Below the pieces are notes generated by a model. It saw only the letters and a list, made by a program, of their open reading frames with translations. It was not told the origin of the DNA and did no database searches. Positions 1 through 64,000 of a stretch of 64,000 bases of DNA are shown here, piece by piece. The DNA is from Candidatus Oxydemutatoraceae bacterium (GTDB taxonomy: Bacteria > Pseudomonadota > Gammaproteobacteria > Poriferisulfidales > Oxydemutatoraceae). The stretch spans positions 832,001 to 896,000 of the forward strand of contig OZ244717.1 of NCBI GenBank assembly GCA_965218975.1, given 5' to 3'. Positions within the stretch are counted from its first letter, which is position 1. Each line of letters opens with the position of its first letter. The position numbers and the translations under genes are program-made.

Positions 1-1
1 T

Positions 2-121
2 TACGTGAATGAATTTGCCGGACGCCATAACATTCGTGAATCAGACACGATTGAACAAATGACGTTCTTGGCGCAAGGTGTGGTGGGGAAACGTCTGCCC
101 TATAGGGAGTTGGTGGCATGA
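2..121 (+). CDS. IS1595-family transposase, C-terminal fragment (truncated by window start)
   Basis: Manual translation YVNEFAGRHNIRESDTIEQMTFLAQGVVGKRLPYRELVA* contains the Y..EF..R.N and GKRL.Y..L motifs of IS1595 transposases; its stop overlaps the MTase start (ATGA). Confidence 0.85.
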   Translation, partial: YVNEFAGRHNIRESDTIEQMTFLAQGVVGKRLPYRELVA

Positions 122-1092
122 AAGAAAGAGCACCAAGAAATCAAACATTGACATGTAGTTTGGAGGAAAAAACGCATTTGTCTGCTAAAATCCTTTATGC
201 GGATAATCTGAATCATGGTGAGAATGTTGGTGAAAAAATCATTTGTGGTGACATATTTAAGGTTGTAGAAAACCTTCCCCAAAAGTTTGTTGATCTATTG
301 ATTTTGGACCCCCCCTACAATCTCTCGAAAAACTATAATGGGCATCTTTTCAAAGAAAAAGATAAAGTCGAATACCAAGAATGGTTCGAGCGTGTTGTTT
401 TGCTTTTAACTCCGACACTGAAATCAACTGCAACCGTATATGTTTGCTCTGATTGGAAAACCTCTATTCTTATTGTTCCAATCCTCGAAACATATTTTCA
501 TGTTCGCAACCGAATCACTTGGGAGAGAGAAAAAGGACGTGGAGCGAGATCGAATTGGAAAAACAACACTGAGGACATCTGGTTCTGTACGGTTTCCAAT
601 GATTATTACTTCGATGTGGCTTCTGTAAAATTGAAGCGAAAGGTACTTGCACCATACAGGGTTAACGAGAAACCTAAAGATTGGTATCAGGACGAAAATG
701 GGAATTATCGTCTCACTTACCCTTCTAACATTTGGACTGATGTAACTATTCCCTTTTGGTCAATGCCTGAAAATACTGATCACCCTACTCAGAAACCTGA
801 AAAACTCATCGCCAAACTTGTTCTTGCTAGTTCAAAAGAGGGAGATTTTGTATTCGATCCATTTTTGGGTAGTGGAACGACAACCACGATTGCTAAAAAA
901 CTCGGAAGGAATTTTTGTGGGATAGACATCAATGAGGAGTACTGCTGCTGGGCAGTTAAACGTCTAAAAATGGCCGCTTCCGATAGGACAATTCAAGGAT
1001 ATGTAGACGGCGTTTTTTGGGAGAGAAATTCTCTTGCTGAGCAGCCTGTGAACGTAGCACAATCTTTAAAACAAGAAAAACTTTTGTTGTGA
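118..1092 (+). CDS. Site-specific DNA methyltransferase, N4/N6 beta class
   Basis: DPPYN catalytic motif precedes HPTQKP and the DPFLGSGTT SAM-binding motif. Confidence 0.93.
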   Translation: MKERAPRNQTLTCSLEEKTHLSAKILYADNLNHGENVGEKIICGDIFKVVENLPQKFVDLLILDPPYNLSKNYNGHLFKEKDKVEYQEWFERVVLLLTPTLKSTATVYVCSDWKTSILIVPILETYFHVRNRITWEREKGRGARSNWKNNTEDIWFCTVSNDYYFDVASVKLKRKVLAPYRVNEKPKDWYQDENGNYRLTYPSNIWTDVTIPFWSMPENTDHPTQKPEKLIAKLVLASSKEGDFVFDPFLGSGTTTTIAKKLGRNFCGIDINEEYCCWAVKRLKMAASDRTIQGYVDGVFWERNSLAEQPVNVAQSLKQEKLLL

Positions 1093-1757
1093 AATCATCT
1101 TTTTATTACGACGGTCATTATCAAGATGTGGCTGATAAAATTAGAGACTATATCAATGCCTCTCCCGATTTTCTTTCTCCTCAAACAATTGGGAGTCCTA
1201 GAGCTACCGGAGATGCAATAGAATCACTGATTTCAGAAAAGTTTGATACGTTTTTGGGTGACTGGTGTGTTGAATATTCAAGTGATTTTGCTCGTAGGGC
1301 CATGGCTGATCTTGCCTTCACCGATAAGGAACAATTCTATTCTGTTGTTGATGTAAAGACACATAGAGAGAACACGGTATTTAACATGCCGAATCTGACA
1401 TCCGTAGAAAGATTAGCAAGGTTTTATAAAGCGGATGTCAATGTGTTTTCGTTGATCATGGTGAAATATATCATCGACAAGACTCATTTTAGAGCTACGG
1501 AAGTCATTTATTCTCCTATTGAATATCTGGACTGGGGGTGTTTAACGGTAGGCGCATTAGGATGGGGACAGATTCAAATAGCCAATTCCAATTACATTAA
1601 AATAAATCATGGGTATTCACGTAAAAAATGGATGCTTCAATTTTGTGATGTCATGCTCGATTTCTATCCCAAAGAAATTCTGAAAATAAAGGATCGTACA
1701 GGGAGATTTGACACGGTGAAAGCCTATTGGGAAGCAAAAGAAGATGTGTGGAATTGA
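1089..1757 (+). CDS. Putative type II restriction endonuclease, PD-(D/E)xK
   Basis: Overlaps the MTase stop by 4 nt (GTGA); MADLAF...VDVK catalytic-like motif; 222 aa. Confidence 0.7.
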   Translation: MKSSFYYDGHYQDVADKIRDYINASPDFLSPQTIGSPRATGDAIESLISEKFDTFLGDWCVEYSSDFARRAMADLAFTDKEQFYSVVDVKTHRENTVFNMPNLTSVERLARFYKADVNVFSLIMVKYIIDKTHFRATEVIYSPIEYLDWGCLTVGALGWGQIQIANSNYIKINHGYSRKKWMLQFCDVMLDFYPKEILKIKDRTGRFDTVKAYWEAKEDVWN

Positions 1758-1808
1758 GAGCATGGAATTCTGTCTTGAATAAGGACTTTGATCAAGTAAC
1801 AATTCATT

Positions 1809-1973
1809 ATGAAACCCCCTAAAAAGACCACCAAACCCAAACGTCCCCGTGGTCGTCCAGTGATACGAATCATCGAGAAGATTGACGCGCCACCCGAAGA
1901 GATTGTCAAAGCCGTCTTTCGGGTGGCGGACCGAAAGCAGAGTGATCGGAATAATGGTAGTCGTGGCACTTGA
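1809..1973 (+). CDS. Small basic protein with AT-hook-like KRPRGRP motif (54 aa)
   Basis: Manual translation MKPPKKTTKPKRPRGRPVIRIIEKIDAPPEEIVKAVFRVADRKQSDRNNGSRGT; below the ORF track cutoff. Confidence 0.55.
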   Translation: MKPPKKTTKPKRPRGRPVIRIIEKIDAPPEEIVKAVFRVADRKQSDRNNGSRGT

Positions 1974-1977
1974 GCGT

Positions 1978-2006
1978 TTGACACATTCAAAGCGTAACTG
2001 TACTAT
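1978..2006 (+). promoter_or_regulatory. Sigma70-like promoter
   Basis: TTGACA (1978-1983), 17 nt spacer, TACTAT (2001-2006), upstream of the ORF at 2049. Confidence 0.65.
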
Positions 2007-2048
2007 CATTTCTGGATGTTTCGTCAGGGGCAGCGAAAAGGAATAACA

Positions 2049-2342
2049 ATGAGCTATGTAAAGCCACAAGATGTTGTCAGTCCACAAGAGCGGTGGAAAC
2101 TTAGTCGCGTCCTCTATGACGGCGGAGAGGGTGAGTGGTCTGCCGCAACAGGGTCGTGGAAGAACGACGAGACGGGGGAGGGGAAGGTTCTGGCTATTCG
2201 CTGGAATGGAGAGGGGGAGAATGCAATAGGGCACCCACAATCGTCCGGCCATGCCGTATGGTTTATCGTTCCCGACAAATTGGCGTGCGTCTTACGAGTA
2301 GTGATTAAAGTGATTGCTCTTCTGTCGAAGCGATTAAAGTGA
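2049..2342 (+). CDS. Hypothetical protein (IS1595 passenger)
   Basis: ATG at 2049 with AAGGA upstream; globular-looking sequence (LAIRWNG...GHPQSSGHAVWFIVP). Confidence 0.65.
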   Translation: MSYVKPQDVVSPQERWKLSRVLYDGGEGEWSAATGSWKNDETGEGKVLAIRWNGEGENAIGHPQSSGHAVWFIVPDKLACVLRVVIKVIALLSKRLK

Positions 2343-2796
2343 TTGATTTTCTGTCGAAGCCGTGAAGAATTATGTCTAGAAATGTATATAATTCCCTTCT
2401 CGATCTAGCTAGCCTCTCAAGCCATCATCATGATGCGATGATGATAACACTGTAGCGAATCGGTCAAATATTCTTTGAGTTGAATCTGCTTAGTCTTTTG
2501 AAATTTTCCGGAATGCCGATATCCTCCCATATTCCGGTGTATTGTTCGCCGCTGACCCGATTTGTTTCAATCGCAGGTTTCAGCACCTCGGTTAGCTGAA
2601 ACGGCCGTTGCGATTGCGGTTCAAATAATGCTGCGCGGTAATAGCCGATTCCAGAGAAAGTCAAGCGCAAGTCCGAATGCGGATGATTCATACAAACGGT
2701 ACCATTTTTCAAATGAAAATCCCCCTGACGATGGTGAGGCGGATTAGGTACCAAAATCAGATACGCGAGGCATTGTTCGGGTAGAGTAATTGGTTT
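2218..2796. repeat. Left copy of 579-bp direct repeat flanking IS1634
   Basis: 2254-2796 matches 4369-4911 at offset 2115; the first 36 bp are diverged but codon-aligned. Confidence 0.9.
2464..2796 (-). pseudogene. murU: Duplicated 3' fragment of murU
   Basis: Matches the C-terminal part of the 4579-5256 gene; cut at the IS end. Confidence 0.9.
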
Positions 2797-4332
2797 CTTG
2801 ACTTCGTAGGTTTTGACCTTTGGGCAAAAAATAAATCCTTTATTATCATAGGGTTACCCGGACGCTGCCGAAAAACCCTATTGTAGTGCCCCCAGGCTTG
2901 TTTTCACTTGGATTTAGGGTTATCATTCGGGTCTATGTACTTGCGTGAAAAATATGATCCCGAACGTGGCCGCACTCGCTTGCAGATTGTACGTTCCGTG
3001 CGCACTGCCGATGGTCCCCGTCAGCGTGTGGTGCGGCATATCGGCACTGCCGACAGTCCCGAGCAGCTTGCATCTTTGCGCAAGCTCGGCGAGGTCACCT
3101 TGGAAGAGCTGCGCCAAGCCGGTACAGCACAGCAATCGCTGTTCACACCAAAGCAGTACGCGGATCTCGCAGCTGAGGCACGGCGCGCACCGCGTTTGGC
3201 GCGCTTCGGGGTAGATCTTGCCGAATGCCGTGAGGAGATGCGGCTGATACTTGGGGTGCGCGAGGCGTTCACGCAGATTTATTCGCACTTGGGTTGGAAC
3301 CAGGTGTTGGGGCGCGGCGCACAGTAGCGAACCGCATCCTGCGCGAGCTGGTACTGGCGCGTATCGCACAGCCGCAGAGCAAGCGCGCTACGGTGTGCGA
3401 GCTCGAACGAAGCGGCGTTTCGCTCAATCTCGACCGGGTTTACCAGACTATGGATCACCTTGAGGAGGCGGTGATCGCACGCATCCGGGAACAGTCTCAT
3501 CAGGCGGCACAAAAGTTGTATGATCAGCCCCTCAAGGTGTTCTTCTTTGATTGCACGACCCTGTACTTCGAGAGCGAGCAAGAGGACCCGTTGCGCGCGA
3601 AAGGTTATAGTAAGGACGGCAAGCCGCACCGCTGCCAGGTGTTACTGGCACTGATGACGACCTGCGACGGTCTGCCGGTGGACTACGCACTGTTGCCGGG
3701 CAACACCTTTGAGGGCAAAACCTTGATGCAGGCAGTGACAAGTCTGCAACAGAGACATCCGGGTGCTGTATTTACAGTAGTGGCCGATGCGGCGCGTTGG
3801 GACGGCCTGCGCGCAATCATCGCACACGGCAACGAGGAGATGGCGCCAAAGGAATTGCTGTCGCAGTACCGTCGGTTGTGGGAAGTAGAACATTGCTTTC
3901 GCACTAACAAGCATGACCTTTGCATCCGCCCGATCTTTCACTGGAAGCCGCGGCGTATCCAGGCGCACATTGCGATCTGCTATATGGCCTTCTGCTGCTT
4001 GCAGCAGCTGCGCCGGCGGCTCAAAGCGCTAGGCTTCCCGATGAGCGCGGAGCGGGTCCGGCGCGAGCTCGACACCTTGCAGTTGAGCATCTTGGCACAT
4101 ACCGACACACAGAAGCGGTATGCGATGCCGAGCCGCGCGAGCGCAGACGCCAACAGGATCTACCGTAGTGTCGGCCTGAAATGGAACGAAGCTCCGTTCC
4201 CGCTTCCCGACAAGTCACGCCCTGGGGGAAGCTGAGCGCGGAGGGCTACAAACAACACCGTAATGTAGTGCCCTTGAGAATCCTGAAGGCAATAATATCA
4301 ATCACTTACGAGACAAAACCTACGAAGTCAAG
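2797..4332 (+). mobile_element. IS1634-family element, defective copy (1536 bp)
   Basis: 19-bp terminal IRs CTTGACTTCGTAGGTTTTG / CAAAACCTACGAAGTCAAG; near-identical to 36172-38083 minus 376 bp. Confidence 0.93.
2935..4235 (+). pseudogene. IS1634 transposase with 1-bp frameshift (near 3311) and 375-bp in-frame deletion
   Basis: Split ORFs 2908-3327 and 3294-4235; VVADAA is joined directly to RWDG relative to the intact copy. Confidence 0.92.
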
Positions 4333-4911
4333 AGAATCCGCTTGGTCATCCAATTTCCCGCTCTCGTCCCGTATGGTTTATCGTTCCCGACAAATTGGCG
4401 TGCGTCTTACGAGTAGTGATTAAAGTGATTGCTCTTCTGTCGAAGCGATTAAAGTGATTGATTTTCTGTCGAAGCCGTGAAGAATTATGTCTAGAAATGT
4501 ATATAATTCCCTTCTCGATCTAGCTAGCCTCTCAAGCCATCATCATGATGCGATGATGATAACACTGTAGCGAATCGGTCAAATATTCTTTGAGTTGAAT
4601 CTGCTTAGTCTTTTGAAATTTTCCGGAATGCCGATATCCTCCCATATTCCGGTGTATTGTTCGCCGCTGACCCGATTTGTTTCAATCGCAGGTTTCAGCA
4701 CCTCGGTTAGCTGAAACGGCCGTTGCGATTGCGGTTCAAATAATGCTGCGCGGTAATAGCCGATTCCAGAGAAAGTCAAGCGCAAGTCCGAATGCGGATG
4801 ATTCATACAAACGGTACCATTTTTCAAATGAAAATCCCCCTGACGATGGTGAGGCGGATTAGGTACCAAAATCAGATACGCGAGGCATTGTTCGGGTAGA
4901 GTAATTGGTTT
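4333..4911. repeat. Right copy of 579-bp direct repeat (includes second IS1595-like end at 4511 and murU 3' end)
   Basis: Matches 2218-2796. Confidence 0.9.
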
Positions 4912-5256
4912 GGGTTGCCAATCCGTATAAATGTCGCTGTTTATTACCAGCCATGGACTATCGCCGAGCAAAGGCAGCGCTTTGCGAATTCCGCCACCGG
5001 TTCCCAGTCGTTGATCCCCTTCATCCGACCAGCGGATACGTACACCATAACGATTGCCGTCGCCTAAATCATTCATAATTTTTGTGCGCAAATGAGAAAC
5101 ATTGATTACAATCTCATTGAATTGGGCTTGTTTAAGTCGTCGGATATGTCTTCCAATTAAAGTTTCCCCACCGATTTTTAACAGAGGTTTGGGCGTGGTA
5201 TCAGTCAAAGGTCTGAGCCGTTCGCCGCGTCCGGCAGACAGAATCATCGCTTTCAT
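4579..5256 (-). CDS. murU: N-acetylmuramate alpha-1-phosphate uridylyltransferase
   Basis: MKAMILSAGRGERLRPLTDTTPKPLL nucleotidyltransferase motif; coupled to amgK. Confidence 0.9.
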   Translation of the reverse strand: MKAMILSAGRGERLRPLTDTTPKPLLKIGGETLIGRHIRRLKQAQFNEIVINVSHLRTKIMNDLGDGNRYGVRIRWSDEGDQRLGTGGGIRKALPLLGDSPWLVINSDIYTDWQPKPITLPEQCLAYLILVPNPPHHRQGDFHLKNGTVCMNHPHSDLRLTFSGIGYYRAALFEPQSQRPFQLTEVLKPAIETNRVSGEQYTGIWEDIGIPENFKRLSRFNSKNI

Positions 5257-6227
5257 TTCTTGCTTGGCAGCTGACGTATCAATTCGCATACATCCGCAAA
5301 TTCCGGATCATGCTTCAAACCATCAGTAATGTAGCGGAGAGTGTGTGGAATGTCTTTTAAATAACCGGCTTTATTGTCACGATGATATAAACGCGCAAAA
5401 ATGCCGCTTGCTTTGAAATGCCTTTGTGCCCCCATTAAGTTGAAGCGATGCTTGAAAGTTTCAGAGGTGAAATTACTTGTTGAATAATTGGGCGATCGTT
5501 CCTGAAAATAGCTAACCCATCCGTCAATCTTATCTGGCGACCAAGCAATGTAGCAATCTTTGAGTAGCGATACCAAATCATACGTTATCGGGCCGGCCAC
5601 TGCATCTTGGTAATCTAGTACGCCAATTGTATCTTCTGCTTCAATCAGCAGTAAGTTACGCGAATGATAGTCGCGATGAATAAATACCGCAGGTTGTGTC
5701 GCCGCATTTTCCGCAAGTTTTTTGAATGCGGTTTCAAAGATCCGCCGGTGACGTGTTCCCAATTCGATTCTCAGATGTTTAGCGCAATACCATTGCGGAA
5801 ATAAACGCATTTCATCCATTAACGAGGTCTCGTCAAATAGCGGCAGCCCGTTAAAGTCTGCGGTTTGAATTTTCAGCAACGCATCAATTGCTTTACGATA
5901 AAGCCGGTCGGCATTTTTTTCGTTTAAGCAATTTAAGAATAGTGTGTCGCCGAGGTCATCTAGTAATAAAAAACCACATTGAATGTTTTGTGAATGAATA
6001 GCCGGGACACGAACGCCGGCTTGCATCAGACGCTGCGTAACATCAATAAAACCGGTGCAGTCTTCTTTCGCCGGCGGAGCGTCCATTAGAATATAGCATC
6101 CTGCGTCGCAGACAATTCTGAAGTAACGTCTGAAACTTGCATCATTCGTTAAAGGAACAAATTCATGCAGCGAGTGTCCGAGTGTTCCTGTAAGCCAACG
6201 CTTTGCCAATTCTTCTCTATTTTGCAT
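5253..6227 (-). CDS. amgK: Anomeric MurNAc/GlcNAc kinase (APH family)
   Basis: DASFRRYFR, HRDYHSRNL and DYQDA motifs; adjacent to murU. Confidence 0.9.
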   Translation of the reverse strand: MQNREELAKRWLTGTLGHSLHEFVPLTNDASFRRYFRIVCDAGCYILMDAPPAKEDCTGFIDVTQRLMQAGVRVPAIHSQNIQCGFLLLDDLGDTLFLNCLNEKNADRLYRKAIDALLKIQTADFNGLPLFDETSLMDEMRLFPQWYCAKHLRIELGTRHRRIFETAFKKLAENAATQPAVFIHRDYHSRNLLLIEAEDTIGVLDYQDAVAGPITYDLVSLLKDCYIAWSPDKIDGWVSYFQERSPNYSTSNFTSETFKHRFNLMGAQRHFKASGIFARLYHRDNKAGYLKDIPHTLRYITDGLKHDPEFADVCELIRQLPSKK

Positions 6228-6265
6228 AAAAGGCTGTTCCGGTTCAAAAACGATAGTATTATAGT

Positions 6266-8062
6266 GTGCGGATTGAACGATTTATTGTGATAGATTTTCA
6301 AATCAACGTAGAAAGTAGCGATACTTTACATTCTCTTTTCCAAAAACGTGTCAAAAAATCTCCTGACGCTCCGGCTTACTGTCAGTTTAATCCGTCTTCA
6401 GACATGTGGAAAACCTACACTTGGCACGAGTGTTCCGAGCAAGTCGCGCGGTATCGGCAGGCAATGCTGAGAGAAGGTTTAACCGCTGGTGATCGAGTTG
6501 CAATGATGTTGCACAATTGTATCGAATGGGTAGTTTTTGATCAGGCGGCGTTGAGTTTGGGCCTAGTAACTGTTCCTCTGTTTAGCGAAGATAATGCGAA
6601 TAGCTGTGCTTATATTCTGCGCGATGCCGGGGTACGTTTATTATTGGTTGGGAATCAACGTCAGTTAGAGAAAATTCAATCGCAAAGGGAATTTGCGACA
6701 GACTTAAGTAGAGTGGTTTGCTGCGAGACTTTGACGACTTGCGGGAATAGCAGTGTCGTATGTCTTGCCGATTGGCTCGCTGCATCCGATGTCCGAGCAA
6801 GCGAAGCCGACTGTTTTACAGGAGAAGAAACTTCTGCAATATCTGCCGACACATTGGCGACATTGGTTTATACATCGGGCACCACCGGACAGCCTAAAGG
6901 CGTGATACTTACGCACAAAAATATTGTTTCAAATGTTCGATTCGTCAGCCGAATATTTGATTTTCACTCGGATGATCTGTTTCTTTCTTTTTTGCCTTTG
7001 TCGCACATTTTTGAACGAGTTGCGGGTTATTACATGACGATGTTGTTCGGTTCTCGCGTTGTTTTTGTGCGGTCGATTGCCAAGCTGCAGGAAGATCTTT
7101 GCCGGCATCGTCCCACAGTATTGTTATCGGTGCCAAGAATTTACGAACGCATCCATACAAAATTACGACAGAAGTTTTCGTTACCACCCCTGCGTTTATT
7201 GTTACGGTTATGCGTCGCAATCGGTTATAGACGTTATCGGCGCATGCAAATAGGGAAGCCGATATATTGGTTAAAACCGGCATGGTGGGTTTGCGATAAA
7301 ATTGTTGCCGAAAAAATACGTGCAATCCTTGGTGGCAGAATTCGTTGCGCCGTCGTGGGGGGAGCGCCGATGCCGGCGGAAATTGCGCACATCTTTCTTG
7401 CTTGCGGTGTTCCGATTTATCAAGGGTACGGTTTGACCGAAGCGTCGCCGGTGGTTGCCGTCAACCGACCGCAGAACAATTTACCTGAGAGCATCGGTCC
7501 TCCTATCCCCGAGATAGAAGTTCGGATAGATGAGCGGCATGAATTGCTGACACGTAGTGATTGTGTGATGCAAGGGTATTGGGGTTTGCCCGAGGCGAGC
7601 AAGCAGGCAATTGATAAACATGGGTGGTTGCACACAGGCGATATGGCAAGTATGGATCAAGAAAAAAGGCTGTTTATTACCGGACGGATTAAAGAAATTA
7701 TTGTGATGAGCAATGGTGAGAAAGTGCCGCCGGTAGATATCGAGATGGCAATTACATCGGCAGGACTGGTTTCGCAGGCGATGGTTTATGGAGAAGGTCG
7801 CCCTTTTTTAATTGCTTTGGTAGTGCCGGTCGAGGAAATGATAGGATATGAGGATACGGTGACACTCAGTGCGGCACTGAGAAAAGCAATCGCAAAAGAG
7901 TTAAAAAATTTCCCCGTGTATGCGCGTATTCGCCGTGTACTGATTGTGCAAGCGCCTTGGACAGTTGAAAATGGCATGTTAACACCGACTTTGAAATTAA
8001 AGCGCGCATCAATTATTGCCGCGCACCAAAATGAGATCGAAGCGGTTTATCGTGCGTTTTAG
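6266..8062 (+). CDS. Long-chain fatty acid-CoA ligase (AMP-dependent synthetase)
   Basis: YTSGTTGQPKG, GYGLTE, WLHTGD and LTPTLKLKR motifs; start codon uncertain. Confidence 0.9.
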   Translation: MRIERFIVIDFQINVESSDTLHSLFQKRVKKSPDAPAYCQFNPSSDMWKTYTWHECSEQVARYRQAMLREGLTAGDRVAMMLHNCIEWVVFDQAALSLGLVTVPLFSEDNANSCAYILRDAGVRLLLVGNQRQLEKIQSQREFATDLSRVVCCETLTTCGNSSVVCLADWLAASDVRASEADCFTGEETSAISADTLATLVYTSGTTGQPKGVILTHKNIVSNVRFVSRIFDFHSDDLFLSFLPLSHIFERVAGYYMTMLFGSRVVFVRSIAKLQEDLCRHRPTVLLSVPRIYERIHTKLRQKFSLPPLRLLLRLCVAIGYRRYRRMQIGKPIYWLKPAWWVCDKIVAEKIRAILGGRIRCAVVGGAPMPAEIAHIFLACGVPIYQGYGLTEASPVVAVNRPQNNLPESIGPPIPEIEVRIDERHELLTRSDCVMQGYWGLPEASKQAIDKHGWLHTGDMASMDQEKRLFITGRIKEIIVMSNGEKVPPVDIEMAITSAGLVSQAMVYGEGRPFLIALVVPVEEMIGYEDTVTLSAALRKAIAKELKNFPVYARIRRVLIVQAPWTVENGMLTPTLKLKRASIIAAHQNEIEAVYRAF

Positions 8063-8098
8063 GTTATCGCCCCGGCATATTACAAGTACAATAATGCG

Positions 8099-8776
8099 AT
8101 GAAACACAAAGGTTGCTTTTTTGCCGGCGTTGCTTACTTTTCATTGGTAAGTTTGATTCCGGTCGTATCGGCGACTCAAGACAGTCCGCATCCGGTCTTC
8201 GACGTTACCGAAGAAAAGTATCGTGCGCCGATTGATTTGACATCGGAATCTCTTGAAGATTTGCTCGCATTAAAAGAGTTTTATTTACGCGAAATGAAAA
8301 TTTTGATGCAGGCGGTGGAAACTAAAACCGATCAAAAAAAATTATTTGATGCGTTACTCGAATATGATCTCAAGCGGTTAGAGATTATTCAGGTCATTCC
8401 GAAAATTGTCCGAGTCTATGGCATCCGCGGCGAGCTAATGCAAAGTTTGTTCAAATACCGTGAAACCATTCAGCATATATATGATGATTATCATCCGCAG
8501 CTAGAGACACTTGAGGATTACAAAGCATACGATTTTCGTATAGGTATGGCGTATGCGTCGATGTTTGCAACGATTATGAACACCGATCATGAGCTGTATC
8601 AACGACTACGTAATGATATGACAAACAAAACGACAACTATCGGCGACTATGTAGAAAGTTTGGATCAATCATATATTAACGTTGAAAGGGTTAACTCCGA
8701 AGTCAGGGAATTTCATCTAGTGCGGCAAATTGACAAAGAATTGGAGCGAATTAATCAGGAAATAGAAGAGCGTTAA
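8099..8776 (+). CDS. Hypothetical exported helical protein
   Basis: N-terminal signal-peptide-like segment (…PVVSA); 225 aa open frame. Confidence 0.65.
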   Translation: MKHKGCFFAGVAYFSLVSLIPVVSATQDSPHPVFDVTEEKYRAPIDLTSESLEDLLALKEFYLREMKILMQAVETKTDQKKLFDALLEYDLKRLEIIQVIPKIVRVYGIRGELMQSLFKYRETIQHIYDDYHPQLETLEDYKAYDFRIGMAYASMFATIMNTDHELYQRLRNDMTNKTTTIGDYVESLDQSYINVERVNSEVREFHLVRQIDKELERINQEIEER

Positions 8777-8868
8777 TGTTTTATTTTGTAAGCGCTGCCG
8801 AACAAGTTTAAGGATATTTTCGATATCGATATCCGATCATTCGCAACAAGTAATTTTCTTTTCCGAAG

Positions 8869-8998
8869 CAACAGCGGTCGCTTGAATCAAGCGGTCGGTG
8901 TGCCGTTGCAGGCATTTCTTGTATTGTCTCCTATTCTTTGTATTTTCTTTGTGAAAATTTAACCTGTCCAACCTAATTCGGTGGCGATGTAATTAATT
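8869..8998. repeat. Decayed left copy of target duplication (ppc 3' end and terminator)
   Basis: Matches 26781-26941 with a 31-bp deletion and several substitutions. Confidence 0.88.
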
Positions 8999-9275
8999 CT
9001 TGACTTCGTAGGTTTTGGCTCGTAAGTGATTGCCCATGAGTGATTGTGCCAATTGCCCTCAGGATTCTTAGGGGCATTACATTGACAGTGTTGCTTGCGA
9101 CGCTCCCGTGCTCAGCTTCCTCCAGGACGTGACTTGCTCGGAAGCGGGAACGGAGCTTCGTCCCATTTCAGACTGACGCTACGGTAAATCCTGTTGGCGT
9201 CCGCGCTCGCGCGGCTCGGCATCGCATACCGCTCGAGCATGTCGGTACGTACCAAGATGCTCAACTGCAAGGCGT
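8999..9275 (-). pseudogene. IS1634 right end with the last ~54 transposase codons
   Basis: LQLSILV...RYAMPSRASADANRIYRS...EAPFPLP matches the C-terminus of the 36310-37986 transposase. Confidence 0.9.
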
Positions 9276-10098
9276 TGTATAGTGCCGGATACATATGGGA
9301 CTCACGGCACGATTCAAAAAGGTGACCGATATGCAATATCAACACATCAGCCACCGCATCAAAGGTTTCTATATGAGCCAATTTAGCTTCAAGAATGGAG
9401 GCTCATGAGCGCTCTAATCTTCAACAGAAATATGCTGCCCTCATTTATGGGAGGGTGTAACCCCCGAACGCATTCAAGCTCGGTCGCAGTACTTTGTACC
9501 GCTAGCGCCGACGTTATCGCCGCATTGGACTCAGTGCATTGCATGACCGCACCAAAGCGCCGTGCAAGAGGCGTCGGCGGGTCTGGCCGCAACCGATTCA
9601 GTGTGAAACCGTTTTGCGCTTGTTGCCGTGTTGTCGGCGGATTGTGCCGGATTGTCGGCGGATTGTGCCGGATTGTCGGCAAAGTGCCTGTCACCCATGA
9701 CGCGACTGGGTTCTGTCAACAAGCCCCAGCCCCGACGTCCTTGTCGGGTCGTTCACTGCTGAAAACCAATCGGTTTTCCGGGCGCGTCTCACCCATGACG
9801 CGACTGAGTTCTGTCAATGAGCGCCAGCCCCGACATCCTTGTCGAGCCGTTCACCGCTGAAAACCAATTGGTTTTCCGGGCGCGTCTCACCCATGATGAG
9901 ACTTGGTTCTGTCAATGAGCGCCAGCCCCGACGTCCTTGTCGAGTCGTTCACCGCTGAAAACCAATTGGTTTTCAGCGGTGCATCTCACCCTGCACCGCC
10001 CTCATGCCGGCAACGGACAGAATGCACCGGTCCGAATGTTGCTGCCGAATGCTTCCCCGGAAGCTCTTCAAGAATCCCATTTAGGGTGGTATCGTACA
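9276..10098 (+). repeat. Left long inverted arm / MITE-like unit (TGTATAGTGCC...GGTATCGTACA)
   Basis: Reverse-complement homologous to 26146-26687; direct copy at 47555-48374. Confidence 0.85.
9692..9990. repeat. Three tandem ~98-bp palindrome-containing units
   Basis: CACCCATGA recurs at 9692, 9790 and 9888; each unit contains GAAAACCAATYGGTTTTC. Confidence 0.88.
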
Positions 10099-10103
10099 TC
10101 TTG

Positions 10104-10133
10104 TTGACTGACATTAAACACATGTGCTAAAGT
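10104..10133 (+). promoter_or_regulatory. Candidate promoter for the giant adhesin
   Basis: TTGACT at 10104 and extended -10 TGcTAAAGT at 10125-10133; also present in the second copy near 48380. Confidence 0.35.
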
Positions 10134-10424
10134 CTGTAAAATAATTCGGATTCATAAACATTACTCATACTCATGCGAAAGCAAGGCCGATCGCACACAA
10201 AATTAAATTTGCGAACGAAATATTGGGTTCAATACCGGTGGTTCAATACCGGTGCTGATTTTTCAACATGAATGTAAGCGTGAACATAATGCCGTATATA
10301 ATGACAGTCGGCGGTGCCGAGAGTCGTTTGCAGAATGAGCGACTGCGAATGTTTTACTGCGCAAACGTCAAGCGGGCCCTTGAGCGTATTTTCGGCTTGG
10401 CGGGCATTGCGGTTTATTGACAAG

Positions 10425-13400
10425 ATGTTGAAGTTTTGTTGCTCCCGAGCGTTGCCGCGCGCGCAAAGTTTTTCCTTCGGTTTGTGTCTGTTGGCCGTAT
10501 TGATTGCTTCGGTCTATGTTGAACCTGCCCACGCTCAGACTGCGCCTGCAATCATTGACATCAATATCGTATCGCAACCGGCATTGGGAGGCACCTACCT
10601 TTTCGACGAGACGATCGAAGTGGCGCTGACGTTCGACGAGACAGTGATTGTAACCGGCGTGCCGCTGATCGAGCTGAATATCGGCGGCCCGAGCACGGCG
10701 CGTTACGTTAGCGGCAGCGGCAGGGATACGCTGATATTCGCCTATACGGTTGAGGCGGATGTCTTCGACGGTGGCGCCGGTATCAGCGTTGTGGAAAACG
10801 CGTTGGCGCAAGACGGCGATATAGACATGGGGCACCGTGGCGGGGCCGGGGTTGCCATTGTTTCTGACGATGACACCCCGATTAACCTTTCCAATTCGGC
10901 GCGGGATTTTCCCGATGTCAGAGTTGATGGTAGAGACAACCCGACACTCACCGCCATTGATATCGTATCGCAACCGGCATTGGGAGGCACCTACCTTTTC
11001 GGCGAGACGATCGAAGTGGCGCTGACGTTCGACGAGACAGTGACTGTAACCGGCGTGCCGCTGATCGAGCTGAATATCGGCGGCCCGAGAACGGCGCGTT
11101 ACGTTCGCGGCAGCGGCAACGATACGCTGATATTCGCCTATACGGTTGAGGCGGATGTCTTCGACGATGGCGACGGTATCAGCGTTGTGGAAAACACGTT
11201 GGCGCAAGACGGCGATATAAACATGGGGCACCGCGGCGGGGCCGGGGTTGCCATTGTTTCTGACGATGACACCCCGATTGACCTTTCCAATTCGGCGCGG
11301 GATTTTCCCGATGTCAGAGTTGATGGTAGAGACAACCCGACACTCACCGCCATTGATATCGTATCGCAACCGGCATCGGGGGACACCTACCTTTTCGACG
11401 AGACGATCGAAGTGGCGCTGACGTTCGACGAGACAGTGACTGTAACCGGCGTGCCGCTGATCGAGCTGAATATCGGCGGCCCGAGAACGGCGCGTTACGT
11501 TCGCGGCAGCGGCAGCGATACGCTGATATTCGCCTATACGGTTGAGGCGGATGTCTTCGACGATGGCGACGGTATCAGCGTTGTGGAAAACACGTTGGCG
11601 CAAGACGGCGATATAAACATGGGGCACCGCGGCGGGGCCGGGGTTGCCATTGTTTCTGACGATGACACCCCGATTAACCTTTCCAATTCGGCGCGGGATT
11701 TTCCCGATGTCAGAGTTGATGGTAGAGACAACCCGACACTCACCGCCATTGATATCGTATCGCAACCGGCATTGGGAGGCACCTACCTTTTCGACGAGAC
11801 GATCGAAGTGGCGCTGACGTTCGACGAGACAGTGACTGTAACCGGCGTGCCGCTGATCGAGCTGAATATCGGCGGCCCGAGCACGGCGCGTTACGTTCGC
11901 GGCAGCGGCAGCGATACGCTGATATTCGCCTATACGGTTGAGGCGGATGTCTTCGACGATGGCGACGGTATCAGCGTTGTGGAAAACACGTTGGCGCAAG
12001 ACGGCGATATAAACATGGGGCACCGCGGCGGGGCCGGGGTTGCCATTGTTTCTGACGATGACACCCCGATTGACCTTTCCAATTCGGCGCAGGATTTTCC
12101 CGATGTCAGAGTTGATGGTAGCGACAACCCGACACTATTGTTGCTCGGTTACACTGGCTTCTATGCATTGGTGGGTGACTTTTTTACTGCGGGAAGGGAA
12201 CTCGCGATGCCGTTGATAACCGGCCCGAATGCGAACGGATATTTGCTGCAGAGTGTCGAACTGCCGGTTACCCGTCCTGACGTGGCCGGCTTCTCCGATC
12301 TGACCGTTGCTTTGCGGTCTGCTTCGGAGGACGGCCCGGGCGACGTGCTTGCGACTTTTACCGCTCCGGGTGATGATGTTTCCGGCCGGCCGACGTTCAC
12401 GCTGCCCTCGAGAGCGTTCCTGCAGCCGAACACCACTTATTTTATAAGTTATCTCAATAATAGCACCGCTACTTTCAACTTTTTCGCTGCTCAAATAGGT
12501 GACCTGGAAACCGGATCGTTCGAATGGATCAGCGCTATCTCACCAAATTGTGGAGCCAATGACCCCACTATTACCCTATGCTTGTATATACGCGATATGC
12601 CAAGTGCTCCGTGGGGGGGGGCTCCTTTAATAACGGGGGTTCCCGCGGAATACTTCGGAGCGCTTATCACCCGTACCGAAGTTCGAATCATCGATATCGT
12701 ATCGCAACCGGCATCGGGGGACACCTACCTTTTCGACGAGACGATTGAAGTGGCGCTGACGTTTGACGAGACAGTGACTGTAACCGGCGTGCCGCTGATC
12801 GAGCTGAATATCGGCGGCCCGAGCACGGCGCGTTACGTTAGCGGCAGCGGCAGCGATACGCTGATATTCGCCTATACGGTTGAGGCGGATGTCTTCGACG
12901 GTGGCGCCGGTATCAGCGTTGTGGAAAACGCGTTGGCGCAAGACGGCGATATAGACATGGGGCACCGCGGCGGGGCCGGGGTTGCCATTGTTTCTGACGA
13001 TGACACCCCGATTAACCTTTCCAATTCGGCGCGGAATTTCCCCGATGTCTTTGTGGACGGCAGGCTCCTTTGCGCCCGCACACTACAGGTTCGAGAAGCG
13101 ATTCTCAACGCGCTTCCCGGTGTAACCGATTGCGCGGCGATAACCGATGCCGATCTGAACTCTATCATTGAGCTGGATCTGGCCGAAATGGAAATTACCG
13201 CCCTAAAGGTGAGGGACTTTGCCGGACTCGCAGCTATGACGACGCTGAATCTAAGCTTGAATGAACTATCGAGTTTGCCTGCCGGTGTGTTCAATGGTCT
13301 CGTTGCTCTTACAGCGTTAAATTTGAATAATAACCAACTGTCGGACTTATCTGCCGGAATATTTAATTTTCTTCCGACTTCACTGACGGAGTTAACTTTG

Positions 13401-16400
13401 CACGAGAATGAATTGTCGCCTGCAGCGTTCCCCGATGGTGTATTTGAACGCTTCAGGTCGCTTAGATCAATTACTTTGTTCGGCAATCCCGGAAGCGATT
13501 CCTTCAGGCCATTGGCAAATGCCGGGCCTGAGCGGACAGTTAGAGTTGGCGAAACGGTTACGTTGGATGGTATTGCTACCGACGGCGGTCCGTTCGGGAC
13601 TAACCTTATCTTCGCATGGTTGCAAGCCGAAGAGGATGCTATACCGATTACATTGACCGGTGCGGATACCGCTACACCTACGTTCATTGTGCCGACGGAC
13701 GCGCCGGTCGGGAGCGTTTTCCGGTTTGATCTGAGAGTGACCGGTAGGGGCGAATATCGTGCAAGCGCCCAAGCTCCGGCGGAGCACCTTACCACCTACG
13801 ACCGAACGACAGTGACGGTTACGATACTCGCGCCGACGGGTCTGTCAGCGACAGCGGGTCATAAACGGGTAATACTCGAATGGATGACGGGCGACGGCGG
13901 CGGCAGCGCGATCACGCACTATCAATATCGGCAGAAAGCAGACGGTGAGGATTTCAGTGGATGGATGAATATTCCGGACGGCGATGATGCCGACAGCGAC
14001 GCCGGCAACGAGACGAGTTATACGGTTACCGGTCTGACGAACGGCACGAGCTACCTCTTCCAAGTGCGTGCGGTGAATGCTCTTGGCGCGCACAGCGAGG
14101 CCACGGCTGAGGTTGGTGCGAGACCGTTCTTGATTGAAATCGCTACTGGTGATTTGGCTATTACGGATTTTTATGCCGGCCCTTTTTCTGGCCTTCTGGA
14201 TATTACACCAAACGAGCAGGTGATTGCGCGTCCGGTGTTCGTCTTTGTCGGGTTTATCGGTGGCGTCCGGATGAGTGGTATTGAGCCAGATGAGATCGAA
14301 ATTGGGAACGGTGAGATTTTGCTGGTGAGAGTCGGTGACGAATGCGGCTTCGCCACCCCGGTCCCAGATAACGTTATCTGTATAGAGATACTCCCGACCG
14401 GGCCGAATGGTTCTCAGCTTACGATGAGTCTTCCTGCCGATGTTGCCGATCTAGGCAATGCCGCGGCGCCGGATTTCTATCGCCGGGAAATCGTTCGTTC
14501 GGACGGTATCATGGCAGAGGCCGTCTCAATGCCTGACGGTCCGATTCTCACATCGGAGCCGTTCGTAGTTACTTTTACTTTCAGCGGCGACGGAATATTA
14601 ATAGGAATAAGAGGGGCTGCGGCGGATAATGTTCCGTTCCCTTTGGAGGATTACTTGGAGCCTGAGGAAATTGAGGTAGTTTATAGTCCCCCTGCACCGT
14701 CCGGTGGTACTTTTATTCGTCTTGAGGTTTCCAATTCCAGTGCTAGTATGGGACATACTAATATTGATATTACCCTTCGGGCAAGGCAGCGCTATGAGGG
14801 TGTGCTGACTGTAATTTTACCTGCCGGCTCGGCTCGCAACATTTATGGGGATTCCTTACCTGAGACAAGTTTCTCAATCGAAGTCGACACTTTCCACCCG
14901 ATTGGCATTGTTGCGTCTTCAACTTTTGTGGTGGAAGGTACGACAGCAGTATTTACACTGATGCGAGACGGTCTAATAGATAGAGAGACGGAAGTAACGG
15001 TAGAAGTAACCGAGACGAACGAAATGGTGGCCGCTGCGGATGAAGGAAGGAAGAGTGTAGCATTCGCTGCGGGCTCAAGCACGGCAATATTTTCAGTTCC
15101 GACTGTTGAGGATATTTCGGATGAAGACGACAGTGTGGTTACGGTTCGAGTGAACGAGGTTGGTTCTGATTATGTAGTAGATATGACACAAAACATTGCT
15201 ACGGTGACGATACGAGACAACGATGCTGTGCCCGATGCACCGGCGGACTTAGCAGCCGCGGCGGGCGATACGTACGCGGTCCTAAGTTGGGATGCGCCTG
15301 CCGACCCCGGCGCTTCGCCGATTGAGCGTTACGAATATCGCGCGAGTAGCGACGCCGGAACGGTTTGGAATCCGGATTGGACCGACGCCGGCGATGCGAC
15401 GAGCGGAGTTAGGACTCAAGTCGTATCAAACTTAACTAACGATACGGAATACACATTTGAAGTGCGTGCGGTCAGCGCAATAGGCAACGGCACGACCGCG
15501 CAAGTCACGGCGACACCGAGCTCCGCGACGGCGGTATTCATCCTGATGTTTAACCCGACCGAATATACGGTCAATGAAAGCGAAGGGCGGGTTGAACTCA
15601 CGCTCAGACTGACCGGCGTCGGGCGTGCGCCGCAGGATAAAGTGACCGTTACTGTCTCGACACGCGACGGCAGCGCGGTCACTCCTCAGAAGTATGCGGC
15701 TATTAATAATGCGACGATTGTCTTTGAACCCGAAGAGGGCGTGACCGAGTTAACGCAAACGGTGACGGTTCAGATTGTCAATGACATCGTTTTGACCCCC
15801 GATGATCAGAGCTTTTCGGTGGTTATTACGGATGGAACGGCGGCGCATTCCGACGATACGGTCGTGATTGATCGGGGTCGCAGCGAAGCGACGGTGACTA
15901 TCTTCGATGACGGTGTAGGTCCTAGGTGGGATTATACGCAGGAATTGCCTAGTACCGTTAATGAAAGCACGGCCATGAATACGGTTTCAATCCGGTTGGG
16001 TCAGGGAGAAGGGCTTTTCGATGGGATTTATACAATTATGCTTGAGGTGGGGGGAACGGCGACGTTCGGGGAGGATTATATAATAGAGTTTGTCAGCGGG
16101 AGGAATGTAGGATCGAGAACGCTGCCGTTCACGAAAGGCGACCGTTTGATGCGACCGATTGAGTTCATGGATGGGCGTGATGATGAGAGTGGTATACATA
16201 TACGAGAGTTAAGGTTGCGCTTAGTGGTGACGGATGACACGGTGTATGAAGCGGATGAGACGATTGAGTTGCGCTTAACTACGAGCCACCCGGCCGCTAC
16301 GGTAAGCGACGATACGACGCAGACAATCACGCTCATCGACAACGATACGACGCCGGTATTGTCTCTATCGGTCGGTGCGATTGTTATCGACGAAGGGGCA

Positions 16401-19400
16401 TCGGTTGATATTACAGTGATGACGACCGCGACCGGGTCGGTATATGCCGAAGATCAAACAATTACGTTAGAGTTTACCGGCGATGCGATGCCTGAGGACG
16501 ACTATACGGTATCGGTCGACGGTTCGCCGTTGTCGTCGCCGTATGAGTTGACTTTGCCGGCGGGGGCCTCTTCGGTAACCGCGACGATAACGGCAACAGA
16601 AGACACGGAAATTGAGGCGGATGAAACGATTACACTAACCGCGCGGCATGAAGGCGACACAATCGGCGAGGAAACAATTATGATCACCGACAATGATGCC
16701 GACGTGGTGACGTACACGGTCTCGTTCGATCCGACCGAGTATACGGTCAATGAAAGTGACGGGCAGGTTGAACTCACGCTCACACTGATCGACGAAGGGC
16801 GTGACCCGCGCGGCGTTGTGAGCGTGGCTGTCGTGACACGCGGCAACAGCGCACTCGGCTCTCTGGATTATGTAACTGTGCCCTCTAATAATCCGAATCT
16901 GGTCGAATTTAACCCTGGCGACGTTCGCCTAATGTCTGTAATTCAGATTCTCGATGATGCTATTCTCGAAACCGAAGAAATCTTTGAGGTGCTTATTTTC
17001 AGTGTATCAGCGGAGCATTCCGACGATGAGGTGGTGATCGGTCTCGGTCAAGACGAAGCGACGGTGACCATCGTCGATGATGATGCGGAGCTGAACGCGG
17101 CGCCGGTATTTACGAGTTCGTTAAGTTTTGAGGTCAACGAAGGGCAGACGGTAGTGGGCATGGTGACGGCTGAGGATGCGAACATAGAAGACGAGGTGAT
17201 GTATTCTATTACCGGCGATGCGGATGATGTTTTGTTTGCAATTGACCCGTCTTCGGGCGAGTTGAGTTTCGCCGCTGCACCGGACTTTGAGAATCCGACG
17301 GATGCGGATATGAACAACAACTACATGCTCACGGTGGCGGCAATCGGCGGCACGAACGTTCGGGCATTGACGACGACGCAAGCGATTACGGTGACGGTGC
17401 TTGATGTGCCTACGACGATTACGATTACGGCGGACGAGGCAGAGGTCACAGAAGGCGAATCGGCGGTATTTGTATTTGAGCGGACCGACGCGACGGATGC
17501 GCCGGCATTGACAGTGAACATTACGGTAGATGCGACCGTCGGAGTGCTTGCGGATGCGGCGCCTGAAATGGTGACTTTTGACGCCGGTTCTGCGACAGCG
17601 GAGCTCAGTCTTGCCACCGACGACGATACGCTTGAAGAAGACGACAGCGTAGTGACGGTTACCATCATAGACGATGTGGGCTATAGGATCGGTATTGAGA
17701 ACAGTGCTTCGGTGCGTGTTGTCGACGACGACGTCAACGTGGCACCGGTATTCAGCAGTTCGGAAAGTTTTGAGGTCAACGAAGGGCAGACAGTAGTCGG
17801 CACAGTGACGGCTGAGGATGCGAACCCGCAAGACGAGGTGATGTATTCGGTTACCGGCGGTGTGGATGAGGCCTTGTTCACCATCGACTCGTCTTCGGGC
17901 GAGTTGAGCTTCACAACCGCACCGGACTATGAGAATCCGATGGATGCGGATATGAACAACAACTACATGCTCACGGTGACAGCGAGCGGCGGCACGGACG
18001 CTCGGGCGTTGACGACGACACAAGCGATTACGGTGACGGTGCTTGATGTGGTGACTACGATCACGATTACGGCGGACGAGGCAGAGGTCATAGAAGGCGA
18101 ATCGGCGGTATTTGTATTTGAGCGGACCGACGCGACGGATGCGCCGGTATTGGCGGTGAACATTACGGTAGATGATCCCGACGGGGTGCTTGCGGCAACG
18201 GCACCTGAAATGGTGACTTTTGACGCCGGTTCTGCGACAGCGGAGCTCAGTCTTGCCACCGACGACGATACGCTTGAAGAGGACGACAGCGTAGTGACGG
18301 TTACCATCATAGACGATGTGGGCTATAGGATCGGTATTGAGAACAGTGCTTCGGTGCGTGTTGTCGACAATGATGCCGTACCCGGTGCGCCGGCGGAGTT
18401 AGCAGCCGCGGCGGGCGACACGCACGCGGTCCTAAGTTGGGATGCGCCTGCCGACCCCGGCACTTCGCCGATCAACCATTACGAATATCGCGCGAGTAGC
18501 GACGCCGGAACGGTTTGGGATCCGGACTGGACAAGCGCCGGCGATGCGACGAGTGAGGTCAGGACTCAAATCGTAACCGATTTGACCAACGACACGGAAT
18601 ACACATTTGAAGTGCGTGCGGTCAGTGCAGCGGGCAACGGCGCAGCCGCACAAGTCACGGCGACACCGAGCTCCGCGACGGCGGTATTCATTCTGACGTT
18701 TGACCCGAGTGAATATATGGTCAATGAAAGCGAAGGGCGGGTTGAACTCACGCTCAGACTGACCGGCGTCGGGCGTGCACCGCAGGACGCTGTGACCGTG
18801 ACTTTCTCGGCACGTGACGGCAGCGCAATCGCCTTTGAAGATTATTCGGGTCAACAAGTTGAGAATGCTGAAGTCGTCTTTAGTTCCGCGAATGCTCAAT
18901 TATCAGAAACGCTTAACATTCCTATTGTTGATGACATCGTTTTTGAACCCGATGACGAGAGCTTTTCGGTGGTTATTGACAATGTGTCGGCGGCGCATTC
19001 CGACGATACGGTCGTGATTGATCGGGGTCGCAGCGAAGCGACGGTGACCATCGTCGATGACGGTTTAGCCCCTATTTGGAATTTACAAGAGTTGCCGAGC
19101 ATTGTTAATGAAAGCACGGCCATGGATACGGTTTCAATCATATTGCAAAACGAGGGAGAGGCTCTCGTAGAGTTTTATACGATTATGCTTGAGGTGGGGG
19201 GAACGGCGACGTTCGGGGAGGATTATATAATAGAGTTTGTTAATGCGTTCATACTAACGGGAGGAAGTGCAACAATAATACCGTTGACGGAAGGCGAACT
19301 TTTGATGCGACCGATTGAGATTCGAGATGGGCCTACTATAAGTCTAGGGGTTTTAAGTTTCCGCTTAGTGGTAACGGATGACACGGTGTATGAAGCGGAT

Positions 19401-22400
19401 GAGACGATTGAGTTACGTCTCAGCGTGACGGGCCACCCGGCCGCTACGGTAAGCGACGATACGACGCAGACAATCACGCTCATCGACAACGATACGACGC
19501 CGGTATTGTCTCTATCGTCTCTATCGGTCGGTGCAACCGAAATCAATGAAGGCGCATCGACCGATGTTGTAGTGGAAATCACGAACGAATCGGTATATGC
19601 CGAAGATCAAACAATTGCGTTAGAGTTTACCGGCGATGCGATGCCTGAGGACGACTATACGGTATCGGTCGACGGTTCGCCGTTGCCGTCGCCGTATGAG
19701 TTGACTTTACCGGCGGGGGCCTCTTCGGTAACCGCGACGATAACGGCAACAGACGACACGGAAATTGAAGTGGATGAAACGATTACGATTACCGCGCGGC
19801 ATGAAGGCGACACAATCGGCGAGGAAACAATTACGATCACCAGCAACGATGCCGACGTGGCGACGTTCACGGTCTCGTTTGATCCGGCCGAGTATACGGT
19901 CAATGAAAGTGACGGGCAGGTTGAACTCACACTCACACTGATCGGCGAAGGGCGCGGTCCGCAGGATGATGTAACCGTGACTTTCTCGGCACGTGACGGC
20001 AGCGCAGTCACCTTTGAAGATTATGTGGGTCAACAAGTTGAGAATGCTGAAGTCGTCTTTAGTTCCGCGAATGCTCAATTATCAGCAACGCTTAACATTC
20101 CTATTGTTGATGACATCGTTTTTGAACCCGATGACGAGGTCTTTTCGGTGGTTATTGACGATGTAACGGCGGCGCATTCCGACGATACGGCCATGATTGA
20201 TCAAGGCGAAGCGACGGTTACCATCGTTGACAACGATGATGAGCCGGAGTTAGTTTTGTCGGTGGACATGACTGCCATTGATGAAGGGGCATCGGTTGCT
20301 ATTAGAATAGAGATCACGAGCGAAGAGCTCACGACCGAATCGGTATTTGCTGAGGATCAAACGATTACGTTAGAGTTTGACGGCACGGCAACGGAGGACG
20401 ACTATACGGTATCGGTTGACGGCTCGCCGCATGAGTTGATTTTGAAGGCAGAAGAATTTGAGGCAAGTGCAACGATCATGGCGCTAATAGACGACATGAC
20501 GGCTGAGGGGAATGAGACGATTATGATTACCGCCCGGCATGAAGGCGAAATGATCGGCGAGGAAACGATCACGATCATTGATAACGTGGCGCCGGTATTC
20601 AGTGGAGAGGTGATATTTGAGATTGAAGAGGGCCTGACGATGGTCGGCACGATGACGGCTGAGGATGCGAACCCGCAAGACGAGGTGAGGTATTCGGTTA
20701 CCGGCGACGGTGCGGATGATGCCCTGTTTGATATCGACCCGTCTTCGGGCGAGTTGAGCTTCACAACCGCACCGGACTATGAGAATCCGATGGATGCGGA
20801 TACGGATAACGTTTATATGCTCATTGTGACGGCGGTCGGCGGCACGGACGTTCGGGCGTTGACGACGACGCAAGCGATTACGGTGACGGTGCTTGATGTG
20901 GTGACTACGATCACGATTACGGCAGACGAGGCAGAGGTCACGGAAGGCGAGTCGGCGGTATTTGTATTTGAGCGGACCGACGCGACGGATGCGCCGGTAT
21001 TGGCGGTGAACATTACGGTAGATGATCCCGACGGGGTGCTTGCGGCAGCGGCACCTGAAATGGTGACTTTTGACGCCGGTTCTGCGACAGCGGAGCTCAG
21101 TCTTGCCACCGACGACGATACGCTTGAAGAAGACGACAGCACGGTGACGGTTACCATCATAGACGATGTGGGCTATAGGATCGGTATTGAGAACAGTGCT
21201 TCGGTGCGTGTTGTCGACGACGACGTCAACGTGGCGCCGGCATTCACCAGTGCAGCAAGTTTTGAGGTCAACGAAGGGCAGACAGTAGTCGGCACGGTGA
21301 CGGCTGAGGATGCGAACATAGAGGACGAGGTGACGTATTCGATTACCGGCGGTGCGGATGATGCCTTGTTTGATATCGACTCGTCTTCGGGCGAACTGAG
21401 CTTCACAACCGCACCGGACTTTGAGAATCCGACGGATGCGGATATGAACAACAACTACATGCTCACGGTGACGGCGAGCGGCGGCACGGACGCTCGAGCG
21501 TTGACGACGACACAAGCGATTACGGTGACGGTGCTTGATGTGGCTACGACGATTACGATTACGGCGGACGAGGCAGAGGTCATAGAAGGCGAATCGGCGG
21601 TATTTGTATTTGAGCGGACCGACGCGACGGATGCGCCGGTATTGGCGGTAAACATTACGGTAGATGATCCCGACGGGGTGCTTGCGGCAACGGCACCTGA
21701 AATGGTGACTTTTGACGCCGGTTCTGCGACAGCGGAGCTCAGTCTTGCCACCGACGACGATACGCTTGAAGAAGACGACAGCGTAGTGACGGTTACCATC
21801 ATAGACGGTGCGGACTATAGGATCGGTATTGAGAACAGTGCTTCGGTGCGTGTTGTCGACGACGACGTCAACGTGGCGCCGGCATTCATCAGTGCAGCAA
21901 GTTTTGAGGTCAACGAAGGGGAGACGGTAGTCGACACGGTGACGGCTGCGGATGCGAATATAGAAGACGAGGTGATGTATTCGGTTACCGGCGGTGCGGA
22001 TGACGCCTTGTTTGATATCGACTCGTCTTCGGGCGAACTGAGCTTCACAACCGCACCGGACTATGAGAATCCGACGGATGTGGATACGGATAACGTTTAT
22101 ATGCTCATCGTGGCGGCAATCGGCGGCACGGACGTTCGGGCATTGACAACAACGCAAGCGATTACGGTGACGGTGCTTGATGTGGTGACTACGATTACGA
22201 TTACGGCAGACGAGGCAGAGATCACGGAAGGCGAGTCGGCGGTATTTGTATTTGAGCGGACCGACGCGACGGATGCGCCGGTATTGGCGGTGAACATTAC
22301 GGTAGACGATTCCGGCGGGGTGCTTGCGGCAGCGGCACCTGAAATGGTGACTTTTGACGCCGGTTCTGCGACAACGGAGCTCAGTCTTGCCACCGACGAC

Positions 22401-25400
22401 GATACGCTTGAAGAAGACGACAGCACGGTGACGGTTACCGTCATAGGCGGTATGGATTATGCGGTCGGTATTGAGAACAGTGCTTCGGTGCGTGTTGTCG
22501 ACGACGACGTCAACGTGGCACCGGCATTCATCAGTGCAGCAAGTTTTGAGGTCAACGAAGGGCAGACAGTAGTCGGCACAGTGACGGCTGAGGATGCGAA
22601 CATAGAGGACGAAGTGACGTATTTGATTACCGGTGACGGTGCAGATGATGCCTTGTTTGATATTGACTCGTCTTCGGGCGAACTGAGCTTCACAACCGCA
22701 CCGGACTATGAGAATCCGGTGGATGCGGATGAAGACAATAACTACATGCTCACGGTGACGGCGAGCGGCGGCACGGACGCTCGGGCGTTGACGACGACGC
22801 AAGCGATTACGGTGGCGGTGCTTGATGTGGCTACGACGATTACGATTACGGCGGCAGAGCCGATGGTAACGGAAGGCGAGCCGGCGGTGTTCGTGTTTGA
22901 GGGGACCGACGCGTCGGATTTGTTTGTGTTCTTTACGGTAGTTGAGTCCGGCGAGGTGCTTGTGGCTCCAACGCCTTCTGGTATTTCTTTTGGACCTGCT
23001 TCCGAGACAGTGATGCTCAGCGTTGCCACCATTGATGATACGCTTGAAGAAGACGACAGCACGGTGACGGTTACCATTGGTGTCGACGATATGGGTTTTT
23101 ATGAAGTCGGTATTGAGAACAGTGCTTCGGTGCGTGTTGTCGACAACGACGTCAACGTGGCGCCGGTATTCACCAGTGCAGCAAGTTTTGAGGTCAACGA
23201 AGGGGAGACGGTAGTCGGCACGGTGACGGCTGCGGATGCGAACATAGAAGACGAAGTGACGTATTCGATTACCAACGGTGCGGATGATGCCCTGTTTGAC
23301 ATTAACCCGTCTTCGGGCGAGTTGAGTTTCGCCATCGCACCGGACGTTGAGGCGGATAAGGTTTATATGCTCACGGTGACGGCGACCGGCGGCACGGACG
23401 CTCGGGCATTGACAACAACGCAAGAGATTGAGGTGACGGTGCTGGATGTGCCGACTACAATTACGATTACGGCGGACGAGGCAGAGGTCATAGAAGGCGA
23501 ACCGGCGATGCTTACACTCAGCCGGACAGACGCGACGGATGCGCCGGCATTGACAGTGAACATTACGGTAGATGCGACCGTCGGAGTGCTTGCGGATGCG
23601 GCGCCTGAAATGGTGACTTTTGACGCCGGTTCTGCGACAACGATGCTCAGCCTTGCCACCGTCATTGATGATACGTTCGGTGTCAGAACGGTGACGGTTA
23701 CCGTGAACGACGGTGTGGATTATGAGGTCGGTATTGAGAATAGCGCCGAGGTGCGGGTGGTTGACAAGGATGTCGTGCCCGGTGCGCCGGCGAATTTGGC
23801 AGCCGAGGCGGGCGACACACAGGCGGTCCTAAGTTGGGACGTACCTGCCGATTCCGGCACTGCGCCGATCGACCGCTACGAATATCGCGTGAGTGCCGAC
23901 GGCGGGAATATTTGGGATCCGGACTGGACGGCCGCCGGTGATGCGACGAGCGAAGTCGGAACTCAAATCGTATCGAACTTAGTCAACGGCACGGAATACA
24001 CATTTGAAGTGCGTGCGGTCAGTGCGGCGGGCAACAGCGCAGCCGCACGCATCACGGCAACACCGATAGTTGATGATACAGGGGCTAGCCTAACTTTACG
24101 CCGCATAGGCGACAAAAATGGCTATGATTTGATTGCCGATGTGCTCGCAAACGCCGAGGTGTCGGCAGACGGCAGTTTTGAAGTGGCGGTAGGTTCCGAC
24201 ATCGTATCGTGCACCGGTTGTGATAGCTTGGAAGCGTTTACAGCCTGCGAGGATACAAGCCAATTATGCCCGCTTAAATTTGATGATGAAAACCGGCGGC
24301 TATTTTTGCAGCAATTGGGCTTTACCGCAGTGATTTGGCGTGCGAAAGATGCAAACGGTAATATTTTCACCGGCGGTGCGGAAATTACGGATTATGACAT
24401 TGACGGCAGTTTGGAAGGTGTCGCATTTGCTCAACTATTTTATGTCGCACCGATTGTAGGTCTTGCGAATCGGAGTCAATATATCCCTCAAGACAGCAGT
24501 TCGACGATTACGATTGAGATTGATGTCCGGTCTGCCGAACTCGAACTCGAACTCGAACTTGGGCTTGAGGCAGAAGACTTTTCTGTAGAAGGAACATTGC
24601 CTCCTTGGACTTTCACTTCTATGCCTCTAGCTGTAATAGCGGATGGCGCTGCGTTAGAAGATGGCAATAGCGCGACAATCAGGCTGCTTGAGAACGACCT
24701 GAGTATGGATAGCGAAATGCCGGGTCTCCCGACGCTGTCTAATCCGGGAAGCGAAACTGATATTATGGTGGTCTATAACGATCCTTCCACACGTTTTTAT
24801 ACTGTAACTCGTAGTTTATTTATAGTTCGCGAACTTGACGTGCCGGCTTCATTCGGATTCAGGGTTCCGTTTAGAGTATTGGCTCTGGTCGATAATGAGG
24901 AAAGACGTTATGTGAAAGTGTCGGAGTTGGCTGATCAGGGCTTAACGTTCAAATCAACTCCGGCGGAGACCGGTGTACTCGTACGAGGCGAGTGGACGGT
25001 TAACATCATTGACGACTTGACGAATCCCGAGAGCGAGGCCTTTGAGATTCCGGCCTGTCCGGACGACACCACCGAGTGTTCGGTTATGGGTAATTTTACC
25101 CCGACGGAAGAAACTCCTCTGGTTATAAGAGGTGTCTTTGCCGGCGCCGGTTTTGATGCGAATAGTAGTGAGAGATTGACGACGACAATAACACAAACAA
25201 TATACGTCAATATAGTTGATGATCAATTATTGCCGGATAGGATAGACGATCTGGACGTTGACGGAGTTCGAGATGTCTATGCGGCTGGTGATGATAGCGC
25301 GATGAGCAATGTGAAGTTTAACAGAGATAATAGAGAGTTTCTTTATGCCGGAGATGAGACGGAGAACGATAGAGGGTTGACTTTAATTATTACCACAGGG

Positions 25401-26069
25401 GACGGTAAAGATGGCGAGGAGGACGGTTCAGCCATTCAAAAACCCGCTGTAGGTCTATTTTCAGTGGTAATAAGGTCGGTGACGGAAAATGCAATGCCGC
25501 ATTGGTCTGCGCTGATTGCCGAGAGCGAGGAGGATGCCGAAATAATAGGGATTGGCACACCACCGGCCTACGCAGGCAGCGGTGTCTATGATTTTGAAGT
25601 AATTTTTGATGTGGATAACTTTGACTTGCAAGCGCGGGTGGTTATTCCGCAACGTGAACCTATAGTCGAAGGCTCGGTCTATTACGAATATATCAATGGC
25701 GATTGGTGGGAGATTGATATGTCCGAAGCCGATCGTACCTATTCGGCGCCGAGGACTTCAGACAATCCTTGCCCAAGTCCCGATGCTATAGCGTATTGGA
25801 CGCCGGGTCTCAATGCGGGCCATCGCTGTGTGCTGCTGGAGGTCACAGATGGCGGGTTGAATGATGCCGATAGTGAAGCAAACGGCATTGTTGCAAATAC
25901 GGGTGCGATCGGCGGTAGCAGTGTCGTCGTCGATAGACGGCGCGGCGGCGGCGGTGCGGTCGGCTTGTGGTGGCTGCTTCTGTTCGTCGGTATCATTTTG
26001 GCGGCGATGGTCTTGAAACGCCGGAATGCAAGACCGACGCGGCGGATTTCACTTCAAAGTTTGCGCTAA
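10425..26069 (+). CDS. Giant repetitive surface adhesin (Ig-like repeats, LRR, PKD-like, FN3, Calx-beta, cadherin; GlyGly-CTERM)
   Basis: ORF 10314-26069; probable start MLKFCC with signal peptide ending PAHA; LRR (LNLSLNELSSLPAGVFNGL); cadherin (APDFENPTD); C-terminus GGGGAVGLWWLLL...KRR. Confidence 0.9.
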   Translation: MLKFCCSRALPRAQSFSFGLCLLAVLIASVYVEPAHAQTAPAIIDINIVSQPALGGTYLFDETIEVALTFDETVIVTGVPLIELNIGGPSTARYVSGSGRDTLIFAYTVEADVFDGGAGISVVENALAQDGDIDMGHRGGAGVAIVSDDDTPINLSNSARDFPDVRVDGRDNPTLTAIDIVSQPALGGTYLFGETIEVALTFDETVTVTGVPLIELNIGGPRTARYVRGSGNDTLIFAYTVEADVFDDGDGISVVENTLAQDGDINMGHRGGAGVAIVSDDDTPIDLSNSARDFPDVRVDGRDNPTLTAIDIVSQPASGDTYLFDETIEVALTFDETVTVTGVPLIELNIGGPRTARYVRGSGSDTLIFAYTVEADVFDDGDGISVVENTLAQDGDINMGHRGGAGVAIVSDDDTPINLSNSARDFPDVRVDGRDNPTLTAIDIVSQPALGGTYLFDETIEVALTFDETVTVTGVPLIELNIGGPSTARYVRGSGSDTLIFAYTVEADVFDDGDGISVVENTLAQDGDINMGHRGGAGVAIVSDDDTPIDLSNSAQDFPDVRVDGSDNPTLLLLGYTGFYALVGDFFTAGRELAMPLITGPNANGYLLQSVELPVTRPDVAGFSDLTVALRSASEDGPGDVLATFTAPGDDVSGRPTFTLPSRAFLQPNTTYFISYLNNSTATFNFFAAQIGDLETGSFEWISAISPNCGANDPTITLCLYIRDMPSAPWGGAPLITGVPAEYFGALITRTEVRIIDIVSQPASGDTYLFDETIEVALTFDETVTVTGVPLIELNIGGPSTARYVSGSGSDTLIFAYTVEADVFDGGAGISVVENALAQDGDIDMGHRGGAGVAIVSDDDTPINLSNSARNFPDVFVDGRLLCARTLQVREAILNALPGVTDCAAITDADLNSIIELDLAEMEITALKVRDFAGLAAMTTLNLSLNELSSLPAGVFNGLVALTALNLNNNQLSDLSAGIFNFLPTSLTELTLHENELSPAAFPDGVFERFRSLRSITLFGNPGSDSFRPLANAGPERTVRVGETVTLDGIATDGGPFGTNLIFAWLQAEEDAIPITLTGADTATPTFIVPTDAPVGSVFRFDLRVTGRGEYRASAQAPAEHLTTYDRTTVTVTILAPTGLSATAGHKRVILEWMTGDGGGSAITHYQYRQKADGEDFSGWMNIPDGDDADSDAGNETSYTVTGLTNGTSYLFQVRAVNALGAHSEATAEVGARPFLIEIATGDLAITDFYAGPFSGLLDITPNEQVIARPVFVFVGFIGGVRMSGIEPDEIEIGNGEILLVRVGDECGFATPVPDNVICIEILPTGPNGSQLTMSLPADVADLGNAAAPDFYRREIVRSDGIMAEAVSMPDGPILTSEPFVVTFTFSGDGILIGIRGAAADNVPFPLEDYLEPEEIEVVYSPPAPSGGTFIRLEVSNSSASMGHTNIDITLRARQRYEGVLTVILPAGSARNIYGDSLPETSFSIEVDTFHPIGIVASSTFVVEGTTAVFTLMRDGLIDRETEVTVEVTETNEMVAAADEGRKSVAFAAGSSTAIFSVPTVEDISDEDDSVVTVRVNEVGSDYVVDMTQNIATVTIRDNDAVPDAPADLAAAAGDTYAVLSWDAPADPGASPIERYEYRASSDAGTVWNPDWTDAGDATSGVRTQVVSNLTNDTEYTFEVRAVSAIGNGTTAQVTATPSSATAVFILMFNPTEYTVNESEGRVELTLRLTGVGRAPQDKVTVTVSTRDGSAVTPQKYAAINNATIVFEPEEGVTELTQTVTVQIVNDIVLTPDDQSFSVVITDGTAAHSDDTVVIDRGRSEATVTIFDDGVGPRWDYTQELPSTVNESTAMNTVSIRLGQGEGLFDGIYTIMLEVGGTATFGEDYIIEFVSGRNVGSRTLPFTKGDRLMRPIEFMDGRDDESGIHIRELRLRLVVTDDTVYEADETIELRLTTSHPAATVSDDTTQTITLIDNDTTPVLSLSVGAIVIDEGASVDITVMTTATGSVYAEDQTITLEFTGDAMPEDDYTVSVDGSPLSSPYELTLPAGASSVTATITATEDTEIEADETITLTARHEGDTIGEETIMITDNDADVVTYTVSFDPTEYTVNESDGQVELTLTLIDEGRDPRGVVSVAVVTRGNSALGSLDYVTVPSNNPNLVEFNPGDVRLMSVIQILDDAILETEEIFEVLIFSVSAEHSDDEVVIGLGQDEATVTIVDDDAELNAAPVFTSSLSFEVNEGQTVVGMVTAEDANIEDEVMYSITGDADDVLFAIDPSSGELSFAAAPDFENPTDADMNNNYMLTVAAIGGTNVRALTTTQAITVTVLDVPTTITITADEAEVTEGESAVFVFERTDATDAPALTVNITVDATVGVLADAAPEMVTFDAGSATAELSLATDDDTLEEDDSVVTVTIIDDVGYRIGIENSASVRVVDDDVNVAPVFSSSESFEVNEGQTVVGTVTAEDANPQDEVMYSVTGGVDEALFTIDSSSGELSFTTAPDYENPMDADMNNNYMLTVTASGGTDARALTTTQAITVTVLDVVTTITITADEAEVIEGESAVFVFERTDATDAPVLAVNITVDDPDGVLAATAPEMVTFDAGSATAELSLATDDDTLEEDDSVVTVTIIDDVGYRIGIENSASVRVVDNDAVPGAPAELAAAAGDTHAVLSWDAPADPGTSPINHYEYRASSDAGTVWDPDWTSAGDATSEVRTQIVTDLTNDTEYTFEVRAVSAAGNGAAAQVTATPSSATAVFILTFDPSEYMVNESEGRVELTLRLTGVGRAPQDAVTVTFSARDGSAIAFEDYSGQQVENAEVVFSSANAQLSETLNIPIVDDIVFEPDDESFSVVIDNVSAAHSDDTVVIDRGRSEATVTIVDDGLAPIWNLQELPSIVNESTAMDTVSIILQNEGEALVEFYTIMLEVGGTATFGEDYIIEFVNAFILTGGSATIIPLTEGELLMRPIEIRDGPTISLGVLSFRLVVTDDTVYEADETIELRLSVTGHPAATVSDDTTQTITLIDNDTTPVLSLSSLSVGATEINEGASTDVVVEITNESVYAEDQTIALEFTGDAMPEDDYTVSVDGSPLPSPYELTLPAGASSVTATITATDDTEIEVDETITITARHEGDTIGEETITITSNDADVATFTVSFDPAEYTVNESDGQVELTLTLIGEGRGPQDDVTVTFSARDGSAVTFEDYVGQQVENAEVVFSSANAQLSATLNIPIVDDIVFEPDDEVFSVVIDDVTAAHSDDTAMIDQGEATVTIVDNDDEPELVLSVDMTAIDEGASVAIRIEITSEELTTESVFAEDQTITLEFDGTATEDDYTVSVDGSPHELILKAEEFEASATIMALIDDMTAEGNETIMITARHEGEMIGEETITIIDNVAPVFSGEVIFEIEEGLTMVGTMTAEDANPQDEVRYSVTGDGADDALFDIDPSSGELSFTTAPDYENPMDADTDNVYMLIVTAVGGTDVRALTTTQAITVTVLDVVTTITITADEAEVTEGESAVFVFERTDATDAPVLAVNITVDDPDGVLAAAAPEMVTFDAGSATAELSLATDDDTLEEDDSTVTVTIIDDVGYRIGIENSASVRVVDDDVNVAPAFTSAASFEVNEGQTVVGTVTAEDANIEDEVTYSITGGADDALFDIDSSSGELSFTTAPDFENPTDADMNNNYMLTVTASGGTDARALTTTQAITVTVLDVATTITITADEAEVIEGESAVFVFERTDATDAPVLAVNITVDDPDGVLAATAPEMVTFDAGSATAELSLATDDDTLEEDDSVVTVTIIDGADYRIGIENSASVRVVDDDVNVAPAFISAASFEVNEGETVVDTVTAADANIEDEVMYSVTGGADDALFDIDSSSGELSFTTAPDYENPTDVDTDNVYMLIVAAIGGTDVRALTTTQAITVTVLDVVTTITITADEAEITEGESAVFVFERTDATDAPVLAVNITVDDSGGVLAAAAPEMVTFDAGSATTELSLATDDDTLEEDDSTVTVTVIGGMDYAVGIENSASVRVVDDDVNVAPAFISAASFEVNEGQTVVGTVTAEDANIEDEVTYLITGDGADDALFDIDSSSGELSFTTAPDYENPVDADEDNNYMLTVTASGGTDARALTTTQAITVAVLDVATTITITAAEPMVTEGEPAVFVFEGTDASDLFVFFTVVESGEVLVAPTPSGISFGPASETVMLSVATIDDTLEEDDSTVTVTIGVDDMGFYEVGIENSASVRVVDNDVNVAPVFTSAASFEVNEGETVVGTVTAADANIEDEVTYSITNGADDALFDINPSSGELSFAIAPDVEADKVYMLTVTATGGTDARALTTTQEIEVTVLDVPTTITITADEAEVIEGEPAMLTLSRTDATDAPALTVNITVDATVGVLADAAPEMVTFDAGSATTMLSLATVIDDTFGVRTVTVTVNDGVDYEVGIENSAEVRVVDKDVVPGAPANLAAEAGDTQAVLSWDVPADSGTAPIDRYEYRVSADGGNIWDPDWTAAGDATSEVGTQIVSNLVNGTEYTFEVRAVSAAGNSAAARITATPIVDDTGASLTLRRIGDKNGYDLIADVLANAEVSADGSFEVAVGSDIVSCTGCDSLEAFTACEDTSQLCPLKFDDENRRLFLQQLGFTAVIWRAKDANGNIFTGGAEITDYDIDGSLEGVAFAQLFYVAPIVGLANRSQYIPQDSSSTITIEIDVRSAELELELELGLEAEDFSVEGTLPPWTFTSMPLAVIADGAALEDGNSATIRLLENDLSMDSEMPGLPTLSNPGSETDIMVVYNDPSTRFYTVTRSLFIVRELDVPASFGFRVPFRVLALVDNEERRYVKVSELADQGLTFKSTPAETGVLVRGEWTVNIIDDLTNPESEAFEIPACPDDTTECSVMGNFTPTEETPLVIRGVFAGAGFDANSSERLTTTITQTIYVNIVDDQLLPDRIDDLDVDGVRDVYAAGDDSAMSNVKFNRDNREFLYAGDETENDRGLTLIITTGDGKDGEEDGSAIQKPAVGLFSVVIRSVTENAMPHWSALIAESEEDAEIIGIGTPPAYAGSGVYDFEVIFDVDNFDLQARVVIPQREPIVEGSVYYEYINGDWWEIDMSEADRTYSAPRTSDNPCPSPDAIAYWTPGLNAGHRCVLLEVTDGGLNDADSEANGIVANTGAIGGSSVVVDRRRGGGGAVGLWWLLLFVGIILAAMVLKRRNARPTRRISLQSLR
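10564..12136 (+). repeat. Four near-identical 396-bp (132 aa) coding tandem repeats; fifth copy at 12694-13049
   Basis: ATATCGTATCGCAACCGGCAT recurs at 10564, 10960, 11356, 11752 and 12694. Confidence 0.95.
17095..23770 (+). repeat. ~642-bp cadherin plus Calx-beta-like repeat units in two clusters, separated by a second FN3/Calx-beta block
   Basis: The N(V/A)AP.F motif recurs with about 642-bp period (two units from about 17095, five from about 20584). Confidence 0.85.
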
Positions 26070-26145
26070 AGCTGATCTGCCCGGTATGTATTTGATGCCG
26101 GTTTAAGTCGGATACAATACTCCCGCAGCGAGTGTACGATGCCAC

Positions 26146-26687
26146 TGTACGATGGCACCCTAAATAGGATTCTTGAAGCGCTTCCAGAGAAGCGTTCGGC
26201 AGTAACATTCGGATCAGTGCTTTCTGTCCGTTGGCGGCATGAGGGCGGTGCAAAGGGTGAGACGCGCCCGGAAAACCGATCGGTTTTCAGCGACGAACGA
26301 CCCGACAAGGACGTCGGGACCGGGCCGGGGTTCATTCATAGAACCAAGTCTCGTCATGAACGACAAACACTGTGCCGACAACCCGTCGGCGCCTCTTGCG
26401 CGGCGCTTTGCCGCGATCATGCAATGCACTGAGTCCAATGCGGCGATAATGTCGGCACCGGCGGTACAAAGTACTGCGACCGACCTTGAATGCGTTAGGA
26501 GGTTACACCCTCCCAAAATGAGGACAGCATATTTCTGTCGAGGCTTAGAGCGCTCGTGAACCTCCATTTTGTTGGCTAAATTGGTTCATATAGAAACCTT
26601 TGATGCGGTGGCCAATGTGTTGATATTGCATATCGGTCACCTTTTTGAGTTAAGCTGTGAGTCCCCATGTGTATACGGCACTATACA
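26146..26687 (-). repeat. Right long inverted arm / MITE-like unit
   Basis: TGTACGATGGCACCC...CGGCACTATACA; inverted homolog of 9276-10098 with only one 98-bp unit. Confidence 0.85.
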
Positions 26688-26783
26688 CTCTAGGACACTA
26701 CAACGGTTTTTTGGCGGAAGTTGGGTAACCCTATGAAAAATAAAGGATTTATTTCTCAATCTAGACAAAACCTACGAAGTCAA
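26688..26783 (-). mobile_element. Diverged IS1634 left end
   Basis: Reverse complement TTGACTTCGTAGGTTTTG...AAATAAATCCTTTATT..TCATAGGGTTACCC matches 2798 onward; the terminal base is missing. Confidence 0.88.
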
Positions 26784-26813
26784 CAGCGGTCGCTTGAATC
26801 AGGCGACCGCTGT
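26783..26813 (-). terminator. Hairpin downstream of ppc
   Basis: ACAGCGGTCGC-9 nt-GCGACCGCTGT 11-bp stem; weak U tract. Confidence 0.55.
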
Positions 26814-26901
26814 GCCGTTGCAGGCATTTCTTGTATTAAATGAGAGCATTATTTTTTTCACCATAATTGTCTCCTATTCTTTGTATTTTCTTTGTGAAAA
26901 T

Positions 26902-29640
26902 TTAACCTGTCCAACCTAATCCGGTGGCGATGCAATTAATTGACAACAATAGCGCAACCAGTTTTTTTTGATAGACTTCTTCCTGATCGGGGCTTAAACT
27001 GCGGAACTCTTCTACCAATTTAACTTGTTCCATACCTGCCTGATCCACAACAGCCTTACGTCGTTGCAAGTAGCGCAAAAAGTATGGGAATCTTTCGCAT
27101 AGCGTTTTTTCCCCAGTGATTTTCAGCAGCATTTCAATACTCAATAAATACTCTTCTCGGATTAGTTCGAAGATTGTATCTCGGATGGTTCGATCCGTTA
27201 CCAGACCGGCGTATGCGCGGGCAATTTCAAGATTGACTTGCAATAGATTTCTTTCCACTTCATTGACGATTAATGCAAGCGGAGGATAGCACTGTGACAT
27301 TTTAATTAGCAAGGGTAATTCTTTTTGTTCAACCATATACCGAACCGCAGCGCCAAAACCAAACCAACCCGGCACCATCATACGATTTTGCGACCATGCA
27401 AACACCCATGGAATGGCGCGTAAGTCGTCTAGAGATTGACTGTTTGAACGGCGTGCGGGACGTGAACCGATTTTTAGCAGTTTCAACTCTTCGATGGGGC
27501 TTGCCTGCCGATAAAATTCAACCAACCCTTTCTGTGCCGCCAATTTTCGATATCTCGCGTATGACGTCTGTGCCATTGTTTCCATTATTGCGCGGTAGGA
27601 ATCGGGATATGTATCGTCGCTGTTAAACTCTGTCAGTAGGACTTGTTTGAGTGTGCCGACGCATAAGGCTTCCAGATGATATTCTGCGGTACCGCGGTTG
27701 GCATATTTCGCGGATACGACTTCGCCTTGTTCGGTCACGCGCATTTTTTTGGTGATCGTTAGAGGAGGTTGCGCCAAAACCGCTTCATCAATCGGAGCGC
27801 CGCCGCGACTACTAGACCCGCCGCGACCATGAAAAAATGACACATGGATTCCGAGTTCTTTTCCGCTATCGTGTAGCTTGGATTGCGCTTTATTCAACTC
27901 CCAGTTGGAGCAGAAAAATCCCCCGTCTTTATTAGAATCCGAATAGCCGATCATGATTTCTTGGAGGTGATTATTTGTAGCAATCGTGCGTTTTACGACG
28001 GCACATTCGAATACTTCCTTTAAAGTGCTCGGTCCGCGGCGCAAATCGCCGATTGTTTCTAACAGCGGAACAATCAGGATATTGCAATGTTTATTATGAT
28101 TCTTGCCGGAAAACAATCCGGCAAATTTTGCTAACAGGTACGCATTAAGCCAATCGGCGCTTGATTGCGTCATGCTTAAAATGAAATGATTAATTTCACG
28201 ATCGCGCAGGGTACGCTTTGTATTACCAATGGTATAAAAAGTATTTAAGGTCTCGGTTGTCGGTTCCGACAATGTCGGCCATTCAGGCAATCGTTCCCAT
28301 GGAGCATCGATTTGTTCAATCAACCATTGTCGGTACGCGTTCACGTCGGAAGGTAGTTGTTGTTTAGTTTTTTCCAGCAACTCATGCAACGTGTCGTTAA
28401 TGCGTTGTGAATGTTCTCTAAAATCAATCCCAAACGTATGAAATCCGAAACTCTTAGATTTTTTAATCAGTTGTAAAACATCATAGTAAGCGATTTCCTC
28501 AGCACCTATGTCGCACAAGCAACGATAAATCACTTCTAATTCATCGCAGAAATCATCAATGTGACTATACTGCGGAGTACCCCGACTGTGCCAGGTGTGT
28601 TCTAGTTTATCCAACATGCATTTTAAGTACTGCCGAAATAGCTCACCGGGATTACGCGCTTGGATTTCTTCTTGTTGCTTGGTTTCGGCAAATAGTTTGT
28701 TTAATTCCGACTTAAAATAATCCGGCACTTTGACGGCATGTTCGGCAATGCTGAAGTGGGAAAGCAGCGTTCGAAGCTCGCGGTACAGGTGTGTAAACGC
28801 GGCAGTGCGCGCGGTTTGTAAGGCTTTGGCTGAGATATCCGCGGTTACAAAAGGGTTCCCGTCACGGTCCCCTCCGATCCACGAACCGAATTGCAAGCGC
28901 GGAAGTTGAGTACCGGTGCGATGTTCAGGATAAAATTTGCCAAGCGCTGTATCTAGACGTAGATGTAGCGTGTTTATTGCATCAAATATCGAACTTTCGA
29001 AAAAATATAATCCCCAAGCAATTTCATCCTCGACTGATGGTTTTTCCCGACGAATTTCGCCGGTCATCCATAACAAATCTATTTCTCCGTACAGTTGCAC
29101 AATCAGTTTATTACGCTCGTTCGGAGTCCAACGTTCTAACTCCAACTGTTTTAGCAACAGGTAAATGCGGCGATGTATCTTAAGTACCGTGATACGCTTT
29201 GCTTCGGTCGGATGAGCGGTAATGACGGGTTCAATATATAGTTGTTCGAGATTTTTACGAATATTGGTATATGGAATGCCTAACTTTTTTGTTTCGCATA
29301 ACAGTTGCGCAAAAGTGTTGTCGTTATATTCGGTTCCCAAATAGGTTTCAATTTCACGTCGCCGTCGGATGGAAGTGTTTTCTTCAAGAATGTTGATTAA
29401 TTGAAACCAAATGCTCCGTGCCTGCATCGTGTACAGTAACTCCTGATCGTCGGCGGGGCGTTTTTCTCCTTCGAATAAAGGTCTGATTTCAGGGTGTCGT
29501 TTGTCGATAATACGTAGGAGTAAATCCTTAAATAATTGTTTTAGATTTTCAGCGTATCTGTAAGCATATTCCCGAATTTCCTCAATATCCGAACCTTGAG
29601 CAGGTGGCGCTGCCGGTTCGAAATGAGGAAACTTTTGCAT
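26902..29640 (-). CDS. ppc: Phosphoenolpyruvate carboxylase
   Basis: TAHPTE, GGDRDGNP, GYSDSNKDGG, FHGRGG and LRAIPWVFAW motifs. Confidence 0.97.
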   Translation of the reverse strand: MQKFPHFEPAAPPAQGSDIEEIREYAYRYAENLKQLFKDLLLRIIDKRHPEIRPLFEGEKRPADDQELLYTMQARSIWFQLINILEENTSIRRRREIETYLGTEYNDNTFAQLLCETKKLGIPYTNIRKNLEQLYIEPVITAHPTEAKRITVLKIHRRIYLLLKQLELERWTPNERNKLIVQLYGEIDLLWMTGEIRREKPSVEDEIAWGLYFFESSIFDAINTLHLRLDTALGKFYPEHRTGTQLPRLQFGSWIGGDRDGNPFVTADISAKALQTARTAAFTHLYRELRTLLSHFSIAEHAVKVPDYFKSELNKLFAETKQQEEIQARNPGELFRQYLKCMLDKLEHTWHSRGTPQYSHIDDFCDELEVIYRCLCDIGAEEIAYYDVLQLIKKSKSFGFHTFGIDFREHSQRINDTLHELLEKTKQQLPSDVNAYRQWLIEQIDAPWERLPEWPTLSEPTTETLNTFYTIGNTKRTLRDREINHFILSMTQSSADWLNAYLLAKFAGLFSGKNHNKHCNILIVPLLETIGDLRRGPSTLKEVFECAVVKRTIATNNHLQEIMIGYSDSNKDGGFFCSNWELNKAQSKLHDSGKELGIHVSFFHGRGGSSSRGGAPIDEAVLAQPPLTITKKMRVTEQGEVVSAKYANRGTAEYHLEALCVGTLKQVLLTEFNSDDTYPDSYRAIMETMAQTSYARYRKLAAQKGLVEFYRQASPIEELKLLKIGSRPARRSNSQSLDDLRAIPWVFAWSQNRMMVPGWFGFGAAVRYMVEQKELPLLIKMSQCYPPLALIVNEVERNLLQVNLEIARAYAGLVTDRTIRDTIFELIREEYLLSIEMLLKITGEKTLCERFPYFLRYLQRRKAVVDQAGMEQVKLVEEFRSLSPDQEEVYQKKLVALLLSINCIATGLGWTG

Positions 29641-29670
29641 CCTGGCTCTATGGGCAAGGCCCAGCGACGC

Positions 29671-30651
29671 TTAAGCGATTTTGTCTTTAAGCGGCTGGTT
29701 GCTCAGATAGGCGCGTAGATTTTCCAGCACGCGCATACCCATTGCAATGCGGGTTTCTGCGGAAGCGCTTCCAAGGTGCGGTAGTAACACAGCGTTTTCA
29801 AGATTGAGAAAGCCGGGATTCAGTTGAGGTTCCCCTTCAAATACATCCAGTCCGGCTCCGGCGATTTGTTTCTTCTGCAAGGCGGAAATCAATGCCTGAT
29901 TATCAACCACGTCGCCACGTGCGGTATTAATTAAGTAAGCATGTTTTTGCATTTTGTCGAGCATTTTTTCATTGATCAGATGATGAGTCTCTTTGCTACC
30001 GGGGCAGTGTATCGACACAAAGTCGGATTGTGCAAGTAAGTCCTCAAGAGAGTCGCAAGCTTGTGCATCATATTGAGCGGCAACTTCCGGCGCCATTTCA
30101 AACGGGTTATAGTAAAGGATACGCATTCCGAATCCAAAATGCGCTTTCTGAGCCACCGCCGTCGCAATCCGCCCGAAGCCGACCAAACCTAAAGTTTTGC
30201 CGGTGACTTTTGTGCCGATCATATGTGTCGGTCGCCAGCCTGTCCAACCACCGGAACGAACTTGCCGCTCGCCTTCTCCCGTACGGCGGGCAATCATTAA
30301 TAGTAAAGTCATCGCAATATCGGCGGTGCAGTCGGTGAGTACTTCGGGAGTGTTGGAAATCGCAATGCCCGCCGCTTTTGCCGCGTCCAAATCAATGTGA
30401 TTGAAGCCGACACCGAAGTTGCCTAAGAATTTGCACTGAATATCCGGAATACTAAGGGCTTCTGCGTTCAAGGAATCGGTTACAGTCGGCAGCACGCATT
30501 CGGCGCTACGCAGTGCGTTTTGCAGCTCTTCTTTATTCAACGGACGATCATCTTCATTTAGAACAACATCGTCCGAAATGGTTTTCAGATCTTCTTCGAC
30601 CGCTTTTGGCCAACGGCGAGTAACGATAATTTTTGGCGCACGCATCATCAC
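29671..30651 (-). CDS. D-2-hydroxyacid dehydrogenase, putative hydroxypyruvate reductase
   Basis: GFGRIA, INTARG, GLDVFEGEP and LPHLGSA motifs; serine-cycle context. Confidence 0.85.
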   Translation of the reverse strand: MMMRAPKIIVTRRWPKAVEEDLKTISDDVVLNEDDRPLNKEELQNALRSAECVLPTVTDSLNAEALSIPDIQCKFLGNFGVGFNHIDLDAAKAAGIAISNTPEVLTDCTADIAMTLLLMIARRTGEGERQVRSGGWTGWRPTHMIGTKVTGKTLGLVGFGRIATAVAQKAHFGFGMRILYYNPFEMAPEVAAQYDAQACDSLEDLLAQSDFVSIHCPGSKETHHLINEKMLDKMQKHAYLINTARGDVVDNQALISALQKKQIAGAGLDVFEGEPQLNPGFLNLENAVLLPHLGSASAETRIAMGMRVLENLRAYLSNQPLKDKIA

Positions 30652-31535
30652 AATGCCTGCAAAGATTGTTTCATGGTTGATCCGAGTTCGGAAGGATTAG
30701 GTGCGATCACGGCGCCGGCTTCCTGTAAAATTTCCACTTTCTCTGCCGCAGATTCGCCTTTCCCTGAAACAATCGCACCGGCATGTCCCATGCGCCTTCC
30801 TTTCGGAGCTGTCAGTCCGGCGATATAAGCGATCACTGGCTTTTTCATTTCCGTTTTGATGTACTCGGCAGCTTCAGCTTCTTGTGGTCCGCCAATTTCA
30901 CCGATCATCATCACAGCCGCAGTTTCCGGATCTGCATTAAATAAACGCAAGATATCCGTATGCGAACTGCCGTTAATCGGATCACCGCCGATACCGACGC
31001 TGGTCGAAATGCCGATATTTTTCGCTTTGAGTTGTGATGCCGCCTCATAACCTAGGGTCCCTGAACGCGCGACAACGCCGATGTTTCCCAGCATATAAAT
31101 ATGCCCCGGCATGATCCCCAGCAGCGCTCTCCCCGGAGTGATCGTTCCGGCACAGTTCGGACCGGTCAGTATCATTTTATCTTCTTTACGATAGCGCCGC
31201 ATAAATCGCTTGACGCGCATCATATCCAGTGTCGGGATGCCGTCGGTAATACATACACAATAGCGGATGCTAGCGTCGGCTGCTTCCATAATCGAATCGG
31301 CGGCAGCGGCGGCGGGTACAAATACAATGCTAGTGTCCGCTTCGGTGACGGCAACCGCTTCTTTCATTGTGTTAAACACCGGTCGATCAAGATGGGTTTT
31401 ACCGCCTTTACCCGGAGTAACTCCACCGACAATATTGGTACCGTACTCTATCATTTCTTTTGCATGAAAAGTACCGATTCTACCGGTGAACCCTTGCACA
31501 AGGACTTTGCTTTTTTCAGTAAGTAATATCGCCAT
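30648..31535 (-). CDS. mtkB: Malate-CoA ligase alpha subunit (SucD family)
   Basis: GPNCAG, SRSGTL-like ARSGTL and MGHAGA motifs; next to mcl and ppc. Confidence 0.85.
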   Translation of the reverse strand: MAILLTEKSKVLVQGFTGRIGTFHAKEMIEYGTNIVGGVTPGKGGKTHLDRPVFNTMKEAVAVTEADTSIVFVPAAAAADSIMEAADASIRYCVCITDGIPTLDMMRVKRFMRRYRKEDKMILTGPNCAGTITPGRALLGIMPGHIYMLGNIGVVARSGTLGYEAASQLKAKNIGISTSVGIGGDPINGSSHTDILRLFNADPETAAVMMIGEIGGPQEAEAAEYIKTEMKKPVIAYIAGLTAPKGRRMGHAGAIVSGKGESAAEKVEILQEAGAVIAPNPSELGSTMKQSLQAL

Positions 31536-31565
31536 TTTCCGTTACCGTTTTGTGTAAATTGATAT

Positions 31566-32729
31566 TTATTGTGCCGCCGCTGCCACCGCTTTCTCGGCAG
31601 CCTCCGCAAGCGTGTCGGCCGAAATGATCGGCAAGTTGCTGTCAATCAGCATTTTTCTGCCCAACTCGACGTTGGTTCCCGATAAGCGAACGATTAACGG
31701 TACGCGAACATCAAGTTGCCGCACCGCTCTGATCACTCCTTCGGCAATCCAATCACAGCGGTTAATTCCTGCGTAGATATTCACCAGCAGCGCTTTTACG
31801 TTGGAATCCTCCAGCACCAACTCGAATGCTTTAGCAACGCGTTCGGGTGAGGCGCCACCGCCGATATCCAGAAAGTTTGCCGGTGCGCCGCCGACGTATT
31901 TGATCATATCCATAGTTGCCATTGCCAATCCCGCACCGTTGATCATGCAACCGATGCTTCCGTCTAATCCGACATAACTGAGATCGTGATCGGAGGCGCG
32001 CGTTTCACGCGGATCTTCCTGAGATTTATCGCGCATCTCGGTAATTTCGGAATGACGGAATAGCGCATTTTCATCAAAATTAATTTTGGCATCCAAAGCG
32101 ATCAGACGATTGTCTGAAGTCACAACCAAAGGATTAATTTCAACCAGACTTGCATCATAATCTCTCATCACGTTGTAGCAACCGATGCAAGTCACCGTCG
32201 CTTGCCGTACCATATCGCTGGGCAAGTTCAGAGCAAAAGCGATTTCGCGCGCTTGAAACTCACGCAAACCGACTGCCGGGTCAATTGAAATTCGGGTAAT
32301 TGCCGCCGGATTTTCAATGGTAAGCTGTTCGATTTCCACACCGCCTTCCGACGATGCGATTGCAACCACACGTTCGCTGGCACGGTCGAGGATCAATGCA
32401 AGGTAAAGTTCTCGATCAATTTCACTCGCAGCTTCAATGTAGATTTTCTCAACTTTTTTGCCCTGTTTGTCGGTTTGATGGGTGACTAGGTAACTATCTA
32501 ACAGTTTGTTAGCGGCTTTGGCAACTTCTTGATCGTTATTGCATAGGATAATGCCGCCGGCTTTGCCACGTGCGCCAGCATGAATTTGCGCTTTAACGAC
32601 GCATTTCTCACAAGCGAGATTGCGATAGCAAATCACTGCTTGTTCGGGGCTGAATGCGATTTTTCCCGCTGCGGTATGAATACCGTAATGCCTCAGCAGT
32701 TCTTTTGCTTGATATTCGTGTATGTCCAA
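31566..32729 (-). CDS. mtkA: Malate-CoA ligase beta subunit (SucC family)
   Basis: MDIHEYQAKE, NGAGLAMATMD and AGINRCDW motifs; serine-cycle context. Confidence 0.87.
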   Translation of the reverse strand: MDIHEYQAKELLRHYGIHTAAGKIAFSPEQAVICYRNLACEKCVVKAQIHAGARGKAGGIILCNNDQEVAKAANKLLDSYLVTHQTDKQGKKVEKIYIEAASEIDRELYLALILDRASERVVAIASSEGGVEIEQLTIENPAAITRISIDPAVGLREFQAREIAFALNLPSDMVRQATVTCIGCYNVMRDYDASLVEINPLVVTSDNRLIALDAKINFDENALFRHSEITEMRDKSQEDPRETRASDHDLSYVGLDGSIGCMINGAGLAMATMDMIKYVGGAPANFLDIGGGASPERVAKAFELVLEDSNVKALLVNIYAGINRCDWIAEGVIRAVRQLDVRVPLIVRLSGTNVELGRKMLIDSNLPIISADTLAEAAEKAVAAAAQ

Positions 32730-32748
32730 AGCGATGTCTCCGGGTTAT

Positions 32749-33696
32749 TCATTGGTTTTTTTCCGCAATGGCTTTTGCCATGCGCACTACATTTTCCGCC
32801 ATGCGTGCCGAGGCGGCATCAATCATTTTACCGTCTAATGATGCGGCGCCGCGACCTTCGCGCGCGGCTTTGTCCAACTCTTCAAGAATTTGTTGCGCGC
32901 GTTGAATTTCAGCTGCCGGCGGGGAGAATACTTTATTGGCAAGCTCCAGTTGTGACGGGTGAATTGCCCATTTCCCCTCAATGCCGAGAGCAGCGGCGCG
33001 TCGCGCTGCGGCTTTGTAGCCTTCAGGATCTTTGAAATCGCCAAACGGACCGTCTATCGGGCGCAAACCGTAAGCACGACAGGCGACGGTCATGCGGCTG
33101 ATGGCAAAATGCCACTGATCGCCGGGATAATCAGGATTTAAGCCGCCGATATTAACAGTACGGGCGCGGTTGCTTGCTGCGTAGTCGGCGACGCCGAAGT
33201 GCAATGCTTCAAGTCTGTTACCGGGCGCAGCAGCGATACTTTCCACATTTGCCATACCAAGCGCGGTTTCGATCAGCGCTTCGAGTCCTATTTTATGCCG
33301 AATGCCGCAAGCAGTTTCAATTTGTGAGACCATCATGCTCACAGCATAAATATCTTCTACGACACCAACCTTAGGAATGAGAATTGTGTCTAGTTTCCCT
33401 CCCGCTTGTTCGACAATATCTACCACATCGCGGTACATGTAGTGAGTATCGAGTCCGTTAATGCGTACCGAGATAGTTTTGCCGGCGGCTTTCCAATCAA
33501 GGTCGTTGAGTGCCGCAATAGCATTTTTGCGTGCCTGAACTTTATCGTCGGGGGCAACAGCATCTTCAAGGTCAAGAAAAACGAAATCGGCGGGCGCGTT
33601 GAGCGCTTTTTCAATCATATTCTGGTTTGAACCGGGTACGGCAAGTTCGCTTCGTTGTAAGCGTGTCTGCACCTGCGGGTACTGTGTATGGCTCAT
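32749..33696 (-). CDS. mcl: Malyl-CoA lyase
   Basis: RSELAVPGS, FLDLEDAVAP, LHFGVADYAAS and GKWAIHP motifs. Confidence 0.92.
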   Translation of the reverse strand: MSHTQYPQVQTRLQRSELAVPGSNQNMIEKALNAPADFVFLDLEDAVAPDDKVQARKNAIAALNDLDWKAAGKTISVRINGLDTHYMYRDVVDIVEQAGGKLDTILIPKVGVVEDIYAVSMMVSQIETACGIRHKIGLEALIETALGMANVESIAAAPGNRLEALHFGVADYAASNRARTVNIGGLNPDYPGDQWHFAISRMTVACRAYGLRPIDGPFGDFKDPEGYKAAARRAAALGIEGKWAIHPSQLELANKVFSPPAAEIQRAQQILEELDKAAREGRGAASLDGKMIDAASARMAENVVRMAKAIAEKNQ

Positions 33697-33737
33697 CGTA
33701 TTTTCTCTCTTTTATGGGTGTGCGAGTTGGCGGCAGG

Positions 33738-35006
33738 TTATTTTTTCTTTTTTGCTGAATTTTTCTTAACGCTCTTTCTCTTAGCGGATTTTTTTACTTT
33801 AATTATTTTTCCGGAAGAGAGTTTCACCGGAAACTTTGGCGCGGTTTTACGAAAATATTCAATTGCGGCGCCCACTCCCGAACCTGCGGCCACATGCAAA
33901 CCTGCGTCGCGCATTGCCATCTCTGTGGTTGCCAATACCCCCAGAATTGAGGCTTCATTGTTCTCGCCCAAGTGTCCGATACGAAACGCTTTTCCGGCGA
34001 GTTGCGACAGTCCGGCGCCTAGGGATAGGTTGTAGCGGTAATAAGCAATTTCAATGACATCACGTGCATCGCAATCAGGGGGGACCCGAATCGCCGATAC
34101 GGTGTCCGAATGAAATTCGGGCTTTGTAGCCACTAGTTTCAAGCCCCATGCTTTTATCGCCTTACGCACGCCTTCTGCTAACCGGTAATGGCGTTTGAAT
34201 ACGTTTTCCAGGCCTTCTTCCTCAAGCAGCAGATCAAGTGACCGGCGCAAGCCATGGAGTAAAGGAATGGATGGCGTGTAAGGGAAGAAACCGTCTTTAT
34301 TCGTATTGATGTGGTCTTGCAAATCCAGAAAGCAACGGGCGCATCGCGCACGGCGCATTGCTCGCTTTGCTTTCGGGCTGATACAAACGACTGCCAAACC
34401 TGCGGGCAGCATCAAGCCTTTTTGCGAACCGCTCAATGCAACGTCAACCCCCCATTCGTCCATGCGAAAATCAATACTTGCGATCGAACTAACACCGTCG
34501 ACATAAAGCATTGCCGGATGCTTAACCGAGTCCAGAACTTTGCGTACGCCGGGTAGATCGCTGGTCACACCCGTTGCAGTTTCATTGTGACAGAACATGA
34601 CGCCTTTGATTTTATGCTGCGTATCTTGCTCTAGCCGTCGTTTCAGCTTATTTAATGGGAACCCTTGCCCCCACGGCGTTTCAAAGAATTCAACATCAAG
34701 ACCGATGCGTTGCGCCAAGTCAATCCATAAATGGCTAAATTGTCCGTATCGTGCGCTAATTACCTTATCACCGGGAGACAATGTGTTAGCCAATGCGACT
34801 TCCCAACCGGCGGTGCCGGTAGCGGGAAAAATGAACGATTGCCCTTTGGTGGTTTTGAATACACGGTTCAAGTCCCTGAACAAAGGTTTGGTCAATTTTT
34901 CAAAGTCGGGTCCGCGATGGTCTTCCTGCGGTACCCGCATGGCGTTATCAACTGAAACCGGTAAGTTTGTCGGTCCGGGTACAAATAGGAGATTTCGTCC
35001 TGGCAT
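33738..35006 (-). CDS. sgaA: Serine-glyoxylate aminotransferase with Lys-rich tail
   Basis: LFVPGPTN, HNETATGV and SGSQKG (PLP lysine); first gene of the serine-cycle operon. Confidence 0.9.
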   Translation of the reverse strand: MPGRNLLFVPGPTNLPVSVDNAMRVPQEDHRGPDFEKLTKPLFRDLNRVFKTTKGQSFIFPATGTAGWEVALANTLSPGDKVISARYGQFSHLWIDLAQRIGLDVEFFETPWGQGFPLNKLKRRLEQDTQHKIKGVMFCHNETATGVTSDLPGVRKVLDSVKHPAMLYVDGVSSIASIDFRMDEWGVDVALSGSQKGLMLPAGLAVVCISPKAKRAMRRARCARCFLDLQDHINTNKDGFFPYTPSIPLLHGLRRSLDLLLEEEGLENVFKRHYRLAEGVRKAIKAWGLKLVATKPEFHSDTVSAIRVPPDCDARDVIEIAYYRYNLSLGAGLSQLAGKAFRIGHLGENNEASILGVLATTEMAMRDAGLHVAAGSGVGAAIEYFRKTAPKFPVKLSSGKIIKVKKSAKRKSVKKNSAKKKK

Positions 35007-36171
35007 GGTGATTCCTCTTTTGGTCTTTTGGTATTGTATTGAACGATGTTTTTTTATTTAGTAAATCAGCGTTATGCAACGCGATGAAACAGTTATTATG
35101 CCAAAGATAAAGAATATGGACAACAAGCTGTGTGCTGTATCGGCAAATTTCACTATGATCGAGGGATGAGATAGACCTCGGCAATTGGCTGCGCGGACCA
35201 GGCAAAATCTCTAAATCTGAGCATCAATCTGAGCATAGAACTTCTTGATCAATTGCCGTGCAATAGATTATATTTAAGCTGCGTTGCAACTGGAATAAAA
35301 GTACAAATTCTTATGCAAATTATTTTACCGGAACATTTCCCAAAGACCTTTGGCATTTTTGTCTCGCTTTATATCATGCGAAGTTGCCCGGCAGTTTCGT
35401 TACTATGTTAATATAAATCATAGGATAAATCACAGGGATGGCGGTACTAAAACCAGCCTGTTATCAGACGCACTAGAACAGTCGTATGTGATGATTGGTT
35501 GTATATTTGTATGAATAGCAATACTAAATATTTTCAGATCGGTTTTAGCAACTGCGGTACAAATGCCCTTACTCAGTTTTTCAGCTGCAGTGGGATTCCA
35601 GCAATTCACTACCAAAAGGGCTGTTGGCCCGTGCAATAGAAAATAACTTGCGATCGGGGTGTCCTGTCCTGCGTTGGCAGGGTACGACGAAAAATACGAT
35701 GCATTCTTTGACATGCTCTATGTGGAGCAAACCGGATATTTTCTTGCATTTATGCATTACAGGCGGATGATGCAGGACTATCCTAACTCTAAATTTATAT
35801 TGAATACAACGTAGTTGGGGTAAATGGTTGCGCAGTACGTCGGATTGGGTAACGGATGCAGAGAGATGGATAAGGTATAAGCCGCACTTTGAACGTCAAT
35901 TCGGCACATCCGATATCAAAATAGTCTCCAAACACCTAAGAAAAGAGTGGGACGAGCATCACAAAGATGTAATGGCAAGCGTCCCGCCGGATAGATTGTT
36001 GGTTTTCAATATTGAGTCGGATCCTCCGGAAAAATTATGCAGGTTCGTCGGTCTTCCGGACTCATGCGCGATTAATTTCACTAAGAAAAACGTGTCTGAA
36101 CATGATACCGCAATTGGAAGATTAGTATGGGTCTACCATCCGAAAATTATTTCGCGAGTATTGCCTGATTT

Positions 36172-38083
36172 CTTGACTTCGTAGGTTTTGACCTTTGGGC
36201 AAAAAATAAATCCTTTATTATCATAGGGTTACCCGAACGCTGCCGAAAAACCCCATTGTAGTGCCCTCAGGCTTGTTTTCACTTGGATTTTAGGTTATCA
36301 TTCGGGTCTATGTACTTGCGTGAAAAATATGATCCCGAACGCGGCCGCACTCGCTTGCAGATTGTGCGCTCCGTGCGCACTGCCGATGGTCCCCGTCAGC
36401 GTGTGGTGCGGCATATCGGCACTGCCGACAGTCCCGAGCAGCTTGCATCTTTGCGCAAGCTCGGCGAGGTCACCTTGGAAGAGCTGCGCCAAGCCGGTAC
36501 AGCACAACAGTCGCTGTTCACACCGAAGCAGTACGCGGACCTCGCAGCTGAGGCGCGGCTGGCACCACGTCTGGCGCGCTTCGGGGTAGATCTTGCCGAA
36601 TGCCGTGAGGAGATGCGGCTGATGCTTGGGGTGCGCGAGGCGTTCACGCAGATTTATTCGCACCTGGGTTGGAACCAGGTGTTGGGTGCACGGCGTACGG
36701 CAGCCAACCGCATTCTGCGCGAGCTGGTACTGGCGCGTATCGCGCAGCCGCAGAGCAAGCGCGCTACGGTGTGCGAGCTCGAACGAAGCGGCGTTTCGCT
36801 CAATCTCGACCGGGTTTACCAGACTATGGACCACCTTGAAGAGGCGGTGATTGCGCGCATCCGGGAACAGTCTCATCAGGCGGCACAGAAGTTGTATGAT
36901 CAGCCCCTCAAGGTGTTCTTCTTTGATTGCACGACCCTGTACTTCGAGAGCGAGCAAGAGGACCCGTTGCGCGCGAAAGGTTATAGTAAGGACGGCAAGC
37001 CGCACCGCTGCCAGGTGTTACTGGCACTGATGACGACCTGCGACGGTCTGCCGGTGGACTACGCACTGTTGCCGGGCAACACCTTTGAGGGCAAAACCTT
37101 GATGCAGGCAGTGACAAGTCTGCAACAGAGACATCCGGGTGCTGTATTTACAGTAGTGGCCGATGCGGCGATGCTGAGCCGTGAGAACCAGACATTCCTG
37201 CAGGAGCAGGGCTTGGCCTATGTGCTCGGCTATCGTCTCAAGTCGGCCCCGGCCAAGATCAAGCTGCAGGCGCTCAGTGCAGCAGACGATCAAGGCTGGC
37301 TCAAAACGCAGGACCTGCGTTACCGGATGATTCGCCACGAAGGCCGGCGGATCATAGTCACCTATTCACGCCGGCGCGCGCGCAAGGATCAAGAAGTTCG
37401 GGAGCGCATATTGTCACAGTTGCGCCGGAAGTATCAACGCAGCGAGCGCCCGGCAGGTTTCGTGGCGCGCGGCTATGCCTGTTACTTAAGCTTCCCCGCA
37501 AAGGGCCGGGTTAAGATTGATGCGGCCAAGGTGACCGATGCGGCGCGTTGGGACGGCCTGCGCGCAATCATCGCACACGGCAACGAGGAGATGGCGCCAA
37601 AGGAATTGCTGTCGCAGTACCGTCGGTTGTGGGAAGTAGAACATTGCTTTCGCACCAACAAGCATGACCTTTGCATCCGCCCGATCTTTCACTGGAAGCC
37701 GCGGCGTATCCAGGCACACATTGCGATCTGCTACATGGCCTTCTGCTGCTTGCAGCAGCTGCGCCGGCGGCTTAAGGCACTGGGCTTCCCGATGAGCGCG
37801 GAACGGATCCGGCGCGAGCTCGACACCTTGCAGTTGAGCATCTTGGTATGTACCGACACACAGAAGCGGTATGCGATGCCGAGCCGCGCGAGTGCGGACG
37901 CCAATAGGATCTACCGTAGTGTCGGCCTGAAATGGAACGAAGCTCCGTTCCCGCTTCCCGACAAGTCACGCCCTGGGGGAAGCTGAGCGCGGAGGGCTAC
38001 AAACAACACCGTAATGTAGTGCCCTTGAGAATCCTGAAGGCAATAATATCAATCACTTACGAGACAAAACCTACGAAGTCAAG
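36172..38083 (+). mobile_element. IS1634-family element, intact (1912 bp), with 67-bp target duplication
   Basis: Perfect 19-bp IRs; 36105-36171 equals 38084-38150. Confidence 0.95.
36310..37986 (+). CDS. IS1634-family DDE transposase
   Basis: FFDCTTLYFE, GYSKDGK, VVADAAM, YRRLWEVEHCFR and IRPIFHW motifs. Confidence 0.93.
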   Translation: MYLREKYDPERGRTRLQIVRSVRTADGPRQRVVRHIGTADSPEQLASLRKLGEVTLEELRQAGTAQQSLFTPKQYADLAAEARLAPRLARFGVDLAECREEMRLMLGVREAFTQIYSHLGWNQVLGARRTAANRILRELVLARIAQPQSKRATVCELERSGVSLNLDRVYQTMDHLEEAVIARIREQSHQAAQKLYDQPLKVFFFDCTTLYFESEQEDPLRAKGYSKDGKPHRCQVLLALMTTCDGLPVDYALLPGNTFEGKTLMQAVTSLQQRHPGAVFTVVADAAMLSRENQTFLQEQGLAYVLGYRLKSAPAKIKLQALSAADDQGWLKTQDLRYRMIRHEGRRIIVTYSRRRARKDQEVRERILSQLRRKYQRSERPAGFVARGYACYLSFPAKGRVKIDAAKVTDAARWDGLRAIIAHGNEEMAPKELLSQYRRLWEVEHCFRTNKHDLCIRPIFHWKPRRIQAHIAICYMAFCCLQQLRRRLKALGFPMSAERIRRELDTLQLSILVCTDTQKRYAMPSRASADANRIYRSVGLKWNEAPFPLPDKSRPGGS

Positions 38084-38724
38084 ATACCGCAATTGGAAGA
38101 TTAGTATGGGTCTACCATCCGAAAATTATTTCGCGAGTATTGCCTGATTTTATCAACCGTTACATCGCAAAAAGGTTAGGACTAAATCAACGTTTATGTT
38201 ATTCTCGTGACCAGTATATAAAGAAATTGCGCCGCCTAGGTATTCTCAAATAGGTGATGATATGATGCCTGAGTGACGGAAGCCGTAGTTGACAGCGTGA
38301 TTGAAAACGAGTTTCTTACGCCGCCGCCGGTGCACAAAGCGGAGGAATGCCGGGTTCGCCCCTGAGTCTTTTTAGGAAAATAAGTGATTATTTCACGCTC
38401 TTCCAAACACCCATACCAATAACATGCCGCATAGGTTTCATCGTTGTGCAGTCACTGATGAGACTCTATACTTCTTTCCGGATTCATGATGCCACTTCCA
38501 GGGCCAATAACCATAATCAGTACTATTCTATTACAACACGTTTGTCTGATCCTCCCCCATCTTTTCCTCGTCCGAATTCGAGGAGCTTCAAAACAAAAAG
38601 ATGCCGTGCGAGCGAGGCTATCATTGAAGCAAAGAGAAGCAAAGATCAAAAGCAAAATTACATAAACTAGCATCCCATACTTTAAGTATATCTAAAAAGA
38701 GGAAGTCAAATGAAGGCAATCCCT

Positions 38725-38970
38725 TTACAACTGAGTTATCAATCCGACCGCAGCAATGATGACGTTGGCAATGACAACGTTCCACCGGAGTATCTCGGCT
38801 TTTAGCTCAGCCAAATCAGTTTTTGTTACAGTATTTTCTATATGCAATTTCCCCCAATCCGCTTTCGCTGCGACCTTGTCCGTATGAGCAACCGATTTGA
38901 CGGTTCGTTCGGCAAGTTCCTTGGAAGATCCGGCTCCAACCAATGCTTTGTAAGGTGCGGTAGTACTCAT
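38725..38970 (-). CDS. Small coiled-coil protein with C-terminal TM helix (DUF1640/CCDC90-like)
   Basis: TKTDLAELKAEILRW followed by a hydrophobic tail. Confidence 0.55.
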   Translation of the reverse strand: MSTTAPYKALVGAGSSKELAERTVKSVAHTDKVAAKADWGKLHIENTVTKTDLAELKAEILRWNVVIANVIIAAVGLITQL

Positions 38971-39105
38971 AGATCTAAATATAAACTGCTTCCGGAGGCA
39001 CCGGGATACCTTCGAATAGAAGCTATTGTTCGGTTGCTAGCTTGCTTGCCACAAAGGTTGCCGCTTCTATAAGCCTACGGATTACTTGACTCAAAATAGA
39101 ATGCG

Positions 39106-40029
39106 TCAATTATCCGATGGCGGTTGTTTGTCGGGGTGCAAATAAATGAAGCTTTTTCCCAATCGTCCGGCATAATTTCCGGCAGAAATCATGACCAAAC
39201 CGGGGGTATCTTTGGCTGCCTGAATTGCTGCTTGAGTTGCGTCAATGATGCCGGGCATATCACGTCCGTTCATGATGATTTCCATCACTGAACCGACGCC
39301 GTCGGGTAGTCCCGCTTCAACCGTCGGGTTCTCTTGTAGCAAAGGGCAAAATTTTTCATAAGTACTGGCAATAGCAAAATCGTATTTGCTGCCTGCTTTC
39401 GATCCGCTTCCTGCTATGCCGCCGGGGAAGGTAGTGATGACCCCCGGCATGGGTTCGATTGCCGCGACGCCTTTTTCCGCTGCCTCCAAAGCCGCATCAG
39501 TGTCCTTGCCGAAGAACCATAAGTTGCCTCCCATCAACCCCTCGCTCCAACCCAGGCGCCGATCCAGTATAAATTCACCGCCTAGGATCGGAATCCACCA
39601 CATTTTGCGACCATAGCGTTCGATTCGTTTCTGATAACCGTTACCAAAATAGGCGACTTTGCGCCCCATTTGGAAATAGTTTTCGGAATCAATCAGGTTA
39701 AAACAGGATGCAGTCGGGCAAGTCAGAATATTCTGGCTAATTCGTACCAGGGCCGAACGTTCCAGACGGTCGACTCGATCTTTCCAAAAACGCGGGATGT
39801 GTAATTGCACGATCGCGCCGGGTCGTCCGTCGGGTGTTGCGAAGTCGTCGTTCGTTCCGACATAGCGATCCGCACCTGCTTCGCAGTCGCATAAAATTGT
39901 GCTCGAACCATTGCCGGCACAGGCTTGTACCGCATGATCAACCCATTTACGGTTTTTTGCGGTAATCAGAAATTCGACATAAATGCTCTTGAACGCTTCG
40001 GCATAAGTATCGTCAATGATGGCGCTCAT
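39106..40029 (-). CDS. fhcD: Formylmethanofuran-tetrahydromethanopterin N-formyltransferase
   Basis: IDDTYAEAF, CDCEAG, TPDGRPG, GSGSKAGSKY and ISAGNY motifs; RBS upstream of the ATG at 40029. Confidence 0.92.
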   Translation of the reverse strand: MSAIIDDTYAEAFKSIYVEFLITAKNRKWVDHAVQACAGNGSSTILCDCEAGADRYVGTNDDFATPDGRPGAIVQLHIPRFWKDRVDRLERSALVRISQNILTCPTASCFNLIDSENYFQMGRKVAYFGNGYQKRIERYGRKMWWIPILGGEFILDRRLGWSEGLMGGNLWFFGKDTDAALEAAEKGVAAIEPMPGVITTFPGGIAGSGSKAGSKYDFAIASTYEKFCPLLQENPTVEAGLPDGVGSVMEIIMNGRDMPGIIDATQAAIQAAKDTPGLVMISAGNYAGRLGKSFIYLHPDKQPPSDN

Positions 40030-40030
40030 G

Positions 40031-40663
40031 TTAATTTCTTCCTTTTCCGTTATAAATCTGTTTTTCGGTAATGACTTTATCCATAAAAATATCGTGAGGA
40101 CCGACCAAGATTTCATCGAATAATTGTGCTTCGTAACATATAGCGATCAACGGGCAATCGGGACGTACTTTTTCCAGCAGTCGATCGTAATAGCCTTGTC
40201 CGTTGCCCATGCGTCCCCCATTCCTATCAAAGCCGACGCCCGGAACCATCACAATATCAAGATCTTCCGGATTGACTTCTTTTTTGGGGTCTCCCCATTT
40301 GTCGCGCGGCGGTTCCAAAATATTCCATTTGCCCACAATCAGCTCATTAAAGTTGTCCAATCGCCATAGTCCCAATTTATTGTCGCCTTTTTCATCCACA
40401 GTACAGTACGGCACGACGATGTATTTCTCTCCTTTTGCGATTTCCTTTTCAAGATAGGATTGGGTGCGAGCTTCCGAGCGGCAATCAATATACCAAATTG
40501 CGGTTTTGGCTTTCTGATACTCGGGCAAGCGGATGAAAGCATTGCAAATAACGGCACTGATTTCATCTTTGTTTTCTTGTGCCGCACGCGCATCATATGC
40601 TTGGCGGCGCATCTTGTTTTTGCGTTCTGTTAACTTTTTAAGTTCTTCCGGCGTCAATGACAT
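40031..40663 (-). CDS. 5-formyltetrahydrofolate cyclo-ligase
   Basis: VPGVGFDRNGGRMGNGQGYYDRLL and HDIFMDKVITE motifs; GAGGAG RBS. Confidence 0.92.
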   Translation of the reverse strand: MSLTPEELKKLTERKNKMRRQAYDARAAQENKDEISAVICNAFIRLPEYQKAKTAIWYIDCRSEARTQSYLEKEIAKGEKYIVVPYCTVDEKGDNKLGLWRLDNFNELIVGKWNILEPPRDKWGDPKKEVNPEDLDIVMVPGVGFDRNGGRMGNGQGYYDRLLEKVRPDCPLIAICYEAQLFDEILVGPHDIFMDKVITEKQIYNGKGRN

Positions 40664-40856
40664 AGAGTATCTCCTCATGAATTATGGATGCAAAAAATTG
40701 GATATTGGTTAGCACATTGTATGCCCATGGGGCAGCGAAAGACTGCGATTGTATGTTACCCTGAGGGCAGGAGCAAAGTCTACTGTGGGCAATTAGACGA
40801 ATCGTTCAAATCTGCTAGCCTTCGTCTCTAACTCAAGACAATCTGAGAGAAAAATT

Positions 40857-41747
40857 TTGTTTATCGCTAGGAAATTTATTCAAATACATACTCCGAAGAC
40901 CGGTGGAACTTTTGTTATGAAATGTCTCTCCAAAGTCTATCGGCGGGAGCGAAGGGCTCTAATATGTCTCCATAAGCTGCGGCTTATGATATCGAAATTT
41001 TTTGCGCTAAAGCCGGGTTTTCAGTCACGTTTTCCGGCGGAGACAAAGTTTTCCATCTTAAGAGGTATTGCAGTATCTATGGAGAGTATACGTTTCCTTT
41101 ACGTATTTCCACATTCAGGTATTAGCAACATCCCTAACTTTTTTCTGTATACCAACGGTTCTCCTAAACTGATTTTATATACGGTACGAAATCCCTTTGT
41201 CTGGCCGGTATCGGCGTATTTCTTTAAGATGAAGGTGAGAATGAAGAAGAAAAAGAAGTACTCGGGTCCTTTGACATTTAAGGATGCTCTAAAGTGGCAA
41301 AACGAGATTAAGGTTCCGGCGCTTTTTAAGCTTTATTTTCCGAATATGGCTCTAAAACACAATATCGGGTTGTACGCAATAAATGTGGTCTATAATTTGT
41401 TTCCTAATCCGCGAGAGATTATGGGATTGCCCCGCGATCAATTTACTGATTTTTTTCAAAACGGCGGCTACAAAGATTGGTTCAAACGCGTACGCTTTAT
41501 CCATACGGAAGACTTGCGCCAAGAACTATATCTATTTTTGCTAAGCATCGGTCACTCCAAAGAACAAATCGAATTTATTCGGCCGAGCAAGCGCGTAAAC
41601 GTCACTCGGTTGAGCAAGATGAATTGACGCGATTTATATGATGACGAGCTAATGCGCTATGTATATCGCAAAAGCTGGATATTGTTTGAGATGTTTCCGG
41701 AGTATCGGTCCGAATTGAAAGATCCGGATGTTTCCATCACTGCTTAG
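40857..41747 (+). pseudogene. Sulfotransferase-family gene with probable premature TGA at 41625-41627
   Basis: PKTGGT and VRNP...VSAY PAPS-binding motifs; the frame continues RDLYDDELMRYV...FPEY after the stop. Confidence 0.65.
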
Positions 41748-43411
41748 TCTGTAATTGCTCCTGAAGAGGCGCTGGTAACTTGTCGCGCATATTTTGCGAG
41801 TATGCCGTGTTGATAGCGTGGCTTCGGAGCTTGCCATTTTTTGAAACGGTTGCGAATTTCTTTTTGTGTCAGCTCCAAATTTAATTGGCGATTGCGAATA
41901 TTGATTGTAATTAAATCTCCATTGCGAATAATTGCCAGTAAACCGCCTGTCGCCGCTTCGGGTGCAATGTGTCCGACGACAAAGCCATGACTGCCGCCGG
42001 AAAAGCGTCCGTCGGTAATCAATGCCACCTGTTCTCCGAGACCCATGCCTATTACTGCCGAAGTTGGCGCCAGCATTTCACGCATTCCCGGTCCGCCCCG
42101 AGGTCCCTCATAACGAATCACAATGACCTCCCCTTTTTTTATTTTGCCGTGAAGAATGTTTTGCATGGCTTGTTCTTCGGAATTAAATACTTGCGCATTA
42201 CCTTGGAAATAGTCGCCTTCTATGCCGCTGATTTTTGCAATCGCACCTTCCGCGGCAATGTTTCCATACAACACGACTAAATGCCCGCTGGGTTTGATGG
42301 GATGATCCAAAGGGCGGATGATGTCTTGACGGTTCGGATAAGGTTTGACTTGTGTCAGGTTTGCCGCCAGTGTTTTGCCGGTAACAGTTAAGCATTCCCC
42401 GTGTAGCAAACCGGCATCAAGCAATTGTTTCATCAGCGGTTGAATGCCACCGATTTTCACCAGTTCGGACATCATGTAACGTCCGCTTGGTTTGAGGTCG
42501 GCAACTACCGGGACACGTTTGCCGATGCGAGTGAAATCGTCCAATTCCAGCCGGATATTGCAACTATGCGCCATTGCAAGCAGATGCAATACCGCATTGG
42601 TTGACCCGCCGAGCGCGGTTACGAGCGTAATCGCATTTTCAAACGCATGTTTTGTCATAATATCGCGCGGCAAAATATTCTTTTTCAACAAGTTGATGGT
42701 GGCCTCACCCGCTAAAACACAATCCCTAGCCTTCGCCGATGACACGGCATTTTGTGCCGAACTGCCCGGCAAACTCATCCCCATTGCTTCAATCGCCGAT
42801 GCCATCGTGTTGGCGGTGTACATACCGCCGCATGAGCCGGGGCCGGGAATCGCATGTTTCTCAATTTCAGTCAATTCTTTTTTGCTGATTTTGCGCCGCT
42901 TGAATGCCCCCACTCCCTCAAACACCGATACAATGTCAATTTTTTTGCCTTGCCGGATTCCGGGTAAGATCGTACCGCCGTAAACAAATACTGCCGGACG
43001 GTTTAAGCGGGCGATTGCCATCATGCAAGCCGGCATATTTTTATCGCAGCCGCCGATCGCGACGATACCGTCAAATCCTTCGCAGGCGGTTACGGCTTCA
43101 ATCGAGTCGGCGATGATTTCGCGTGACACCAATGAGTATTTCATTCCTTCGGTACCCATTGAGATGCCGTCCGATACGGTAATGGTATTGAAGATGATCG
43201 CTTTTCCGCCGTGTTCGTTCACACCGCGAGCGGCACGGCGCGCAAGCTGGTCGATATGCATGTTGCAGGGTGTGACCTCGCTCCAAGTTGAGGCGATACC
43301 GATTTGCGGTTTTTTAAAATCCTGATTGGTAAAACCCACCGCACGCAACATGGCACGGCTCGGAGCGCGCGCTGCGCCGTCCACAATCGGGGAAGAGTAT
43401 TTTCTTTTCAT
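41744..43411 (-). CDS. ilvD: Dihydroxy-acid dehydratase
   Basis: PCNMH, GGCDKN, CGGMYTANTM and ITDGRFSGG motifs. Confidence 0.97.
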   Translation of the reverse strand: MKRKYSSPIVDGAARAPSRAMLRAVGFTNQDFKKPQIGIASTWSEVTPCNMHIDQLARRAARGVNEHGGKAIIFNTITVSDGISMGTEGMKYSLVSREIIADSIEAVTACEGFDGIVAIGGCDKNMPACMMAIARLNRPAVFVYGGTILPGIRQGKKIDIVSVFEGVGAFKRRKISKKELTEIEKHAIPGPGSCGGMYTANTMASAIEAMGMSLPGSSAQNAVSSAKARDCVLAGEATINLLKKNILPRDIMTKHAFENAITLVTALGGSTNAVLHLLAMAHSCNIRLELDDFTRIGKRVPVVADLKPSGRYMMSELVKIGGIQPLMKQLLDAGLLHGECLTVTGKTLAANLTQVKPYPNRQDIIRPLDHPIKPSGHLVVLYGNIAAEGAIAKISGIEGDYFQGNAQVFNSEEQAMQNILHGKIKKGEVIVIRYEGPRGGPGMREMLAPTSAVIGMGLGEQVALITDGRFSGGSHGFVVGHIAPEAATGGLLAIIRNGDLITINIRNRQLNLELTQKEIRNRFKKWQAPKPRYQHGILAKYARQVTSASSGAITD

Positions 43412-43507
43412 GCTAGTATAGTATGTATGATCGGGAACATACCTGATTTATTTTAGCACACTGTAAATAGTATCATTTCAGATGATACGCGACGGTCGGG
43501 GCAGAAA

Positions 43508-44344
43508 ATGCAAACGGCAAACAAGCAAGTTGTTAATCCGCAGGCGGGTGTAGTGCAGATGAATTCCGGCGCCGATGTTGCGATGAATCTTAAATGTGTT
43601 ACAGATTTGATTGCTCAAGCAAGTTCGGAAGGCGCCAAGTTGGTGGTGTTGCCTGAATCGTTTGCATGTATCGGTAAAACATCAAGACAACAGTTGGTAT
43701 TGGCGGAGCAAGAAGGGGATGGACCGCTACAGGATTTTTTGTCCGAACAAGCGGTGCGGCATCGTATATGGTTATTGGGCGGCACGATTCCGATAAAAAT
43801 CGTCGGTGAGAGGCGTGTGTATGCGCAGAGCATTTTATACGATGCAGACGGCAGCCCGGTTGCACGCTATCGGAAAATACATTTGTTTGATGTTTATCTT
43901 AAGAAGCACGATGTTTGTTGCGCCGAATCAGCGACATTTTTTCCGGGCGATCGGGTGATTGTAGTTGATACACCGCTAGGGCGTCTTGGTATTGCCGTTT
44001 GCTACGATGTACGATTTCCTGAAATGTTTCGCCTAATGTCCGACAGAGGTGCGCAAATCGTTGCTGTTCCTGCGGCATTTACTCACGCCACCGGCGCGGC
44101 GCATTGGCGTACCTTGTTACGGGCGCGGGCAATTGAAAATCAAATGTATATTTTGGCATCGGCACAAACCGGATGCCACGCCAATCAGCGCGAAACATAC
44201 GGGCATAGTATAATCATCGGCGCGTGGGGACAAACGTTGGCCGAGATAGAAGCTGGGGTGGGAGTTATTTGTGCGGAAATTGATTTGATGCGGCAAAAGG
44301 AGTTGAGGCAAGAATTCCCATGTTTAAAGCACCGTGTATTTTAA
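43508..44344 (+). CDS. Carbon-nitrogen hydrolase (Nit1-like)
   Basis: LPE, YRKIHLFDV and CYDVRFPE triad motifs; upstream of tldD. Confidence 0.92.
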   Translation: MQTANKQVVNPQAGVVQMNSGADVAMNLKCVTDLIAQASSEGAKLVVLPESFACIGKTSRQQLVLAEQEGDGPLQDFLSEQAVRHRIWLLGGTIPIKIVGERRVYAQSILYDADGSPVARYRKIHLFDVYLKKHDVCCAESATFFPGDRVIVVDTPLGRLGIAVCYDVRFPEMFRLMSDRGAQIVAVPAAFTHATGAAHWRTLLRARAIENQMYILASAQTGCHANQRETYGHSIIIGAWGQTLAEIEAGVGVICAEIDLMRQKELRQEFPCLKHRVF

Positions 44345-44358
44345 GGTAAAGAGATAAA

Positions 44359-45801
44359 ATGAACGATTTGATCACAATTGCGCGACAGCAATTTCTAACC
44401 GCCGCTGCATTAGACGATGCCGCATTGACACAAGCTCTATCGATGCTTGCCGGTTCCGGTATTGACCAAGGCGATTTATATTTTCAATACTCCCGGCATG
44501 AATCGTGGGCGCTTGAAGACGGTTTGATTAAAGAAGCTGATTTTAGTATTGATCAGGGCGTCGGTGTCCGTGCCGTCAGCGGTGAAAAAACCGGCTTTGC
44601 ATATTCTAACGAAATCGTTTTGCCGGCGCTTTTGGAAGCGAGCAAAGTTGCGTGCAGCATCGCGCATCGTGGTCAGCAGGGGACGGTGAAGGTGCATAAA
44701 ACGGTACAGCCGCATAATTTATATCCGTCGCATAACCCCTCCGAAGATTTGACTGTTGAGGACAAGGTCGGGTTGTTACGTACTATTGATGAAAGTGCCC
44801 GCAAACAGGACTCTCGCGTGGGACAAGTCATCGCATCATTGACGAGCCGGTATGAAATTATATTGGTTATGGCAACCGATGGAACGATTGCTGCCGATGT
44901 GCGACCGCTAGTACGGATGGATGTGACAGTCATTGCCGAAAATAAGCAGCAGAGAGGGCGCGGGTATAGCGGCGCCGGCGGACGTTACGGATTCTCTAAT
45001 TTTGCCCGCAACCGAACTGCACAAAAGTTGGTTGATGAGGCGGTGCGTCAAGCCATTGTGAATCTTGATGCGATACCGGCCCCCGCAGGCAATATGACAG
45101 TTGTATTGGGTGCGGGCTGGCCGGGGGTGCTATTGCACGAAGCAGTCGGACACGGACTTGAAGGCGATGCGGTGCGTAAGAAAACATCCGTGTTTAGCGG
45201 TTGTGTCGGCGAGCGGGTCGCAAGTCGCGGAGTGACTGTGGTTGATGATGGCACTTTAGCCGGGCGCCGCGGTTCCTTAAATGTGGATGACGAAGGAACT
45301 CCCACACAGTGTACAACGTTAATAGAAAATGGGATTCTGAAAACTTTTATGCAGGATAAGATGAGTGCGCGTTTAATGGAAACGCAATCAACCGGTAACG
45401 GCAGACGTGAATCCTATGCACATTTACCGATGACACGGATGACAAATACTTATATGCTTGCCGGCGATTTATCTCCCGAAGAAATCATTGAATCGGTTGA
45501 TGACGGACTTTATGCGGTAAATTTTGGTGGCGGGCAAGTGGATATCATTTCGGGCAAGTTTGTATTCTCCGCGTCGGAGGGGTATCTCATCAAGAACGGT
45601 AAAATTACCGTGCCGGTTAAAGGAGCATCATTGATTGGCAACGGTCCCGACGTGTTGACGCGAGTCTCAATGATCGGCAATGACTTGAAATTAGACGATG
45701 GCATCGGGACCTGCGGAAAGAACGGTCAGATGGTACCGGTCGGCGTCGGGCAACCGACATTGCGAATTGACGGAATCACGGTTGGCGGTACTGCATCGTG
45801 A
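44359..45801 (+). CDS. tldD: Metalloprotease TldD
   Basis: [13 protein letters not shown] and GTCGKNGQ motifs. Confidence 0.96.
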
Positions 45802-47126
45802 GCGCGGCACTTGATGAAACGGCGCTGTTGACAACGGCACAGTTGGCGCTGACAACCGCACGTAGCCTCGGTGCCGACGCCGCCGAAGTTTCCGTTGCTG
45901 CCGACAGCGGCTATACCGTTACCGCTCGCGACGGCGATGTTGAAACCGTTGAGCGTGGCAACGATCATGAGTTGGTTGTTACTATTTATTCCGATGCTTG
46001 TAAAGGTTCATCTGCCGTCTCCGAATTTAGCACACAGTCTGTCAAACAGGCAGTCGCCGCCGCCAATGAGATTGCCAAGCATACTTCAAAAGATAAGTAT
46101 ATCGGTTTATGTGATGCCGATTTACTTGCAACGGATTTTCCCGAACTGCAGTTGGACCGGGAGTGGCAGATTGATGTACCACAGGCCATTGACATTGCGC
46201 TTGAATGTGAAAATGCTATGCGCGATAGAGCGGAGATTGTAAATACTGACGGCGCCACTGTTGCAACCGAACGGCGTATTGCTTGTTATGCTAATTCGCA
46301 CGGGTTTGCACATGCCTATCCGCTGACATATCACTCGATTAGCGCAGTGGCGATTGCCGGGAAAAACGATAAGTTACAACGCGATTATTGGTATAGCGCC
46401 AACCGGCATCCTGAAAAACTGGAAGATCATATTCAAGTGGGTCATCGTGCTGCCGAACGCGCGGTGCGGCGGCTGGGTACGCATAAGCCTAAGACCGGGA
46501 AAGTGGCGGTGATGTTTGAAGCGCCGGTCGCCGCCGGTCTATTCGGCACATTTATCGGCGCGGTCAAGGGTTGTGTTCTGTGCAGTAAAACGTCGTTTCT
46601 TTGTTCTGCGTTGAATACACAAGTATTCCCTTCCGAGATGCAGATTGCCGAAGCGCCGCATTTAATCGGTGCGATAGGCAGTGCATCGTTTGATCACGAA
46701 GGAGTTACGACGCGTCCCAATAAAATTGTTTGCGATGGAATATTAAACAACTACGTACTTGATAGCTACTCGGCGCGACGTTTAGGTATGCAAACGACCG
46801 GCAACGCTGGTGGCGTGCATAACTTGGGATTTAATATCGACAAATGCAGCACCGCTGAAATGTTGCAAGCGATGGACCGGGGATTATTGGTTACGGAACT
46901 GATCGGACACGGTGTGAATCTTGTAACCGGAGATTATTCACGTGGCGCGGTTGGGTTCTGGGTTGAAAACGGCGAGATTCAATATCCTGTTGAAGAAGTG
47001 ACGATTGCCGGTAATCTGCGCACGATGTTCCGGCAGATTGCGATGATGAGTGATGACATTGATGAACGCCTCAATATCCGCAGCGGTTCGATCTTGATTG
47101 AGGAAATGACTCTCGCTGCCGATTAA
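45798..47126 (+). CDS. pmbA: Metalloprotease PmbA/TldE
   Basis: [15 protein letters not shown] and EVTIAGNL motifs; follows tldD. Confidence 0.94.
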
Positions 47127-47554
47127 GCAACTTATTGAGGGACAGGAGCCCACGGTCCGGCTTATGCAGCTATCGGCAAGAGTTTCCCTCCGCTTGCTTA
47201 GGCGATGTATTTTCTGTGCCATGAATTGGTATCGCTATCGAAATTAAAAAATCTTATCTTAAATTTTAGCGTTTGTTTCTTGACTTCGTATGTTTTGGCT
47301 CATAAGTGATTGCCCATGAGTGATTGTGCCATTGCTCTCAGGATTCTCAGGGACACTACATTAACAGTGTTGCTTGCGACGCTCCCGCGCTCAGTTTCCT
47401 TCAAGGCGTAACTTGTCGGGAAGTGGGAACGGAGCTTCGTCCCATTTCAGGCCTATGCTACGGTAGGTCCTGTTGGCGTCCGCGCTCGCGCAGCTCGGCA
47501 TCGCATACCGCTCGAGCGTGTCGGTACGTACCAAGATGCCCAACTGCAAGGCGT

Positions 47555-48374
47555 TGTATAGTGCCGGATACATATGGGACTCACGGCACGATTCAAAAAG
47601 GTGACCGATATGCAATATCAACACATCGGCCACCGCATCAAAGGTTTCTATATGAGCCAATTTAGCTTCAAAAATGGAGGCTCATGAGCGCTCTAGACTT
47701 CAACAGAAATATGCTACCCTCATTTTGGGAGGGTGTAACCCCCGAACGCATTCAAGCTCGGTCGCAGTACTTTGTACCGCCGCGCCGACGTTATCGCCGC
47801 ATTGGACTCAGTGCATTGCATGACCGCACCAAAGCGCCGCGCAAGAGGCGTCAGCGGATCTGGCCGCAACCGATTCAGTGTGAAACTGTTTTGCGCTTGT
47901 TGCCGTGTTGTCGGCGGATTGTGCCGGATTGTCGGCGGATTGTGCCGGATTGTCGGCAAAGTGCCTGTCATCCATGACGCGACTGGGTTCTGTCAACAAG
48001 CCCCAGCCCCGACATCCTTGTCGGGTCGTTCACCGCTGAAAACCGATCGGTTTTCCGGGCGCGTTTCACCCATGACGCGACTGGGTTCTGTCAACAAGCT
48101 CCAGCCCCGACATCCTTGTCGGGTCGTTCACCGCTGAAAACCAATTGGTTTTCCGAGCGCGTTTCATCCATGACGCGACTGGGTTCTGTCAATGAACGCC
48201 AGCCCTGACATCCTTGTCGGGTCGTTCGCCGCTGAAAACCGATCGGTTTTCCGGGTGCGTCTCACCCTGCACCGCCCTCATGCCGGCAACGGACAGAATG
48301 CACCGATCCGAATGTTGCTGCCGAATGCTTCCCCGGAAGCTCTTCAAGAATCCCATTTAGAGTGGTATCGTACA
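47555..48374 (+). repeat. MITE-like arm, third copy, with three 98-bp units
   Basis: Direct homolog of 9276-10098. Confidence 0.88.
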
Positions 48375-48699
48375 TCTTGTTGACTGACATTAAACACATG
48401 TGCTAAAGTCTGTAAAATAATTCGGATTCATAAACATTACTCATACTCATGCGAAAGCAAGGCCGCTCGCACACAAAATTAAATTGCGAACGAAATATTG
48501 GGTTCAATACCGGTGGTTCAATACCGGTGCTGATTTTTCAACATGAATGTAAGCGTGAACATAATGCCGTATATGATGACAGTCGGCGGCGCCGAGAGTC
48601 ATTTGCAGAATGAGCGACTGCGAATGTTTTACTGCGCAAACGTCAAGCGGGCCCTTGAGCGTATTTTCGGCTTGGCGGGCATTGCGGTTTATTGACAAG

Positions 48700-51600
48700 A
48701 TGTTGAAGTTTTGTTGCTCCCGAGCGTTGTCGCGCGCGCAAAGTTTTTCCTTCGGTTTGTGTCTGTTGGCCGTATTGATTGCTTCAGTCTATGTTGAACC
48801 TGCCCACGCTCAGACTGCGCCTGCAATCATTGACATCAATATCGTATCGCAACCGGCATTGGGAGGCACCTACCTTTTCGACGAGACGATCGAAGTGGCG
48901 CTGACGTTCGACGAGACAGTGACTGTAACCGGCGTGCCGCTGATCGAGCTGAATATCGGCGGCCCGAGCACGGCGCGTTACGTTCGCGGCAGCGGCAGCG
49001 ATACGCTGATATTCGCCTATACGGTTGAGGCGGATGTCTTCGACGATGGCGACGGTATCAGCGTTGTGGAAAACACATTGGCGCAAGACGGCGATATAAA
49101 CATGGGGCACCGCGGCGGGGCCGGGGTTGCCATTGTTTCTGACGATGACACCCCGATTGACCTTTCCAATTCGGCGCGGGATTTTCCCGATGTCAGAGTT
49201 GATGGTAGCGACAACCCGACACTATTGTTGCTCGGTTACGCTGGCTTCTATGCATTGGCGGGTGACTTTTTTACTGCGGGAAGGGAACTCGCGATGCCGT
49301 TGATAACCGGCCCGAATGCGAACGGATATTTGCTGCAGAGTGTTGAACTGCCGGTTACCCGTCCTGACGTGGCCAGCTTCTCCGATCTGACCGTTGCTTT
49401 GCGGTCTGCTTCGGAGGACGGCCCGGGCGACGTGCTTGCGACTTTTACCGCTCCGGGTGATGATGTTTCCGGCCGGCCGACGTTCACGCTGCCCTCGAGA
49501 GCGTTCCTGCAGCCGAACACCACTTATTTTATAAGTTATCTCAATAATAGCACCGCTACTTTCAACTTTTTCGCTGCTCAAATAGGTGACCTGGAAACCG
49601 GATCGTTCGAATGGATCAGCGCTATCTCACCAAATTGTGGAGCCAATGACCCCACTATTACCCTATGCTTGTATATACGCGATATGCCAAGTGCTCCGTG
49701 GGCGGGGTTTCCTTTAATAACGGGGGTTCCCGCGGAATACTTCGGATCGCTTGTCGCCCGTACCGAAGTTCGAATCATTGATGAAGCAAGCGATATAGCC
49801 GTCTTGACTGCATCGTCCAATTTGGCATTAGACACTAGGGATATCACCGTCAGCGAACATCAGCCTTTCTTAGTTTTCACGACATATACCGCGCAAAGGC
49901 TAGCGACTGAAAGCATGAATTTGAGCCTTGAAGTCACTCGGGAGGACGGTACAGTTTTGCCTGCCGGGGATCTCCCCGACGACGGTTTGAGAAAAACCCT
50001 GACAGTAACCACTGGGACGACGACACAGTCTTTTCTGCAGCTGGGGTTTGCACCGGACTTAGACGAGAATGCGGATTATCAGTACCGTTACTGCGCGGCG
50101 AATGGTACCTGTTCGTCTACGTTGACGGTGAGTTACTTAACGGCTGAAGCGCCGACGACTGATGTCACGGCAATCAGTCCGCGCTGGAAGGATGTCCTCA
50201 GCGATCAGAGTGTAATCACCGGCACCGGCAACTGTTCGGCAGGTTTGAACGTTGAGACAGTTGCAAATCTCACCCAAGAAAATAACACAGTTCGCTTCGG
50301 CGATATAGCTCCCGCTGATAACGTGCTTCCGCCGCGTGGCGGTGTGTCGGGTTTGATGTATTCATTTGGTTTTCTCAACGATGATTTTTCCGGCGGTACT
50401 TATGGCGAGATTGCTTCCGGCAACTTTGACGCCTCAAAGCAAGAGTTGGTGCTTAGCGCCAAATGGTGGTGGACCAACGGTTCGGATTCGGCAGAACCGA
50501 CGTGTTCGGGTAGTTACACTAGTACTTTAACGCCGTTGCCGGCAACCGTTTCTGAAACCGCGACGACGCCTAGTGCTCCGCTAAATTTGCAGGTGCAGGT
50601 GTTCGAGGAGTTTTCCGGGGTATTGATCACTTGGTCCGCACCGGATGACGGAGGAGCGCCGATTACCGCTTATCGCATTTACTGGAGAAAAACCGACGAA
50701 CAACAAGAGCAGTCAAAGACGGTTTTTCCAAGTAACAATCAGTACTTCCTAGCAGGAATTGATCCCGATGCAGATTATGCATTTGCGGTGACGGCATGGA
50801 ATGAACTCGGTGAAGGTGAACGAAGCACTATCGATACTTTAACCATTATGACCACGTCGGTTGACCCGGCATTAAACGCTTTTGGGGAGAGTGTCACTGT
50901 AAAGGAACATCAGCCTTTCTTAGTTTTCACGACATATACCGCGCAAAGGCTAGCGACTGAAAGCATGAATTTGAGCCTTGAAGTCACTCGGGAGGACGGT
51001 ACAGTTTTGCCTGCCGGGGATCTCCCCGACGACGGTTTGAGAAAAACCCTGACAGTAACCACTGGGACGACGACACAGTCTTTTCTGCAGCTGGGGTTTG
51101 CACCGGACTTAGACGAGAATGCGGATTATCAGTACCGTTACTGCGCGGCGAATGGTACCTGTTCGTCTACGTTGACGGTGAGTTACTTAACGGCTGAAGC
51201 GCCGACGACTGATGTCACGGCAATCAGTCCGCGCTGGAAGGAGGCCTTCAGCGATCAGAGTGTAATCACCGGCACCGGCAACTGTTCGGCAGGTTTGAAC
51301 GTTGAGACAGTTGCAAATCTCACCCAAGAAAATAACACAGTTCGCTTCGGCGATATAGCTCCCGCTGATAACGTGCTTCCGCCGCGTGGCGGTGTGTCGG
51401 GTTTGATGTATTCATTTGGTTTTCTCAACGATGATTTTTCCGGCGGTACTTATGGCGAGATTGCTTCCGGCAACTTTGACGCCTCAAAGCAAGAGTTGGT
51501 GCTTAGCGCCAAATGGTGGTGGACCAACGGTTCGGATTCGGCAGAACCGACGTGTTCGGGTAGTTACACTAGTACTTTAACGCCGTTGCCGGCAACCGTT

Positions 51601-54600
51601 TCTGAAACCGCGACGACGCCTAGTGCTCCGCTAAATTTGCAGGTGCAGGTGTTCGAGGAGTTTTCCGGGGTATTGATCACTTGGTCCGCACCGGATGACG
51701 GAGGAGCGCCGATTACCGCTTATCGCATTTACTGGAGAAAAACCGACGAACAACAAGAGCAGTCAAAGACGGTTTTTCCAAGTAACAATCAGTACTTCCT
51801 AGCAGGAATTGATCCCGATGCAGATTATGCATTTGCGGTGACGGCATGGAATGAGCTCGGTGAAGGTGAACGAAGCACTGCCGTCTCGCCGCCGGCATCG
51901 CCGACGGATCTGTCAGCGACAGCGGGTCATAAACGGGTAATACTCGAATGGATGACGGGCGACGGCGGCGGCAGCGCGATCACGCACTATCAATATCGGC
52001 AGAAAGTAGACGGTGAGGATTTCAGTGGATGGATGAATATTCCGGACGGCGATGATGCCGACAGCGACGCCGGTAACGAGACGAGTTATACGGTTACCGG
52101 TCTGACGAACGGCACGAGCTACCTCTTCCAAGTGCGTGCGGTGAATGCTCTTGGCGCGCACAGCGAGGCCACGGCTGAGGTTGGTGCGAGACCGTTCTTG
52201 ATTGAAATCGCTACTGGTGATTTTGCTATTACGGATGTTTATGCCGGCCCTTTTTCTGGCCTTCTGGGTATTACACCAAACGAGCAGGTGATTGCGCGTC
52301 CGGTGTTCGTCTTTGTCGGGTTTATCGGTGGCGTCCGGATGAGTGGTATTGAGCCAGATGAGATCGAAATTGGGAACGGTGATATTTTGCTGGTGAGAGT
52401 CGGTGACGAATGCGGCTTCGGCACCCCGATCCCAGATAACGTTATCTGTATAGAGATACTCCCGACCGGGCCGAATGGTTCTCAGCTTACGATGAGTCTT
52501 CCTGCCGATGTTGCCGATCTAGGCAATGCCGCGGCACCGGATTTCTATCGCCGGGAAATCGTTCGTTCGGACGGTATCATGGCAGAGGCCGTCTCAATGC
52601 CTGACGGTCCGATTCTCACATCGGAGCCGTTCGTAGTTACTTTTACTTTCAGCGGCGACGGAATATTAATAGGAGTAAGAGGGGCTGCGGCGGATAATGT
52701 TCCGTTCCCTTTGGAGGATTACTTGGAGCCTGAGGAAATTGAGGTAGTTTATAGTCCCCCTGCACCGTCCGGTGGTACTTTTATTCGTCTTGAGGTTTCC
52801 AATTCCAGTGCTAGTATGGGACATACTAATATTGATATTACCCTTCGGGCAAGGCAGCGCTATGAGGGTGTGCTGACTGTAACTTTACCTGCCGGCTCGG
52901 CTCGCAACATTTATGGGGATTCCTTACCTGAGACAAGTTTCTCAATCGAAGTCGACACTTTCCACCCGATTGGCATTGTTGCGTCTTCAACTTTTGTGGT
53001 GGAAGGTACGACAGCAGTATTTACACTGATGCGAGACGGTCTAATAGATAGAGAGACGGAAGTAACGGTAGAAGTAACCGAGACGAACGAAATGGTGGCC
53101 GCTGCGGATGAAGGAAGGAAGAGTGTAGCATTCGCTGCGGGCTCAAGCACGGCAATATTTTCAGTTCCGACTGTTGAGGATATTTCGGATGAAGACGACA
53201 GTGTGGTTACGGTTCGAGTGATCGGGGTTGGTTCTGATTATGTAGTAGATATGACACAAAACATTGCTACGGTGACGATACGAGACAACGATGCTGTGCC
53301 CGATGCACCGGCGGACTTAGCAGCCGCGGCGGGCGATACGCACGCGGTCCTAAGTTGGGATGCGCCTGCCGACTCCGGCGCTTCGCCGATTGACCATTAC
53401 GAATATCGCGCGAGTAGCGACGGCGGAACGGTTTGGAATCCGGATTGGACCGACGCCGGCGATGCGACGAGTGAGGTCAGGACTCAAATCGTAACCGATT
53501 TGACCAACGACACGGAATACACATTTGAAGTGCGTGCGGTCAGCGCAATAGGCAACGGCACGACCGCGCAAGTCACGGCGACACCGAGTTCCGCGACGGC
53601 GGTATTCATCCTGATGTTTGATCCGACCGAATATACGGTCAATGAAAGCGATGGGCGGGTTGAACTCACGCTCAGACTGACCGGCGTCGGGCGTGCGCCG
53701 CAGGATAAAGTGACCGTTACTGTCTCGACACGCGAAGGCAGCGCGGATATTTTGGAGGATTATCGACCCTTTGATAATGCGGAAGTCGTCTTTTCACCCG
53801 AAGTAGGCGTGACCGAGTTATCGCAAACGGTGACGGCTGAGATTGTCAATGACAACATTTTGACCCTCGATGATCAGAGCTTTTCGGTGGTTATTACGGA
53901 TAGAACAGCGGCGCATTCCGACGATACGGTCGTGATTGATCGGGGTCGCAGCGAAGCGACGGTGACTATCGTCGATGACGGTGTAGGTCCTAGGTGGAAT
54001 TATTTGCAGGAATTGCCTAGTACCGTTAATGAAAGCACGGGCATGAATACGGTTTCAATCCGGTTGGGTCAGGGAGAAGGGCTTTTCGATGGGATTTATA
54101 CAATTATGCTTGAGGTGGGGGGAACGGCGACGTTCGAGGAGGATTATATAATAGAGTTTGTCAGCGGGAGGGATATAGGATCGAGAACGCTGCCGTTCAC
54201 GAAAGGCGACCGTTTGATGCGACCGATTGAGTTCATGGATGGGCGTGATGATGAGGGTAGTATACATATACGAGAGTTAAGGTTGCGCTTAGTGGTGACG
54301 GATGACACGGTGTATGAAGCGGATGAGACGATTGAGTTGCGCTTAACTACGAGCCACCCGGCCGCTACGGTGAGGGACGGGGACGATACGACGCAGACAA
54401 TCACGCTCATCGACAACGATACGACGCCGGTATTGTCTCTGTCGGTCGGTGCGACTGTTATCGACGAAGGGGCATCGGTTGATATTACAGTGATGACGAC
54501 CGCGACCGAGTCGGTATATGCCGAAGATCAAACAATTACGTTAGAGTTTACTGGCGATGCGATGCCTGAGGACGACTATACGGTATCAGTTGACGGTTCG

Positions 54601-56223
54601 CCGTTGTCGTCGCCGTATGAGTTGACTTTACCGGCGGGGGCCTCTTCGGTAACCGCGACGATAACGGCAACAGAAGACACGGAAATTGAGGCGGATGAAA
54701 CGATTACGATTACCGCGCGGCATGAAGGCGACACAATCGGCGAGGTCCGGATAGTAACCATCACTGATAACGATGCCGTGCCCGGCGCACCGCAAAACGT
54801 CATGGCTGACGCAGGCGATCGGCAGATCATCGTGACCTGGCAGGCTCCGGGTGAGGGAGCTGGCGACCCGCACACAAGCTACCGCATCGGTTGGGCCGCA
54901 CAACCCGGCGGCACCACCGTGACCGCAGTCCTTGATGATCCGACTACGACGACGTACACGATCGAGGAGCTCGAAAACGACACCGAATACACAATCGAAA
55001 TCGCCGCCGTCAATATGGCCGGTGCGACCAGCGCGACCGTTGTGCGCACGACTCCGACCGCACCACCGCTGCTGCCACCAGGCGCACCGCAAAACGTCAT
55101 GGCTGACGCAGGCGATCGGCAGATCATCGTGACCTGGCAGGCTCCGGGTGAGGGAGCTGGCGACCCGCACACAAGCTACCGCATCGGTTGGGCCGCACAA
55201 CCCGGCGGTACCACCGTGACCGCAGTCTTTGATGATCCGACTACGACGACGTACACGATCGAGGAGCTCGAAAACGGCACCGAATACACGATTGAAGTCG
55301 CAGCCGTCAATGCATCGGGCGCGACTACCGCAGAGGCCGTGGCGGCAACCCCGGCAGCACTGCTGCCGGCACCGGATAACTTCAGCGTGGTCCCGAGTGT
55401 ACGCGGCGTACTCATCGCAAGCTGGGATCAGATCCCGGATGCTATCGGTTACCGCCTCAGTTGGACTCCGCCAGACGGTGATGAGGCGGGCACGACAGAC
55501 GTTGCCACGACCTCGTATGACATTACCGGCCTTATGGACGGTGTCACATACGAGATTATGATAACCGCACTGAACCGTAACAACCAGCCGGGCGCAATCG
55601 CGACGACGCAAGCTGTGACCCTGCTGCCCGCACCGACAGGCTTCAACGTTGATGCACGCGCGCGCGGCATATTGGCCACAAGCTGGCAAGCGGTTATAGG
55701 TGCTACGACTTACCGCCTCAGTTGGACTCCGCCAGACGGTGATGAGGCGGGAGCGACAACCACTTCAGGCACCTCATACAGGATCACAGGGCTTCCCGAC
55801 AACACCGCATACGAGGTCACGGTCGCCGCACTGAACCGCAACAACGAGCCAGGCGAAATCGTAACGGCACAAGTCATGACCGTGCTGCCCGCGCCGAGCG
55901 TTCCTCGAAACGTCACCACTCGGCCAGGCGACAGACAAATTACCGTCACTTGGCAGGCTCCGGATCTGGCAACAGGCGGTGCGGCGGAAGGCTACCGCCT
56001 GCGCTGGCTGACTACAGTCCCTGAGACGGGTACCCTCATAGAGGTAGATACCGCAGACACGACAGAGACTTCCTACGTCATTTCGGACTTAACCAACGAC
56101 ATTGGATACACGATTGAAGTCGCCGCCTTCAACCCGACCGGCGTGACCACAGCGATCGCTGTGACCGCAACCCCGTTAGCGGTATTGCGCTTGAGGATTC
56201 GCGTATTCATCGAGAGACCGTAG
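48700..56223 (+). CDS. Large repetitive surface protein (FN3, Calx-beta), paralog of 10425-26069
   Basis: ORF 48610-56223; near-identical signal peptide; shared blocks; ends LRLRIRVFIERP. Confidence 0.9.
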   Translation: MLKFCCSRALSRAQSFSFGLCLLAVLIASVYVEPAHAQTAPAIIDINIVSQPALGGTYLFDETIEVALTFDETVTVTGVPLIELNIGGPSTARYVRGSGSDTLIFAYTVEADVFDDGDGISVVENTLAQDGDINMGHRGGAGVAIVSDDDTPIDLSNSARDFPDVRVDGSDNPTLLLLGYAGFYALAGDFFTAGRELAMPLITGPNANGYLLQSVELPVTRPDVASFSDLTVALRSASEDGPGDVLATFTAPGDDVSGRPTFTLPSRAFLQPNTTYFISYLNNSTATFNFFAAQIGDLETGSFEWISAISPNCGANDPTITLCLYIRDMPSAPWAGFPLITGVPAEYFGSLVARTEVRIIDEASDIAVLTASSNLALDTRDITVSEHQPFLVFTTYTAQRLATESMNLSLEVTREDGTVLPAGDLPDDGLRKTLTVTTGTTTQSFLQLGFAPDLDENADYQYRYCAANGTCSSTLTVSYLTAEAPTTDVTAISPRWKDVLSDQSVITGTGNCSAGLNVETVANLTQENNTVRFGDIAPADNVLPPRGGVSGLMYSFGFLNDDFSGGTYGEIASGNFDASKQELVLSAKWWWTNGSDSAEPTCSGSYTSTLTPLPATVSETATTPSAPLNLQVQVFEEFSGVLITWSAPDDGGAPITAYRIYWRKTDEQQEQSKTVFPSNNQYFLAGIDPDADYAFAVTAWNELGEGERSTIDTLTIMTTSVDPALNAFGESVTVKEHQPFLVFTTYTAQRLATESMNLSLEVTREDGTVLPAGDLPDDGLRKTLTVTTGTTTQSFLQLGFAPDLDENADYQYRYCAANGTCSSTLTVSYLTAEAPTTDVTAISPRWKEAFSDQSVITGTGNCSAGLNVETVANLTQENNTVRFGDIAPADNVLPPRGGVSGLMYSFGFLNDDFSGGTYGEIASGNFDASKQELVLSAKWWWTNGSDSAEPTCSGSYTSTLTPLPATVSETATTPSAPLNLQVQVFEEFSGVLITWSAPDDGGAPITAYRIYWRKTDEQQEQSKTVFPSNNQYFLAGIDPDADYAFAVTAWNELGEGERSTAVSPPASPTDLSATAGHKRVILEWMTGDGGGSAITHYQYRQKVDGEDFSGWMNIPDGDDADSDAGNETSYTVTGLTNGTSYLFQVRAVNALGAHSEATAEVGARPFLIEIATGDFAITDVYAGPFSGLLGITPNEQVIARPVFVFVGFIGGVRMSGIEPDEIEIGNGDILLVRVGDECGFGTPIPDNVICIEILPTGPNGSQLTMSLPADVADLGNAAAPDFYRREIVRSDGIMAEAVSMPDGPILTSEPFVVTFTFSGDGILIGVRGAAADNVPFPLEDYLEPEEIEVVYSPPAPSGGTFIRLEVSNSSASMGHTNIDITLRARQRYEGVLTVTLPAGSARNIYGDSLPETSFSIEVDTFHPIGIVASSTFVVEGTTAVFTLMRDGLIDRETEVTVEVTETNEMVAAADEGRKSVAFAAGSSTAIFSVPTVEDISDEDDSVVTVRVIGVGSDYVVDMTQNIATVTIRDNDAVPDAPADLAAAAGDTHAVLSWDAPADSGASPIDHYEYRASSDGGTVWNPDWTDAGDATSEVRTQIVTDLTNDTEYTFEVRAVSAIGNGTTAQVTATPSSATAVFILMFDPTEYTVNESDGRVELTLRLTGVGRAPQDKVTVTVSTREGSADILEDYRPFDNAEVVFSPEVGVTELSQTVTAEIVNDNILTLDDQSFSVVITDRTAAHSDDTVVIDRGRSEATVTIVDDGVGPRWNYLQELPSTVNESTGMNTVSIRLGQGEGLFDGIYTIMLEVGGTATFEEDYIIEFVSGRDIGSRTLPFTKGDRLMRPIEFMDGRDDEGSIHIRELRLRLVVTDDTVYEADETIELRLTTSHPAATVRDGDDTTQTITLIDNDTTPVLSLSVGATVIDEGASVDITVMTTATESVYAEDQTITLEFTGDAMPEDDYTVSVDGSPLSSPYELTLPAGASSVTATITATEDTEIEADETITITARHEGDTIGEVRIVTITDNDAVPGAPQNVMADAGDRQIIVTWQAPGEGAGDPHTSYRIGWAAQPGGTTVTAVLDDPTTTTYTIEELENDTEYTIEIAAVNMAGATSATVVRTTPTAPPLLPPGAPQNVMADAGDRQIIVTWQAPGEGAGDPHTSYRIGWAAQPGGTTVTAVFDDPTTTTYTIEELENGTEYTIEVAAVNASGATTAEAVAATPAALLPAPDNFSVVPSVRGVLIASWDQIPDAIGYRLSWTPPDGDEAGTTDVATTSYDITGLMDGVTYEIMITALNRNNQPGAIATTQAVTLLPAPTGFNVDARARGILATSWQAVIGATTYRLSWTPPDGDEAGATTTSGTSYRITGLPDNTAYEVTVAALNRNNEPGEIVTAQVMTVLPAPSVPRNVTTRPGDRQITVTWQAPDLATGGAAEGYRLRWLTTVPETGTLIEVDTADTTETSYVISDLTNDIGYTIEVAAFNPTGVTTAIAVTATPLAVLRLRIRVFIERP
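49855..51879 (+). repeat. Two near-identical 975-bp coding units (offset 1050)
   Basis: 49855-50829 matches 50905-51879. Confidence 0.92.
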
Positions 56224-56733
56224 CAGTAAACCCCTATACTATGGGCGGCAGACAACAATACTTGTGGCCGCACAATATCGGAAAACATATCCCTTCGGCG
56301 AGGTTATTTCTTCCCTAAGAAACCCGACAAGAATACCTGCTTCGTACCAGGGAAGACAAGAATAGAATAGACGGGTTTCCCGTGGCGACAATTATGTGTT
56401 CGGCAGCCGCTTTATACCTTTGTCGGCACATCGGCTGTCGCATCAAAGGTTTCCGTATGAGCTCGTTTGTCGCTCTTGCACGCGGTGACGGACAGCAAGA
56501 TCTGTTGCGTTCGAGCGTCTTGGCGATCAAGCCTCCGATCGCAACTGCCGCAGACCGGAGGCGTTGCTCATCTGGGAGCTTAGATTCCAAAGGCCGAAGC
56601 AAACCGTTGCGGCGTAAACCGTTACGTGCGCGCCTTGGTCGCAAAGCCGGTGCCAAGTATGTCAGGTCTATTGGTTGGTATGGAAAAGAGAGGTTGATGC
56701 GTTCCGAACTTCCTGCTGTAAATGGGTTCGGTG

Positions 56734-57564
56734 TTAATTGACATTGACACCAAGCTTGCCGCCTAGCGATATTAACCGATTGTGTACTCGAATATCCGTT
56801 GCTTGGATATTGTACCGGACGCGATTATTACGAATACGTTCAACTTTAACCGGCAAGTAAGCGTGTTGCGGACTCAGCCAATAGCGAGAATCGAGCTTGC
56901 CTTTTTTCAAGCGATCAAAACGTATCGTTAGTAGCTCACCCAAAGCGGTAGAGAGCCTCTCTTCTCCGCGATTAAAAAATACGTAGCGGCGTAGTTTTGT
57001 TTTTGACAATGTATCGTAGTACATCATGTCTTTCCCTTCCTGCGCATCAATACTAAGTTGCAGGTGCATCGTGAAAACACTGTGTACGTCGGGATGCACG
57101 GTAAAGTGATATTGTTCTTTACCTAACCGGGCGCTTGCGGTAAGCCGATCGGCTTCAAAGAGGTACGTGATGTCGCGTTGTGCGGCGTTATTATATCGTT
57201 GAATAAAATCAATCGGGACGATTCGTTTTTGTTGCCCTCGCCATAGATTTTGTGCGCGAACGGTGCCGGTGCCGCCGAGCCAGGCGCCGAGTATTCCGTT
57301 CCCCTTAAATTCCCCCGCAAGATTGATGCAATCAGCATTCAATGTAGTATGAACCTTAACCTCCAGCATTGGTTTTGTGCCGAAAAACACATCGTACCAC
57401 GCGGTGAACAAAGTGTTTTTGTTCAACTGCCTTTCGTCAAGGCAGTTTTGGTTGCTTGAATTGTTTGCATGTGTAGTATCTGCGCAGCAAAACGCAATCG
57501 TTGCAATGATGGCAGATGCGATAACAGCGGAATTAATCTTATGTCGTTGTGCTGATTTGTTCAT
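56734..57564 (-). CDS. DUF3108-like exported protein
   Basis: Signal-like N-terminus; TALGEL.T and YWLSPQHAYLPVK motifs; typical position after purN. Confidence 0.7.
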   Translation of the reverse strand: MNKSAQRHKINSAVIASAIIATIAFCCADTTHANNSSNQNCLDERQLNKNTLFTAWYDVFFGTKPMLEVKVHTTLNADCINLAGEFKGNGILGAWLGGTGTVRAQNLWRGQQKRIVPIDFIQRYNNAAQRDITYLFEADRLTASARLGKEQYHFTVHPDVHSVFTMHLQLSIDAQEGKDMMYYDTLSKTKLRRYVFFNRGEERLSTALGELLTIRFDRLKKGKLDSRYWLSPQHAYLPVKVERIRNNRVRYNIQATDIRVHNRLISLGGKLGVNVN

Positions 57565-58228
57565 CTTCGACCGATAGTAAGGGATGTGTAAGAGCTTGTC
57601 CGTCCAATAAACAAATTCCGTTATGCAACTTCAAACGACCGTCACAATACAACGCAATGGCTTTGGGATAGATGATGTGTTCGTTTTTTAACACTCGTGT
57701 CGCAAGTGTCTGAGCTGTATCGTCGTTCGATACGCTGACAGCTGCTTGCAAGATAACCGGTCCTTCGTCCGGCATCTCAGTCACAAAATGTACACTGCAT
57801 CCGTGTTGCGATTCGCCCGCTTTCAATACGCGTTGATGCGTGTGCAATCCTTTGTATTTGGGCAGTAATGACGGATGAATATTCAGAATTTTGCCGTAAA
57901 AACACGCAACGAAATCAGCACTTAAAATATGCATAAAGCCGGCAAGTGCAATTAAATCCGGGCCAATTGTTTCAATCTGATTACATAGCTCCGTATCATA
58001 TTCCGCCCGCGTAGTGAAAGACCGTCGTTCAAGCACAATAGTTTTAATACCGAATTCCGTTGCTCGTCTCAAACCGTCCGCTTGAGTGCGATCGCTGATA
58101 ACCGCATTGACTTCAGCATGAATGGCGCCTTGTCGGACCGCCTGTAAGATGGCGCACATATTGCTACCATTACCCGAGATGAGTATGACTAAATTTTTAC
58201 GTTTTGACGGGGTGCGATGATCAGGCAT
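57539..58228 (-). CDS. purN: Phosphoribosylglycinamide formyltransferase
   Basis: LISGNGSN, LAGFM, LNIHPSLLP and GCSVHFV motifs. Confidence 0.96.
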   Translation of the reverse strand: MPDHRTPSKRKNLVILISGNGSNMCAILQAVRQGAIHAEVNAVISDRTQADGLRRATEFGIKTIVLERRSFTTRAEYDTELCNQIETIGPDLIALAGFMHILSADFVACFYGKILNIHPSLLPKYKGLHTHQRVLKAGESQHGCSVHFVTEMPDEGPVILQAAVSVSNDDTAQTLATRVLKNEHIIYPKAIALYCDGRLKLHNGICLLDGQALTHPLLSVEDEQISTTT

Positions 58229-59264
58229 AAATAACACATGCCGGTTCTGTCCGCGGACAAATTTCGCCGATCATCCATGCTTGACAACCGTTATTGTTTA
58301 ATTGCGTAAGTACATCCGCGGCATTATTGCTAGCGACTACGGCAATCATACCAATACCGCAATTAAACACTCTTAACATTTCTTCTTCGTCAAGCTTGCC
58401 GGTTTGGCGTAGCCAGTCAAAAATTGCCGGCTCAGGCCAAAAGCTACGGTTGAGTTTTGCTGCTTGTCCGTCGTTAAGAATCCGTGTCAAATTGCCACCG
58501 ATGCCCCCGCCGGTGATATGCGCAAGCGCATGAATCGTCTGCTGTGCAATCAGCGGCAGTAACGGCTTGACATAAATTGAGGTAGGTTTCAGCAAAGTTT
58601 CCCCCAAATTTTCCCCGTTAAACGGCTGCGCCAGATCAATATTGTGTTCTGCGAGAATTTTTCTAATTAGTGAATAACCGTTGGAATGCACACCGCTTGA
58701 AGCGAGCCCGATTACGGCGTCGCCAATTTTTACTCGATGCGCGCCGCACAAATTTTTTTCATCGGCAAGTCCGACGCAAAATCCGGCAATATCGTATTCG
58801 CTGACATTGAATACACCGGGCATCTCTGCGGTTTCACCGCCGATCAAACTGCAACCGGCGCGAATACAACCTTCGGCGATACCTTTTATAACCGATTTTG
58901 TGTGAGTAACGGATAATTTGCCGCAGGCAAAGTAATCCAGAAATAAAAGCGGTTCGCCACCTTGTGCCAATACATCGTTGGCGCACATTGCGACTAGGTC
59001 AATGCCGATCGTATCATGGCGTTTTAACGTACCGGCGAGTTTTAATTTAGTGCCGACACCGTCGGTCGCTGCGACTAGCACAGGATTTTGATAGGGATGA
59101 TCGGCCAGACGAAACAGCCCGGCGAATCCGCCCGGGCCGGTGAGTACCTCCGGGCGCAATGTTGTCTGACACAGAGGTTTGATTAGTTCAACCAGTGTGT
59201 TGCCGGCAGCAATATCGACTCCGGCGGATTTATAGCTAAATTTCTTTTCACCTTTAGTCGCCAT
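58221..59264 (-). CDS. purM: AIR synthetase
   Basis: YKSAGVDI, DGVGTK, GGETAEMPG and HITGGG motifs. Confidence 0.97.
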   Translation of the reverse strand: MATKGEKKFSYKSAGVDIAAGNTLVELIKPLCQTTLRPEVLTGPGGFAGLFRLADHPYQNPVLVAATDGVGTKLKLAGTLKRHDTIGIDLVAMCANDVLAQGGEPLLFLDYFACGKLSVTHTKSVIKGIAEGCIRAGCSLIGGETAEMPGVFNVSEYDIAGFCVGLADEKNLCGAHRVKIGDAVIGLASSGVHSNGYSLIRKILAEHNIDLAQPFNGENLGETLLKPTSIYVKPLLPLIAQQTIHALAHITGGGIGGNLTRILNDGQAAKLNRSFWPEPAIFDWLRQTGKLDEEEMLRVFNCGIGMIAVVASNNAADVLTQLNNNGCQAWMIGEICPRTEPACVIYA

Positions 59265-59397
59265 TTGACCTTAACCTCAAGGTGCATTTAATTGTTCAGT
59301 TAGCGCAACGATTCAGTTAGAATAAAAGAAATATCTGCCAGTATAGCAATTCCCTTCGGGGAATGCTGTAACGCTGTTGTATAGAAAGAGATCGGAT

Positions 59398-59967
59398 ATG
59401 AAACATTTGCCAAATATTATTACTTGTTTTCGTATTGCGTTGGTTCCGGTTTTTGCCCTGTGGATGCTGGATCAGGAGTTCGCCAAAGCATTTCTCTTGA
59501 TGTTGCTGTTGGGTATATCAGACGCACTTGACGGATTTCTTGCTAAAACTTTTAATTACAGAAGTAAACTTGGTGCATGGCTGGACCCGATGGCGGACAA
59601 AGTGGCATTGATCAGCGCATTTTTATTGACGTATCACTTTGGTTTTTTACCTCTATGGTTTTTGTTACTGATCGTATTGCGCGATGCGGCAGTGATGGGG
59701 GGGTTGACCATGATACGTTACCGTTACAATGAAAGAGAATTTTTGCCCCATTGGACAGGCAAACTGAGTACTTTTCTTCAGTTTGTTTTAATCTTAATCA
59801 TACTTGCCGGTGAAGCACCGCAACTACCGGCAGTATCCGATCGGGCAATTATGGGGTTCATTGTATTGACCGCTATCGCGTCATTGTCAAGTTTTGCAAT
59901 CTATATGAATGAAGGACTTGCTTTTCGATCAAGCGAGGCAAAAAACGGGCGACAATATAATTCATGA
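59398..59967 (+). CDS. CDP-alcohol phosphatidyltransferase family protein
   Basis: DALDGFLAK...GAWLDPMADK motif. Confidence 0.9.
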   Translation: MKHLPNIITCFRIALVPVFALWMLDQEFAKAFLLMLLLGISDALDGFLAKTFNYRSKLGAWLDPMADKVALISAFLLTYHFGFLPLWFLLLIVLRDAAVMGGLTMIRYRYNEREFLPHWTGKLSTFLQFVLILIILAGEAPQLPAVSDRAIMGFIVLTAIASLSSFAIYMNEGLAFRSSEAKNGRQYNS

Positions 59968-60695
59968 CCGCTAATCCCCCCGGACAATTAATTTTTTCAT
60001 TTAAGCCCGCTAAAGAAAAAACTTTTACCAGTTATCATGTAACAAACAATGAAACAGTTGTTCGCGCATTATGCGATATCGGCGATCAGCTTTCGCACCG
60101 GTCCAAGCAGGCGACTCAGGTTTATTTATGGGGGATGCACGCGACCGGGAAAAGCCATTTGCTGCAAGCATTGTGTTGTCAAGTGATTGAATGCGGCGGT
60201 CGTAGCGCTTATTTGCCTTTATTCAAATGCATTGATTACGGATGCGATGCATTAGCGGGTTTGGAATCGTTTGATTTACTCTGCTTGGATGACATGGATG
60301 ATGTGTTGTCTCGCTACGATTGGCAGCAAGCATTATTTCATTTGATTAATCAAGTACGTGCAAACGCCAATATGTTGGTAATGGCAGGGAGGAAAAATCC
60401 GACGCAGATATCTTTGCAGCTAAAAGACCTTGCCTCACGTCTGATTTGGGGAGCGGTTTATCACCTTCAACCGTTGCCGGATAAAGATAAAGCATCGGCA
60501 CTATGCGGTATTGCCCGTCAATTACAATTCGAACTACCCCATGGTTCGGCGGATTATCTGCTTAAACACTATTCGCGCGATTTAAGTTATTTGACCGGTT
60601 TTCTAAAGTTTTTAAGCCATGCCGCGCAGCGAAACAAATGCCGCCTAACCATTCCGTTTATCAAACAAGTTGCCGGGGGATTCAGTGAAAAATGA
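59964..60695 (+). CDS. hda: DnaA regulatory inactivator Hda
   Basis: GKSHLLQA, DLASRL.WG and RLTIPFIK motifs; N-terminal QLIF clamp-binding-like motif. Confidence 0.92.
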   Translation: MTANPPGQLIFSFKPAKEKTFTSYHVTNNETVVRALCDIGDQLSHRSKQATQVYLWGMHATGKSHLLQALCCQVIECGGRSAYLPLFKCIDYGCDALAGLESFDLLCLDDMDDVLSRYDWQQALFHLINQVRANANMLVMAGRKNPTQISLQLKDLASRLIWGAVYHLQPLPDKDKASALCGIARQLQFELPHGSADYLLKHYSRDLSYLTGFLKFLSHAAQRNKCRLTIPFIKQVAGGFSEK

Positions 60696-60698
60696 ATT

Positions 60699-61298
60699 TC
60701 ATCGTAAGCGTAACGCAAGAGTTGCGACTCTTCTACCTAGCGCGGAACATAATGCGGACTCATCTTCGTCCACCGGACGGTTGGGCGTGTTTCCGGCATA
60801 GTGCGTCGCACCGTACGGGGCGCCGCCGGTGCGGGTGATGCTGAGCTGTGCTTCGGTGTAAGGGATGCCGCAGATCACCATACCGTGATGCAATAACGGC
60901 AGCATCATGGATAGCAATGTTGTTTCTTGTCCGCTGTGGATGCCGCCGGTTGAAGTAAACACCGCCGCCGGTTTGCCGGCCAAAGCGCCGCTGATCCAGA
61001 TCGGAGTAGTTTGGTCAAAAAAGTGTTTCAATGGCGCTGCCATATTGCCGAAATGTGTCGGGCTGCCGACCAACATGCCATCACACTTCTTCAGATCTTC
61101 CAAAGTGGCGTATGCAGGACCGCTGTCGGGAACTGTATTTTCAACGTGTCGTTTGGATGAAGCGGGGATTTTCGGCACTGTGCGCAGGTTTGCTTGCGTA
61201 CCTGCAATGCCATCGATACTACGTGCAATTATCCGCGCCATATTGGCGGTGGCACCGTGGCGACTGTAGTATAAAACTAAAATTATACCGGTTTGCAT
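60699..61298 (-). CDS. wrbA: NAD(P)H:quinone oxidoreductase
   Basis: YYSRHGAT, GSPTHFGNM and GQETTLLS motifs. Confidence 0.92.
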   Translation of the reverse strand: MQTGIILVLYYSRHGATANMARIIARSIDGIAGTQANLRTVPKIPASSKRHVENTVPDSGPAYATLEDLKKCDGMLVGSPTHFGNMAAPLKHFFDQTTPIWISGALAGKPAAVFTSTGGIHSGQETTLLSMMLPLLHHGMVICGIPYTEAQLSITRTGGAPYGATHYAGNTPNRPVDEDESALCSALGRRVATLALRLR

Positions 61299-61491
61299 TA
61301 TCGCTCTAGCTGAGATTCATCATAAAATATAACGGTAATGATATACTGAAAGGCTACAGTGAAATAGTAATGAATGGCGTTGCACCTTTGGTAAATATTC
61401 AACGGCGGCAACAATAATTCAAACGATATTATTGAATCAAGCTCAACAATTTCGGGACGAACCGGATATGAATCGGATCGGAGGACAATAA

Positions 61492-61842
61492 ATGCCAATT
61501 TATGAGTACGAATGTTCCGTTTGCGGTCATCATCACGAGGAATTACAGAAAATGAATGATGCGCCGCTAACGGAATGCCCTGCTTGTCATCGCTCATGTC
61601 TGGTTAAACTAGTTTCTGCCGCCGGGTTTCGATTAAGCGGCAGTGGCTGGTATGAAACTGATTTCAAGACTGGCAACCGCCGCAATATCGCGACGGATGA
61701 CAATGCGCCTGCGGAGAAATCCGCAGGCGAAACGGCTAAGAGTGAAACTAAAGCGGAAGGTGCACAAACCGGTAAAGCGCCGGACAAGCAATCCGCACCG
61801 GCGTCAAAGCAAGGACAGTCGACGGTCGGTAATCGCGACTAA
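61492..61842 (+). CDS. FmdB-family zinc ribbon protein
   Basis: [12 protein letters not shown]...CPAC...GSGWYETDF. Confidence 0.92.
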
Positions 61843-61853
61843 GAAAAGCCATA

Positions 61854-63638
61854 ATGCGCACACATTACTGCGGGCAGGTTGACGAATCATGTATTGACCA
61901 AGCGGTTACTATTTGTGGATGGGTGCATCGCAGGCGCGACCACGGCGGGGTTATTTTTATTGATTTACGTGATCGTAGCGGGTTAGTGCAAATAGTCGCC
62001 GACCCCCAAGAGTCAAGGGAAGCCTTTGCTTTGGCTGAGCAAGTCCGCAACGAATTCGTTTTACGGCTATGCGGGCGCGTTCGTATGCGTTCGACCGAGA
62101 CTCAAAATCCTCAACTTCCGACCGGTAAAATTGAAGTCGTCGGGGTTGACTTGGCGATACTGAATACCGCCCAAACGCCGCCGTTTCAACAAGATGATCG
62201 CAATGTCAGCGATGAAACTCGTCTGCGTTACCGTTACGTTGACTTGCGCCGTTCGGGGATGCAAAACAATTTGGCAACTCGTAGCCGTATTAATCGAGCT
62301 TTGCGTCAATTTCTTGAAGAGCATGGCTTCATTGAAGTTGAAACGCCGATACTGACTAAAGCGACACCCGAAGGCGCGCGCGACTACTTAGTGCCAAGCC
62401 GCACTCATGAGTGTGCGTTTTTTGCTTTGCCGCAATCCCCCCAGTTATTTAAGCAACTCTTGATGATCGGCGGACTTGACCGCTATTATCAAATTGCCCG
62501 ATGCTTTCGGGATGAGGATTTACGCGCCGATCGTCAGCCCGAGTTCACGCAGCTAGACATTGAAACGTCGTTTATGAATGAAACTGAGATTATCGGATTG
62601 ATGGAAGAGATGGTGCAAGCGCTTTTTTATCAAGTGCTGGGTGTTCGCTTACCCGTACCATTTCTGCGTATGACTTATGCTGAGGCAATGCAACGCTATG
62701 CGACCGACCGACCCGATTTACGCAATCCTTTGGAGTTGATCGAAGTGTCGGATTTATTGCGCGATGTTGAATTTAAGGTGTTTTCAGCGTCGGCGAATGA
62801 CGCGGCAAGCCGTGTAACTGCAATGGTGGTGCCACAAGGAGGAAAGCTGACCCGCAAAGAGATTGACGGTTATACCGCGCTGGTGGGCAAGTTTGGCGCA
62901 AAGGGACTCGCCTATATAAAATGTAATGAAGTTCTTCTCGGCAAAGAAGGTTTACAATCCCCCATTTTGAAATTTTTATCTGCTGAGGCAATTACCGCAA
63001 TTTTGCGACGTACACAAGTTCAAGACGGCGATTTAATTTTCTTTGCGGCGGACAAGCGAATCATAGTCAACGAATCACAAAATGCTCTGCGCAATCGTTT
63101 GGGCACTGACTTGGAATTATTGTCCGCTGAGTGGCGACCGCTCTGGGTAGTGGATTTCCCGATGTTTGAATGGGATAGCGTAGCAAAGCGTTGGATTTCA
63201 TTGCATCATCCGTTTACCGCGCCGGTGACTGGTTCTGTCGATGCTTTGCGCAAACATCCCGAGCAAGGTCTGTCGCGCGCATACGATCTGGTGATGAATG
63301 GAACCGAACTTGGCGGCGGTTCAATACGGATTCATCAAGCAGCGATGCAACAGGCGGTATTTGACTTACTCGGTATCGGTGCGGAAGAGGCGCAAGAAAA
63401 GTTCGGCTTTTTCTTGCAAGCTTTGGGCAGCGGTTGCCCGCCGCACGGCGGAATCGCTTTTGGTTTGGATCGGTTTGTCATGTTGATGACCGGTAATGAC
63501 TCTATTCGCGATGTGATTGCTTTTCCCAAAACTCAAACAGCCAATTGCCCTCTGACCGGCGCTCCCGCTTCTGCTTCCGGCGCGCAGTTAAAAGAGCTCA
63601 ATATCCGTAACATCAAGCCTCAGAAGCTAATCGGATAA
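61854..63638 (+). CDS. aspS: Aspartate-tRNA ligase
   Basis: [21 protein letters not shown] and [12 protein letters not shown] motifs. Confidence 0.98.
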
Positions 63639-63801
63639 ATCAAACATGATTTGATCTTGGCAGTTATTCGATAAAAAATGTATCGGGCATTGCTGAAAAA
63701 ATATCGCAAGCGGTTTATCGGGGTGGCATCATTTTTTGGTCGAAATTTGCTAACAGAGAAGACCGCTGCTTCGGTCTTTTTAACGGAGGTTAAATTGAAC
63801 A

Positions 63802-64000
63802 ATGGAATCTGTTTTGCCGAGCAAAAAGTATAAACGGCCCGAATCGGTTTTGGTAGTGGTTTATACACGCGACCGGCAGGTACTGTTGCTGCGCCGATAT
63901 CAGCCGACATATTTCTGGCAATCGCCTGCCGGTAGTTTGGAGTGGAACGAAACACCGATTTCGGCGGCGCGGCGCGAGCTATGCGAAGAGACATCGCTTG
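63802..64000 (+). CDS. nudB: Dihydroneopterin triphosphate diphosphatase, partial (runs off window)
   Basis: Manual translation KYKRPESVLVVVYT...FWQSPAGSLEWNETPISAARRELCEET (Nudix box), downstream of aspS. Confidence 0.88.
   Translation, partial: MESVLPSKKYKRPESVLVVVYTRDRQVLLLRRYQPTYFWQSPAGSLEWNETPISAARRELCEETSL

Follow-up and report, generated by a model that had tools for sequence, protein, structure and literature searches.

Tn5 and Tn10 are composite transposons with inverted IS arms, known mobile insertion cassettes are generally a few kb long, and IS481 of Bordetella has the target NCTAGN. The mobile insertion cassette is represented by MIC231 of Bacillus cereus, which derives from IS231 of the IS4 family; PMC3913671 defines the class and describes trans-mobilisation of MIC231A1 and a qnrD cassette of 1.5 kb, and PMC2266710 refers to the original cassette papers. 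The latter source gives target duplications in IS1634/IS1549 as long and variable (8-514 bp) and those of most IS1634-family members as 5-6 bp. An earlier note on this DNA knew of no named element with the architecture described below, but the mobile insertion cassette (MIC231, PMC3913671) does match it. Our preferred reading of the ppc locus, held to be about as likely as not, is a three-layer nested relic assembled in place, rather than a demonstrated mobile unit.

At this locus, in the window (the whole stretch of 64,000 nucleotides that was analysed), a giant adhesin gene and two decayed IS481-like copies are enclosed by the ends of an old IS1634-type IS, and the bracketed span is 17,785 bp. 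The right-end stub (8999-9275, minus strand) corresponds to IS positions 1651-1911, including the last transposase codons, and the left-end stub (26688-26783, minus strand) to positions 1 to about 97, stopping just at the upstream border of the presumed transposase promoter. Both stubs retain 18-bp terminal inverted repeats that are intact and identical to those of full IS1634 copies, and the minus orientation that the stubs share is the correct relative one for a single IS. BLAST finds no IS1634 homology between 9276 and 26687, a span that holds the adhesin gene and two IS481-like remnants; positions ~98-1650 are missing, and of the transposase gene just the last codons are left. Judging from the sequence, the two pieces belong to a single IS1634-family element, as its right and left ends, and its transposase body is gone. 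The earlier note had proposed the same, and positions 1-97 and 1651-1911 bear it out; the features that it listed all exist, within 1-3 bp of the coordinates that it gave.

A direct repeat abuts both IS tips (8869-8998 and 26781-26941; BLAST E 1e-36) and occurs in no third place in the 2.08-Mb genome. Its copies are identical in 124 of 130 alignment columns and differ by one 31-bp indel. Since two bases also belong to the IS tip, the repeat itself spans about 8872-8998 (~127 bp) and 26784-26941 (158 bp). The left copy lacks 31 bp of the right one and has a degenerate hairpin; in the right copy the 10-bp hairpin is perfect, and this copy extends over the final 40 bp of ppc (phosphoenolpyruvate carboxylase; 26902-29640, minus strand), the gene that is conserved on the right of the insertion. 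Of the six substitutions, four lie in the hairpin half that is broken in the left copy while the right copy keeps it perfect. The repeat fits the long target duplication of an IS1634-type IS, as had been supposed. Exact repeats of 24-619 bp abut both ends in eight of 14 evaluated full copies (there are 15 in all), long and variable like the duplications that PMC2266710 gives for IS1634/IS1549 and that the earlier note took as established.

One full-length copy in the window (36173-38083, plus strand) has its transposase frame open and is flanked by an exact target duplication of 68 bp; the transposase at 36283-37986 scores 339.7 bits against NF033559 (IS1634 family, cut-off 100). At another (window 2798-4332) the repeat is perfect over 543 bp and begins 36 bp beyond the right end of the copy. 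A stop-free transposase frame of at least 574 aa is present in 10 of the 15 full copies, with termini identical to those of the ppc-locus stubs, and thus an intact cognate transposase with the same inverted repeat is indeed available in trans, as the earlier note expected. The sub-lineage to which the ppc-locus ends belong has no surviving full copy in the genome.

The long inverted arms were originally taken to belong to the element. The left arm (9276-10098, 823 bp, plus strand) is a decayed IS481-like element made of a left inverted repeat with an A module (9276-9582), a linker (9583-9690), three 98-bp B units (9691-9990) and a C module with the right inverted repeat (9992-10098). The right arm (26146-26687, 542 bp, minus strand), equally decayed, consists of C, one B unit and A, with its left inverted repeat outward. 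The arms are mutually inverted and their A modules are 88% identical, no closer than many dispersed copies; genome-wide, BLAST gives 85 matches for A, 321 for B and 94 for C, and the termini are sharp at 37 A ends and 82 C ends (82 complete ends genome-wide). Part of the A module, A(41-98), matches the end of an IS of 1081 bp in one relative (G002) at 86-90% identity. The ORF of that IS is of IS481 type (best family IS481 at 179 bits, below the NCBIfam cut-off of 224) and matches both arms by tblastn over residues 7-105 (E 2e-7 to 3e-5). In the ten best remnants no frame longer than 209 aa is free of stops. An exact 5-bp duplication is kept by six of 31 complete IS481-like elements and absent from 25. 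Neither arm has one of its own, which fits recombinant copies, and no 5-bp repeat flanks the pair (9271-9275 versus 26688-26692). The arms are two members of a dispersed, apparently IS481-derived repeat family and not features of the IS1634-bounded element. An Rfam search of 8700-10400 gave nothing above threshold, and two sub-threshold miRNA-like matches there were rejected.

The members of this family share an insertion geometry. Downstream of the 82 C ends there is a TTG at +6 to +8 and a TAnAAT at +29 to +34, and 24 of the 82 pass a strict promoter test, against 0.5 expected. This pattern indicates that the IS481-like family inserts 5 bp upstream of putative promoter -35 boxes; the literature searched yielded no report of such fixed insertion. 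At the left arm the right inverted repeat has the family geometry on the predicted adhesin promoter (10104-10133, plus strand; TTGACT, 18 nt, TAAAGT, with TG before the -10), which starts 6 nt past the arm. At the right arm the left inverted repeat adjoins the IS1634 stretch just before TTGTTT-17-TATCAT. This presumed transposase promoter has eight of 12 consensus positions and is absent from the promoter-scan output; an arm lying there accounts for a left-end stub of 96 bp. A different IS481-like subfamily cuts another left-end stub, at genome position 2073079, no more than ~5 nt from this IS position. The left junction (IS position 1651 against the left inverted repeat of the arm) is not at a promoter-like IS site: entry at such a site was considered and rejected, as no TTG/TAnnnT pattern lies past position 1651, and the mechanism can be given no more specifically than as non-canonical insertion or recombination. 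We regard a promoter-homing IS481-like family, with the promoter of another IS among its targets, as the more unusual result; it would offer a case in which promoter-directed transposition in bacteria can be tested.

The cargo gene (10314-26069, plus strand; 15.8 kb, a 5251-aa frame) encodes a giant surface adhesin-like protein with Cadherin, Calx-beta, fn3 and LRR domains, a signal-peptide-like N-terminus and, behind a weak match to choice-of-anchor U, a hydrophobic anchor at the C-terminus. Adhesin genes at different loci have blocks in common that are 94-97% identical, and ORFs of at least 1900 aa total ~170 kb of the 2.08-Mb genome. Many contig joints fall inside adhesin repeats and suggest repeat-number variation or graph artefacts. 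Two IS1634 fragments of the same orientation, along with IS481-like remnants, flank a 5899-aa gene at genome 1364455-1382154.

How could the three layers have come together? First, an IS1634 element of the old sub-lineage would have inserted downstream of ppc and duplicated ~130-160 bp of target. Promoter-homing IS481-family elements would then have entered it, one of them at the upstream edge of its transposase promoter, leaving the 96-bp stub. Finally, recombination among dispersed IS481-like copies and the mosaic adhesin family would have exchanged the 1.55-kb IS1634 interior for an adhesin gene that brought along its promoter and an IS481-like element upstream; the 25 IS481-like elements without a duplication and the blocks shared between adhesin loci speak for such recombination. 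We infer this order of events and the recombination steps, whereas the data directly show the anatomy, the family assignments, the habit of the IS in making target duplications, the geometry of IS481-like insertions, the gene order kept in relatives and the change point in divergence. Because the terminal repeats are intact, the duplication abuts them and ten transposase frames are open, transposition of the whole unit has to be weighed against the relic. It would have been a 17.8-kb non-autonomous cassette, assembled elsewhere and inserted downstream of ppc by a transposase acting in trans, with a sister insertion at 47279 that later lost its right part; we consider these two parts together rather unlikely. 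The fuller version is in our view unlikely: that a giant mobile insertion cassette was created when a promoter-homing IS481 cut the left end from the transposase gene, is trans-mobilised by the resident IS1634, and has moved at least once between the ppc and pmbA sites.

The locus at 47279 is where these accounts differ most. A second right-end stub (47279-47554, minus strand) with the same inner breakpoint is followed by a second left-arm copy (47555-48374, plus strand; A, three B units, C), the same promoter region and adhesin-2 (48610-56223, plus strand; 2537 aa), a mosaic, 3'-truncated paralogue that ends within an fn3 repeat region without a C-terminal anchor. The IS/arm junction (47554/47555) is the one seen at ppc and the left flank differs, as the earlier note had seen, and homology begins exactly at the IS tip. 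Both adhesin loci are, by comparison with related genera, insertions: the convergent neighbours are conserved, acs/ppc in both relatives examined and pmbA/DUF3108 in two of three (20 relatives are listed, none of the same genus). A start of homology at the exact IS tip, together with insertion at both loci, would also be explained by movement of the unit followed by truncation, and the anchorless end of adhesin-2 is what a right-side deletion would leave.

From the same copy the earlier note argued that the unit had moved as a whole, and this we cannot follow. Downstream of adhesin-2 we found no left IS end, inverted arm or target duplication; a repeat of 47127-47278 was sought there, and only a diverged IS481-like remnant appeared (~56423-56663, plus orientation). 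The two loci differ at 24 of 190 positions in the outer stub and at 15 of 502 further in (12.6% falling to 3.0%; Fisher p 7e-6). The maximum-likelihood change point, at 9188 (support interval 9177-9240), lies within the IS stub, as IS-mediated homologous recombination predicts. The two right-end stubs and a third (ISR1, ISR2 and 278497) form a trio without resolved order, in which the outer parts of ISR1 and ISR2 are no closer to each other than to the third; given this divergence, any move of the unit must be old and followed by gene conversion. Dating is ambiguous: with both repeat copies neutral, the direct-repeat divergence (4.6%) departs from that of the outer stub (p 0.018), and constraint on the right copy is needed to reconcile them. 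The 47279 copy would fit an unequal recombination event in which two IS copies took part. In the nested-relic account that copy would stem from homologous recombination (unequal crossing-over or gene conversion) with one end inside a second, independently inserted IS1634 stub. What is seen here corresponds to the segmental duplication that the earlier note had named as the opposing explanation. Moreover, it had looked to another copy with both IS ends and its own duplication, but none of the 25 IS1634 loci in the genome is such a second complete unit, and the lack of a surviving full copy of the sub-lineage further weakens the cassette.

An improbable alternative is a composite transposon, in which two directly oriented IS1634 copies moved the adhesin by their outer ends and lost their inner parts to IS481-like ends. 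The 5899-aa gene, with its two same-orientation IS1634 fragments and IS481-like remnants, speaks for it, and Mycoplasma mycoides PG1 is reported to have large repeated segments with IS copies at their flanks (PMC1798306). However, it needs two separate deletions, each ending exactly at an IS481-like left inverted repeat; since the two stubs are non-overlapping parts of one IS, a single IS is simpler.

The left junction region is present in five sequencing runs, and in the four whose contigs were compared all contigs break at repeats; none bridges 8998/8999 or 26783/26784, which says nothing on an empty site or a circle, and none of the 15 listed joints (of 49) links the two direct-repeat copies. 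Misjoined repeats, with the adhesin not truly between the IS ends, might be suspected in so repeat-dense a region with neither junction bridged, but are very improbable indeed, given a single 2.08-Mb contig of 99.4% completeness and three runs whose flanking contigs are without differences and end in the direct repeat on both sides (left 8838, 8977, 8952; right 26891), as a true two-copy repeat gives in short-read graphs, an agreement that is weak support because the runs may be the source sample. The metagenome contigs scanned hold no match to the IS/arm junction or to the direct-repeat core, and the genome contigs scanned none to the C-end 23-mer (own-genome records may have been excluded).

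Read as a relic, the locus is still an example of how a small 2.08-Mb genome is reshaped by two IS families and a mosaic family of adhesin genes. If the unit is mobile, giant surface protein genes can travel on IS ends, and 17.8 kb would to our knowledge be by far the largest transposase-less IS cassette. If the cassette reading is true, giant adhesin genes are transposable cargo, a whole 5251-aa gene with its promoter.

Like MIC231, the ppc-locus unit has two IS terminal repeats around transposase-less cargo, a flanking target duplication and a cognate transposase in trans. It differs in size (17.8 kb against 1.5 kb for the qnrD cassette), in its cargo, a giant adhesin gene with remnants of another IS family on both sides, and in its IS1634-family ends with a ~130-160 bp duplication and no second complete copy. 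With IS1634/IS1549 it has in common the family DDE transposase (in the full copies here) and the long variable duplications, whereas the ppc-locus element itself is without positions ~98-1650 and the transposase gene. Cargo between inverted copies of one IS family, with the left inverted repeats outward, recalls composites of the Tn5/Tn10 type, but the arms are decayed, no 5-bp duplication surrounds the pair, and their identity is that of dispersed copies. With the IS481 family the arms appear to share rve-type transposase gene remnants, TGT-type inverted termini and a short target duplication; unlike it, they carry internal 98-bp tandem arrays, the related ORF falls under the family cut-off, and the elements here appear to insert at a constant distance of 5 bp before -35 hexamers.

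The earlier note described the segment at 8869-26941 accurately: the direct repeat, the IS ends, the arms and the adhesin frame were all recovered, in a window that covers positions 832001-896000 of a single source contig of 2.081 Mb (47.7% G+C). The direct repeat has two copies, 8869-8998 and 26781-26941, and BLAST finds no further site in the genome; they align with 124/130 columns identical and one 31-bp indel. Just inside them lie a right-end stub (8999-9275) and a left-end stub (26688-26783) of an IS1634-family element, which bracket 17,785 bp; the 18-bp termini of both stubs are identical to those of full copies. The frame between them (10314-26069, 5251 aa) carries Cadherin, Calx-beta, fn3 and LRR domains; its N-terminus resembles a signal peptide, and its C-terminal anchor is hydrophobic.

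The transposase gene at 36283-37986, in a full copy of the IS (36173-38083), belongs to the IS1634 family (NF033559, 339.7 bits, cut-off 100). The genome holds 15 full-length copies, 7 right-end stubs, 2 left-end stubs and 2 internal pieces, and 10 of the 15 full copies retain a stop-free transposase frame of at least 574 aa. Exact direct repeats of 24, 31, 35, 68, 117, 323, 433 and 619 bp adjoin both ends in 8 of the 14 full copies that could be evaluated, the copy at 884 being too close to the contig start. Such long repeats agree with the 8-514 bp given for IS1634 and IS1549 in the excerpted text of PMC2266710, and hence we regard an old target duplication as the best reading of the direct repeat around the adhesin segment. 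In the right copy of this repeat the 10-bp hairpin is still perfect and the last 40 bp of ppc are retained; in the left copy the hairpin carries 4 changes, and 31 bp are deleted. Elsewhere in the window, an IS1634 copy at 2798-4332 has an internal deletion of ~360 bp and lies between the copies (2254-2796 and 4369-4911) of a perfect 543-bp direct repeat, with a 36-bp spacer at the right end.

Gene order in relatives marks both adhesin loci as insertions. The nearest genomes that could be compared belong to other genera (PEP carboxylase 55-57% identical). In both of the two examined at the first site, acs and ppc are adjacent and convergent, separated by 112 bp in G004 and by 3.4 kb in G008; at the second, pmbA adjoins the DUF3108 gene in two genomes out of three (G004 and G012); no downstream gene of the pmbA locus was found within the 13 kb examined in G008. 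A second, distant PEP carboxylase gene is present at genome 1016920-1019520, 32% identical to the gene at 26902-29640, and several relatives also have two.

The arms, of 823 and 542 bp, are not confined to the element. They are copies of a dispersed modular repeat, made of a 307-bp A module, tandem 98-bp B units and a 107-bp C module, which give 85, 321 and 94 BLAST matches genome-wide in ~100 clusters. Sharp termini against unrelated flanks occur at 37 A ends and 82 C ends. Other genera of the family also carry the first 100 bp of A, which in the relative G002 form the end of a 1081-bp IS, present there in 9 full copies, 96-100% alike, and 1 interrupted copy. The 357-aa ORF of that IS has IS481 as its best family, at 179 bits, below the cut-off of 224, and in tblastn it matches A-B-C elements throughout the present genome, both arms included. 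No stop-free frame longer than 209 aa was found among the ten best IS481-like remnants. The shared IS end, the tblastn matches and the missing long frame suggest that the arms are decayed IS481-family elements; they are inverted to each other, with their left inverted repeats outward. The B-unit arrays of these remnants (e.g. 9691-9990) consist of 1 to ~12 units of 98 bp with a hairpin in each. A diverged remnant on the plus strand lies at 56423-56663, between the truncated end of the second adhesin gene and the DUF3108 gene, and four related sequences, 72-74% identical to it, are present at other genome positions.

These IS481-like elements have a fixed relation to promoter-like sites. After the 82 complete C ends there are five variable bases, then TTG at +6 to +8 (57, 43 and 43 of 82) and TAnAAT at +29 to +34 (44, 43, -, 42, 46 and 46 of 82, the dash standing for n), so that the right end is followed after exactly 5 nt by a -35-like TTG and after 28 nt by TAnAAT, always in the same orientation. 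A strict promoter test was passed by 24/82 C ends; the expectation for random genome positions is 0.5, and no set among 200 exceeded 4. An exact 5-bp duplication, corresponding to the five bases immediately upstream of the -35, is kept in 6/31 complete elements (chance 6e-13) and absent in the other 25/31. The geometry is also seen in G002 (loci L023 and L027-L037), where 8/10 complete, live copies have exact 5-bp duplications and 6/10 have, by eye, TTGnnn directly behind the duplication; the older fragments there are much less clean (~4/17, by eye). Taken together, the positions of these ends point to a family that may home to promoter edges, and the literature searched contained no report of homing of this kind.

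At the adhesin segment, the left arm (9276-10098, plus strand) ends 5 nt ahead of the adhesin promoter-like site TTGACT-18-TAAAGT (10104-10133). The left inverted repeat of the right arm (26146-26687, minus strand) adjoins IS1634 sequence just ahead of TTGTTT-17-TATCAT, before the transposase start; this site agrees with the consensus at 8/12 positions only and is absent from the promoter scanner's list. The position of the right arm at the edge of the presumed IS1634 transposase promoter explains the 96-bp length of the left stub. A different IS481-like subfamily has cut the other left-end stub (genome 2073079-2073173), no more than ~5 nt from the equivalent IS position. It seems that one IS family inactivates another by homing to the promoter of its transposase gene. 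In IS coordinates, the cuts of both left-end stubs (26687/26688 and genome 2073070-2073173) fall at ~97-100, ahead of the presumed transposase promoter. No promoter-like site is present at the left junction (IS position 1651 / A position 1), and both arms lack a 5-bp duplication of their own. On each arm, then, one flank is canonical and the other is not, a pattern that recombination between dispersed copies would be expected to give.

The second locus is homologous to the first from the IS tip (47277) to 49223. Downstream of its adhesin gene (48610-56223), neither a left IS end nor an inverted arm is present, and the left flank is not repeated. Divergence between the two copies is uneven: 9.7% in the IS right-end stub, 3.6% in A, 0.9% in the linker, 9.0% in the B units, 1.9% in C, 1.4% in the promoter region and 2.4% at the adhesin 5' end. 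By maximum likelihood the divergence changes at 9188 (24/190 before vs 15/502 after, Fisher p 7e-6); the 2-lnL support interval, 9177-9240, falls within the stub and leaves out the junction at 9275. The outer 190 bp of the two stubs are 87.4% alike, a third stub (278497) is 90.0% and 88.4% identical to them, and the three form an unresolved clade without a full-length member. On the simplest account, two IS copies that had inserted independently, both on the minus strand and 38 kb apart, gave rise to the second locus by unequal crossing-over or gene conversion, after which deletion and further conversion would have followed.

Recombination is also evident among the giant genes. The first adhesin gene shares its last 1.9 kb, at 97.2% identity, with the 3' end of a 19,547-aa gene; the second is a mosaic, 94.3% identical over 49783-51898 to genome 719371-721471 in a 7842-aa gene, and its frame stops inside an fn3 region without an anchor. 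Common blocks of 94-98% identity thus indicate a mosaic family evolving by recombination. Giant frames in the genome have 19,547, 9,153, 7,842, 5,899, 5,251, 2,537, 2,518, 1,989 and 1,926 aa, ~170 kb in total, at loci including genome 928235-986878, 1811645-1839106, 714859-738387 and 1364455-1382154. Three giant genes have an IS1634 right tip (genome 738614, 1364244 and 1074700) ~14-230 bp beyond their 3' ends, and at two of these loci 2.7 kb comprising gene end and IS stub are co-duplicated at 94% identity. Within the first adhesin gene (10500-26000), contigs from four public sequencing runs (X1, X2, X4 and X5) have many joints between repeat units, some skipping 396-7631 bp and others stepping back ~3.1 kb, which are either population variation in repeat number or assembly-graph artefacts.

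We consider it about an even chance that nested insertion and recombination built the locus where it now stands. The earlier note took the copy at 47279 as an argument that the whole unit had moved; the defining evidence for such movement was sought and was not found. Neither the IS/arm junction nor the direct-repeat core has a match in metagenome contigs. An old move of the unit followed by conversion would leave the same divergence pattern at the second locus, and dating cannot tell the two histories apart: the 4.6% divergence of the direct repeat is compatible with the old age of the outer stubs only if the right repeat copy is constrained. That the locus transposed as a unit at least once is, in our opinion, rather unlikely. 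A two-IS composite is more doubtful still; the stubs, both on the minus strand, correspond to positions 1651-1911 (right) and 1 to ~97 (left) of one 1911-bp IS. An assembly artefact is hardly credible. Four runs containing the region are contig sets broken at repeats, none of which spans a junction; their flank contigs agree without differences and end inside the direct repeat on both sides, and the runs are possibly the source sample.

The C-end 23-mer has no match in genome contigs, a set from which the records of this genome may be left out. The kind of architecture is already known. Mobile insertion cassettes are defined, in the excerpted text of PMC3913671, as elements with IS ends and a target duplication that lack a transposase gene and have a transposase available to them in trans, and the architecture of the 17,785-bp segment fits that definition.
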